A stretch of DNA of 64,000 nucleotides from Pavona decussata (Eukaryota). The notes beneath the pieces were generated by a model, which had not been told where the DNA came from, ran no database searches, and saw only the letters and a program-made list of their open reading frames with translations. The stretch is taken from positions 1,054,001 through 1,118,000 of the forward strand of contig CDRNST010000013.1 in the NCBI GenBank assembly GCA_977016875.1, given 5' to 3'. A program made the position numbers and the translations under genes. This document shows, in pieces, positions 1-64,000 of this stretch. Position 1 is the first letter of the stretch. The number at the start of each line of letters is the position of its first letter.

Positions 1-217
1 CGCAAGCACAAGCACAAGCATAAGTGCAAGCATAAGTAGCTTATGCCCAGCGAAAACAAACACTACGCAAACGAACGCAAGCATATACGCGCAAGCCCAA
101 GGAGAAGGAAAGATTTTGATCCTTGCGCTTGTGCTTATGATTGCGTTAAGCCCGTTTTCACAGTGAAATAAGGGGTCTTGTGCTTAGGCTTGTGCTTGCA
201 TGGCTAGTGAAAACCAA
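1..217. mobile_element. MITE (non-autonomous DNA transposon), left end cut by the window edge
   Basis: GCAAGCACAAGC at 2-13 is mirrored by GCTTGTGCTTGC at ~188-199, followed by the terminal ...CTAGTGAAAACC. Internal GCAAGC/GCTTG repeats. Confidence 0.6.
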
Positions 218-1010
218 CTAATATGTAAGCTAAAAGTAACAACATATCTGGGAAGGCATTATCAAGTTGCAACCGCATAACTCAGTCTCCAAACATGTGG
301 TATCTATGGTATTTCCTTACAAAGAAATTCCCGTTTTTTTGCAGACAAGAATGTGTCAAGTAGGACAAACGAAGTCCTAAAATGCATTGAGGCAGTGGAT
401 CTCTTCCATTTCCAACAAACACGTTTGAAGAGGTAGGCTGAGGCATGCAGTCTTACATACAATAATATTGAGATTTGCTGTTGTCTCAGTGCCCTGTTCC
501 ACAACCATTTTAGACAAAAATTAAAGGTCTAGACAACATCTTTATCAGCTTTTTCTGTTTTCTCTTAAGTTCACATGGCAAGGTACAGAGGACTCAAAGG
601 TCATGGTGGTTGTGCTCTTGCACTTCAATTGTTCTCCTCAAAGCAAGAGAACCTTAGTTTGGTGAGTTGCCTTTAAACATTGTCTCATAGTGTTGTCAGT
701 AAATCGTGTATGGTTAAGTTCATGATCTAATTTAAAAGAGAAAAAGTTGATTCTTTTCTTGTGAACTAAACCCATGCAAAGGAAAAGGTAAATTATTCGA
801 TTATATACAATATAATTAGAAATTAAAATACAACATGACTAACCAGTATACACAGATGTTCTTAAATAGTCATACAATACTGTAAATTAAAATCTTCAGC
901 TGGTCCAAGCCTCAAAAAAGGGCATTTGAGAATGAATGCACTTATGTGAAAACAATATATTTGAAAAATTATGTGGATTAAAAAATGAATATAATGTGAA
1001 TGGTTGAATT

Positions 1011-1082
1011 ACGGTCACCTCGCCACCACGGAGTCTCGCCACCAGCCAACTCACCACCAAGTGAAGCCTTCTCGCCACCAAC
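1011..1082 (+). repeat. Four copies of CTCRCCACCA, probably the subterminal array of a DNA transposon end
   Basis: Motif at ~1019, 1035, 1050 and 1071. No opposite end found in the window. Confidence 0.45.
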
Positions 1083-2462
1083 GATGCACTTAATAAATCT
1101 AACACTAAACCACATTCGAGTGTAAGTTCAGTTGCTCACGTAAACGATCAGAAAGATCAGACTGTTCATGGTCACGATAGAGTATGATGGAATAGGGCTT
1201 GTACGATTGATCAAGGCGATGAACTGTTTACATGATAGATCGAGTCTAGGTTGTCGCTCCACGAGTGTTATTTGAGTGAAAATTCAGAGTACTGTTTATA
1301 TTATCAATCAGAACAACGAGTAAGAGCATCTGTTTTGATTTCATCGCAAATATGACTGAGTAGCAATAATGACCCACTTACCTGTGTATACTTAATTTAT
1401 TATTACCCAAATATACTCCCCAAATAATCTTTATCAGTTACAACTCATCGGTTCATAGTAGACTAACTACGATCAAGTTACTGTGTCTTTCAATAACATG
1501 CAGACTCTGAAGTTCAAGATTCAACCGACCTTAACACTTTTCACTCAGCCGTCAATCACTGCTGCGAACCTCTGAGAAAACAACAACGCTTGGCTGAATG
1601 GGGTCGGGTTTGTGCTCTGTGATTGGTGGATTTCGATCCAGTTTCCCGAATTAGCGGCTTACGTTTATTTTTTTCTCGCACCCTTACAGGATTAAAATGG
1701 TTGCTGAAAGAATTTTTGGTCATTAAGGATGACAAACAAATATTTGACCCCTTACACACGGCAGCTTATGGGGTGGAAGGCAATTTTTTTCGGCCGATGG
1801 TTGTCCTGACGGACTTTGAAGAATTAAACTCAGTTTAACGGCTGCGGTGTATTACAGTGATTTCGCACAACAAATAATCAAAAATGCGGCTGTATCCGAC
1901 TGAAACTATAATTTGATACATTTTGAAATATTCAGTTCTCGATATTTCACAAGGTAAGTGGAATTTACCATAAGTTTCTTAGTATATCGTTATTTTCATG
2001 TTGTTATGCTAATTATGAAGGCGGTGTTTGTTACAGTTTGTAAAGTACAGTTAAAACTTCTTTTTCTGTAATTTTCTCTTTTAACTGCCCAAAAATTTTA
2101 TTGCATATTCTTAAAGACGAGACATTGCTCTTTAAGCGGGATTCTGTTTTAGGATGCCAACTAATGTATCTTTAGGGATATTTTTCTTTAAACTCGGCCA
2201 TTTTTTTGGCACTTAAAGAGTAGTTCAATAGGGAAGAAATTAAGAATTTTGTAAAAAATCAGATCTCGCTCAAATTCCCAAAAAAGCTTCTTGACACAAC
2301 AACAAACATTTGCTTGTCTCGAATAATGAGATTTTGTTCGGATTTGTAACGCTTTTTTTTTTTTGTTTACAATAACGGGAAAAACTGTTTTTTAAAACAA
2401 TCAATTTGGCAAAACTAAGCCGTCATGGTATAATATTTATTATTTTCTTTCACTTGTAACAG

Positions 2463-3825
2463 CAAGAGCCACCAAAACTCATTTCTATTGGGCTATGAGA
2501 AACAATGATGGCACTGTACATGGATTTCAGCAGTATTTGCTGAACATCATGGACCATTATCAGGTAAATGATGTACACTGTTATTACTGACTGTGTTATT
2601 TCCTGCAATGGTACTACATTCAACAAGTATCAATAGATCCTAATTCGTGTAGGAACGGGTAAATGGGATGAAATAGGGGGAAAAACATGTATGAGGACTG
2701 CAGTTTAAACCAGTAACAATCTGCATACCAAAACTCAGACTAAGCTTGTTGAGAGGAACAAATGTCGAGTGTTTTTTTTCGCTTTATTTTGGATTGGAGT
2801 GAGAAGACTTCAGTGTGTTTCAAACCTAAATACAGGATTATTATTTTGATGTCCTTTTGCTTTTTCATTTTCATAGGGAAAACATGAGCAATGTCACCAA
2901 GACTCTTGTTGTAAGCACAATGGGCACATCTGTTCAAACAAACCTTTGCAGGATCCTAAAGCAGTGCATGCCTACACCACGTCAATCATGAAGACCACCA
3001 TTTACAAAAACCCCACTGGTTAGTATCTGATCTGTTGCGCCACACATGCATGTGTTGTGTGTGGCGAAAGGGGGGCCTGTGTTTTGGGAAGAGGGTACGA
3101 CAGGCCAAGTGTTCTGATCTTGAACCAACTCTTGTAGCATGTAATAGTTCTTTTCTCAATATCTTTTCAACAGTGCCGTGACACATTCTACATCGAGTCA
3201 ATTCATGTTGGCGATGGCAGATATAAAATTCGTGTGTTTCGTGCTATACTGGATTGGGTAAGTTGGCATCAGATATCTCTGAAACAATGTAGCTGTCTAG
3301 CTAGCATGCAACTTGCAAGTACCATTCCATCTGCAGTGGCAGCCACACCCATTACCTGTATAGTGAATGTTACCTTTAATACATGTAGCTGTTCTGTGGA
3401 CAAAATGGTAAGGCAACCTTATTATTACTGGAATGTTAAGGGAATCTCCTTAGAAAAGCTTGTATGAGCTTGTAGAGATCTCCTGCTGTACATGTAACTG
3501 ACTTAGGTACACTCTGTTAATTTAATATGTTGGAAAAAAAATTATTGTAACGTAAACTCATCACACTCGATTTGTGGCTAATTGGTGCAGTAATCCTAAT
3601 AAAAATTTGAGGAAATGCCGGACTGGGTTAACTGGTGGCTTTTTTGTTCAGAATGAGAATGTTGGTAGGGAGGTGCAGTCTGTGCAGTATTATCAACATT
3701 CTCGACATCCTGGGAGGATGGCCCCCACTAGAGTGCTCAGACCCAAGACCTTCCAATTCAGACAGGCAATTTGGAGGAACTTGTTTGAGAGGAATAAAAT
3801 ATCTGCAGCTCCTCTGCCTCTGTGA
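2463..3825 (+). pseudogene. Spliced C-terminal relic of a Kolobok-like DDE transposase (4 exons)
   Basis: AG/GT-bounded exons at ~2463-2563, 2877-3019, 3174-3257 and 3652-3825 read KTHFYWAMRNNDG..LLNIMDHYQ|GKHEQCH..C..|CRDTFYIES..YKIRVFRAILDW|NENVGR. This matches the Kolobok pattern NH.YW..H..C..T..E...R..LA.LD.N.N..R. Confidence 0.6.
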
Positions 3826-4259
3826 ACAGGTGTGGTACTTTTTTCACCAGTTTTTGAATATCCTTTGAGTGACAAAAGCCAACAAAAGGAAAAGTATGTC
3901 CTTGACAAAATCAGGCCATCATCCACATTTCAAGGTGCTACCCTTGTGGACACTTTCTGTCTTCTTACTGACTATTTTTTCCTCTCATTGAAAGGTGATG
4001 TGCTTGAAGAAGGGATTACTCAATGTTGTTCTCTCTCTTGTTCTATTTCAGTAACTAAAGACAGACACTCCAACTTTTTCCCACATATGGTGGGATTACT
4101 TGTGGATATACAAAAAATTAAAAACTAAAGAAAAAACAAGACAAAACAACAAAGAAAAAAACCCGGCTCCTTTAGGAGCCACCACAAATTTAAAAATTAA
4201 TAACCTTTCAAAAAATTATGATTTTAATAACAATACTAGTAAATCACCACAAAAAGAAT

Positions 4260-4471
4260 CAGATAACGAGGAAAGTGAAGTGTGTCACGTTTGTGGCCAA
4301 CAGAGTCCTGCAAAAAAGAAGAACTGGTCTAGGCACTGGATCGCCTGTGACACATGCAAGTCATGGACCCATCTGTTAGTACCAAAAAGTATTTGTCAGG
4401 TTCAATTAAAAATTGGAACGCATGTTTATGAATGTGACTTAACTTTGAAGATACTGACAGATGCACTTTAA
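4260..4471 (+). pseudogene. PHD-finger-like fragment
   Basis: VCHVCGQ...WIACDTCKSWTH (CxxC...WIxCDxCxxWxH). Confidence 0.6.
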
Positions 4472-5260
4472 CCAGTGGTAACCACAGTTCAAATTTAAAT
4501 TGGAAAACTAAACTTAAATTTATTCTTTCATTTGTGCAGTACCACATAAAGCCGTTTTTCATTGCTGTGTTGGACCAATCTCCTCAACACATTCACTATA
4601 ATCCAAGCTTGTAATGTGAAATGTCTCGGTTTTTAGTTGTGTAATGCTCACATAAAAAAGTCCAGCTGCTAACGACCAAAAAATGGTTCAATTGTTCGTT
4701 TCATGATAAAAGCATGAAATTTGGCAGGGTTACTAACCTCTATGAGACAAACATTTTCTGATATGGAGCCATCCCAAATTAACACCCAGAGCCACGTAAT
4801 GCGCATGTCAGAAAAATGGCATATAAAGCCTTTTAACATGGAAGCAAGGCTGATGTAAAATACTGAATTCTTGGCGTTTCTTTGGCTTCTCTGTTTAGTT
4901 ACTTACTTTCTATCATTAGAGCGCATAATATAGTGCCTTTGAATATAAAAAAGTCACGTGACTGTTTTGTCTTTGATGAACAGCAGCTCATCAGCAACGG
5001 ATTACATGGTTAAGATTCCTCATCGGAAAGTATAGTGCTTGGAAGCTAAATGACTTGAAATGATTTTTGACCATTCTCTGACTGAATTCTGATATTAAGT
5101 AATTAGAAATATTCACCCAGAAACACATATTAACGCATGCACAAAAAGTACCACATTGGAACTATACATGAAATCGAGGCTGAGATACATTATCGAGTTA
5201 CTTACGTTTAATTGATATGATATGCTTGCCAAAATGTCAAGATCTGGCTTTGTATGACTT

Positions 5261-6521
5261 TTAGTCTTGGGAACTGCTTAAGTTAATTTCCCTTGAAACT
5301 GCCGAAGGCACTTCAAGAAAAGGGGCTCGAATTTGTTCCCCTTTGGAAGCTTCAGAGGCTGCAGGAACAGTATTTGCACAGTGTACAGTGTGTAAAGGTA
5401 CAGTATTTATCCCACTATCAACCCCAGGTTCCTCATTTGTTGGAGCTGCACAAGATAGAGAGCTGTTGCAAGGAACGGGAACGAATCGTGTGCACTTGTG
5501 GAGCTTAGCTTTTAATCTATATTTTCCAAGAACAAGGTCCAGCAGTTGTAAACAGACCATCTCACAGTTCTGGAGGACATGCAACGCCATTCTTTTCAAA
5601 CTGTGTACAAACACTGTTTGCGATATTGGGAAAAGCAAGAGGTCTGTCATAAGAAATGCAAAGCCCACGCCAAACATAGCATTGAAAAGACGTCGCTTCA
5701 TTGTTGCTCCATAAATCTTTAAGCCATAGACGGAGGAAGGGACATTCCTTTCTCTTGCGTGGCGGAAACTAGACTGCAGAAGAGGGATTTTGATCGCTTG
5801 AGATGCTGTTAAAGATGAAAAGATGAGAGAGGGTCATACCAGCTTAATTTGAGTCACTCTCTACAGGCCGGGCTACGGATGGACTGTGGGGCCTTTGATA
5901 ATCATGTTTACAAGGGTCTTGAGAGTTGATGGAATAGCATCACTTTGGCGGTTTGAGGGAAATCTTTCATTCGAAGGATTTCTGAAGCTGCAGAATATCT
6001 ATTCGCAGCTTGCAAGATGGTATGCCTTAGGCATAAAGGATGTCTCTTCGTTGAGAAAGGGAGCGTTTAGATCTGGAAGGGCTGATAATTATCTATCCTT
6101 CAAATCTGAAGTGCAGACTTTGGCAGGTTCTACTCCAAGTTCTTCAAATTTGGCTGAGTGGAGTCGTGCAAGGTCAAAACACAGTTAACCCTCGGTAATC
6201 TTTGCAATTGTCAATCAGTTCAGCAAATGCTATCTCTTCTATGGATCTGTAGGTGGTATCCTTGGGGGACTTCAACTGCCTCGTCTGATTGTGCAGGGAG
6301 ACCTGGCGCTTGATATCATATATCACCAATAGATAACTTTGCTAAAAACTTCGTTGAAGAGAATGGCACATTGTCTTACTTTATTGTCTACTTCAAGATT
6401 TGAATGGGCACGTAGTCCTGAAGGGGAGTCTGCTTTCTCACAGGAAAAAGCCCCACACTTTTCCCTTAAGGGCCCAGGCACACAAGATGAGCTTGATCGC
6501 CGTGCCTTCACAGGAATTGCC
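5261..6521 (-). pseudogene. Academ transposase relic (frameshifted)
   Basis: Minus strand reads LEVDNKVRQCA, EIAFAELI, GLCISYDR..IANSVCTQFEKNGVACPPEL*DGLFTTA and SSTSAHDSF, which are characteristic Academ transposase motifs. Confidence 0.8.
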
Positions 6522-6529
6522 GGCTAACT

Positions 6530-7310
6530 TTAGCGCCATTCCTGTTCATCACTGTGCTGGACTATGTACTCCTCCTCTCACTACACACCATCAATGAACA
6601 GGGCCTACAAATCTATCCTTAACGTAGCCAAAGGCACCCTGCAAAATATCCAACAGATCTTGATTTTGCAGATGACATTGCAAAACAATTCATTTCCACC
6701 ACTACAAAGTGTCACCTGCGCCCACTAGCAGGCGGAATGAGCACTCAAGTCGACGACTTCAAATATCTCGGCCCATACATAATCTATTGACAAAAGGATG
6801 TGAAGTCCCGTAAAGCCTGAGCTTGCGTGTAATAAGCTCAACAAGATATAACATTCCGATCTTGCCAATGAAGAGATAATCTATTTGCTTAATTTGTTGA
6901 TTGAACCAATTCTGCTTTACGGTCCTGAGACGTGGACACTAACTTCGCGTCAACGACAACGGCTTGATGGGACATATACCAATCTACTCCCACGTGCTCA
7001 AAGCATTCCCTTTTCTGAGCACGCCACATGTTCACAAGAGCCGCATTTACCTTTACCTTCTACCACTCTCCCAGAAGCTCGCCAAGACGCAACTTCAATT
7101 CGCTGGTTATTGCCAGAGAGCTATGGGTGAGATTACCCAGTCCCTCTTACTATGGAAGCCAAGTGGCCCTATCCACTCCAGAAGATTGACCTTTCCCGAC
7201 ATGATTGCCAGGGACTCGGGGATAGAAAGGTCAGATCTCGGGAACGCTACGGTGGATCGTGAAGTTTGCGTAGGTCCCGACCTTGAGAGGCGAACAATGA
7301 TGATGGTGAT
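6530..7310 (+). mobile_element. 5'-truncated RTE-group LINE (RT C-terminus) inserted in the Academ element
   Basis: ADDIA, VDDFKYLG and EPILLYGPETWTLT..RLDGTYT motifs; (ATG)n-like tail at 7297-7310; 8-bp TSD GGCTAACT (6522-6529) / GGCTCACT (7311-7318). Confidence 0.8.
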
Positions 7311-8207
7311 GGCTCACTGGAGAGGATCATCAGCTTTTTTGTATAATGCTTTGACTTTCAGGAGGGAGTTCATTTTGAAATAGTATTAGATAACCTCTAC
7401 TTACAGGATAAAAATCAGTCATTCTTTTTTCAGTCGGAAATCATTGATCGTTTCTTAGGCGCAGGGCCTTATCCAAGCAGATTATCTCAACAAAACCAAC
7501 GTGAATGTGTCAGTCTTGATTTCATGCAATTCCCGACGCTCCAATTTTTTGCATGCATAATTGTGTGCTTCTTGGTGTACATGTAATGACTTTATTTCAG
7601 AATTCATAGAATGGTTGAAAATTATTTCAAATCACCTGGCATCGAAGAAATTTCTGTTGAGAAAGAGGGATTCTTAAATCTTAGTAGTTGCTTAATGCTA
7701 TGCTGTTAATTGAATGCAAAACAGTCACGTGATCAGTCACACGACTTGCTTCTATATTCAAAAGCACTGTATAATATAACGTGCTCTAATAATAGAAAGC
7801 AAGGAAGTAAACATAGTTGGCCAAGCAACGCCAGGAAATCAGCATGTTACATCTGCCTCGTTTCCATGTGAACGCTTTATATGCCATTTTTTGACATGCG
7901 CTGTACGTGACTCTGGGTGTTAATTTGGGATGGCTCCATATCAGGAAATATTTCTCTCACAGAGGTTAGTAAGCCTGCCAAGTTTCATGGTTTTATCATA
8001 AAACGAACATTTCTGGTCGTTAGCAGCTGGACTAACATTATCCTTTGTCTCTCTGATATAGTGAATGTTTTAAACGCGAGAGACTACCTACAAACAATGA
8101 GCCATTCCAACGCACTAGTTGTGAAAAGTCATCCAAGCAATAGTTTTCTAACCAGACATTTATTGCTACCTTTTACAAATTTAATGTGGTTCTGATGAAT
8201 CATTTAA

Positions 8208-8558
8208 GGACCGTGCCGATTAATACCGAAGTATTTTTGTGCGGTTTATTACTATGCGGGAAAAGCGGATCTTTGCAAGGCCTATTGGAATCCAAAAAGA
8301 AAATTTGGGGTAACTACGCATTTTTCAGAGATAATTAAACATTAGTATCTCTAAAAACCGCCAAAATATAAAGCAGTGTATAAGATTTTTTCCTAAATTG
8401 AAGCCTAATTATCTCTGAAAAATGCCTGGTTACCCCCAAATTTCTTTTGAGATACCATAAGCATTTGGTAAGTTCTGCTTTCTCCGTATAGTTTTAAACT
8501 GCGCAAAAATATTCCTGTATTAGTAGGCACCACCTATAGGAAACCCGAGTGTCTCGTA

Positions 8559-8600
<42 letters not shown>
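8208..8600. mobile_element. TTAA-targeting MITE (Kolobok-type GG...CC ends)
   Basis: TTAA|GGACCGTGCC ... GGCACCGTCC|TTAA. Confidence 0.8.
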
Positions 8601-8604
<4 letters not shown>

Positions 8605-9455
8605 ATGTCCATAACTATCAAAGACACTTTAATAAAAGTTAAATTTTCATGCCTTAACAATTTAAGGAAAATTTTCAAATGGAAAGTAATTTTCTTGTTA
8701 TGATAAACCATTCACTACATGCAAAACATTGCATGAATGACAGAAGCAAATCATTAGCATGTTCATAAATATTTGCTTCTTTTATCAATGCGTTTTCCAT
8801 TTTAATATTTATTCAAATCACCAACTAACTCAATATGGAAGTAAGAAAAAAAAGTTCATTTTACCAAGGATATCCCGTATTTTTTTTCCTCTTTCAAGAA
8901 TACACTATTTAATATTTCGCATCATGGTTGTTTGTCACTTACTAATGCAGCTCAAACAAACAAAAAATTTGTAAGGCCTCTGCAGCAGCTGCAGAAAAAA
9001 AAAAGCGGGTTCTTATAGAAGCATCTCCTCCCCTCTTTTCCCCGATCCCTTTCTCTTCCCGCTTCCCTACCCCTTTCAACCACTAACACACATCTTACAC
9101 AATTTCCTTTGTAACGTCTAAATACCCTTTGCAACTCTTACTTAAATTTCCTACTTACTAAGATTTACATATCTTTTTTCAATGTAAGGTTCCATCCCCC
9201 TCCCAGAGGGCAAAGGATATTCGGAGTGTAGCGATCGCCCTTGAACTATTGTGAAATTATAAGTTAAGAATGACACTGTGTTCACTGGACACCGTATTAA
9301 CATTACTGCACAGCTGTACTGGACAGTTGCAGTAAAGTTACAGGAATTTTCTTTCCAGAGGGAACCCGCCTAAGTTGAAAAAAAAAAAAAAAGAGGAAAT
9401 TGGGGGGTGTAAAGCAAAAAATGTACTGTGTGGGGGTGTGGAACTACTTAGTTAA

Positions 9456-9934
9456 AGTGCCCCTAACCCCTAATTCGCTTTTCATCGAGGTAAAACTCTT
9501 TTTGGTTCTGATAATTTTGGCGAAAAAATTTCAGCGATTGGGCTTTTTGTCGATTTTCTGTAAATTTTTAAAGTCCATAAAATTGTCGCCACTTTGGTTC
9601 AGAGCCAGAAATTGGGGAGAATGGGTCTAGTCTGGCCTGTGACGTCGGCTGGGGAACCATGTAATGTTTGACACTCAAAGAGAATTATTTTTCATTTGTT
9701 TGTTTGTTTTCAGGCATATCCTTGCAGTAGTGCATTTTAATTTCAATCTTCAGAGACATGTGAAAAAGAGAGAGGTAAATGGTGCGGAGAGAGTAAAGCT
9801 CTCATATCCCAAGTTCAAGAATGGTGAGGCCACAGGGCTTAATGCAAGGATAACCCAGAACTTTGGCAAATGCTTTCTCCAATTCTGGTTTGCCAGTGTT
9901 GATAAGCAAGTTTTGAGCTTGTCGTTTCCATGTA
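9456..9934 (+). mobile_element. Kolobok element: left TIR plus a transposase C-terminal exon (~9714-9866)
   Basis: TTAA|AGTGCCCCTAACCCCTAATT terminus. Exon reads RHILAVVHFNFNLQR..VKLSYPKFKNGEAT..QNF, followed by a BEL insertion. Confidence 0.75.
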
Positions 9935-10112
9935 TGTTGTACAAGCCTGCGTGCAAACCACGCGTTCAGGGCGGGAATTTAAACCTTCCAGGTGACTTTT
10001 GTACGATCTTAATTAGATGCAAAATAGACAACAATCAGTTTTTAAAAAGTAAAGAAGTATATGTTGAACAAAACGTTGTGTTTTCCATTCATTGTGAAAA
10101 TGGGCCCATACA
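9935..10112 (+). repeat. Putative 5' LTR of BEL/Pao element A
   Basis: TGTTG...CATACA lies directly upstream of the PBS. The left boundary is inferred because no second LTR is present. Confidence 0.5.
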
Positions 10113-10114
10113 TT

Positions 10115-10125
10115 TGGTAGCAGAG
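10115..10125 (+). promoter_or_regulatory. Primer-binding site complementary to the initiator tRNA-Met 3' end
   Basis: TGGTAGCAGAG, 2 nt after the CA end of the LTR and just before gag. Confidence 0.65.
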
Positions 10126-10140
10126 CATAGCAGAGCATAC

Positions 10141-12866
10141 ATGGATGAGTTGCTTTCGCAGTTCCGTATTTCTTTAACGGAATCCATTAAAGAGTCTACT
10201 GAGCGAATCATGCGGTCTCATGACAAGCCTTCCGATGAAGATACAAGAATTGAAACAAGTTCGGACCGATTTGTTCCCGATTCAAAATCTCTTTTAGAGA
10301 AGCAAAAATTGCAATTTGTGGAAAAAAAGGGCTAAAGGAAAGTGCAGCGAATTGGAAAAATTCGTTCATGCAGAGAGTGCTCCCTCGAGAGTGGAAAGTC
10401 AATTAAAGAGGTTGAGTCAATATGAAACTGACTGTTTACGTTCTGCAGAGGAAATTTTGGCGAACGTCAAAGAAGATTCCTTGATAGAAGAAACTTTGAA
10501 AGAATGGGACGAATTTCACTCAGGAATATTAAGGATCTCCGGAAGAGCCGAGGAGTTTATCAACAAAAAGACTGAAAAGGGAGTGAAACAATCTTCAAGT
10601 AAATACCCTGAGAATATCACAGGCGTTAAGCTGCCATTATTACAATTGCCCAAGTTTTCTGGAAACGTATTAGAATGGTCTGCGTTGTACGATGCATTTG
10701 TCGCATCTGTTGACTTGCATAGCAGGCTTAGCAACGTGCAGAAGTTTACCCATCTGAGATCATGTTTGTATCGCAGAGCTTACAAGTGCATTGAAGGCTA
10801 CTCAGTCACTAATGATAACTACCCAAAGGCATTGCAAGATTTACGAGAGCGTTTTGGACGCAAACGTTTATTAGTGAACGAGTTTGTCAAGTCCATTTTG
10901 AATCTGGATGTGCCCGAAAAGGCTGACGGGAGGTCTTTAAGACATGCCTCAAGCCTGATGATAACCCCAGCCCCAGCTTAAAGAGAAATGGGAGTTTGAG
11001 CTTACGAAATATGACACTGATGAAGACAAAGAAGTCAACAAAAAGAAATTTTTTCAATTTCTTGGGGGTCACGTGTTTAGCAAAGAGTCTCATGAGGATA
11101 CTAAGAGCAGTTCACCTAAGCTTAAGCCGAGAAAACGATTTGGTAGAGAAAAAAGATCCAAGTTCCCAGATGATGAAGAGCACATTTCTGCGCAAGCCCT
11201 AGTTGGCTCCTCTGACTTCACGAAAGTGAAGTGTTGATTTTGTGGAAAGAATCATGAGACCGTCAAGTGTGCAGCAGCATAGAATACGACACCAGAAGAA
11301 AGATGGAAAATGCTGATGAAACACAATGGTGCCCCAACATGCTTTAATTGTTTACAGGCAGAAAGCATCTCTCACAATTCTAGAACCTGCAAGGCACCAC
11401 GATGTCCTGTTGACAAATGTGGGAGACACCACCAGCTCCTACACACCTCAGACAAGCTAAACGCCAGTGAAGAGGATGTCCAAATCCTATCGCGTTTTGT
11501 TTCCGCAAATAAGCACAATTTGCTGCTAACCACCTGTGCAAGATTGATCTATGTAGAGAAGGAATGTCCTGTTCGTCTCCCACCGGATAGTGGATCACGC
11601 AAGACATTTCTTAGAAAAACCATTGCTGAAGATTTAAAGATGAAGTCACGAGGATCTCCCACAACTATAAACAAAAAGGTACTCGGGGGACAAGAACAAC
11701 AAAAAAGAATGAATCGTGTGAGGTTCGCATTAGCACCTCTTGATTCAAGTGTTGATAAAGCAGTTTCCATTGATGCCTGGACGTGAAGCAGCGTTTGTGC
11801 CCCCTTAACAGCTGTAGATGTTGATGTCAAGAAGTGTGCACATCTTATAAACCTGAAGCTCGCAGACACCTTTCCAAGGGAAGCCGCTCCTGTTGATTTG
11901 TTAGTTGGGGCCGACCAATACTACAAGTTAGTCCAAGGAAACATTAGAAGAGGCCGCCCAGGAACACCAATTGCAATGAAGTCAAGACTGGGCTGGCTCC
12001 TGTCTGGTCCCATCCCTGGTTCTAGGTCAGTTGAGAGTACGACAGCCATGTTGACAGTGACTAGAGTGGAAAATTCGAACAACCAAATAAAGCGATTCTA
12101 GGAACTAGACGCTATTGGTGTGATAGACCAGAAAACTGATGTCATGTCAGTTGAAGAGAAAGACGCAGTCGATCAGTTTAATAGTTTCGGTAACTTTGAC
12201 GGCGATAGATGTAAAGTTGGACTTCGATGGAAGAAAGACCATCCACCTCTAGTTGATAACTACCGACAAGCCATTCAGAGGCTTGTCTCCATTGAAAGAA
12301 ACCTATCAAAGCATTCGGAGAAGAGAAAGTATTGTGAGGCTGTTAACCAATACATTGAAGATGGTCACGCCCGAGCGATAGACAAAGAAGACGAAAAAGC
12401 AGACAAGATTAGATATCTACCCCACCATGCAGTTTTCCGAGAAGAGAGGACCAACACCAAATGCCGTGTTGTATTTGACAGCAGTACCAAGTTGGCTGAT
12501 GGAGTTTCTCTCAATTCATGCCTTCTGAAAGGACCGAAGTTGCAGCCAGACTTCTGACATGTTATGATCAGATTCAGATGCCATTGGATCTGTCTCCTGG
12601 CAGACATCAAGAAGATGTTTCTCCAAATCAAATTGAAGCGAGAAGATCAGAACAGTCACAGATTCCTGTGGAGAAATTTTCAAGCTGACCAAACGCCAGA
12701 TGTTTATTGCATGACCAGAGTAACATTTGGTGACACCCCCTCACCCTTTCTATCCATAGCCACAGTGCAGAAGCACGTGCACGAACACGAGAAAGATTAT
12801 CCAGTTGCTGCTAAAGAAGTGAAAGAGAACATGTGTGTGGACGATATACTCACCGGTGCTCCAGAC
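10141..12866 (+). pseudogene. BEL/Pao element A gag-protease-RT (disrupted), cut at the inversion breakpoint
   Basis: DUF1759-type KLPLLQLPKFSGNVLEW; Cys-His knuckles; DSGS protease motif; RT motifs YLPHHAV, KCRVVFD, ADIKKMFLQI, RVTFG and CVDDIL. Confidence 0.9.
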
Positions 12867-13150
12867 ATATCCTGAAACGAGATTTATCACCCCTAGTCAA
12901 CGTGATTTTAACAAAGCACTAAGAAGTGCTAGGGTGGTCATAGAACAGGCTTTTGGACTGTTAAAGGGGCGATGGCGTTGTCTCCTGGTGAAACTTGACG
13001 AATCCGTGGACGTCTGACGAATTTAGCCTGCTGTATATTGCATAATATCTGCATTGAAGTTCGCAATGATGTGGACGTGGACCCCCAGGATAATGAGCAA
13101 GACGTGCTCCCCCCACTCCCAGGCCTCGTGAATCGTGAAGTTTCACGGCT
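12867..13150 (+). pseudogene. Harbinger A transposase (HARBI1-like, DDE_Tnp_4) C-terminus
   Basis: FNKALRSARVVIEQAFGLLKGRWRCL...ACCILHNICI. Confidence 0.85.
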
Positions 13151-14654
13151 AAGGAAAAAAAAAGATAAAGGAGATATTTTTCCAATGACTTGCACTTCTT
13201 TAATGAACAACAGACAGAGAGCACCTGTGACAATCATTTTAGTAAATCAACCGGTCTCGGTGCTCAGTTAAGTCAACAAATTTTAACGAAGTGGTAATTG
13301 CTATGATTTCTTTTTCCTGTTTTCTTACAAAACTTTATTTCTCACATGCATCCTAAGATAATTATTTGGCTTGTCAATCTTAAATCGTGACCCGTTTTGG
13401 CGCCTCAGACAGCGAGCAAATTTTTAATTTGAATTTTAAGATATGAAAATGTCTTTTATTTGATAACAAAAATTTTCAAGTAATAGTTAAGAGACAGTCC
13501 GCGTTAGATTCGACCGGTCAATTTGGACCAGTCGTTCGATTTCCTTCAAATTTTCAGCAACAGACAAAGTTGATATAACATTAATGAAAACACATTTGTT
13601 TTGATTCTAAACTTAACAAGACCCGAAATTTTGAGGCGAATGTTCAACCCTCCCGAATCCCCGAAAATCGACCTTTCACCGAGTCGAAATTAACCCGTTT
13701 TCGGATGTTTGCCGCCGAATTAATATTTATCCGAAAAACCTTACATTTATACCACGAACACATACACTATACTTCTTTACAAATATGGTATATAGAACTC
13801 ATATTATTGAGAACTTTTAAAAGGAGGGCATCTCAAACATACCAATGTTAACGATTCGTGCACGGAGCGTGTCAAGTGCTGCAACAAAAACCAACATTTC
13901 TCAAAATTCTGACTTACTCTGGAAGTCTCGTGTATTTTTTCAAAGAGTACTAGGATAGTGTCCTTAAACTACGGAATAATATTTAGTGGATATCTATACT
14001 TCGAAAAGATACGGCCGCAACAATTTTGGGCAAATCTCTTATTTTCCGACACGTGTTGTGTGACAGCGATGGCATCCCAAGGCAACAAATTTCGACTTTT
14101 TCTGTCTGGACCGCAACTTAAAGTAGACAAATACGTTTTAAAAGGGTAAACAATTAAAAACATACCTTAAAAGTTCCACTGTTTTGCTTCCAAGACTTCA
14201 TGTTTCACCGATTAACTATCAGCAAATTTGATGGCCGTGTCACGGTATCCGTGTTCTTTATTTGTTGGCTTGCAGACGACGATCATGCTAGCTAAAAACC
14301 TGAACAACTCTACAGAATTCCGTGAAATTAGTTTTGTTATTCAACCGGGCACTCTGCCGACCAAACAGTCATCAGTTGCAGAATTTATATCGAGGAAAGA
14401 CTTTTGAAAGTTGTCGTCCATCTTTGTTTGAAATAACAACCGCTGACAGTAACAACACTTCCGGTCTGATCGAACCAGAAACAGAACATCGTCTACAGTA
14501 AGAAGTCGTGCACTAAGTTCAATTTCTAGAGTTTTATTGTTATTAACGTACTGTTAATTACTTGATTATTTCTAGCTTATTTTCTACTTCAAATGCATAC
14601 ATGTTTATGCCGGGCAACTCATTATTTAACCCTTTTACGTTATCTAAGATGTAT

Positions 14655-15257
14655 TGGTGGTTTTCACCTCACACATCGTCACGCAAGTAAAAAAAATAAA
14701 ATCCTCAACAATTCAATAGATAAAGTCAAGAAATAGATATGTTGTAGAAGAGTGATACATAAACAACGTGTAAAAGCCACAGGGCCGTGCGATATCTCAT
14801 AACCGAGTTATTCAAGAAAATGTTCCACGGAAAATTACAGAGTTTAGTATGGGACGCCATGTTGGTGTTCCGTCTGAGGGACACCAACATGGCGGCCGGA
14901 AAGCAGCAAAAACATCTGAAATTTACCTTGGCTATTTCAAAGCCCTTCTCCTCTCCGCTGAACTTTCACACATTAACATAGATGTTTCTATTACATTTTA
15001 GCTGATGAGACCTAATAAAACACGAGGCAAATCGATGTTTTCATGTATTCGTGACATGTTTAGAGCAGCAATCCTTCTGTCACGCACTGCCTAAAAATCT
15101 TAAATTCAAACTGCTCTATTTAAAAAAAAATGCTTACCTTCTGAAAACAAGCAAGCCGATGGTATTTTATATTTTCTTTTATGTGATGAAGATAAAATCC
15201 CAAAATTGTGTTTAGATATGAATTTCACTTTTTTATGACGTCATGTGAAAACCAGCA
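14655..15257. mobile_element. MITE inserted in the left Sola3 arm, with a 2-bp AT TSD
   Basis: AT|TGGTGGTTTTCAC...GTGAAAACCAGCA|AT. The right arm shows the empty site (ATGATGTATTTTAC in reverse complement at ~16770-16783). Confidence 0.85.
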
Positions 15258-15600
15258 ATTTTACTATAATAATAACAAAAACTGTAAAAAAAAATATCGA
15301 AAAACTGTGAAATATATAGAAATGAGACTTCAGAAAGGTCTCAACAGCAACTGCGAATTTACGAAACTTGCAATAAATGAGGCGTTAGAATGGTCTCACC
15401 GAGAACTGCGAATTCTAATGTAAAAAGAAGAAAGTGCAGGAAACTACGAAAATTTGCAATTTTCAGTTGAAAATCGTAAACTTTGTAGCGACAATTTCGT
15501 CCTTGACCGGCATACCGCTGCAAAGGTCATAAACGTCGTAGTAAATGGGATGTAGAAGGCCGATCTCGTCAACAATGCTGTTCACCACTTCTTGTCTGTT

Positions 15601-16325
15601 GAAATACACATTGAAATCGGAGATCATGGAAAGAAACCAATGAATTTAAGTATTTATGATCGACTAAGGAGAGAGTGGGCCGCGCGTTTCTCTACTGTAG
15701 ATGAAGACAGTCAAGAAGCTTCTAATAATTCGAGAGAGCGCCCGTGGTTCAGAACAGGCAACCAGACCCTCAAATCTCACACGAGGGTGGGCCCTTTCAA
15801 AGCCACTTGCCCCAACTCGTTTTTCTGAAAATGTAAAGGATTACTTGAAAGCAAAGTTTAACCAAGGAGAACGAACGGGGTTGAAGACTAACCAAAACAA
15901 GTCTCTGCAGACATGCGAAACGCCCGAGATGGACAAAATGAGCGTCGCTTTTCCAGAGAAGAATGGCTAACAGCTGTTCAGATAAAGAACTTTTTCTCTC
16001 AGCTAGTGTCATCCAAGAGGAAAGGGCAAGATGCAGCTGATGACAAAAAACAGAAATTGAAGAAACACTGGAATAGGAAGAAGAAAGCAACAGACAAGAA
16101 GTGGTGAACAGCATTGTTGACGAGATCGGCCTTCTACATCCCATTTACTACGACGTCTATGACCTTTGCCAGTACCGGAAAAACAACAAACTTTCACAGT
16201 TTAATGTTTCAATGCTAAAGAACATTCTAAAGAACTATGAAGTCCCATTTACAGCAAAGGACAGAAAGAAGGATTTGGTTCAGCACTTGGCTATCTTTGT
16301 TGAAAAATGTTCGTGTTTTCTGTAA
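15601..16325 (+). pseudogene. Sola3 transposase C-terminal remnant (frameshifted)
   Basis: GWALSKP..RFSENVKDYLKAKFNQGERTG.K..MRNARD..RRFSREEWLTAVQIKNFFS. Confidence 0.75.
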
Positions 16326-18029
16326 AATTATTTAGCTAAGAGACAGAATAATATTGAGGTACACTCAGTTTTTAATGATTGCCTTCCATGCAGCTACCTG
16401 TCGCTCTCGGAGATAGCAAACAGGAGAGGCGCCGAAAAGTCTAGCCTAAATAAAACCCCCGGAAAACAAACAAAATAAAGAAAAACTCTGCTAGCCTTAG
16501 CCTCTTTTATTGTAGCGGTATGCCGGTCTAGGACGAAATTGTCGCTACAAAGTTTACGATTTTCAACTGAAAATTGCAAATTTTCCCAGTTTCCTGCATT
16601 TTCTTCTTTTTACATTAGAATTCTTAGTTCTCAATGAGACCATTCTGACGTCTCATTTATTGCAAGTTTCGTAAATTTGCAGTTGCTGTTGAGACCATTT
16701 TGAAGTCTCATTTCTATATATTTCGCAGTTTTTCGATATTTTTTTTTTACAGTGTTTGTTATTATTGAAGTAAAATACATCATAGATAACGTAAAAGGGT
16801 TAAATAATGAGTTGCCCTGCATAAACATGTATGCATTTGAAGTAGAAAATAAGCAAGAAATAATCAAGTAATTAACGGTAGAAATTGAACTTAGTGCACG
16901 ACTTCTTACTGTAGACGATGTTCTGTTTCCGGTTCGATCAGACCGGAAGTGTTGTTACTGTCAGCGGTTGTTATTTCAAAACAAAGATGGACGACAACTT
17001 TCAAAAGTCTTTCCTCGATATAAATTCTGCAACTTATGACTGCTTGGTTGGCAGAGTGCCCGGTTGAATAACAGAACTAATGTCACGGAACTCTGTAGAG
17101 CTGTTCAGGTTTTTAGCTAGCATGATCGTCGCCTGCAAGCCAACAAATAAAGAACACGGATCCCGTGTCACGGATACCGTGACACGGCCATCAAATTTGC
17201 TAACAGTTAATCGGTGAAACATGAAGTCTTGGAAGCAAAACAGTGGAACTTTTAAGGTACGTTTTAAATTTTTTACCCTTTTAAAACGTATTTGTCTACT
17301 TTAAGTTGCGGTCAAGACAGAAAAAGTCGAAATTTGTTGCCTTGGGATGCCATCGCTGTCACACAACACGTGTCGGAAAATAAGAGATTTGCCCAAAATT
17401 GTTGCGGCCGTATCTTTTCGCAGTATAGAGATCCACTAAATATTATTCCGTAGTTTAAGGACACTATCCTAGTACTCTTTGAAAAAATACACGAGACTTC
17501 CAGAGTAAGTCAGAATTTTGAGAAATGTTGGTTTTTGTTGCAGCACTTGACACGCTCCGTGCACGAATCGTTAACATTGATATGTTTGAGATGCCCTCCT
17601 TTTAAAAGTTCTCAATAATATGAGTTCTATATACCATATTTGTAAAGAAGTATAGTGTATGTGTTCGTGGTATAAATGTAAGGTTTTTCGGATAAATATT
17701 AATTCGGCGGCAAACATCCGAAAACGGGTTAATTTCGACTCGGTGAAAGGTCGATTTTCGGGGATTTGGGAGGGTTGAACATTCGCCTCAAAATTTCGGG
17801 TCTTGTTAAGTTTAGAATCAAAAGAAATGTGTTTTCATTAATGTTATATCAACTTTGCCTGTTGCTGAAAATTTGAAGGAAATCGAACGACTGGCCCAAA
17901 TTGACCGGTCGAATCTAACGCGGACGGTCTCTTAAGTTTTAATATAATTCAGTGTGGTTAATGTTTAATAACTAGTTTGTATTCTGCCATAAACAAAACA
18001 TTTTTTAAAATAAAGAAACGTCGGCACAC

Positions 18030-19190
18030 CTCAGTTTATGAAGTCGCTCTGGTACATACAAAGAAATGGTTCTAAGAGGTCTCTAACCTCCCTTGACAAT
18101 TTTGGCTACTTGACCATTGAAAACATCATCTGCTGGCTTCTTAATTCCCTTTCTGCCTCCTTTTCAGCCAGCCGTTCAAAAAAAACGTAGTCACGTTTTT
18201 GGCTTTCGTTTACAAAGGAAAAAATACTCGGTGCTATTGGAGCTCTGGGCATTGGATTCTTTATTTTTCTTCCTTTTAACGGGAGGCTGGTTTGAGGTAC
18301 CAGGTGCTTCTTTACCGGCCTTGGTTCCAGGTTTACATTTGAAGAAAAGCGACTCAGGAAATGCGAGATGTTCAGCCCCACTAGATTCGGCAGATTTTTC
18401 CCTTTGTTGTTTGGATGAAGTCGGCGTACGAGCCAAGGCTTTCTTACGCTTGTATGCATCTGGTTTATGCCTAAAGAGCACCTCTAAAAGTGACTGATCC
18501 TCTTCATTCTCGTCACTGAATTCTGATAGCTCGTCTGATGGTCCAGGAGCTGGGGAGGTAGATTTCCTAACAGAACTTGAGAGGGAAATATTGGAGGGCA
18601 GATTATCGTCTTCACACCCGCATTCAACAACAGTTTTCTGCATAATTTTGGTGCGACAACTCAGCATTTCATTTAAATCTTCATAATAGGTGAAAGTTTC
18701 TGGATCGTTCCCACTTCTGTTGTTGTGATCTTTCACATGTTTATGTCCGTCTTCTGGATTCTTCATTTTAGCCTTGCACTGGGCTGCTATGCAAATGGAC
18801 GTGACCTCCTGTTCCCTCAATAGCGTATTTAGCTGTTTTGCCATGGATTCCCAAACAGCAGAGTTGTGTCTCTTGCTGATGGGATGGTGATCTTTCCAAA
18901 TTTTTTTGTATTTTTACGTTAGATTTATGCAGGGCCTCACTGAAAACCACATTTTGTGACGTGGGCTCCCTGTTAAAATATCTTATTTATTAGCTATCAG
19001 AAATCGGATCTCCGCATCCGAGCAGTTAGCTGAGTGACCTTTGGTACCAGCGTTAACGTTGTTTCCTTTGCTGGAATCCACTCCAACGGCAACACTTGCA
19101 ATTTGGTACTGGGACACGGGTGAGATTACTTGTGAATATGCTGGCAAAACGGGTCGCAAGAATTGAGGAACCCACAGTTGACTTTGCCAT
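18030..19190 (-). pseudogene. Myb/SANT-like DNA-binding protein of Harbinger A, convergent with its transposase
   Basis: SDAEIRFLI...VWESMAKQLN..QCKAKMKN..KDHNNRSGN..F.YYEDLNEML trihelix motif. Confidence 0.8.
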
Positions 19191-19559
19191 GCAGGAAAAA
19201 TTTAGGGTCGGCGTGTGGCATCGGCAAAATGATCACCATGATCGCTCACTTGAGGAACATCGAAGCGAGACCTATAGCAATTATTTGTTGCGTTAAGTGA
19301 ATGCTTTGCATCTCCAATGTTGAAGGGAAGGAAACTTACATTGAATGGCTTGCCCTTGGATCATTTGAAGAAGAGAGATCGTGGTAGGGAAAATTATTCA
19401 TGTTGTTTCGCAGGCGGTAAAAAAATAAAAGGCGTGTTCTTTATACGATTTGACAAGCTTATCAGATAAATGACCGCAAGCTCCGTCTTATTGGCGGAAA
19501 TTAATTGCCGAGTCGCTTAAGCTACCTGGTTTGGTGGCTTAAATTTAATGACAATTGCA

Positions 19560-19673
19560 TTGAACTTTGCTGACTCACTTAACTTTAAGCGAGTTGGAAA
19601 AGCAACTGTTTTCACGAGATTTCCCGTTGTCACTCGCTAAGCGACTTGACAAATCGCTTGCGAAAACACACCC
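19560..19673 (+). mobile_element. Harbinger A right end (TIR ...CGAAAACACACCC)
   Basis: Pairs with the displaced end at 35800-35812. The BEL reading frame resumes at 19674. Confidence 0.75.
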
Positions 19674-21790
19674 AAGGACACCAAGCGGTTTTACACCTTT
19701 GAGTCCAATTGCCTCACCACAATTTGTAGCTTATCGTCCACCTCAGACTGGAGATACCTCAACCGATATGATAAGTTAGCAGATGATACATCCAAGGGGT
19801 TAAGGCTTGATGAGATGCTAAAGAATACTCAGTCGTTAAATGGTTCAGCGTTCTTTTTAAAGGAAGAAAAGGAAGAAACCTCCTGGCCAGCAATGATTGC
19901 AGTGCCAACCTTGAAAGACAGTGACCCTGAAGCCAGAAAGGAAAGCAGGATCTACACCGCTGCTGCTGTGCAAGTTCCAATAGAGAGTTTAGTATGGCAT
20001 TACTCTTCGTGGTGGAAATTGAAGAGAGCATTTGCTTGGATGTTACGGTACAAGAAGTTTCTCCAGTGCAACGTTTGCAAGCCGAAAATTGATGGTGCCC
20101 TTGATGGCGCTTCTCCAGTAACAAGTGCAGAAGAGATAGTTGGAAACCTATCCATAACTGAGCTGCAGAGGGCTGAGGAGGAAATTGTTCGACAAGTCCA
20201 GAAAGCGACCTTTCCAAAGGTGTTTGAGGCACTTATGAAGCTCTCACCTGGTGCAAACGAACAGTTAATGAAGAAGACACTACAGAAAGTGGGCACCTCG
20301 ATCTTCAAATTGAATCTAAAGTTAAGAAATTGGTTACTATTCGTTTGCGGATTACACAGTGCTCCTGTATATCCTTATATTCTACCCAATGATCACCATG
20401 TGATGGAGCTAATAATCCAGCACAGCCACGAGAGGGTGGGCCATATGGATCAGGAATCTGTCTTATCAACTCTGAGAAAAAAGGTTTTTGATTTTTAAGG
20501 GATGCTCTGCAGTGGGACGTGTATTGAAAAGGTTTGTTAATTGCCAAAAGAGGAAGGCACCCACTTAAGAGCAGTTCATGGCAAAGTTGCCTGAAGACAG
20601 GATTACCCTCCACAAACCTCTCTTCACATATGTCAGTGTGGACTTTTTTGGCCCTATAGAAGAAAAGCAGGGAAGAAGTAGAGTCAAGAGATATGAATGC
20701 ATTTTCACGTGCTTGACAGTCTGCGCCATACACATAGAGGTTGCAAACACCTTAAATATTGAAAAGGTGTCTTGATTGCCAAAGGAGGAAGGCACCTACT
20801 TAAGAGCATTTCATGGCAAAGTTGCCTGAAGACAGGATTACCCTCCACAAAACCTCCTTTCACATATGTTGGTGTGGACTTTTTTGCCCCTATAGGAGTA
20901 AAGCAGGGAGGAAGTAGAGTGAAGAGATATGAATGCATTTTCACGTGCTTGACAGTCCGCGCCACACACACTGAGGTTGCAAACACCTTAAATACAGATT
21001 CCATGATTAATGCATTGAAAAGATTCATTTGCCTCAGAGGATACCCCGAGGAAATTAAGAGCGACTGTGGAACAAACTTTACTCAAGTGGACAAGGAGTT
21101 GAAATAAACGATTGAAGAATGGAATCAGCAATGGATCGATGGTTTCTGTGCTCAAAGAGGAATTCGGTGGATTTTGAATCCTCCAGGAGCGAGTCATATA
21201 GGAGGAGCATGGGAGAAAATGATCAGGTCTGTGCGCCAAATTTTGAAGGTCTTATTGGAGGAACAGGTGGTCTGTGACGAAGTGCTTCACACTGCTAGTG
21301 GAAACAACCAACATCCTCAACATTAGACCTTTGACGCAAAACAGTGATGATCCTATGGATGAGGAATCCTTGACTCCAAACGATCTGTTGCAACAGCGAC
21401 CATGTCACAGTTTGCCCCCAGAAATTTTTGAGAAAGAAGATTTGCACTTTCGTTGCCAATGGAGACAAGCGCAATACTTGTCAAATCTCTTCTGGAAAGG
21501 GTGGATTAAAGAATATCTTCGGACAGGAACAAAGGAAGTGGAACGAACCAAAGGAGAATTCTGATGTGGGTGATGTCGTTCTGTTCGCTGACAAGAACTT
21601 TCTGAGAGGTCAGTGGTCCCTTGCATGAGTCATCGAGGTCTTTCGTAGCGAAGTTGGACTCTTGCGTTCTGCAAGAATAAAGACAAGCTGCACCGTTATG
21701 ACCCGCGCAAAGCGCCAAAGACAAAGAGAGGTGAAAACGACAGTGACGACCAATTACGAAGCTGTGTCGTCTTGAAGTGTCAAGTCATTA
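19674..21790 (+). pseudogene. BEL/Pao element B: end of RNase H plus integrase (disrupted)
   Basis: KDTKRFYTF..WRY..ADDTSKGL; HHVMELIIQHSHERVGH; GVDFFAP; KSDCGTNF; GGAWEKMIRSV. Confidence 0.9.
20522..20991 (+). repeat. ~235-bp tandem duplication within the BEL-B integrase
   Basis: TATTGAAAAGG...GCAAACACCTTAAA is repeated, with units starting at 20522 and 20757. The copies have visibly diverged. Confidence 0.9.
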
Positions 21791-22147
21791 GTTATTCAGA
21801 ATCATCCGGAACTGTGATCGCACTTGCAAGTAGCACCTTGATATCCTCTACCTACCTGGACGTTGTGCCAAGTTGCAGCTGAGGCAGACTCCAATCCAAA
21901 TTTGTTGACCAACATTGGACATGGCATTTGACATTACCAATGTGCCTTGAACGTATGTGGATCTACTTTGGACGTGGACTCAATTGGGTGTATTGACACT
22001 CTTACCTAGTGACATTTATCTAAGATGTGGACAGTTTGTTTATATTGCTGACTGTTATAAAGTAGCTTTACGTCATTTCACGTTAAATTGCAATGGTGGC
22101 AGATAGTGTAAATGAAATAGTTTCCATAGATTTCATTTAAGAGCCGG

Positions 22148-22508
22148 TGTAAGTCCCATTGCGTGCTTACATTTGACGTCATAATCTGGAACATTTTCCA
22201 TGTGCTCCGTCTAAGAACAACAAGTCCCCATGTTTTGCACTCGCATAATTTGTTATTCAATTCGTTAAGGTGTAGACACTTTGAATTCGAAACAGTCGGT
22301 AAGTTCTGTCGTATACTGTGTGTATTGTTATTTTGCTCGTTAAAGGTGTAATTTCTTTTCGTAGAAAACCTGCCTTATTACCTAACTGGATGTTTACCCC
22401 GACATAATGACTGGAAAATTTGTGGAGTTGTCGATGGAATATTTGTAAGTAAATGGTTGAGTTTTTGCTTTTGAATCTTATGCATATGGTCTTGGGAACT
22501 TTGTAATA
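22148..22508 (+). repeat. 3' LTR of BEL-B
   Basis: Starts TGTAAGTCCC after the purine-rich AAGAGCCGG. It is the reverse complement of 41885-42256 and is followed by TSD TTTAT (22509-22513). Confidence 0.9.
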
Positions 22509-22513
22509 TTTAT

Positions 22514-22690
22514 ATATCGCATTTTCTATTTATACATATATTCGAATGCGGTTTACATCAGCATATGTCCATTAGCGACCTCATCCTACCCACCCAACCC
22601 ATGAAACCATGAAACAGCACAAAGACCATACCAGCACACCAGGAACTCCATGCCCTACTCTTTGCGATTAGTGTCTGGGTTCTTTAACCA
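22514..22690 (-). mobile_element. SINE fragment (Nin-domain-like core with an L2-like 3' end); target of the BEL-B insertion
   Basis: Minus strand reads TTAAAGAACCCAGACACTAATCGCAAAGAGTAGGG and GTAAACCGCATTCG...AAATGCGATAT. Its (ATTACC)n tail is at 42262-42281. Confidence 0.6.
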
Positions 22691-22719
22691 ATGACCTCCC
22701 GCACGACAGTCCGAAAATC

Positions 22720-23592
22720 AATCAACTGAGCTAATATGATGACAGCTATGAGGAGGAAAGTAATGTTTCTAAGAACAGTCATGATGAAGTTGTCCCTGAA
22801 AAGAGACAAAAACAAAGACAAGAAACTGAATATCCAGATTCGGTTTCCATTAATTCCATACCAAAGGCTGGTCAGCTGATGATACCAAAAGAAAAAAGCA
22901 TGATACATTTCCAATGGAGGCTTTTCATGTCAAAACGCAAGAGTGGACAATTATGGAGTCCCGACAAATTTTGGCAGAGACAGAGAAGGTCTCTTCAAGA
23001 CCTTTTAGAGATGCATTTAAAGGGACAAGCGTTGGGTGCAATAATGAACGGCCATGTACTTGGGTTGATAAAACTTAGAATCCCAAGACCATAAAAGCAA
23101 TTCATGATAGAATACAGTCAACTGTTGAAAGTCATACCAGGAAGCAAGTGCAAATGCACTCAGCTGCCAGGCGGGTCACCAATTCTTTTGCTTGTGAAGT
23201 CCCCTCTAATTTTAGAGCATATTTCAAGTACAATAATGTGTATTACACCAGATATAATGACCAGCCAGCTACCATCGAAGAATTTGTGGAAAGGAACTTC
23301 ATGAAGTTTATCAACAATGCTGGAGAGGTTTGTATGCCAAAGGATTACAAAGAGGAAGAAGATGTTCTTATTCAAAAAGCAACTGACAATAAGCTTATGC
23401 TTCTAGATAGTCAAGGTAGCAGGTATCACTTGTATGACCTGGAAATTGGCACACAAGAACTCGTGTGCACCTGAGAGTTCAGAAATGTACTTCTGTTGTA
23501 GAAATCTTTTGATTACAGGAATAAACTCCTTTAAAGAAGCACATGTCTGCAACAAGTACTGCAAAATGATGAAGCTTCCTTTCCTTTCTTGA
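22720..23592 (+). pseudogene. Intronless alpha-kinase (eEF2K/TRPM7-type) relic
   Basis: PFRDAFK..WV.K..ESHTRKQVQMHSAAR..ATIEEFV..FMKFINN.G..LMLLDSQG..LYDLEIGT..FC..H.CNKYC, with frameshifts and stops. Confidence 0.85.
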
Positions 23593-24465
23593 GCTTGTAA
23601 AGAGATCTGTATGGGAACTATACATGAACTACTACTGCAGAATAGTTGCACCGAGACCGGTGTTACATTAGAGGAACACACAACATTTTTGAAGTTACTG
23701 TTATCGCTTTGAATGCTGTTGCTTGTGCACTGGGAACGTTTGATTCAATTACTAACATTTTCTATTCAGCATAGTACAATACATAAATTTGAGAAACAAA
23801 TCAAAATAGTTAACACTAATTGTTAATCTCAGCATACAAAGATATGTGTGACACTATTGTAAGGGACTGAGCTTGAAGGCGGAATGTTCCAGTTGAGTGA
23901 TGCCCTTTTCATTTTCTCTTTAAACTTAGTGAAAGGTAAATTAATGTTGTTAATCCTTTCTTTTTTTATTGTTCATGTTTATGAACTCTTTTCTGTATCT
24001 TCGTCCTTCTAAATGAAAGCAAGGTTTTAACAATGAAACAGACACTACACTGTACAAGTAAATGAAGGCTAAAGAATTATAACAGTGTTACATCAATTCA
24101 TAGCAATGAATTTTCAGTTAATATTTCACATAAATGAACATGTCAATCTCTATTTTATGAATCACGGTTTTTAATAAACCTTCATTTCAAATACATACAA
24201 GACTTAAAGCCTAAATTGTACAATAACGAAGAGGAAGAGCTTTCATTGTATATATTAAATAATCTTTTTGTCACATAATATATAACTAAGCTACAAGAGT
24301 AGCTGCAATCTGCTTTGTAAAAAGGTATTAAAAGAGGCTGTGATGCCTCAGTTTGCAGGGCTGACACATCAGTCACTCGGAAGACATTTAGCAAGATACA
24401 CTTGCAGTCCATATAATTCATCTTTTTGAATTATTAACAGACTCTAATTTTGTAAATACCAACAG

Positions 24466-24917
24466 GGTATCAGTGTGCCAAGTTTGGTTCCTGCAGAGTT
24501 TCGGACTAACAGTAGTCACCAAACTGATAACTGTGAAGAAAATGGCAGATGGGTTCATCCAATCACTGGCTCATCGAGGCGTTATGTTCTAGGTGACCGG
24601 TTTCACGCATCTACCAATCCGCACAAATCACCACTTTGTGACTACCACAACATAAATCTGTGCCTACAAAGCAATACAATAAAAACTAGTTTCCAGGAGA
24701 GTGAAAATCACAGAAAGAACATGAAGAGACTAAGAAGTGCTTGTGTGCAGGGATTTGGAATACATTTCCCGTACAATTATCTCATGGATTTTATCAAAAT
24801 AAAGTCATCATCGAGAAACAACTAGAAACCCTACAGAGGGGACTGCAGAGTGGTATGAAAATAGTCAGGGATAAATTCATTCGATTTGTTTATGATGCTG
24901 CCAATCCTATTACATAG
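24466..24917 (+). pseudogene. HMGXB3/Zisupton (KDZ-like) C-terminal exon relic
   Basis: After an AG acceptor: HPITGSSRRYVLGDRFH..PHKSPLC.YHNINLC..TS.QE.EN..KN..R. Confidence 0.6.
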
Positions 24918-26160
24918 ATCCTATAGTGTGACTTGTTCCTAACATTATGTTTCCAGTCAGTAGATGCTAAATGGCTTCTCCTAATTTGTAACATGTTAAT
25001 CTAATATCAATTGGATAATTTTCATAACCTATTTTTTTTATTGCATGAAGACAATTGGAACAGTCAAGGTCATTGTGTTTCTTTTTTACTAAGGGTGGAG
25101 TTCAGCTACATGTGACATTGACCTTAATTTTGGCACATACAGTGTACAGACTAGCATCCATAACTGGCTTGTTTAAGTGCCCCTAACCCCTAATTTGTTT
25201 TTTGTTTTTGCATTGTGACAAAATATAAAAAAGTTGGAGAAGATTAAAACAAAAATGAAGGAAATTCATAAAATCCTTGCGACGCTATGGATGTTTGAAG
25301 TTGCGATGTTCTCGTTCACGACCGCGCAGTCAGAGGTCTGGGTCCTAACTTCAACCACCAATTGATGACTTCAGCAGGGAAAGCAGGTAAATAACCTTGC
25401 ACTGCATTGCATGATATTCCACGCACAAATTCAACTTCTCTTTTTTGTTTAGTCATAACAAGTCAGAAATGTCATCGAGTAGTTCGAATACGGAATATTC
25501 CTTGGATTCAGAGGCCTCTGGCTTAGGGTCTATTCCTGAATACGACATTGAGGTAGAAGATGATTGTGCATCCCAAGAAGCTGTACATGTAGAAGCACAT
25601 TCACTGAGTGAAGAGAGCGGTGATAGCCTTGAATTGGCGTATGCTGAGGAACCCCTGGCTGACGAGGAATGGTTAAAACACTATGAAAAGAAGGCAAAAG
25701 AAACTGAGGAACTAAAGCTTAAGCTTGAGAGAAGACTGCACGGCGATGAAGGAGGGGATTCTTGGTAATTCGCACCTGTGCAAGTTCCCTCACGATTGTT
25801 GTTTACATTATAAATTTAACGTTGTATGTCCATGTTTCCAGGTGCTCATGCCAAAACTGCGACCAAAATTTGCTGTAGAATATGAGCGAATGCTACTGCT
25901 GTAAGGAACTCGAGGGGTTCGAGGAGGCTTTAAGCAGCGAACTTGTTTTGCAAAATTTACAGCTGGGTGCAAAACTTCAATGTATCACTGACCATCCCAG
26001 ATTCAACCCGGTGTGTCTTCAGAAATGGAGTCTTCGAATGGCAGCCGATAGATTTTGCACAAAATCGAAGGAAAGATATAGACAAACCGGTTCGGAAGAA
26101 AGGTGAGTTTCATTTAAATTAAGCCGTTTGTTTTGATAACAATAGGTATCAGGTATCAGG

Positions 26161-26937
26161 ATGACAGAGTCATCAAAGAAACGTCCCTCGAAATCTTTAA
26201 ATAATTCAATTTCTAGTACGCCTTTGAAGCCAAGTGCAAAGATGGTTAAAGTTAGTGATGAGAGTGATGTCTCCATCTCAAAATTATTCGAGTTAGTTTC
26301 GGATATGAACAAGAAATTGGACAAGCTTGACTGTATCGAGATTCATCTCTCCCGGGTTGATAAGGACATTGCGGATCTAAAGGAATCCGTTTCATTTGTG
26401 CATGGGAGCACTGATGAAATAAAGAAAGAGCAGTCGTCACAGGCTAAACTGTTACAGGATCTAAACGAAAAAGTGATGAAAATTGAAGCCCAAGCCGCAG
26501 TTCTACAACAGAATCTTGTTGACCTCCGAGCACGTTCCATGCGGTGCAATCTTCTGTTTTACAATTTGCCTGAACGAGAGGATGAAGAATCAATATCTGT
26601 TATCCAAGATGTTCTGCTAAACACCATGAAACTTGAAGGAGCTGATCAGATTGAAATTGAGAGAGCTCACAGGATGGGAAAGAAGACAGATGCACACAAG
26701 CCTCGGCCAATTGTTGCAAAATTCCTTCGATTTCAAGATAAGGAGTTCATTAGGAAGTCTGCGCACGTATTAAAAGGTTCACGAATTGGGATCTCTGAGC
26801 AATTCCCAAAAGAAATTGCGGAAAAACGCAAAGCCCTTTATCCTGTGATGAAGAAGGCTAAATCGGATGGACAAAAAACAACATTAATTAAAGACAAGCT
26901 ATTCATCAATGGTCAAAGGTACTATCACCAGGCATGA
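26161..26937 (+). CDS. LINE ORF1p (coiled coil, RRM and CTD; L1 ORF1/Transposase_22-like)
   Basis: Intact 258-aa ORF with RSMRCNLLFYNLPE, IERAHRMG, PRPIVAKF and KLFINGQ. Confidence 0.9.
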   Translation: MTESSKKRPSKSLNNSISSTPLKPSAKMVKVSDESDVSISKLFELVSDMNKKLDKLDCIEIHLSRVDKDIADLKESVSFVHGSTDEIKKEQSSQAKLLQDLNEKVMKIEAQAAVLQQNLVDLRARSMRCNLLFYNLPEREDEESISVIQDVLLNTMKLEGADQIEIERAHRMGKKTDAHKPRPIVAKFLRFQDKEFIRKSAHVLKGSRIGISEQFPKEIAEKRKALYPVMKKAKSDGQKTTLIKDKLFINGQRYYHQA

Positions 26938-27065
26938 TAAGATGTTGTTGATGACAGTTCCGGATGTCTTGCAAGGAAAGATGAGTACGGACCTACTGTG
27001 TTGAAACATTTTCTTTGTTTTTGTTTTGTCTTGTTAAAAATACTATTTTTTTCTGTGAATTATCA

Positions 27066-30000
27066 ATGTCGGATGAAATTGTAGAAGATCCTTTACCTTT
27101 TCCTATTTCACAGAACGAAGTTCCAGATAATATAAGGTCTGAAAATTTTGTCTTAGAGAAAAGAAGACTGGATAGTCTGGAATTCAAATTGTCGCAAGAA
27201 CAAGAGGGAAATGACCCCTTTGTATCTGATCCAGTGACTAATTATTCACCACGCAGGAATTTAATGATTATGTCACTGGCAAAACAAGTAACGTGCTATC
27301 CATGATTCATTTAAACATCAGAAGCATGAGAAATAAGTTTGATGATCTCCTGACTTACCTTAACTCAATAGCCTGTGAATTTTCAGTAATAGCTCTAACT
27401 GAAACATGGCTTAATGAGAATGATTATGATAACTTTGAAATCCCCGGTTATAATGCTCATAAGCTAAACAGGAAAAATAAAGTTGGAGGTGGCATTTGCA
27501 TCTTCACTAAAGATAACCTGAAAACCAAATTAAGACATGGCTTAATTAATGAAACTAGCCTCGATAATTGTGAATCCTTATTTCTTGAAATAGTGAATGC
27601 AAAAAATAAAAATGTCATGATTGGTACCATTTACCTTCCACCTAATAATAGGTTTTATTGTTTTGAAGGAGACCTTAAAGCAATTCTTTCAAAACTGGAT
27701 AAATCTGACAAACCTACCTACATTATGGGTGACTTCAATATAGATCTTTTGAAGTATAACAAATGTAGTTTTTCGAATCATTTTTATAACCACTTGGCCT
27801 CGTCAGGGTATACACCACTCATTACGAAACCAACACGTGTAACAGAAAGTACCGCTTCTTTGATTGATAACATTTATGCAAACACTCTAAACTTGAATGA
27901 ACATTTCAATGGTATTTTGTTTAGTGACCTGTCTGATCATCTTCCCATTTTTACTATCACAAATTTCAAGTTAAATCTGGACAATATAAAACCGGAGAAT
28001 AATATCTTTGGAACTAAATTAATAAATAAACGTTCTCTGGAATCTTTCTCCTGTGAACTTCAAAAACGAGATTGGGCGGAAGTATTATCAAAATACGATC
28101 CAATAATTTCTTATGATATCTTTATAAGTGAATTTTTGAAATTATACTGTAAGTGTTTCCCACTTAAGAAACTAAAAATGAGGAATATACGAGGAATTAA
28201 AAATCCATGGGCCACTAACGGCTTAATAAAATCATGTAAAACAAAAGAAAAATTATACAAAATTTTTTTAAATAACCCGACTACTGTAAATGAGAAACGG
28301 TACAAAGTATATCGTAACAAACTCAATCATTTTACACGAATCTCGAAAAAGCATTATTTTGATAACAAATTTAATCAAGCACAAAATAACTCTAAGTTGA
28401 CTTGGAATGCTATTAATGAGTTACTGAGGAAGAATCAATCGAACAAAGTCTTGCCAAATTCATTTGTGGATAATGACGACGAGCTAAATGAACCCGAAGT
28501 CATTGCAAATAAATTTAATGAATTTTTTGTGAATGTTGGTCCAAACTTAGCAAAGAATTTTAATAAGAATAGTGATGAATTTTTTAAATATTTAGAAGGG
28601 AACTATGAAAATTCCATGTTCTTAAATTATACAACAAGTGAAGAAGTTAATAGAGTGATTGATAACCTTGTAGGGAAAAATAGCTGTGGTATTGATGAAA
28701 TAAGCTGTAAAGTTATAAAATATGTTGCATCCTTTATATCAATACCACTCTCCCATATCTTTAATTTATCATTTGAAACAGGACAAATACCTGAGCAGTT
28801 AAAGACAGCTTTAGTAACGCCTCTGTATAAATCTTCTGATACTGATAAATTTTCAAACTATAGGCCAATCTCGGTCCTTCCATGTTTTTCTAAAGTATTT
28901 GAGAAAATCATGTATAAGAGGTTAACTTCATACATTGAAAAGAATGGCATTTTATCAGATCATCAGTATGGATTTAGGAGTAAAAGTTCAACCAGTCATG
29001 CAATAATTGAACTAATAGATAAAGTAACAAAGGTTATTGAAAGCAATGAGTACACCATTAGCATATTTCTAGACTTGTCAAAAGCCTTTGATACTGTCAA
29101 TCACTCCATTCTTCTGCGAAAATTGTATTTCTATGGCATACGTGGCAATTGTCATAAATGGTTAAAGAATTATCTCACAAACAGAAGACAAATTGTCAAA
29201 TATAACCAAGTAAGGTCTGCAGTTATGCCAATCACATGTGGGGTACCACAGGGATCGGTTCTTGGTCCTTTACTTTTTCTAATATACATCAATGACCTGG
29301 GTAATTGTACCAATGACCTATCTACTATTTTCTTTGCTGATGATACGAATCTTTTTATTTCTGGGAAAGACATATCAGAGATAGAATCAAACATTAATAG
29401 AGAATTAATTAAGGTTCAAAAATGGTCAATAAGCAATCAACTTACTCTAAATGTTAAGAAATCAAATTTTATTGTCTTTAAATCTCGTAGTAAAAAGCTC
29501 AAAAAGGAGCTTATATTAAATTAAATAACAAGACTTTAGAAAGAGTTAAACAAACGAAGTTTTTGGGAATCATAGTTGATGAACACTTGACATGGAAAGA
29601 TCACATTGATTATGTTACTTTAAAAATAATAAGAATTTGCGGAATTCTACGAAGAATTCGCTTTTTTCTGAACCAATCAACACTAAAATTATTATATTAT
29701 AGCTTAATATACCCTTACCTACACTATGGAAATATAGTTTGGGCTAATAACTTTCCCACATGGTTAGAAAACTTATTTAAGCTGCAAAAGAAAATTTTAA
29801 GAATCATCACTTTCTCTCCTTATAATACACCATCTCTTCCACTTTTCAATAAGTTGGAAATTCTAAACATACACCGAATAAATGATCTCTTGATTTCTTC
29901 ATTCAGTTACAACCTGGTCAACAATGCTCTTCCACCTTATTTTAATAATTTTTGTATTATTAATGCAGAACTTCACAATTATCATACAAGAAGTTCAAGA

Positions 30001-30159
30001 AAGCTACACAAAACTTTTAATAGGACAAATTATAGTGTTTATTCAACTTGCAACAAAGTAACTAATACTTGGAATAATATTCCTGCACCTATTAAGCAAT
30101 CAAATAGTGTTTTTATTTTCAACAAGAATATGAAAAAGTTTTTGATTTCTGGTGCTTAA
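27066..30159 (+). pseudogene. LINE ORF2p, APE endonuclease plus reverse transcriptase (frameshifts at ~27290 and ~29510)
   Basis: HLNIRS, LTETWL, MGDFNIDLL, SDHLPIF; NYRPISVLP, FLDLSKAFDTV, GVPQGSVLGPLLFLIYIND, FFADDT. Confidence 0.95.
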
Positions 30160-31041
30160 CGCTTTTGGACAATTTTACTTTATTATACTCGCTACTGGTA
30201 ATACTGAAATAATGATTAGATCAAGCCTTGGCTACATATAGTTAACGTATATCGTACAATACCATTAACAAGTAATGTACCGATACGTATTAATTAATTT
30301 TAAAGTTATGTATTGTAATAGGGGAACTGCCTTGTAAAAGCCCGCAAGGGTTTCTTCAGTTTCCCTTCCAAATAGTTATCTTATTTTGTCACATTTCACA
30401 TTGTAAATGATTTCAAATATGGGTAAATAAACAATCAATCAATCAATAACCTCTATTAAACACACACGCTGACACAGGACTCTTGTGGGAAACACATCCG
30501 GTTTTTAGTTTGCACAGTCTTAAGATCTCAAAAAATATTCATTGAGATAAATTTATGGTTGCCGCAGTCAGGAAAAACCAGTCAGGAAAATACTTAATGC
30601 TACCTCATTCAGTTAAAAGTAAATGAATATTTGAAATGAGATGAACTGTTGACAAAGATAACGTGTGGTCAAAAATATTTGCAAAGGAACTGATTTTCTT
30701 ATTTCCAAAGTATATGACTGTCTTCTATGGACCGTGGAAGTCAGTGGTCAGTAAAACGAGTGGCAACTCGTGATTTTGGTTATTGAAATTTTCACCCTTG
30801 TCCACACTTACTTGCGCAGCATTGCCTACAGAGAGTTCTCTCATTTGGTCTATGGTTACCTTGGAGACCGTCGGGTTCCTCTTCCTGCCTCTGCCTATAC
30901 AGCAATGAGAAAACAATTTCCTGCAGCTAAAGAAGACTCATTTACTGGATTTGACCTTGATGAAGAGACGTAGTCTATTATGTCTCGACCGCAAGTTGCT
31001 TAATTAGTTCAAGAAAAGTGCACAAAACACCAATTACCAGT

Positions 31042-31248
31042 GCCTGGTTGTTCGAAAGCTGATAAGCGCTAATCCACAACTAAAAGTTGATCAGGTTTTC
31101 ATCTCATGCATTACAAATGACGTAAAGGCTAATGCCAACCTAAAGGTGCTGAAAGGTAAAAAAAAAGTCCAAGTCTATACTGACCTTAAGAAGAATCTTT
31201 ATTGATTAGTAATTAAACTTGAATCAAAGTTCACGTTAATCCAGGATT
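31042..31248. mobile_element. MITE fragment interrupted by Harbinger B
   Basis: GCCTGGTTGTTCGAAAGCTGATAAGCGCTAATCC end, with the reciprocal TAATCCAGGATTAG cut at the Harbinger B terminus. Confidence 0.5.
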
Positions 31249-31780
31249 AGGGAGCTTAAGCAACCACGACGATGACTGGGAGGACGACGACCGGAAGTAG
31301 GGTGAGCGTTACTGCGCGGGTGCAGCCAAAGAAGGTCGTCCTGATCACGTCAACGACGTCAGAAGTAGTAGTTTCTTGTTGTTGTGAATTAAAGAGTTTA
31401 CTGCTCACTAAAAGGTATGAATTTACTATCATTTGTCACAGTTTATAACTGATTGGAGTTTTAATTCTCTTGTGCGTTTTTTTCAAGCTCCTTTGTTCGG
31501 TTTGATGAAGAGAACAAATTTATTTGAATCATTGCTTTCCCTTCACACAGATGACAAGTGAGTCGAGCCAGGCGGGGGAGAAAGCTAACTTAAAGACGTA
31601 AGCATGAGTTTATTTTCAAGTTCTTTGATTGAAGAGTACTGATTTTCATTTTTCTTGAATGAAGATATTTAGATGGTTATACTATACACTTAAATGTTTA
31701 ATTGCAAATTGAAAATTATCGGAAGTAACTTGCAGATTAACCTTTCAAGCGGCAAGTGATTTTATCAGATTGTTTACAGT

Positions 31781-32008
31781 AGAGATTTTACCATCGCGTA
31801 CGGCAAACATCAAACGCCAGGCTGAAATTTTCTCTTTGATGTAAAACAATGAAGCTTTTTTTGGTTTAAGTTTATCTCCACCCAGTAGGCGACAGCTTTC
31901 GAGCAAACACGAAAAAGGAAGTGAGTACAAGAAACACAAGTTTATGCATTTTAGAACAAACAGCGGCTTGACGTTTGGCGTTAGCCGTCAATGCAAAGCT
32001 AAATCTCT
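31781..32008. mobile_element. Small MITE inside Harbinger B
   Basis: AGAGATTT..CGGCAAACATCAAACG / TTGACGTTTGGCGTTAGCCGT..AAATCTCT inverted ends. Confidence 0.55.
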
Positions 32009-32611
32009 GTAGTACCTAGGGTTAAAGGCTCTCGAGTTTTGCAAATTGGTTTACAAACTATTGAAATGATTTAACACCATTGTACTACTAAAAGGTCTTT
32101 TAAAAATTGATTTCAAGGGAGAACGCGTGAGACCGCCCATTGATAGAACTACTCGATGTCTGTCGTTGTCATTTAACTTGCCAAATAAAGTTAAGCTTAC
32201 ATTAAATTAAATAGACAAAAATAAATAACCCTATATCATTCTGAAAATCAGACAAACATGGCACAAAATCAGTGATATCCCAGAAGTTTCAAATGTCAAA
32301 TAATCTCCGTACAACATAGTATTTTTTTTTTTTTTGGTGTTTAAATGCAATTCAGGCGCTACACGTTTAGCAAAGAACTCGCAGATGAAATTTAAGGCTG
32401 TACACTGAAATGAAGATATGCCAGAAATTGAGTAATTTGTGTTCGATCTTCATATTTAGCGGTAAATTTGACAGCAAAATTTCAAAATGCTTTTACAGCC
32501 AAATATATGAAAGAGGTTTTAAAAAGTGGATTAATTTATTTCTAGCAAACCTCACATGACTTTCTGCTAGACTCAATAAAAACAAACATTTTTTTTATTT
32601 ACTTTGGTAGG

Positions 32612-33323
32612 AATCCAAACTTTGTGTGGAGTAATGAACACGATATTGTAATGTGCCGAGAGGTTCTTATTGTTGAACCTTACCGATTTAAGATCAGAGG
32701 CCCCGAAAGAGGAAAGGCTTGGGAGTCATTGGCAGAAACGTTGAACGAAATGTCATCTTTATCTTCAAAGTTCAAGGTAACTGCACGGTCTGTCCGCGCC
32801 CGCTGCAACCTGCTAACCAAGAAAATGCAGGCCAAACTGAAAAGTGAAGAGAAAGCTAGTGAAATTGATGTGGAAACTACGGAGCTTGATAATCTATTAG
32901 AAGAAATTTTAGAAAAGAAGAAAGCTGCCAAGGAGAAGTTAGAGAGTGATGAGGATAATAATAAGAAAGCAGTTGAGAATGACAAGGTAGCAGAATAGAA
33001 CGAATGGGACAAACTGCCAGAAGAAAGAAGGAAGGTGATGACTCGGAAGTGCTAAAGAAAAAGAAGAGTCAAAGGAGCACAGTAGATGCCGTGGAGTATT
33101 TAAAGGGATTCTTCTGAAAAACCAAGAACTGGAACTCAGGAAGAAAGAGCAGGAGAATATGATGGAGAGGGAAAAGGAAAAGAACCAGAATCAAGAAAAG
33201 CTGATCTCCACCATGGTTTAGCAGCAACAGGAACAACAACAAATGATGATGATGATGATACATCAACAGCAGCAACAGTCACAGGCAATGTTAGCTTTAA
33301 TGCAAAAACGTGCTCCAAAGTAA
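32612..33323 (+). pseudogene. Myb/SANT-like accessory protein of Harbinger B
   Basis: WSNEHDIVMCREVL..PY..RGKAWESLAETLN..F.VT.RSVR.R..LL, then a coiled coil and a Q/M-rich tail. Confidence 0.8.
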
Positions 33324-33566
33324 CTTTTAGAAGTTTGCTTGCTGAACAGTGTAGTTGAGTTTAAGTTTTAAATGTCCCTTTGATGCATTAAAAATAAATT
33401 TATAGATCATGTTGTCTTTTACACATCGCCGAAAACCTCAGTTTAAGTTGTGTTTATACAATACAGAAATGTTTAACTACTATTGCTGGGGAGAAATATC
33501 ACATGCTCTCCCTTTGATGTAACAGCAATTCTGTTTAAAAAAGAAATGAACATTTCATTGACTTAT

Positions 33567-34720
33567 CAAGAGAAATACTCTTCCAGTGTTGGTGGGTCGA
33601 GATCAAAAAAGGTGGCCGTTTGGTTGCCATAAAGACAGGTAAGGGCATTCTGTAGCAGAGCAGAAAAAACATACATTTTCCCAATGCTACTGAGCCCAAT
33701 AGTTGATAATATCCCCAAATAGCCATTCAACAGAAGACCTTACAGCACTCATTGCAGTGTTGTATGCCTTCATGTGATCTGTAATAACTCCAAATCTGAA
33801 TGGGCCCTGAAGATGTACTTTAAGGGGGAAGGCGGGGTCCCCATAGAGACACATCGGTTGACCACCGTGGGAAAAGGCGTACTGTTGTAGGTCTTGCAAC
33901 AGTCCTGAATCTGCAAGCATTGATGCATCGTGCTTTCTTTCTTCTGCAACAAACAGAGTAGACAAAACAGTTACAATAACTAATGCCTGTTATTTACAAA
34001 GGAAGACACATCTTAACCTCCAAATTTATATAAAAAAGAAGAGCAATTTAGCTCACCTACTGGACCATACATATATCCAATTAATCCATTAGGTAACGCC
34101 AAGGATTGAAACTTTATAGCATGGACCCTCTTATGACCATTGTACAGTATCGGCTGATTCTCTCTCGGTCGTGCAAATTGGCCTCATGGTGCCATCGATG
34201 AAGCCAAAGCAGTTGTTCAAAAGTGCACCTCTTGAAGTGATAGCCGCTGCGTACGTCTCAAGGTGATCGGGATCCAAGACGTCAAGATTTCAGTGGGTTA
34301 GCCGTTAGCCATGTACATCATATACGTGGTCGATCAAAATATTTGTAACCATGCTGATTACTGGAATTGGCTTAGCGAATCTCAGAATCATATCTCCGTA
34401 TCTGCAAGGGTATGATAACCGCCTCAACAGCATACATAAGCCTTCTATACCACCACAAATCGACCTTTGATCACATCGTATGGTTTCAAGAATTTCCAGA
34501 ACATCGGCAAGTAAGTGTATATCTCTTTTCTTGAATCGGAATTCAGCAAGACATTCTGACTCGGCCATCTCATCTAAGTCAAATTTCGGGTAAGCATCGT
34601 AAGGTTAGTCCGGATTTCTTGGCTTAAACAGGTCGTAGAGAACCAAAAATTCCTCATTGCCAATGAAATCTAATCCACGACTAAGAAGACATAGATTTTG
34701 GATGTCTCTAAACGATGTCA
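33567..34720 (-). pseudogene. Harbinger B DDE_Tnp_4 transposase (one intron at ~33945-34037)
   Basis: EFRFKK.D..GLCMLLRRLSYPCRY; CFGFIDGT; YNGHKRVHAIKFQS; KHDASML; LYGDPA; AMSAVRSSVEWLFG. Confidence 0.9.
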
Positions 34721-34864
34721 TTTCTTGTAAAGAAGCGAAACTGAACGAAGGTTTCAAACCTTGTCATCCTTGAAAACTTCACTGCTTAAGTTTCTTTTTC
34801 TCACCTAAAATGACGTTCTCGTTCCAGTCCCTCCACGTTTACTTGCCGTCGTTGTCCTCCCGGT

Positions 34865-35642
34865 TTCCTGAACAGAATCTACACTGGTCTGTTGGAACTC
34901 TTTCTTGAATGTCTAGAACTCTGTTTCCTACGAAAACTTTCCACTTTGAACTTCGACCTTTATCCATGAAAGCGCGATCTGGCTGTCTGACCAGGCATAA
35001 ACTGCTTCCGTCGTTAGTCGGAGAGCTTGCACGACCTAACTTAACAGCTTGGCAGTTATAAATGCAGCAAGGAGTTCTAATCTTGGTAAAGTCACTCGTT
35101 TAGCTGGCGCAACTATGGACTTGGCCATAACTAAATTAGAAATTCTCTTGCCTTCTTCGTCTTCAGCACAAAGGTAAACTGCTGATCCATAGCCTTCTGA
35201 CTGGCGTCGCCAAATCCATGGAGCTCCACTTTATCAACGGATGAAAAACCATGCAGTAACCATCTAGGAACTTTAATGTGACTCATGTCAGTCAATTCTT
35301 GCTTCCAAGTCTCCCATACCTCAGCGATATCAGGGTCCAGTGGCTGATCCCAGTCTAGGCCTCGAGGCCAAAAGTTCCTGGAACAACAACTTTGATGTCA
35401 TCAGAAACAGAGCCACCAACCCCATAGGATCAAACGCTCTAGAGCAGAGGCTAATTAAACTTCTCTTTGTCTTGGGATCTACCTCGGCTAGGATACTGGA
35501 AAGGTTTGTGAACATCAAAACATCATCCCGTGTGTTCCATGACGTTCCTAGTGCTTTTAGGGAGTCTGAAATCTTTTCTGGGCTGGTAGCTGGAAGAAGT
35601 GTTGGTGCCCTCTCTTGCAAAGGAGTTGCTTTCATCATCTCC
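34865..35642 (-). pseudogene. BEL-A continuation (end of RT plus RNase H), inverted relative to 10141-12866
   Basis: KALGTSWN..TKRSLISL..FDPMG..ELHGFGDAS..YGSAVY..TLPRLELLAA..WSDSQIAL, the region expected right after the YVDD motif. Confidence 0.85.
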
Positions 35643-35812
35643 CGTCATGTTATTCAAATTGATTTATTCGAGCGCGTGATCTCCTCCAATTACTAGAATG
35701 AAATATCTTACTTGTGAAAACACCCATTAACTTTCAGTTGCTTAACGAAGTCGGTAAACAAAACACCCTCAGGAATGTTAAGGGAGACATCCAGTGTCGT
35801 GAAAACACAACC
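35643..35812 (-). mobile_element. Harbinger A left end, displaced by the inversion
   Basis: Minus-strand GGTTGTGTTTTCACGA at 35812 interrupts the BEL-B frame after ..KVLKCLNN. Flanks AAT (here) and AAG (19674) form a 3-bp TSD with one mismatch. Confidence 0.75.
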
Positions 35813-38462
35813 ATTGTTCAGACATTTCAACACTTTTGTAGAGTCAGTCCAGAAATTTACTTGATCGATCTTGATTTCCAACTCTTCACGTATGATTTGG
35901 TTCAGCTTAACTGAGATAATTGCTGCAGATAATTCCAACCTTGGAATAGTGATCTCATAGATGGGGCCAGTCGAGCCTTTGCTATGACAAAGCTACAATG
36001 GATTCTGTCGAAGACATCAACAAACCACAGGTAAGCTACTGCTCCATACCCTACACGTGATTTATCTGAGAAAATGTGGAGCTGAACACTCTTTGCTTCA
36101 ACAAAGTCTTTCAGCTCAAGAGTCGTTCAGTTTGAAGTCCTTGTCATTCTTGAAGGTCTTCTAGCCAGTGCAACCATTGAACCCTTTCTTGTTCATTAAT
36201 GGCACTATCCCAACCTAGCCTTTTCCGGCAAAGTTCTTGTAGCAATAACTTGGCCTTCATTATGAAGGGGGCAATGAAACCAAGTGGATCAAACAACGAA
36301 CTCATGATTGACAAGATCCCACGTCTAGCCATTGGCTTCTCTTCCAGTAGTCGCTGAACTTTGGCTGACACCCCCCAGACAAACTTGTCAGGTTATACGT
36401 TCCACTTCGAACCAAGCACACACCCAGTCGGTAAATTTTCTAGGTCCAGGTTGACCACTGAACTTGTTCTTTCTGATTATGGTATTCCAGCTAACATGTT
36501 CCATTCATTGCTAAGCAACTTTGTCAACCTGAAGCCACTTTTCGCCAACAATTCACATAGTTGTGTAGACAGACTTAACGCAATCTCTGGTGAACTGACA
36601 GATTTCATCAAATCATCAACATACATGTTCTTCTTCACGATTTGGGCTGTTACAGGGTCGAATTCTGCCTGATAAATCGATGCTGTTTTCTTTAGGCAGA
36701 AGTTTGCACAACTTGGCGATGAGGTCGCGCCAAATAGGTGTTTCCTCATACGCTACTCCTGTGGTTTCTCATTTAAGTCTCCATTGGGCCACCAAAGGAA
36801 TCTTAATACATCACTGTCTTCAGGGTCAACATAAACTTGGTGAAACATAGCCTCAATATCGGCTGCCATGGCAACAAATTCTTGGTGAAACCCGATCAAC
36901 ACACCTAATAATGAATTCGTTAAGTCAGGGCCTCGTAACAATTGCTGATTGAGGGAAGTTCCATGGTACTTTGCACCACAATCAAAAACCACTCTGACTT
37001 TTCCTGGTTTCAACTGGTGTGTCACAGGGTGATGTGGAAGGTACCACACGGGTCGTTCTTTTGCATCTAACTCTTCCCTTGGGACTCTCTGGTCGTGTCC
37101 CCTTGCTATGTAGTCTTGCATCGCGGTTCAGTACTTAGTAAGCAAATCTTCATCCTTAAGCAATCGTTTCTCCAGAAGTTGTAACCTCTGTTCTGCCATT
37201 GGTTTATTGTTGAGGAAATATGGTGATTCTTCACGCCATGGCAGGGAAACTTGGAAGTAGTCAACCACTCTTAGCAGGGATTGTTCCATCTTGTTCAAGG
37301 CTTTGTTCTCTTCAACTGATGGAAGGGTGTCTATTCCAACAGCAGCGTCCTCAAAATCTGTTTCCAAAGCTGCTCGAGTTGGCTATGCAAGATTTTGTTA
37401 TCAGTGTCATGTTTAACATATTCCTTTGGCTGAAGGAAGTTCACATGCATTTGATGTTTTGCTTCATTGCTGTCTTGTCCTTACTCTCCATTAACAGTTT
37501 TCTCTTGCTTCCTTGTGAAATCTGCTTTCCTTCCATTAAACCAGTTTCTCTGTCGAGGAAAGTTTCATTACACAAATGTTCAAACGGCCCGATGTTGGGG
37601 TGGACTCCTTCTTGAGTTAACTGACTTTCCCTTGTGTGGACAAAGTTCACAGAACAGCTGCGATATCCTTTCTGATCCTCCATTGGACCCATCACTGTCC
37701 ATCCTAAGCTGTATCGCATAGCTATCGGCTCATTGCGTTCACCTCAAGTGGAAGGAACAGGCCGGGATTCTCCTTCAGACCAATCAACAGCATCACTTCT
37801 CCAGTTTCTATCACTGGAATGTCAATATCTCGAAGGTGAGGCCAGCGAGCAAGGTATTCTGTCTTCACGATGCAACTTGTAGAAATTGTCATGTTATTGA
37901 CTGTTCTTACATTCGACAATTTAACAGTAACTGATTCATTCATAGACTTCACAACCAAATCTACAAGGCAACTTTCCACGTGCGCTGAACCCATCATTCC
38001 AGTCAAAGTGAAACTAAGTCTATCTCCATCAAGCTTAAGTCTTTTGCTAGCCTTTCGTGGCACAGTGTCACCTCTGAACCATTGTCAAGCAAGGCATATG
38101 TTTCAACCATCCTGTCACCGCCTTTTCCTTGAACTTTGACTGACATGATCCCAAGACACACTCGGTTTTCTCAGGGCCCAGTTGTTGCCCTAGCAGTTTC
38201 TCTATGGTTGCCGGCCCCAAAAACATTAAACGGTGAAGCATTTCCTTGTCTTAATAGTGACCATTCCAGTCAAGGTTCGATTAGCATTGTCCAAGTGTCT
38301 ACCAAATTACAATAAGGAAGGTCCATCCACATTCTTCAGGCTAGGAAAACGTAGCAGCTTCTTAATTTGTGCATCTGCAATTATATGCGGCTTTCCAAAA
38401 TTCTTGCGCAATGTTTCCTTTGCCACTTGATAACCATCAGAAACAGGTAAATTTGCACAGCC

Positions 38463-41240
38463 TTAAATAGCTTTGAATACTTTGGCTCCATGTAGCCTTG
38501 TGGCGATGTCTTCAATTGTAGGCAAGGGGTAGTGCTCATGCTGTATGGCCCGATTTAAGTCTCTTGGGTCGAGACATGTTCGCAGTTTGCCCTTTTTCTT
38601 GGGTGCAGTTACCATGGAGCTTATCCAGGCTGTGGGCAAGGTCACAGGTGTGATGATTTTCTGTTTCTCGAGATTGTCTAAAGCTTCTTGGACTTTCGCT
38701 TTAAGTGCCACCAGTACACGGCGAGGCGCATGTTGTAAAGCTTCCATGGCGCTATCAATTCTAAAGTGATATTCTCCGGCTAGTTTTCTGACTCCATCAC
38801 TGAAAACTTCAGAGTATTTCTTGATTAGTACTTCTTTCGTGATAGGGTCACGTGTCAATTTGCTAGTGTTCGTGTTTTGGAGAGTGTACACCACCGCATT
38901 TCCTGTTTGCGGTTTGTTTATTTCATCACTGTCAATGTACTTGACGATTTTCATGCCAATACCAGCCTTTCTTCCATTGCACTGCACTCCCGTGTCTGGC
39001 TGGAAACGGAGATAGTTTCTGGATGACAGTTTAACCCATTGACTCCTACACCGGCCAAAACCGGCCGTCCCTCGCGCATGCTCCACACGTGAAACTCGAT
39101 ACGTTTTACCTCCCCTCCTGGAGTTTTTTTCGTCCTGAAAAGGTCACAATAGCTAGTAGAACGATAAACCAATCAGAATCTGTCTTTTGCGCATATTTTA
39201 AGGCATTTTAGGGGGTAGGGGAAAGGATCCTTCTGAACCTACCGCATGGAGCTGAGCAAAATTACAAAATGGTGCCGCGCGTGAATCGGTCCTGAAGTTT
39301 CAAGACATGTTTTTTTCATCTTTTAAAGCAAGTACATCTTTTTTAAGCTCACAATGGAAAGGAATAACTGTGAACAATAATCTACTGTCAAAAAAGAGAA
39401 CTTGGAGGTGTTAAAAAACAGCGAAAAGCCGTTTCGCGTTGTGATCTCTTATATTTCCACGCCGCTACCGAAATATGCCTCAAAAGTTAAAACCGAACCG
39501 CGGGCTTCAAACGGAGTTTATAAGACCAGGACAATAGTGACAACACTGTAAATGATGTTTTCTGATGTGGATTTGCTTCTTACAAGTAGTTTAAGTGATG
39601 ATTTGAACCAGAATTCTGTAACTTCTGTAATTTTCATCGCAAACGTGCCCGAATTTAATGCGAGTGATCGCCTTGTACAAACACGGAGCGTCTTCAAATT
39701 ACATGCGAGTTTGCACGCACGCAAAAAAACTGAAAGTTTTTTGCCTCTTATAGCAAATATATTATTTCAATAAGAAGTTTAGTTGGAAAAGCTTTTTGTT
39801 GATTTTTGAGTCTTTGTCAATTCATATATTCGTTTGAGAAGCAACAGATGCGTAATCAAGGGCAATTTGCATAAGCGGGTTGAAATTTGATATGCCAAAG
39901 GTTTTCATCAACATGCCATGAATTTTAGCAATTTTTGCGTTCAAGTGTGTTTTTTGGCAAATGATTAATCGGTAACCATATTAATTTACGTCAGAAAACA
40001 TTTGTTTAATCATTCCAGTTTAATATGCAGTTAATTTTGGAAGCCAAGAATATTTATTTATCTACTGTGCAGTTTGTTGAGTAAAAGCACTCTAGGAAAA
40101 AAGGTAATTTATGCAAAAACCATGGCAACACGACAGGTGTCAAAGGGTTAAGCGTTACCAGCTGAGAGTCATCCAGTGCACACGCTGGGATATTTGTGGC
40201 ATAGAACACTTCCGAATCGCTGTCAGGGTTGTCGACAGCTCGGATAGATTTGCAGTGGTCGTTATCTTTGGTATCTTTTCTCTTACTGCGACATTTAGAC
40301 GCAAAATGTGACAGCTTTCCACATTTCAGACAAGTCTTGAGATATGCTGGGCATAATTCTTTCTTTGTGTAATTGTGTTCGGTGCTGTAGTTTCCGCATT
40401 CCTTAGTGTTTGCCTGTTAACCACCACGAGTTTTCCATTTCTGTCGATTAGCTTCCAGGCTTCTCGTTTTGTTGCCTCTGTTCAAAGTGTTCACAGTTTG
40501 TCCCTCGCTGTTTCCGACAATTTTCATTTGAGCGATCATGCTCTCGGAGGCTCTGCAGAGCTCATCTGTTTTTTCAAGGGTCAACTTGGTCTCCCTCAAT
40601 AATCTCTCTCTGACTTTACTGTCAGGAATGCCAAACACTAAACGATCACAAAGTATCTCCTCTGGTGTAATTTGTTCAAAATTATAGCTATTGGCAAGCT
40701 CTCACAGGGCCGTGCGGTATTGGTTGTACGTTTTTCTGGCTCTTGCATCCTATGGTTAAATTTAAATCTCTCAAAAGGAATATTCTTGCGTGGTTCGTAA
40801 TATTCTCTAAATTTCTTTAATACTGGTTTAATCTTCTTGTCGTCTCCATCGTTTGCCCAGTCGTTAAAAGTTGAGTACACTTCGCATGGCTCTTCGCCGA
40901 TCACCGTAAGAAGTGTAGCGACTTGCACACCTTCGGCTTTCTTGGAAAGCTCTGTGGCAAGTGCATAGTTTTCCCACGCTAAGAAAAACTTGTTCCCTTT
41001 GTCCGCCGCGTTCGGGCTGTGTATCTCTAGTGCAGGTGGTGGCGGCAAAGCATATCCCGTGGCCATACTTCTCCGGACGCTGTTCGGATAAGCTTTGTGT
41101 AATACTTTACCACTAAAGCTCTCGACTGGCTGCCGCCATGTAAGAACAAGGCGGTAGGCTTGCTGCTATTGAATTCGATTTATTGAGGTCTTAACTCAAT
41201 TAAGAATTAAAGGGAGTGAACTTGAGATAGCATGGATCAC
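38463..41240 (-). mobile_element. Truncated Ty3/Gypsy element (LTR remnant, PBS, gag, protease, start of RT) inside BEL-B gag
   Basis: ...TTACA|TGGCGGCAGC PBS at 41138; QVATLLTVIG; LRFQPDTG.QCN; WISSMV..KK.GKLR.CLDPRDLNRAI..HYPLPTIEDI. Confidence 0.85.
39035..40147. mobile_element. Non-autonomous piggyBac element in the Gypsy protease
   Basis: TTAA|CCCATTGACTCCT...AGGTGTCAAAGGG|TTAA. Excision restores QLVTLKLSSRNYLRFQPDTG. Confidence 0.88.
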
Positions 41241-41884
41241 GCTAAGAAACCAAAAAAAAAAAACTATTTCCGGTATGAAATTTTCACTGGTTGATTATCT
41301 ATCTATAGCAAACACACGGTTGCGGTTTGGAGATAAGCAGTTTCGTCACAAACGCTGGTGTCCAAACACTTGCAATACTTATCATGTGCATCAACAAATT
41401 TAATCCACGCGTCATTGAGATTTTCCATTGCATTTGAGATTTCTTCCTGAGTGCCGCTGCATTCCATCAAACGGGTAATCTCGTTGCTTATTCTGATCAG
41501 ATTTCCAGCATAGCCAGAGCGTGACTTGTTTAGAGCGCATTTCTTCGCATTCAAATACCCCTCAATGTCTTGATCCATGTGACACGTATAAACATGAGTA
41601 TTTCTGGGCCGCTTCCTTCTTCCATTTCCATCAAATCGCCTATACAGTTATGAGTGCATGATCACTCGCTTCAAGATGAGAGAATCCAACTGTAACTCAA
41701 AATCACCTTCCATAATTCCAGAATTAAAGTGTTCCAAAATCAAAGTGTTCGGAATCGAAAGATAACGCCGAGGCATAAATTATAATCCCTTCGCCTCTTC
41801 CAAATACTCGCAAGAAACAAGTCAAACTTCTAAAGTTCTACTGAATGAATCCTGCTCCACTGTCGATTCGAAGTAGTTGAAAAC

Positions 41885-42256
41885 TAATACGCAGTTCCCA
41901 AGACCATATGTGTAAGATTCCAAAGCGAAAACTCAACCATTTATTTAAAATATTCCTTCAACAATTCCACAAATTTTCCAGTCATCACGTCGGGTAAACA
42001 TCCAGTTAAGTAATAAGGCAGTCAATAAGGCAGGTTTTTCTACGAAAAGAAATTACACCTTTACCGAGCAAAATAACAATACACACAGTATACGACTGAA
42101 CTTACCAACTGTTTCGAATTCAAAGTGTCTACAACTCAACGAATTGAATAACAAATTATGCCAGTGCAAAACATGGCGACTTGTTGTTTTAAGACTGAGC
42201 ACATGGAAAATGTCCCGGATTATGACGTCAAATGTACGCACGCAATGGGAGTTACA
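41885..42256 (-). repeat. 5' LTR of BEL-B
   Basis: Reverse complement of 22148-22508 plus a short AATAAGGCAG duplication at ~42013-42034. Flanked by ATAAA (TTTAT on the minus strand) at 42257-42261. Confidence 0.9.
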
Positions 42257-42549
42257 ATAAATGGATTACCATTACCATCATCACAAGATATACCTATTAC
42301 AGATGCAGCAAAATAATAATCATCGTAATACAAATGACAAATTTGTTATTTGTTCCCTAGTAAAGCTTCAAATACTCCATGGTGAGGTGGCAGATTCATA
42401 CAAGCTCCCCCCTTCCTTAAAAAATATTAATATATGAAAATGCACCACCCTGGGGATAAGACAGGTATCAAGTTTTTGAAAGGATGTCACAAATCCATTC
42501 AGTAAATGAAAGAAAATTCCACCTGGAGGAAGCTGATAATAACTAATTC

Positions 42550-43688
42550 TGTCATCAGTCCTAAGTCACTACGGAGTACCATGAGAAGCACGCGCACTTG
42601 CTTAATCAGCCATTGTATGCTAGCTTGTACAACCGAAACGATCTTCACCATATTTCGATCAGAATTCAGATGCCTGCGAGCGCATTTTCACGGATAGAAT
42701 TGCCAATTTGCTGAATAAGTATGTTCCTGGTCCCAAGGCACCAGTCTTTTGATATGGGCTGTAACACACCTGGTAGAGCCTTTTATAAATCCAGCATTCG
42801 GCTCACCAGCAGACATACAAAAGTCTGTCTTGTGCTTCTAATGTGTTTTGCCTCTGAAAGAAAGTCCTGGAACTGAAGAAGGTTCTCTTGCATTCCCAGC
42901 CTGGCACTAAAAGTAATCCTTCAAAAAGAGGGTATCTTCTTACTCATTTTTGTTACCTAAACGCAGAAATTCAATTTGTAGCAGCATCCATCCACCTACG
43001 GGCCATGTTTCTCGCGTTAAAGAACTAGGCCCTGCGTGGGCATCTCCCTACCATTCTGGAACCAAGGTGACCCAAAGAATCATTAGTTAGATGCAAGGAA
43101 AAACTAATGAGATTCAGTGTCTAGATTCACAGACAACTTTTGCTGACATGCTGCAGATGGCTCCAGTGTTCAATTTAATTTAAATGCAAAAGTTTGATTG
43201 GCACATGCAGGTATACAAGTTAAAACGTCTGCAAAGAGGAGGAGAGCTGCATTCGCTTTTAAAAATGACAAAGCCTCTAACTCTGGTTCCTACACCTCCG
43301 ATAGTTTTCCTTTCTTTATACAAGAGCAAAGGGAAGTTCATGTTGCTGGAAAAAAAGAGGGGCAATTGTTATTTTCGAAATACATGCCAGAAACGTGTAT
43401 TAAGCTGTTAAAGGACTTGGGTTTCCGGGAAACTCCAAAAAGTTTTGTACACCTGGGCAGTATTCAGCAATAGTGAATGGTCTTCTTCAAGACAGCTATA
43501 ACAAACTGAAGGTTTTGTCTGCCGTTGAGGTACTGAATGCACCTGCACTAGATGATCTGGAAGAGGAAATTGTACAAGGCATTGACGATGATGAGTATGT
43601 AAAGAGTAAAGATATTAAAACACAGGATAAAGATCCAATCCTGGAAAGGGATGAGGTTGAAGATGCACATGAAGCTCAACAGGCATGA
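42550..43688 (+). pseudogene. Degenerate DNA-transposase C-terminal half, P-element/THAP9-like (tentative)
   Basis: DQNSDACERIFTDRIANLL..GT..; SPYHSGTKVTQRIIS.MQG..TTFADML. Spacing resembles P-type motifs; many frameshifts. Confidence 0.35.
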
Positions 43689-45303
43689 AAGGGGAAGTGG
43701 AAAATAGAAAGTTTGAGATCCGAGTTTACCCCGAACCACTGTTGGTCACATGACCAGTCTTTCTCATCACATTTTAGGTTTTCGACCTGCGTTTTCAACG
43801 TGGAGAGGTAGGTTTTCACGTATGTCATCTACTTGAAAGCTTTTAGGGTATGACTCTTGTTTTATCTCACGTAATGATACAAAAATCTTGTGGAGCAAAT
43901 CTTTATCCATTAACGCAGGTACAAATTCGGGCGAAATGCTTAATTTGATAATAATCTTTATTTGATAAATCCTATTGGATCTTGAAAACAAGTGTCATTC
44001 ATGGCTGCTGATTGAAAATGGCAGCCGTAAATTTGCAAGAAGAACTAATGTAAGAATTTACAGTTCTTCACTGCTAGATAACCAAGTGTTACTGTAAATT
44101 ACTTTTATTTTCACTGATTGATATTTCTTCTATTTCTTAATGGAAATAAACCTACAATGTCTAAATTTCGTTGGCCAGAGGCTTGACACGAGTAGGCTCT
44201 TGCCAAGGAAGTCGCCCAACATAACCGCAAGGAAACCTGATGCCTAAGGGGAGGGACTGCTGTGAAAGTATGGGTTGCATTTTAACCAAATACAAAGAAG
44301 AAGACATGAAAGGTTTAAAGAGGTAAGTTTGCTGTTGGTTGGCTTGTTTATACTCACAACTGAGTAAAATTAGTCACAATTACAAATATACAACAAGTCC
44401 ATATGTTTGTTTCTCTTATTTCCTTCCTTTTCAATAATCTTGCTCTTTCGATGCTTAATTGGTAAAATGTATAATCTATCACAAAAAAATTACACCGAAA
44501 ACATGATTTATGACCTACAGATTTGTTTAAGGTTATAATTTGATGGTGACATGGAGTATAAAACCAAATTGAAATTTTGACTCTGGCTTACATTTTTTCA
44601 CGCTATCATTTAACTTAATTGGCTCCCGGCTTCTCATTTAGTTTTTATACAACACCAGCTTAGCATTTATGTCAAGAGTTTTAATTCTGTCCTTTATTTT
44701 GGATTTATGATACCTGGTTTGTAACGGGTTTAGAGAGGTCAACGAAGGCTGATTCATACTTGGATACAAGCACAGATGCAAGTTCAGGCATATCAAGCAG
44801 TGCTGTCAGAACACGCTAGCGACTGCCATAGTTCAGTTAAGGCCCCACCACCGGCTACTTTCCAATGAGATCACAATAAATAAATACTTAGCAACAGAAC
44901 TTTGTCAAATTTTACAGCCCGCTATTTTTTGGTTAAGCCATCTACTTGAAAACATGCTGACCGCACTGATCAAACATGCTACAACGTGACTACAGTGTTT
45001 ATATTATTTTTTTATGATTTTGAAGATCAAAACATAAAGGAAGAATTCACTGAGATACAGCAGTTATGAGAGAATATCTTAGTATACAGAATAGATATGA
45101 TAGAGACGCAGCAGATAGAAAAGGAATCAAGAAAAAGGGAGCAGGACGACAAAAGGAGAGGGAGGAGATGCGGCTATACTAGGACTGGTATTCCTGCACG
45201 CACGGCTGTCAGTATTTCTTGTAGAAGTCTCTTGTATGTCTACTGACCTGCTGTCCTTTGGTGACCTAGGAACAAAAAAGTTATGCATCCCAGTTCCTGC
45301 TTT

Positions 45304-45560
45304 TTAAGACTCAGATTTCACTACAATGATTTTCTGGTGTTTCTTTCCTCGTGCATGGCTTGGAAGTGCTTGTTTTTCCATGTTCCCAAGCTGAAAGCCA
45401 GTTGCACATACTTTACAGCGTGCTTTATCCTTATGACTGGACCTTGCAATCCAGGAAGAAAACTGTGAATCCTTCAACCAGTCCTCATTGTACAATGTCT
45501 TCTTTAAACTCGTACTCGGACTATATTAAAATACACAATTGCTGCACTGACAAATGCCAA
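45304..45560 (-). pseudogene. BED-like zinc finger from a hAT transposase N-terminus
   Basis: YNEDWL..FSSWI..KARCKVC..F.LGNM.K.AL.SH..GKKH. Confidence 0.7.
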
Positions 45561-45789
45561 TGAAGACCTATATTTATAACTTATTTCAAACTTACAGGGG
45601 AACTCTAACTATAAAGTTTGGTTCAACATGTGGTTGTTCTTCTTTAGCTGTTTCAATTTCCCAAGCAAAACAGTGTTTGACAGACCACTCTACGCTCCAC
45701 CACGCTTTCACAAAAATGGTCGCAAGAAAACACTGGTTCTTCCGATTTCTATTTCTTATTTGGAAGCTAAAAATTAACAAATGCCACTA

Positions 45790-45955
45790 ACCTAAAATTA
45801 TGGGAATCTAATTTTTCCGCTTGGCCCAGCCACTTAGCTCGATTAGCTTGCTATTTCTAAGTGGCTGTGCCCTCTTCTTTAGTAATTTTTCTTCCTTGTA
45901 TTAATGTAACACTGTATAATTACTGGGCAGTTATAAAGATTGTTGTTGTTGTTGC
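45790..45955 (+). mobile_element. LINE 3' UTR fragment with a (TTG)n tail
   Basis: Hairpin CAGCCACTTAG...CTAAGTGGCTG followed by ATAAAGATTGTTGTTGTTGTTG. Confidence 0.55.
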
Positions 45956-45959
45956 TAGT

Positions 45960-46340
45960 AACCGGTGCCGAATGTTTCCTTTACTTCAGCAACTGTATGG
46001 GTAAAGATCGGTACTACATTTCTACTGCACTGCCTTTAGCAAAACAACAGGCTTTTGAGCCAGTACCATGCACAGTACCCTGAGCATGAACAAAATCTCA
46101 TTGTTGAAGAGTTAGTGAAGGAAACACGTATCCACCGCATACTTTTTGTGACCATCGCATTTGACCTTGCGATCGTCTGTAACAACATCAGATGAGTAAT
46201 CCACATATGAGTCCCCCACACAATGGACGATTACTGCCAAGAAGTAAGCTGGAAGACCATCTCTTCCAGCCCGGCCTGGGCAGATATCTTTTACAACTTC
46301 TACAATATCTCCAAATCCAGAAAAAAAAACATGCCTGATG
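45960..46340 (+). pseudogene. RecQ-like SF2 helicase C-terminal relic (AcademH type)
   Basis: QYHAQYPEHEQNLIVEELVK..RILFVTIAF..NIR*VIHI*VP.TMDDYCQEV[GRAGRDGLPA, inverted]WADIFYN. Confidence 0.8.
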
Positions 46341-46459
46341 TAACGAGGAACAATCAAAACAGTGCAAAAGGAAAATGATTCTCAGCTATTTTGACCATGA
46401 TGTCCCCAACAATCATTATCCTGCTCACATGTCCTGTGACTTTCACAGTCATCAGTGCA

Positions 46460-47140
46460 GGTGTCCAATCATTGCCACGTCATTTGCGTTTGTGTGTTAC
46501 CTCAATGTCACTGGGATTAACTTTAGCATTTAACATGGCTGCCAATTTTAAGACTACCTCTTCCGTCGTTGAATAGCATTAATCTGGTATCCCATGAATT
46601 TCTAGGCTTTTTTTTTTCTTCGTAAATCACCGAGCGCCGTGTACAGCTTGTCCAGCTCTTCCACTTGCTTATGGAGTTTATCTTTAGTTTCTTAAAGTTC
46701 GGTCTTCAGAGTTTCATTAGTTTTTGACACCTTTGTTAATGATGTTTTTAAAATGCTGACTTCTGTGTCTTTTAACTGAAGAGATATTTTTAACTGTTTA
46801 ACGTCCTCTCTCAAAGTAGAGTTCTCTTTCAACAAGATGCTTGTGACCAACTTTTGCTCTGACTTTTTGAAGGTCCGCTAACATGTCATGTATTTCCTAA
46901 AGCATTGGTTCTTCCTCCAAAGCTGCATCAGATTCTTTACGGTCCACCATGTTATCAGTATCTTCTTTGTGAGCGTTTGATTTTTTATTTGGCCGTTTTG
47001 CAACGTTTGTCTCTTCCTCTGTCAAAACTGCGGTCTCAGGGTTGTTTTTCTTGCAAGTCATAGGCCCATTAACCAAAGATTTTTTACTGAGAGAGAGGAG
47101 GGATGACACTGCTCAAAATTCACGTCCACTCACACGGGCT
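46460..47140 (-). pseudogene. LINE ORF1 relic
   Basis: Coiled coil followed by KSLEIHGIP..TTEEVVLKLA..V.PSDIEVTHK. Confidence 0.65.
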
Positions 47141-48136
47141 CCACACATGCTCCACATCACATCTATGATATCATCAAAGTGTTTCCTGGTGAACACAATT
47201 TTTTATGCCTAAACTTTGTTTTCCAATGTAAAAAAAACAGTACTAAAATCACATTTGTCGAAAAATGTTTGAACTCTGACAAACAGATAGATGCTTACCT
47301 TGCAGCTGCCACTAATTTGGATTATATTGATTTCTCAAAGTAATATTAAAGTAACGCGGAGCTTGTGGCTTTTGTTTCACTTACCTTCCAAGATATCCTT
47401 GATCTATATCTTTGGTCGGCCATGGTCACAAGAAAGTTACCCAATTGCGCAATAAAAAACAATACAAGTGTTGATTGATTGCGTTATATGATGCTTTGGA
47501 GAGCAAGGCAAATGAATGGTATGTGATGTTACGTATCAATGGCAAGTCATCACCTAGAGAGATTTTGTACAAAATTAGAATACAAAATGATAGAGTCTGT
47601 CTGCAATGATTTTTGTCACTCCAGGTTGAAAATAAAATAAAAGCCGCATGTTTACAAGTTTATTTCAGGTACCCCGCACGCCATGTGTGTGTGGGATGTG
47701 CCAGAAATAGAAAATGAAGTAAATAAATCGCCTTTATTTAAAAAGGTGGCTTTGGTCTTTTCCTGGTGATCTTCTTTAACACACCTAACTAGAAATAGAG
47801 AAAGCCGGATATAGCTTCCTTACTATTAGATTGTGTGATTTACTTCATTATCGCCAGGAAAAGTACACTTAGCACTGGACCAGAATACTTCGAGTTCACC
47901 CTGTTAATTCTTCAACTCATTTGGGTTTTCTTCTAGTTTAGCTTGAGAGTATAATAAACATTTAACACTGAAGACTGCAATGCCGTGTAATGATCTATAT
48001 GCATTAGGTTGGATCAACACAAACAGTGATAAGAATAAACCCACCACTGTTCGGACAGATCAAACAATGTTCACCAAGGCATTCTCTTCCATTCTCGGCT
48101 AAACCTGGCAGGATCAGCGCTCAAACTAGAAACCAG

Positions 48137-48179
48137 ACGCAGACAGCTGTTTCAGTCTTGTTGGCCCTCGTCACTGCGC
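48137..48179 (-). ncRNA. Degenerate minimal type-I hammerhead ribozyme (Penelope/retrozyme-associated)
   Basis: GCGCA-GUGACGA-GGGCCAACAAGACU-GAAA-CAGCU-GUC-UGCGU. Helix I and the palindromic helix III are present; core C3 is mutated to G and helix II is degraded. Confidence 0.5.
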
Positions 48180-48809
48180 CGTAGCTAAAATTCAATGAGC
48201 CCTCGTTACACTTCATCTATCTCGTAAGTGTTGCTAGTCACTAAGATTGGATTGCGCAAAGGCCACGTCACAAACAATTGCGACAAATGGTTAGGGATAG
48301 AGTTAGAGTATATTAGAGTATATTAGTTCAAAAAGAAAAGTGGAATTTATAGATTTTTTTGGATGGTACAATCCACCTGAAAATATGAGGCTGTGTATTT
48401 ATTGGCACTTGCACCCAGATCATGTAATTTCCCGTGGCCGTGCAAAATAACACAACCAACAACTGTGTGAGCCCACATTTTAGTAAATTGCAGTTTACCA
48501 ATCCGTTTACACAGTAAACACTTTATAATCTGAAAGTGACGTATTAAAGCTAAAGTTACTTTGTTATGAACGGTTACAATGGAAATAATTAGATTTACCA
48601 TTATATGGCAGTGTGTTTGTACGATGGCGCTAAGTTTGAAAATATATAGTGCTATTCATTACCCGGAACTTTTTCAGTGGTTTGTAGGGATGGAGACGAA
48701 GAACATTGGTAAAGCGAAAGGCCCGCTTCTACATAAAGTGTCATCACCTTCGTTGAATCCTAAGAAGTCTTGGTTGGCTCTTAATTCCGTTCTTTGTACT
48801 GGTAAGCCA

Positions 48810-49628
48810 TCGAGACTATGTTCTTAAGGTTTTGACCAGATATTTTCTGATGAATACTGCCAAGTAGAGCTGGACGATCTCATCAGCGATTATGGCATTC
48901 CTACCTCCACCAGTTGGTTCCTCGGCCGCTGGTCGACGAAGCGAAAAAGTGTACATAGCTTCAGCCTTTGGCCTCAACCTCGGTATCCTCCGCCAAAATT
49001 CACTCCAGGGAATACCATTCATCAATTCGGAAGATGCTGGCTTGGATCAACAAGTTTGATCTCCGTGAAACAGATGAAGAGCCGCAGGTAAACCAGGGGC
49101 TGAAATGCCTCATGGAAGCATTACAAGGACAGCTTTCAGTGACATCCAAAGAATGTTCCGCGCTGCAAGGCCAGATGAGTTACTAAAAAGAGAACTCTTT
49201 ACCTAGTTTACCACCAACTCCACCAAGCACCCCCAGCCCGCCTGAACCAAAAAGCACGCCATTGCCCATCCAACACACCCTGCCAAAATCCAAGGGGAGA
49301 AAGGACTCTCTGGGAATCAGGGAAACAGCTGTAAATGCTATAAAGGAAGTCTCCACTCTTTGCGAAAGCAATGGAGAATCCCTTGGTTCCGTTCTTGGGG
49401 AGTGCTGTTGCTTGAATGGAAACGCTGGCTGTGAAGCCCATGAAGTTGTTGTGACTACTTTTGTCCAAGCTGCGTTTTCCAAGCTCTTGCCTGAAGGGGC
49501 GTGGGACGAGAGGGTAAAAGCCTTGAGGGTTCCACACTGGCATTACCTCCTGTTCAAGCTCAAGTCTAAGACATCAGACAGTGCCTGGCAGGACTTGATC
49601 AACCTTACTAAATTAGGGAGAACAGGGG
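48810..49628 (+). pseudogene. Disrupted first exon of an unidentified, probably transposon-encoded protein
   Basis: Frameshifted reading frame with a Pro-rich linker and a helical domain ending ..LLFKLKSKTSDSAWQDLINLTKLGRTG|GTAAGT. Confidence 0.4.
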
Positions 49629-49734
49629 TAAGTTCAACATACATGTAAGCTTACTGCATGAGTTAATTTATGTGAATTTTGTTGCCTCATCACACATCAT
49701 AATAGACCTAACTCCTGGTAGTTCTATTTTTACA

Positions 49735-49894
49735 GTTGATTTTCATTGCCACCATGATGGTCGACAAAGCAAAAGAAAATTTGTTCACAAAGTTTGCATA
49801 AGAATATTTCAAGTTTACTCCCAGAGGAGAAAAATCTTATGTTTGTTCCTGTCCACCAACATGGCCGCCATAACGTCACAAGCAGACCATCAAT
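49735..49894. mobile_element. Degenerate short MITE
   Basis: GCCACCATGATGGTCGACA / TGTCCACCAACATGGCCGCC imperfect inverted ends. Confidence 0.45.
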
Positions 49895-51893
49895 TGGAAA
49901 GGAATTTAAAGACAGAACCGAATTTTTTAAACTCAATCATAGGATATATCTGTGATGATTAACTGCCTGAATCTTTGTGGAATTTGCTGATTGGAAGTGC
50001 TAACCTGTCAACTCACGTCTAGTTGTGTCAGGATCGACGTAAACCTTTTTTTTCACTTCAGGATAGTCTTGAAGGTACTCTCTCAAAACGATTGTACATC
50101 GTGGAGCATTGAAGAATTTGCTAGACAATTAGCATTTTCTTACGATTTTCCTCCAACATTTTGACCAATTCAAGTCTTTGTCCACGAATTGAGTCAACCA
50201 TGCACACAGGTGCAAAAGACATGCTTCAAATAAAACCACTTGGCAGGAGGGAACGTATTGAGAGGAGCATGCGAGACCATGTCCCTTTATCATTGGTTAC
50301 CTCAATCGCAAATATTCTTTTGTTTGCTTCAAATGCCTGATCGACCTCCGGAATGTGTCAAGGTCAAACATGTGCGATGGGAAACAAGATCTGAAAATCA
50401 TCGCATGAGCTGTAGATGTTCTTAGAAATTTTTGTGTCCTCCTGCGAATCCACTTTACAAAATCCTACAGGTTTGAATGTGAATTTCACCATGCTTTATA
50501 TCTTTATATGTTAAATTGTCTATATTTGTCATATTTCAAATACCTTTGGCGAAATTTTCAAAAAACGAGAAATTGTGCTTTAGTCATGTTTAGTGACTCG
50601 CAGTTCGCGTAGCTTCACCCCAGGTGAAAATTGAAGGAATGTGCTTTTTAGGGTCTGTCTGAATAAACTTTTCAATTAAGAAAGCTTATTGTCTGTTTAT
50701 CTGTGTGTCTTGATTCACGGAATTTCTTCACCATGCGATCTTATGTAAACCATGGGAGAGCCAAACCATATCTATTACTGTCCCCTGTGTATTAAGGTGT
50801 AAACAAACCGAAAGCCTCCAGCCCATACCAAATTCGCCCAACTGACAACAAGATCAAATTACTCTGCACAATTTTGGCACTGACTAGAGCAGTTCACTAA
50901 CCCCTCTAACTTTGGTACAGCATTGCTTCTTTACTGCAATATTCTACAAAAATACCATGCAAGTCACAGACGGCCTTTTATTTTATTTTCTTCCTACAGA
51001 AGTAGCTACATGTAGTCCTTGACTACCTATTTTTAGAGTTAAGTGCATAAGTAAGTTGGACGAGAGAGAAAGGGTCCCATTTTGTCCCCCTGCCACCATT
51101 TCATGTGCCTTTGTGATGTACCATTAAGTTGTCAAGTCTCTTAGGCCTGATTCAAATGCCATAGTCTTATAGTCTTTTCTTACTTCGCCTGCAGAAAGCA
51201 TTTGCAAGGTAGGCGTGTTTTTATTGTCAGCCAGAAGAAACGATGTACAAAAAAGTCTTCCATTTCACTTTTTTTCACAAGAGATTGAGAAATGTCCCAT
51301 ACAGACTGGAATCGAATGAGAAATGCCATTACAAATTGGAAACCCAACTAAATGCAGCAAGAACAACAATGACAAAATGGGTTTTGACTCCGCTGTCTTG
51401 TGTTGTTGGATAAACCCGCCCGGCAGATTAGTATTTTCAGATAAAAAATCATTAACTACTTTCAGCCAGCAGAAATTCCAATTTTTCAAGCAGAATTTGG
51501 GCAAATTTCGGAAAAAAAAAGAAAACAGTAACGAAGAAGGTGTAAAGATATAAGTTCAGAGTAAAAGGAACTTCCCAATGGTAATATGCAGAATCTGTTG
51601 ATAGCGCAACAGAAAAGAAAATAAGACAAACATTACGTACATTGTTTGTTCTAGTCTGGTGGGAGGCCTTAGGCCTCCCCAGAGAACTGTTCACAGTTGA
51701 CTCAGCCCGCTGCGGTAGTGCCCTTCGCGTTCACTGTTTCTGCTTCCTCCTTCGGCTCATCCATGTTTGGTGTTGACGATGCTCATTAAAGTGGTATATG
51801 ACAAGACGTGTGCTACAATGCATATGGGAGCCCATGCATGTGAGCATGCACAAATTAATCCTAGGAAAGGTGTCATAAGCCCATTCATTGAGC

Positions 51894-52208
51894 AGGTGTT
51901 TACACTGAATGGGTATCTGGATTCCTAATCATTTACACATGTAGATAACCCCAGGAACATTCCTGATTGAATATTTACAAAGCAGGCGAAAAAATATCCG
52001 GATTCGTCCTAATCTCTCTGAATTCAAAATTTTTCAGATTCAAAGTTCCCACTTTAGAATCCAGATTCAAAATCTCCCCAAGACATGACCAAACTGGGGA
52101 GTTTTTATTTCGGAGTCATCTACTTATATGTAAACGGCAAAACGAATCTGGTACTAAAACGTATCGGATTTGTCACAAATCCAGAACAATTTCCTTTAGT
52201 GTAAACCT
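51894..52208. mobile_element. MITE with GTTTACACT/AGTGTAAAC ends and GGATTC/GAATCC repeats
   Basis: AGGTGTTTACACTG ... TAGTGTAAACCT. Confidence 0.55.
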
Positions 52209-54214
52209 AGTGTGAGAATTTGGTAATGGCCGATTCAGTTTGGAGGGTTTTCCACTGGGCTTATGGAGAATTGCTGCAAGGAATGCGCCGGTTTTTATTT
52301 ATCTTATTTTACTTGATCGTTTATGTGACAGGACGTTCAATCACGCTCGATTGGCAAAACTTGATTGTTGCGTTATTATGATCGACTGAGTTTGGCAATC
52401 AGATGAATGGTGTTCGATTAGGTTCGATAATCGTACGTTTACTTAGGTATCTAAGCAAAGAGGCTACATAGTTATTATTGATTAAACGTCAGTATTCTTA
52501 TTAGCAATCTTAACGGAACTTTATTAATAGTAGATGGATTTCATTTAAAAAAAGAGGAAAATTTGTTAAAAATGAAACTGACAGACTTTGATAGCTCAAG
52601 TAGATGAGCCGATGCGTAACTACTTATCATGTTTTACGATTCCACACTACCACTGATTCAAGATTATTGACTTTTTGTCAGAGATGGATCGCGACACAAA
52701 CGTTAAAGTCCCAGGTGCATGAATCAAACTGTTATCCCGCTCCTTGGAATGCTCAATCGACTGGACCGCACACTACATTAATACCTTTGGCCTCTGATTT
52801 TTTATTATATTTCCTTTTCAACATAGTCCAGCGAAAACCAAAGTTCAGGATCATGCCCCAGAATGGATAAGATTAGCAAGAAATCTAGTTTCAGCAAAGT
52901 GGTAACTTGACACACATATGCGACTACTCTGTCAGCTAACAAGCTCTAAACACGCTTGGAAATTTTGACCTCTAATTGGGGCAAGAAAATGTCCACTAGA
53001 TTCCAGTCTGTTTACGGCAAAATGCCGCTCGACCATTTTCATGGCGACTCAGGGGGACCTGAGTAGTCATCTATTTTGCCTTCTTGCGGGAGACTGGTAA
53101 TGAAAACAAACGTTTGGCGCTGAAAAATAAAACCTATGGCTTTCAAGCTTTTGTTTGATACCTGATTCATCGAGTTTGTCCATATTTCTTAATTCTGCAT
53201 TCACAGTGAACACAGGGCTCCAAATAACGATTGCAGTTATAAAGTTAAGCCTTCAGTCGACTTCAAAAATGGAGGTAAATAATGCCAAAGGACTCGTTTT
53301 GCTGGAAACGGAGATGGTAGAACCACAGAAGAGATATTGATTGTTTATAATTTTGAGTCACTCAGGCTGCAGTCAGGCTTCATCCGCTTTGAGTCAGTGG
53401 CCATGGCTTCGCTTTGAGATTGTGTGGTCGCTTTCTATAGAAAATGGAAAACAGTTCTGCTTTTAGTTGAAATTTAGATTTATCTGATGAAATGCACAAT
53501 TTTCAGCTCACCTCTGATCCATTTCAGATTTTCAATTCAGGTAGAGTAAAGGCTACACAGGACAGCTAACATGTGTTGAAAAAAATCACAAGTTGTAAAG
53601 CAATGATACTGAAAATTTTCACGGCTGATCATCCAATAGGAATGTTGAGAACAGTGATATTGCGTGACTTGTGTAATAATAACAATAAATGATTATAACT
53701 CGATTTGTTTTCTTTAGTATCAGTGCGTTATCTTATACGCTCAGCTATTGTGGTTTCATATTATTGACAGGTCACGAACACGTTTTTAGCAGTAAATTTT
53801 TAGGTTTCGATTTCAGTTTTTGTAATAGCGCTCGTCTCGCAAACATTTAGTTATTCCCAAGATTTGTACCGTCGCTATAGTTCTTCTAAAGCCACAGAGA
53901 TCAACTCTTCAGGTACAATGACTCTAGTTTTTTATGGTTGTGTTTTTAGATGTTTTTTTCGAATATTACTTTGTTTGTTATTTATCAGCTTTGTTCGATA
54001 GTACAATGTGAAGCATTACCTTTTACAGAATCTGTTCATTAAAGATTAAAGAAATCTCTGGCAAGCTTTATGCGTTTGCAACTTTCTCAACCAAGGAAGT
54101 TGACAAAAATTCTAGCGCTGTCAAAAAGTAGATTGTGTTTTTCCATTTTGCCTTTGTAAGTTTTATTGCTGTGAAGCGCCGAGATCTGGAGGTTGAATCA
54201 AGCGTAGCATTGAC

Positions 54215-54830
54215 TTCAATTGTGAATTATTTCTTCTGGCACTTGGTGTTTCAATTTCTTGATCCTGAAGATCTGGTTGCTGCTGGCGGAGTGTGCTACT
54301 TGTGATGGATGTTCATATTCCAGTACCAAGGAAAGCACTCGATCAGGCAAAAGCTCTAAGCTGTGGCAAGCTGGACATTGCGAATTCTGGAAAGCTTTAT
54401 CAGAAGATCCCGCTGTGGATTTATGCCAATATACACAGCCTAAACCTGAGCGAAACAACCATCTCTTCGGATAACTTTGTTACACTGATGAAGGCTGCAA
54501 CTTATCTAAAGTCTCTACAAATAAAAAGCTGTGGAAATATCACAGAGGATGCGATTTTTCGCGCAAAGTACTCTCTGCCAAACTTGAGAAGCGTAAACAT
54601 TTCATTTAATCCCTAGTTTGGGATCCTTTCCATCGCATGTCTTTGTTCATATCAATCCATCCATGACATTTCTTTTTATGGGAGAAGACTGGAATCAAAG
54701 GAACTTCTATTTCTTGCCAAGACCTTCCCTAGAGTTGCAAATAGTGGGATAGATCTTCGTTCCGATGACACAGAAGATCATGGCGACTATGTTTTAGGAG
54801 CACTACAAACTTCTGTGTCCCTGTTTTGAA
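54215..54830 (+). pseudogene. F-box/LRR protein relic (intronless)
   Basis: WHLVFQFLDPEDLVAAGGVC..W F-box; LRRs IHSLNLSET.IS, LKSLQIKSCGNITEDAI and LPNLRSVNISFN. Confidence 0.75.
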
Positions 54831-55639
54831 ACTTGAAACAATTTGCTGCCCGAATATACGTATTTTGTCGCAGTTTATCGACATTACCTTAGGATTTTTT
54901 ATTCATGTTTTGTTACAGTTTTAGGCGATACCTGAACACGAAACTGCAACTTCACGCCATGTAATTTTAGAAAACAATTTTCTTATTATCAAGCTGTAAA
55001 TATTATGACGTTTTCAAGGCAAATATGATGTTCAGCAAGAGAAGGCTCCAAAAAGCTCTTACCACACATACGACTTTTTTTATACTTTTATGTACAAAAG
55101 TTTTAACGAAATAAAGACATTTTGTGACTTTCTGCCTTGAAATCAACCTTTGCCTTATGAAATTCATCGAAAACATGTTTGAATTTTGCGCTAATAGCAA
55201 TTTATCCAATAAGGTAGCTCATATTAATTCAATTCTTACATTCCTTCGCGCTGGCTACCAACGGCTTCTGGTTCCGCGGCCCCATTGGTTTCGCTATTGC
55301 TGTTGCCCTTAGCGCTACTTAATTATGAATTTTGTGTGTCCTACACACATTTTTAGAGGACTGGGAGACATGGATGTGTCTGAAAGTTGTTTAGATGAGG
55401 AGTGAACGGTCACTATGGCTGACAATATTGTCGAAAGTGACAAGACTGTTGTAAATCGGCCTCAACATGTTCACCCCCCCTGTAGATGGTGCCCAGGAGC
55501 CCAGCCATTCTCTCCCATGAAGGGACCATTAATGCATTCGGAAAAAAAAATAGAGAACAGAGAGGTCATCATAAAGTGGATAGAGGTTGCACTGAATAAG
55601 CTCACTACCCTAGATGGACTTGAGGAGTTTGTTTGGTTT

Positions 55640-56306
55640 GCAGAGTAGATCCCGCTACCTTATATCACAGGAGAAGCTGATGGAGCTTGTTGGCTCAACA
55701 TGTGGTTACCAGACAGATGGATGCAGTTGTGACGCCCAGCTTAGTTTCTACACAAAGGTAGTACGGTCCAGTTTAGAACTGACCTGCTGTTGTCAGTTTG
55801 GCCATGGAAGAAAGTGAGTTTCAAGTGAAACGCTCTCTCCGCTAACAAAAAAGGAACAATTGCTCTGAATGATGGGATGTTAGCATTTGCTGTTATCATT
55901 TCTGGTAACAACTACTCCAAATTCAGTCTGCTATGCCACGCTCTGGGTATGCAGATCATCAGTGAAGCCTCCTTTCTAAGAGTGATCGAGGAAGTTTGGT
56001 TGGAGATGAACGACTTAGTTAAGCAGATATTAAAAGACTGCGAGGGTATCTGTCTATATTGGGATGGAAGAAATGATTCCCCAGGCCATAGTGCATGGTA
56101 CTGTGTTTACACATTGCCTGAATACTTACCAGTGCTGTGGTTGATTTCAAAGTTACCGATAAAAGGGAGAATGGTGGCAATTCCATGAATATGGAGAAAG
56201 AGGCCCTGAGGAGACTGTTGGAGAAGCTGGTTGTAGTGTTTCCATTGCATGAATTAACCACAGATGCTTCTTAAGCAGTGATCAAGCTTGTCAGGGAGTT
56301 AAAGGG
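55640..56306 (+). pseudogene. Kolobok DDE transposase catalytic region relic
   Basis: C..GH..SS; ISGNNYSKF; DGRNDSPGHSA.YC.YTL; S.NMEKEAL; ELTTDAS. Confidence 0.85.
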
Positions 56307-56439
56307 AAAGCAAAGTGAGTGTTAATGAGTGAATCTCTTGATTCATTCAAACTTGTAAGTACAGGTCTGTGTATAGATTTCATCTCCAAAGATGAAATGT
56401 TTTGTACATCCTCTAAGAACCACAAAATGGACTGCCTAT

Positions 56440-57270
56440 TAGCAACCATGCGGAAACTGGACATTAAAAAAATCTAGTGGTTCAACTCTTATTTTGCACC
56501 TTGCTCTTATTGCCAACTCGAGAACGTGGCGGTCTATACAAAGGTTCTGAAAGAGTTCATAGGAAGTAATACATTCCCTGCGTCAACAACATTATTTTGT
56601 TTTCCTCTAGGGTGGACATTAGGATGCAGTTGTTGCAGATGCACTATCCCAGTACAGCATTATTTGTCTGATCTGGCTGTGGCTCTTCATCCGAGTTTTC
56701 ATGTGTCACAAGTCGTCTCGAAAAATCTTAACTTCCTTGCCCATTGTTTATGAGCAGCACCATCAACACCAACATTTCCTGCCTTGTGTTTTCAATGTGG
56801 CGTCTTTGTCTTTCCACGGAACTGGAGGGTAGATCTCGTTCGGAAAAAGGTTGGAAGATTCTAAAGAAATATGACATAAAAAAAGAAAATGTATTTGCCT
56901 TGTTGAGAGTATATGCATACACATAATAAAAAGAACTTACCTGATTCGCACATTGTTTTTGACCAGTGCCACATTTTCACCTGTTCTGCACACATGGCAA
57001 ATTTGCCATGCGACAAGGACAACCACAACTGACTCTATTCTTCTGCTTGGTTTTACAAGCGGATTTACAATCAAAAAATTTTATTTGGTTCTTCACCAAT
57101 TGGTTCACATACATTTGCTGATGCTTCTGGTTTGGATTCTGCAATTTGAAGAATTGAGTCAACAGATGAAAGGTCAGCTGAAAGGTGAACCGCAAGTATT
57201 TCTCAAATAAAATGATATCAGTTCGAGGGTTTTCACATTTCCATAAATATTTCTTCCCTGCTGAGGGCAT
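56440..57270 (-). pseudogene. KolX/P2X7-ballast-like gene with an N-terminal CXC-like Cys cluster, convergent with the transposase
   Basis: CKSACKTK..CGCPCR.ANLPC; intron at ~56862-56940; CICNNC..M.T.EEN..TSYELFQNLCIDRHVLELAI. Confidence 0.7.
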
Positions 57271-58079
57271 TCTTGAAAGTTACAACTGAAATGTCCAAGT
57301 TGAAAGAACTGTCATCCATTTTCTATCCTGCTGTGCCGTGCGACACTCGTCAGTTCACAAGTTCAGCTTTTGCGCTTTGTTTATCATAACAATAACAAAC
57401 ACACGCAAAGCATGCCGTTCAACAGTCTTTAAACCGCCATTGCAGAGATCAAGAGCCACACGAGTGAAGGTGGCACAAACATCAACACAGACAACTTTTA
57501 AGACAGGTGAAAATTATAAAAGGGGTTTATTGCAATGTGCCAATTGTATTTAAGGATGTGAGAGTTTTGTCAGTTAAGTAAATAGGTGAAACGCCCATGT
57601 AAGGCCCTGGCCTACAAGAACATGTAGTTACCGCGGGCTGGGAAATATCAATAGATAATATATCGTCAACACACTCTATTAAACCCCTCTCCCTCCTCCC
57701 TAGGATAAATAAGGTGGGGGTGGGGCTTAGGGAGTGTTCTGTGGAGTGGCGTAGGGCGGATTTCAAACCTTAAACACTGTTGTGTCGAATTATAGTCGAA
57801 AGATTCAAATACTACTTAATGAATAGACTTCCTATAGGCATACTACCTTGTGATACTTTTGTTTTGTTTTGTTTTTTGGGCCTTTGCAAAAAGTATGATG
57901 ACCTTGGTAGAAATGTACACGACACAATTACAAATTTTAATTCCAAAACGAGGAAGGCAAGGGGGCCTATTGGGGAGAGGGAAAAATTGAATTGCAAAAG
58001 GGGGCTTCAGTAGAGATGAGATGAGCGAGGGTTGCAGCCTCTGTTCCACTCAGTAGTATGTTAGAAGTCAACAAACTCA

Positions 58080-58604
58080 TTCAGCCAACAGCCTTAATTG
58101 TTTCGGTACGACTGGACGAGTTTGACCTAGGTGACCTTTGTCTGTCCAAACAAGATTCACTAGTTTATCCTTTAGGGACGCATACTAGCCACCACTCTTT
58201 ATGAGCTCAGTTCTGGCAAGTGTGTCCTTAAAACGTTTAAGGAAGATGGACTTCAAGAAATCAAAAGGTTATTTTCTTTGATGGACACACACTCAAAAAA
58301 TGGTCCAAATGAACGCACTTGCAATAAACTTAGCTCAAAAGCTTGCTGCAGAGGCCCCAGTCGAGATAAGCAGTAAGGGGGAGACATTCTCCCACTATAC
58401 GTATGTCAAGTCGGGCAAACAGCTGATGGTTCTAGACACATACAGGAGGTGGAATACTCCCACTGTGATCCAGATTGTTACTTCTTAACTTCTGGACAAT
58501 TCAGACAATTCAATATTTTGCTCTCGTCACAAGCAATCGACAAGTTAAAGGAAGAACACACATGTAACAGGTTCTGTGATCTACTTGGACTAGACAAGTT
58601 TTGA
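58080..58604 (+). pseudogene. Second alpha-kinase relic (internally deleted)
   Basis: HTQKMVQMNALA.NLA..ETFSHYTYVKSGKQLMVLD...EHTCNRFCDLLGL. Confidence 0.8.
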
Positions 58605-59756
58605 AAACAGTAACTGAAGTTAAGAAGGAACTGTTTATTGTGCATTGGTTAAACCCCTGCATAACTAGTCTGTAGTTGTTTGTAGCTTTTACTACATGAA
58701 ATCATTGATTATTTTTCCCTTTTCTATTGACAAATGCCAGTCACCATGAATTCAAACACCAAGCAGTGCTACTTTTTCTTTGGCCTGCATATGTAGGACA
58801 TGTAACTGCTAGTATATCTATATGTATGCATCCAGCAGAGAGCAAAAATTAGTCATTGTTTAGTAGAGTAAATGGAGCAAAATTCTCGACTCTCACTGGC
58901 CATCAATAGGATAGCGTACTGATCATAGTTCTGAAATTGTGCTTGTGCCTGTGTAATTTGACAGTACACATCATTTCCGTGAACTGTTCTGGGTTCCCAT
59001 TTTCATGCATCTTGCATTTAACTGTTATTTGTATGAACTAAAACATTCAAGGCATTCCTGGAGGTAATCCACTTTCAAAATTGTAGTCAAAGACCGGTTT
59101 TTCACGGCAAATTTGTTACCTGACGCCGTACCTCAAAGCATGCTGCCAGATGTGATAACATGCTAGTCCGTTTGGTTTGACGCCTTTATGACATCTGAGC
59201 TGTGGACATCCTTGCTTTCTGACAGCAGTTTATGCAGCTCTTTGTGAGTGTGGATCATGTTCGCATCACTTGCATTTGCTTGACCCTGTGCTATATTAAT
59301 TGGCAGAAGATATGGTTCGTTGCTAAATCAGAAATGTAAGGTAAGGCTATTCCTTTTTTTTGTTTTCTGGTCGTATTCTCAGCACTAGTTCACTTAAGTA
59401 ACCATTTGTGGCTGCACGGAAATGTCGACAATTGTCGTTTGCTTTTTCTTTCTAGCACCTATCCCGAATAGAGCTTCCATTGTTTTAAACTTTAGAGAAG
59501 GATACAAGAGAATAACAGGGTGAGTTCATTAAATTCACAGTACCTGGAATTTTAATCTCGTGCCCGATCTACTTTGGAAATCTTAGTTCCAGCAAGCATG
59601 CATTGTTGGCAATTTACAACCATATGCGAGGAGTATTGAAGTTACACCATGTGCGCTCCTGGCCATACAAGAAAATAGGGATTCAGGTTGCATTCAGTAA
59701 CATTCACTGACAATATTTGCACAGTATTGAGTCCTAATTCATTGATTTGAAGCCGA

Positions 59757-60270
59757 CCCCTTACCAAACCAACTGTATTTTAAAACTGTTTTTAAACTGT
59801 TTTGAAAGTAGTTTGACGATTTAAAAACTAGTTTTAAGCCCTTTTATGTATTTTTTTGGTATTTTGCGAAGAAATTCAAAATTTTGTTTTGTACTTAAAA
59901 TGTATTCCCAGAATAGTTATAAAGTATTTCATAAAAATGGAAGGTTTTTCCATCTGTTTTTAATGTAGTTTTGTCGAAAACAGGGTTTACGGCTATTCAA
60001 ACACTGTTTTGTACATTATCTTGGCAATAGGTAAAAAATAGTCTTCAAACAGGCTATTTAAAATGTAGTTGACAGGGGAATGTACTCAAACAGGTTTTAA
60101 ATAGAATATTTACAATGTAGTTGATATCTCAAAAGCACGATAGGTGCAATTTACAATGTAGTTTTAACGTAAACATTGTCAAATTGGTTTTAATTAGTGT
60201 ATTTAGAATGTAGTTGAAGAGACAAGAGTACTAAATACCGTTTAAGTAGGAAATTTAAAATGTAGTTGAA
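59757..60270. repeat. CACTA/EnSpm terminus with a subterminal AATGTAGTT array
   Basis: CCC start; AATGTAGTT(G) at ~59962, 60062, 60115, 60155, 60207 and 60259; lies 3' of the transposase. Confidence 0.6.
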
Positions 60271-60539
60271 GGGTAAAAATTAAAAAAAAATTAACCAAAA
60301 CAACCACACAAACAAAAGTCGGTTCTCAATATATTTTAATTTCCTGTTAAGTTAAAAGAAGTTGCACATTTTTTCTCTGAGCCAGTTTCAAAGCAGTCAG
60401 GAGAACACCCCTAGACTCATTTTGAAATAGAACTTAAATTCCTTTTGCTTTCTTTTTTCTTTTCTTTTACAATTTTGTGAGGAACATTATTTACATCCGC
60501 CAATAGTAGTCTCTATTACAAAGCTTTACATACAGTACC

Positions 60540-63330
60540 TTTAGTCTTTCTCAAACGAATTAGGAATGTGACACACATATACATGAGCAGCACTTACATC
60601 AATCCTCATACATTTCTCCTTAATAGAGGAAATTGGTATAGCCATGACACGGTCTGTAGTGGCTAACCGTGTGATGTGCTTCACTACTGTCATACCATGA
60701 TAAAACTGAAGCTAGCTTTGGTGCCTTGATAGTTTTTCAACCAATGCTAAGTAATGAAATGAGAGAGAGCACAAACATTTGTCCTGAAGACATTGCATTC
60801 TAGTGCATTTTTCCTCGTATTTTACAAATTTTACAATAGAACCGTAATGGCTTTTCCCAATTCTTTGGAAAACAATAGTTGAGTTGTTTCGCGCAGTGGT
60901 TCTTTTGTAGAGTGAACTTTGGTACTCCACTCCACTTAGAATTGCTCGTTTAAATACCCACATCTTGGACACTGCCCCAACAACGTCTCTCTCCACTTGG
61001 TTTACTAAACTTGAGGTGTCCCACACATGCTCTAGTGAGCCCACCTCAAAGATATCACCACATATTTCTTCGCCCACAGTACTTATGAAAATAAGATAAA
61101 AATAAAAGTTAGCTAAAACTAGGGATTAAAAAGTTCGGTAATTCATTGTTTAATTACTGTTGTGTAATCTTATCCATCATAACTCCAAATTTACCTGCAG
61201 TTGTAAGTCTTGGATAACAGCTTACTGTACAGTTGTTTTGCATCTGAAGATTCAGGTAGTGATCCAGCTAGTTGAGGCAGACTTTGATGTGCACATATTG
61301 ATCTCACAATCTGACCGAAAAGAGGTATGACTTAATGGGTTAATATAACTAATGTGTCAATATTTCCCTTCCATATAAAGGGGTTTGAAAGGTACAAGTA
61401 ACAGAAGTGCAGTTAACTTCATTCTTCCTATTTATGAATACTGTATCTTCAAACAAACACTTGATGTTTATAGTGTAAGGTTTAAACCTTTTCCAAGGCC
61501 TTATACACAAACAGGAAACAAGCAGTTATGTCCAATTTCAAATGAATATACAATTATTTAATAATACTAATACTTGCAAAACTGGATAGAATATACCTGA
61601 CTGTAGCAAGTTGGCAGAAATCAGATGGTATTCCACAGAATTTAGAAGAATGTAATTATAAATCTACAGTTAAAAAAAGTTTAGTCCGTTCCAAATGCTG
61701 CATGCTTCACTCATGTGCTGACCCACACTGTTGAATTAAGAAAAGCACAAGAGTGGCGTTGGCGTATGGGGTGCAGCAGGCTTTCAATATCATTGATTAT
61801 GTGACACCAGAGCAGTGGCTGGTTCATAGGGTGCTCTTCTCATTTGCCCAACCTGATGCATGAATAACTTTATTATATAAACATCAGTGTGTTATTAGGA
61901 TTTCTGCCACTGAAAAAATCCGTATATTTTCACATGTAAAAGTAAGATATTTTTACAAAATAAGATATTTTTACATGTGAAAATATTGATTTTTGATAGT
62001 TTGAGAGCATTTTAATCACTTATCGTGTCTTTTATATTTTGAACAAGATACCAGACATTTTTAATATTTGTATTTATTCTTTTACCGTACTTTGTAGAGC
62101 TCCAAGTTTTCACTGGAGTATTTTGAACAATGAAATACATTTATTGGGTTCTCGACTATATGGCATGGTTTTGGTTTATGGAATGGCTGATTCTTTTTAC
62201 ATAATAAACAGAATAATACATGGACGCTTGGATATAGAATTTATCTTCTTGTGTTCCTATTCGATATCTCACTCGTTTGCTGCGGTCACTTGTTCAATAT
62301 TGATGTGAATATTCGAAGATAAATTCCATATCTCCGCGCGCCAAATGTATTATTCTCTATATAATGTACTTTCAATATAACAGCGCTCCTGATGGTCCAA
62401 AGTGGAGTGGCGTGACCAGTCATTCATGAAATTGCTAGTGTAAAATTATAACCAATTAGTGTTGACTATGTTTGCTTTTTTCGTAATAATCGCCCAGTTG
62501 ACAGGAGTTATATAGAGGATATTACATGGCCGCGTGGATACACAAAATTTCTCTTCAAGTGTTGAAAAATATTTCAAGAGTGAGGGCAATACAGTTTCAA
62601 GAGGACACCAGCCTCTTCTACTTCCGTTTGAGAAATGCTGTTCTTCAAAAGGCGACACACTCCTCCCACAAGAAAAGCAAGATGCAACAGGCATCTTTCG
62701 TCCAATCTTTCCAATAACAGTGGGAGGGCACAATATAGCAGAAATGCTCTTTTTTCATTAGCTGAAAAGTAAAACGTCATATGTGTAAATGATGCGGTTC
62801 AAAGAATTTCAATGCATGATTTAAAAAAAGGGCCTTTCCCACATATATACTGTATACAGTGTAAATACTTGTATGTGCTTTGGCTTATCATGTCTTGTGG
62901 TACCACATCAAGGTCACTTTGGCATTACTTCTTTTTAAAATTGTAAGGTTGATGTACAAATTATTCAATACAGTGTGTACATTCATTCCCATAGTAAAAA
63001 TTGGTATCCAATGAGCTGTTGAGGACTCCTTTGTTTAGAAAATTTCTTAATGCACACACTAACCCTTCCACTGTTTCCAGTCAAATATACCTCTTGGCCT
63101 ACGGGTGATTTCAGAGATTGGCTTTAAACAGAGCAAAGCATTGTTGATCTGATTTACACTGCTTCCTAAGTAGCAGTTGCTGTGCTTGTTCTCGAACCAA
63201 GCCGTTAAGTGCTGGTCAACTACACCTTCACATATGCAGTGCATGTAGTCCACTGCAGTCCCTGCAACTACATAATGCAGTGGTAAGGAAAAGGCCCATG
63301 ACAGACCAAGTACACCTTCCTGGGGTTTCT
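60540..63330 (-). pseudogene. CACTA/EnSpm (Tnp2-type) transposase, spliced and degenerate
   Basis: VDYMHCICEGVV..W..KPISEITRRPR..WK; EKRAFLLY.ALP..HLAFLVGGV..LL..SIS; YQSSLYKR..RNNSTI..YGSIVKFV. Confidence 0.85.
61870..62362. repeat. AT-rich interspersed repeat with a palindromic 3' part, in a CACTA intron (related fragment at 62510-62582)
   Basis: AGAATAATACATGG..GAATTTATCTTC / GAAGATAAATTCC..ATGTATTATTCT hairpin. Confidence 0.5.
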
Positions 63331-63453
63331 AAAAGAAAACAAAATATATGTACATAACAATTAATAATCATCACTGTTTTTATCATCACCATCATCACCG
63401 TCATAATTTATTACACTTGTAAGTGCTATTGACATGTACATAATTTATGGATA

Positions 63454-63928
63454 CAGTAAACTCTCTCTTGACGGACACCTCTATAAGACGGACACCCTTT
63501 TAAGACCAACAAGATAAGACAGACCATGGACACTTTAAAACTGTCAACAGACACCTGTAAAGTTGTGTTTTTAGTGAAAAATACTTCAAAACGGAGTATG
63601 GGTGTTGAAAATGACAGCAAATTACAACTTACCTGTAGACGCAAAATTATTATTAAAAAATTAAATACGTCAAGAAGAGTAATTAAGGGCCTTAAGGGTT
63701 TCAAACAAATGCACAAAAGACAATCCATTTTCCAATATATTTCGTCCCAGTTTGTAGTTTAAACGACTGCAGGCAGACAATAAACAGCCACGTGTATTCA
63801 GTATGCATCAGGTTAGCTTTACTATCTCAGAATTACTGGTGTCATCTTACCTTTACACCGGACACCTCTTCAAGAGAGACAGTTGGAGTCGGTCCCACTA
63901 GGGTCCATCTCAGAGAGAGAGTTAACTG
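63454..63928. mobile_element. Tc1/mariner-type MITE
   Basis: TA|CAGTAAACTCTCTCT...AGAGAGAGTTAACTG|CA with internal GGACACC repeats. Confidence 0.65.
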
Positions 63929-64000
63929 CACATGTAATACCAGTTATCCTTTATCCTTGGTTTACAACTTTATTTCTCTTTGTTTCAAACTCGTTATGCA

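Follow-up and report, generated by a model that had tools for sequence, protein, structure and literature searches.

A segment of 22,774 bp, spanning positions 12867-35640 of the window (the whole 64,000-nucleotide stretch of Pavona decussata DNA analyzed here), is very probably a derived inversion in which breaks in the RT region of one BEL element (BEL-A) and in the transposase gene of a Harbinger element (Harbinger A) were rejoined without homology and with losses. An earlier note on this DNA had claimed an inversion of ~22.8 kb recorded by five split transposons, and the natural copies of these elements bear this out. The left end of the segment it had proposed, 12867, is retained, whereas the right end, 35642, lies 2 bp from the breakpoint at 35640/35641. 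The five split-element records are present in the sequence far above chance expectation, and one reversal, needing only two junctions, is enough to explain the five pairs; the inversion likely represents one event. Each split element was evaluated against natural copies from other loci of this genome, among which the best non-self matches show ≤95% identity, and the evidence at the junctions comes from one assembly. The inverted topology, its polarity, the losses and the lack of homology between the breakpoints are each evident, and the breakpoints are placed to within 1-5 bp.

The left breakpoint interrupts BEL-A. The 5' part of this element (9937-12866, plus strand) contains an LTR-like stretch (~9937-10126), gag (Pfam DUF1759) and RT (Pfam RVT_1) up to the residues CVDDILTGAPD. 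A piece containing the RT/RNase H region (34864-35640, minus strand; Pfam Peptidase_A17) is inverted relative to the 5' part. The closest copy for both pieces is located on contig C18, which is 93-95% identical to the first and 95% identical to the second. Five other copies have both pieces on one strand, in collinear order and 91 bp apart; those 91 bp are missing from the window, so the RT is not seamlessly continued. The proposal that the RT ending at 12866 continues into RT/RNase H at 35642-34865 therefore survives as same-strand collinearity but not as a seamless continuation, with 91-96 bp lost and the boundary at 35640 rather than 35642. The LTR-like stretch occurs twice in the C18 copy, 5.8 kb apart, and the BEL-A of the window is without the 3' 1.8 kb and the 3' LTR. 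Here, the truncated BEL-A is abutted by the terminus of Harbinger B, a second element with Pfam DDE_Tnp_4 (33687-34864, minus strand); copies of the Harbinger B family begin at query position 37, corresponding to window position 34864.

The other interrupted element, Harbinger A, is distributed over three pieces. Its 5' end (35641-35812, minus strand) contains the TIR (35812-35801), which is unique in the window, and the first few transposase codons; this piece has 38 genomic matches and is 92% identical to a copy on contig C60. The first piece of the 3' part (12868-13490, plus strand) encodes the C-terminal end of a DDE_Tnp_4 transposase and is 91% identical to positions 1490-2114 of the C60 copy (locus L049). 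The second piece (17936-19673, plus strand) is collinear with L049 positions 1-1494, contains a degraded Myb/SANT-like ORF (18191-18844, minus strand) and ends with the right TIR at 19673. The TIRs are GGTTGTGTTTTC and GGGTGTGTTTTC, flanked by the 3-bp sequences AAT and AAG. With its DDE_Tnp_4 transposase, Myb/SANT-like second ORF, short TIRs and 3-bp target site duplication (TSD), Harbinger A is a PIF/Harbinger element. The C60 copy has these pieces in collinear order, in agreement with the claim that the flip rejoins both TIRs and their AAT/AAG flanks. There, 899 bp that occur nowhere in the window lie between the pieces. Both ORFs (DDE_Tnp_4 transposase and Myb_DNA-bind_4) are intact in the C60 relative, and the missing ~899 bp correspond to approximately codons 6-305 of its 414-residue transposase. 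This matches the assertion that most of the Harbinger transposase was lost, with the figure taken from comparison with this one full-length relative. Alternatively, the window copy might already have carried the ~899 bp gap as an internal deletion before the inversion.

Harbinger A lies within a second BEL element, BEL-B. The 3' half of BEL-B (19674-22513, plus strand) contains the end of the RNase H region, an integrase (Pfam rve), the 3' LTR (22148-22508) and the TSD TTTAT (22509-22513). The 5' half (35813-42261, minus strand) contains the 5' LTR (42256-41885), gag, RT, a Peptidase_A17 region and the TSD TTTAT (42261-42257). The two LTRs are inverted with respect to one another and 92% identical, and TTTAT is found after the LTR on the plus strand and before the one on the minus strand, consistent with the proposed reunion of LTRs and TSD by the flip. 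The reading frame at 35813 on the minus strand had been suggested to run into 19674 on the plus strand; in six other BEL-B copies, the match to 35812 (minus) indeed passes into the match to 19673 (plus) in an uninterrupted run. Across BEL-A and BEL-B, the features of BEL/Pao elements are found: LTRs, a short TSD, a DUF1759 gag, RT, a Peptidase_A17 region and integrase.

A fourth record is a Kolobok-like element with a left end at 9452-9682 (plus strand; TTAA at 9452-9455, terminus AGTGCCCC from 9456) and a right end at 25172-25390 (plus strand), which is direct rather than inverted relative to the left end. Within the window, the 21-mer AAGTGCCCCTAACCCCTAATT has exactly two occurrences, at 9455 and 25175, both on the plus strand, against 0 expected. 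The ~230 bp of the left end match ~20 other genomic copies at 70-81%. In at least eight other genomic copies, one of them a 311-bp MITE, the two end types are convergent. The MITE, on contig C132, has the structure TTAA|AGTGCCCC...GGGGCACT|TTAA, in which the right end is reverse-complemented and adjoins the left end. In the window, the left flank is TTAA and the right flank is TTTA, a match at three of four positions. Kolobok transposons are characterized by a TTAA target duplication, an RR (AG) terminus and a transposase with THAP, DDE and H2CH (PMC6004289). The C132 MITE and the left flank in the window both display the TTAA and AG terminus, and distant copies of the terminal stretch (71-73%) give a weak THAP match (E = 4.6e-4) together with HTH_Tnp_4 and DDE_Tnp_4 (Pfam). 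The label Kolobok is only partly supported for the split element. Assignment to PIF/Harbinger with a TAA duplication was considered and rejected, since the C132 MITE has perfect TTAA flanks and the AG terminus. The earlier note had described same-direction Kolobok TIRs that become inverted upon flipping, with a transposase and KolX then convergent. The behavior of the termini agrees with the convergent copies, but neither a transposase nor a KolX gene was found inside the window copy of the split element. The split element also has neither nucleotide nor protein similarity to another putative Kolobok at 54215-57270.

The remaining record is a SINE, the body of which (22514-22745, minus strand) is parted by BEL-B and the inversion from a tail outside the inverted segment (42262-42281, plus strand; TGG ATTACC ATTACC...). 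Neither the window nor the retrieved genomic loci yielded a further SINE copy, and the family was sought by a pattern search across the genome. The predicted joint, a 27-mer comprising body, one TSD and tail, has 194 genomic sites at ≤3 mismatches, as compared to 0 for the control; each of the 100 sites listed has 2 mismatches. The proposal that body and ATTACC tail rejoin once BEL-B is removed is accordingly upheld, with a tail of only two ATTACC units. ARAGORN detected no tRNA-like head in the SINE.

Taken together, these records suggest an ancestral order that would begin with a Kolobok-like transposon containing BEL-A, proceed through single-copy DNA, and end with a SINE containing an antisense BEL-B, which would in turn contain Harbinger A. 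One DNA break would have occurred in the BEL-A RT region and the other in the Harbinger A transposase gene. The intervening segment was then very probably rejoined in reverse orientation without the use of homology, and ~91-96 bp were lost from BEL-A and ~899 bp from Harbinger A.

The two junctions were defined by comparing the window base by base with the C60 Harbinger copy and with natural copies of BEL-A. At J1 (12866-12868), BEL-A extends to 12866 and Harbinger A begins at 12868, with an ambiguous A at 12867; the junction is blunt, with 0-1 ambiguous nucleotides. At J2 (35636-35641), homology to BEL-A runs downward from 35640 and homology to Harbinger A runs upward from 35636, such that the TG at 35637-35636 is common to both. 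This is a perfect microhomology of 2 bp, or one of 5 bp with one mismatch. As had been claimed, the breakpoints join unrelated elements: both junctions connect BEL-A to Harbinger A in opposite relative orientation and are therefore reciprocal. Sequence is missing at each; neither the 91-96 bp BEL-A stretch nor the ~899 bp Harbinger A stretch occurs anywhere in the window. The longest word common to the two 1-kb breakpoint regions is 10 nucleotides, as compared to a mean of 10.2 in shuffles. A search of the window for inverted homologous repeats across both breakpoints, as NAHR requires, found none. The breakpoints fall within coding sequence, in the BEL-A RT and in the transposase ORF of Harbinger A, rather than at transposon termini; those in Harbinger A are ~175 bp and ~1.07 kb from its 5' terminus and away from the TIRs. 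Neither junction contains a templated insertion or duplication in the base-level comparison.

The unrelated partners, limited microhomology and losses at both junctions agree with the inference of the earlier note, end joining or template switching, and homology that does not exceed the shuffle level excludes ectopic homologous recombination. The event is most likely a deletion-flanked non-homologous inversion (delINVdel) formed by end joining, with a mechanism that would involve classical or microhomology-assisted joining of two double-strand breaks. A less probable, though still plausible, route to the same inversion is replicative template switching (FoSTeS/MMBIR), in which a replication fork switching template twice would have left out ~0.1 and ~0.9 kb. 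The microhomology at J2 and the losses at both ends are compatible with this route, and deletion-flanked inversions are a recognized complex class (PMC5338099). In contrast, the blunt J1 and the freedom of both junctions from templated insertions or duplications do not favor it, and two breaks with resection account for every feature with fewer assumptions. End joining and template switching are inseparable from sequence alone.

A quite unlikely explanation is that the assembler or scaffolder misoriented the 22.8 kb segment. The region is repeat-dense, which might promote such an error; however, the window contains no Ns, and thus none at or near the junctions, and the junction partners have no common repeat able to mislead an overlap assembler. 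A simple orientation error is also not expected to give reciprocal junctions that are each short of a defined piece (91-96 bp and ~899 bp). When the single-copy core at 22800-24170 was used to seek a second haplotype or un-inverted allele in the same assembly, only the self match was recovered, which indicates that the assembly is without a second haplotype. Exact look-ups of the junction-spanning ORFs at 35340-35693 and 12564-12872 (both plus strand) in public assemblies returned nothing on record, and an exact metagenome scan for a 31-nucleotide J1 sequence gave 0 matches.

It is hardly credible that, without any inversion, the halves of each pair were inserted independently, as truncated members of one family that by chance lie in opposite orientation. 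Every family involved is multi-copy in this genome, but the truncation points are complementary, within 0-91 bp for BEL-A and exactly for BEL-B; the BEL-B LTRs have a 5-bp TSD in common across which SINE body and tail rejoin; and one flip with only two junctions accounts for all five pairs. Ectopic homologous recombination between inverted repeats, a site-specific recombinase or aberrant transposition via transposon ends, although transposons are present at both breakpoints, can be dismissed with near certainty given unrelated partners with common words at the chance level and breakpoints inside coding regions rather than at TIRs.

The type of event is already known and invokes no new mechanism. 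Ranz et al. 2007 reportedly attributed Drosophila inversions to staggered breaks, and Galileo is said to have generated inversions in D. buzzatii by transposon-mediated ectopic recombination. Staggered breaks leave inverted duplications at the breakpoints, and ectopic recombination needs a transposon common to both breakpoints. The inversion described here resembles these Drosophila cases in being a paracentric micro-inversion whose breakpoints lie in repeat-rich DNA, but it has neither the inverted duplications of the former nor the common transposon of the latter. A closer parallel is the human NHEJ inversion HsInv0379, which is 415 kb and polarized by interrupted L1s (PMC4591017). In both, the breakpoints are in abruptly interrupted transposon copies with no inter-breakpoint homology, end joining is the suggested mechanism, and broken elements provide the polarity. 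In contrast to HsInv0379, the 22.8 kb inversion involves five nested elements, losses at both junctions and 2 bp of microhomology at one. The complex inversions flanked by copy number variants include the delINVdel class (PMC5338099), which likewise has a deletion at each end of the inverted segment; here, the deletions are small (~0.09 and ~0.9 kb) and deduced from paralogous transposon copies rather than from a reference allele.

This locus is a clean, internally controlled case in which one assembly suffices for nested transposons to polarize a small inversion and to place its ends at base-pair resolution. It illustrates how repeat-rich DNA in this animal genome is reshaped when breaks are repaired without homology and sequence is lost at either end. 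For annotation, recognizing the flip avoids listing ten unrelated fragments in place of two BELs, one Harbinger, one Kolobok-like element and one SINE; the inversion may also serve as a marker in population or haplotype studies.

Harbinger A is itself interrupted by a nested long-TIR transposon, a 4.4 kb near-palindrome (13491-17931) with inverted arms that are 94-99% complementary and a TTAA duplication (13487-13490 and 17932-17935), for which the C60 copy is an empty site. Among the 40 matches listed (132 first-look candidates), arm identity is 96-99%. This transposon is 0.6 kb from J1 and, in the ancestral order, would be 0.6-1.5 kb from the deleted stretch. A speculative and improbable proposal would be that this hairpin- or cruciform-prone structure triggered the Harbinger-side break in the germ line, and that the inversion arose when this break was repaired together with another one at a distance of 22.8 kb. 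If true, this would be a natural case, in an animal, of a gross rearrangement induced by a palindrome and preserved in fossil transposons.

The inverted segment also carries the single-copy DNA at 22800-24170, which contains an alpha-kinase-like ORF (23148-23471, plus strand; Pfam Alpha_kinase, E = 1.6e-6), and a LINE (26161-30159, plus strand) with ORF1 followed by an ORF2 encoding endonuclease and RT (Pfam Exo_endo_phos and RVT_1). The GC content of the LINE is 0.30.

Sequence around the proposed inversion is a nest of transposons, on contig C13 (1054001-1118000) of a eukaryotic assembly of 602 Mb and 1180 contigs. Each proposed rejoining was tested by mapping pieces of the window to natural copies at other places in this genome. 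Taken as a whole, all five split elements are put right by a single flip with two junctions, which makes the present arrangement the derived one. The earlier note, which described an inversion recorded by five split transposons and drew conclusions on its origin, was essentially correct, with small corrections.

The first record lies in the retrotransposon BEL-B, which like BEL-A is a BEL/Pao element, a proviral-like sequence of an animal. An inverted repeat pair at 22148-22511 and 41882-42256 aligns with 92% identity between the arms and one 13-bp indel. The LTR at 42256 (minus strand) has TTTAT directly before it and is followed by gag, RT and Peptidase_A17-type ORFs; the LTR at 22148-22508 (plus strand) has an integrase (rve) ORF before it and TTTAT after it. 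This layout is that of a single element whose 5' and 3' halves lie on opposite strands, 13 kb apart. Consistent with the proposal that the halves belong together between TTTAT-flanked LTRs, they are directly contiguous in six other genomic copies (contigs C78, C210, C194, C247, C4 and C58): the match to 37507-35812 (minus) joins the match to 19673-20758 (plus), and the halves overlap by only 5 nt, as a short target duplication predicts. The integrase region also contains a 236-bp tandem duplication (20522-20994; copies 91-94% alike), missing from four other BEL-B copies. In the 5' half, ORFs at 38463-41066 (minus) resemble by eye a Ty3/Gypsy-type gag and RT start, unlike BEL; a Pfam search of these ORFs gave no significant match, and the stretch may be another nested fragment.

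BEL-B in turn splits a SINE, whose body (22745-22514) is in sense on the minus strand and whose tail (42262 onward) is in sense on the plus strand. A 27-mer comprising the body end, one copy of the target duplication and the tail start was searched genome-wide at up to 3 mismatches, with the reversed 27-mer as control. The predicted joint occurs at 194 genomic sites and the control at none, and the family consensus from the sites listed agrees with it at 25 of 27 positions. The body thus rejoins its tail once BEL-B is removed, as had been proposed: BEL-B inserted into the SINE, the two parts of which now lie on opposite strands.

Harbinger A, a PIF/Harbinger element inside BEL-B, has its 5' TIR, beginning GGTTGTGTTTTC, at 35812 on the minus strand, where it is unique within the window. 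Its partner, the 3' TIR GGGTGTGTTTTC (reverse-complemented), has its end at plus-strand position 19673; AAT and AAG form the 3-bp flanks. A copy on contig C60 (L049, G000:C60:1954034-1957647) is collinear with window positions 19494-17932 and 13491-12868, continues with 899 bp that the window lacks altogether, and then matches 35636-35809. This copy may be autonomous: its DDE_Tnp_4 transposase ORF (414 aa) is uninterrupted, and it also has a Myb/SANT-like ORF of 364 aa. Of the intact transposase ORF, just the first few codons and the last ~110 survive in the window, confirming the reported loss of most of the gene.

Harbinger A is itself interrupted at 13491-17931 by a long-TIR transposon, a near-palindrome of 4.4 kb that has a GA... 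terminus and a TTAA duplication. It is a separate, nested insertion, and L049 has an empty site at this point. Out of 132 first-look candidates, the 40 arm matches listed share 96-99% identity with it, which places the element in a young, abundant family; these matches often lie as inverted pairs, 3-4.5 kb from each other. Short ORFs occupy the centre of the element, and one of them has a weak HeH/LEM match.

For BEL-A, the piece at 12067-12866 (plus) and that at 35640-34864 (minus) both align to one set of five other copies (one each on C18, C130 and C347, two on C58), in all of which they sit in order on one strand. The closest copy for both halves is that on C18, at 94% and 95%. This establishes the pairing of the RT ending at 12866 with the minus-strand RT/RNase H, but the continuation is not the seamless one that had been described: in four of the five copies ~90-91 bp, missing from the window, separate the pieces, and the second C58 copy has its own deletion there. 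At 34864 BEL-A breaks off where a second Harbinger (33687-34864, minus; DDE_Tnp_4 fragments) has its terminus; this Harbinger has many ~160-bp MITE-like relatives in the genome. The truncation of BEL-A is a separate lesion. The 3' 1.8 kb and 3' LTR of BEL-A, expected beyond the second Harbinger, are missing from the window, implying a further deletion.

Of the five records, that of the Kolobok-like ends is the weakest, since the two ends need not stem from one insertion. The window has two copies of the 21-mer AAGTGCCCCTAACCCCTAATT, both in plus orientation, where the expected number is 0. The left-end (~230 bp) and right-end (~220 bp) sequences each have dozens of genomic relatives, and on at least 8 contigs a left and a right end face each other, 0.3-17 kb apart; among these pairs is a 311-bp MITE whose TTAA flanks are perfect and whose termini are AG. 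In the window the two ends point the same way, as the inversion predicts. The convergent transposase and 'KolX' genes also described for the element were not found in the window, nor does the element resemble the putative Kolobok at 54215-57270. Its assignment to the superfamily has only partial support: a TTAA duplication and an AG terminus fit Kolobok (PMC6004289), and distant relatives encode a weak THAP match with HTH_Tnp_4 and DDE_Tnp_4.

At the left junction, BEL-A extends to 12866 and Harbinger A begins at 12868; position 12867, between them, is an A that either belongs to BEL-A, one copy of which has A there, or is a 1-nt filler. At the right junction, Harbinger A homology reaches 35636 and BEL-A homology starts at 35640; what they share is either TG (2 bp, perfect) or 5 bp with one mismatch. 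The left end stands as proposed, and BEL-A homology moves the right end from 35642 to 35640, giving an inverted segment (12867-35640) of 22,774 bp. The breakpoints lost 91-96 bp of BEL-A and about 899-901 bp of Harbinger A.

The rearrangement most likely involved two resected double-strand breaks rejoined by end joining, with the segment between them flipped. One joint is blunt or has 1 nt, the other has 2 bp, and sequence is lost at both ends, a combination that is the signature of such end joining. Replicative template switching (FoSTeS/MMBIR) is a possible source as well: small joints, losses at both ends and unrelated breakpoint partners agree with the earlier note in favouring end joining or template switching, not ectopic recombination. 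An assembly artefact is unlikely and keeps some weight, the junctions being known here from one assembly; against it, the window has no gaps (not one N), no shared repeat could have misled the assembler, and a defined piece is missing at each reciprocal junction. Ectopic recombination, site-specific recombination and aberrant transposition are excluded, since both breaks fell within coding sequence of elements that are not related to each other, away from TIRs and shared repeats; the longest word common to the two 1-kb breakpoint regions is 10 nt (shuffle mean 10.2).

Inversions flanked by deletions are a known class, delINVdel (PMC5338099), and this one likewise has a deletion at each end. 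Interrupted transposons have polarised a non-homologous inversion before (PMC4591017), as they do here. The biology is ordinary: the kind of rearrangement is known, and this is one new and well-documented case of it.

The order of events was probably as follows: the SINE and Kolobok-like element were present first; BEL-B and BEL-A inserted into them, respectively; Harbinger A then entered BEL-B; and the inversion came last. The long-TIR element, a LINE and the BEL-B tandem duplication cannot be ordered relative to the inversion. The DNA here is repeat-rich and apparently non-genic. The only single-copy DNA of the inverted segment (22800-24170) contains a candidate alpha-kinase-like ORF at 23148-23471 (plus; Pfam Alpha_kinase, E = 1.6e-6). 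The LINE (26161-30159, plus) is AT-rich (GC 0.30) and probably a young insertion; its ORF1 is 258 aa long, and its ORF2, for endonuclease and RT, is nearly open (743 aa + 198 aa).
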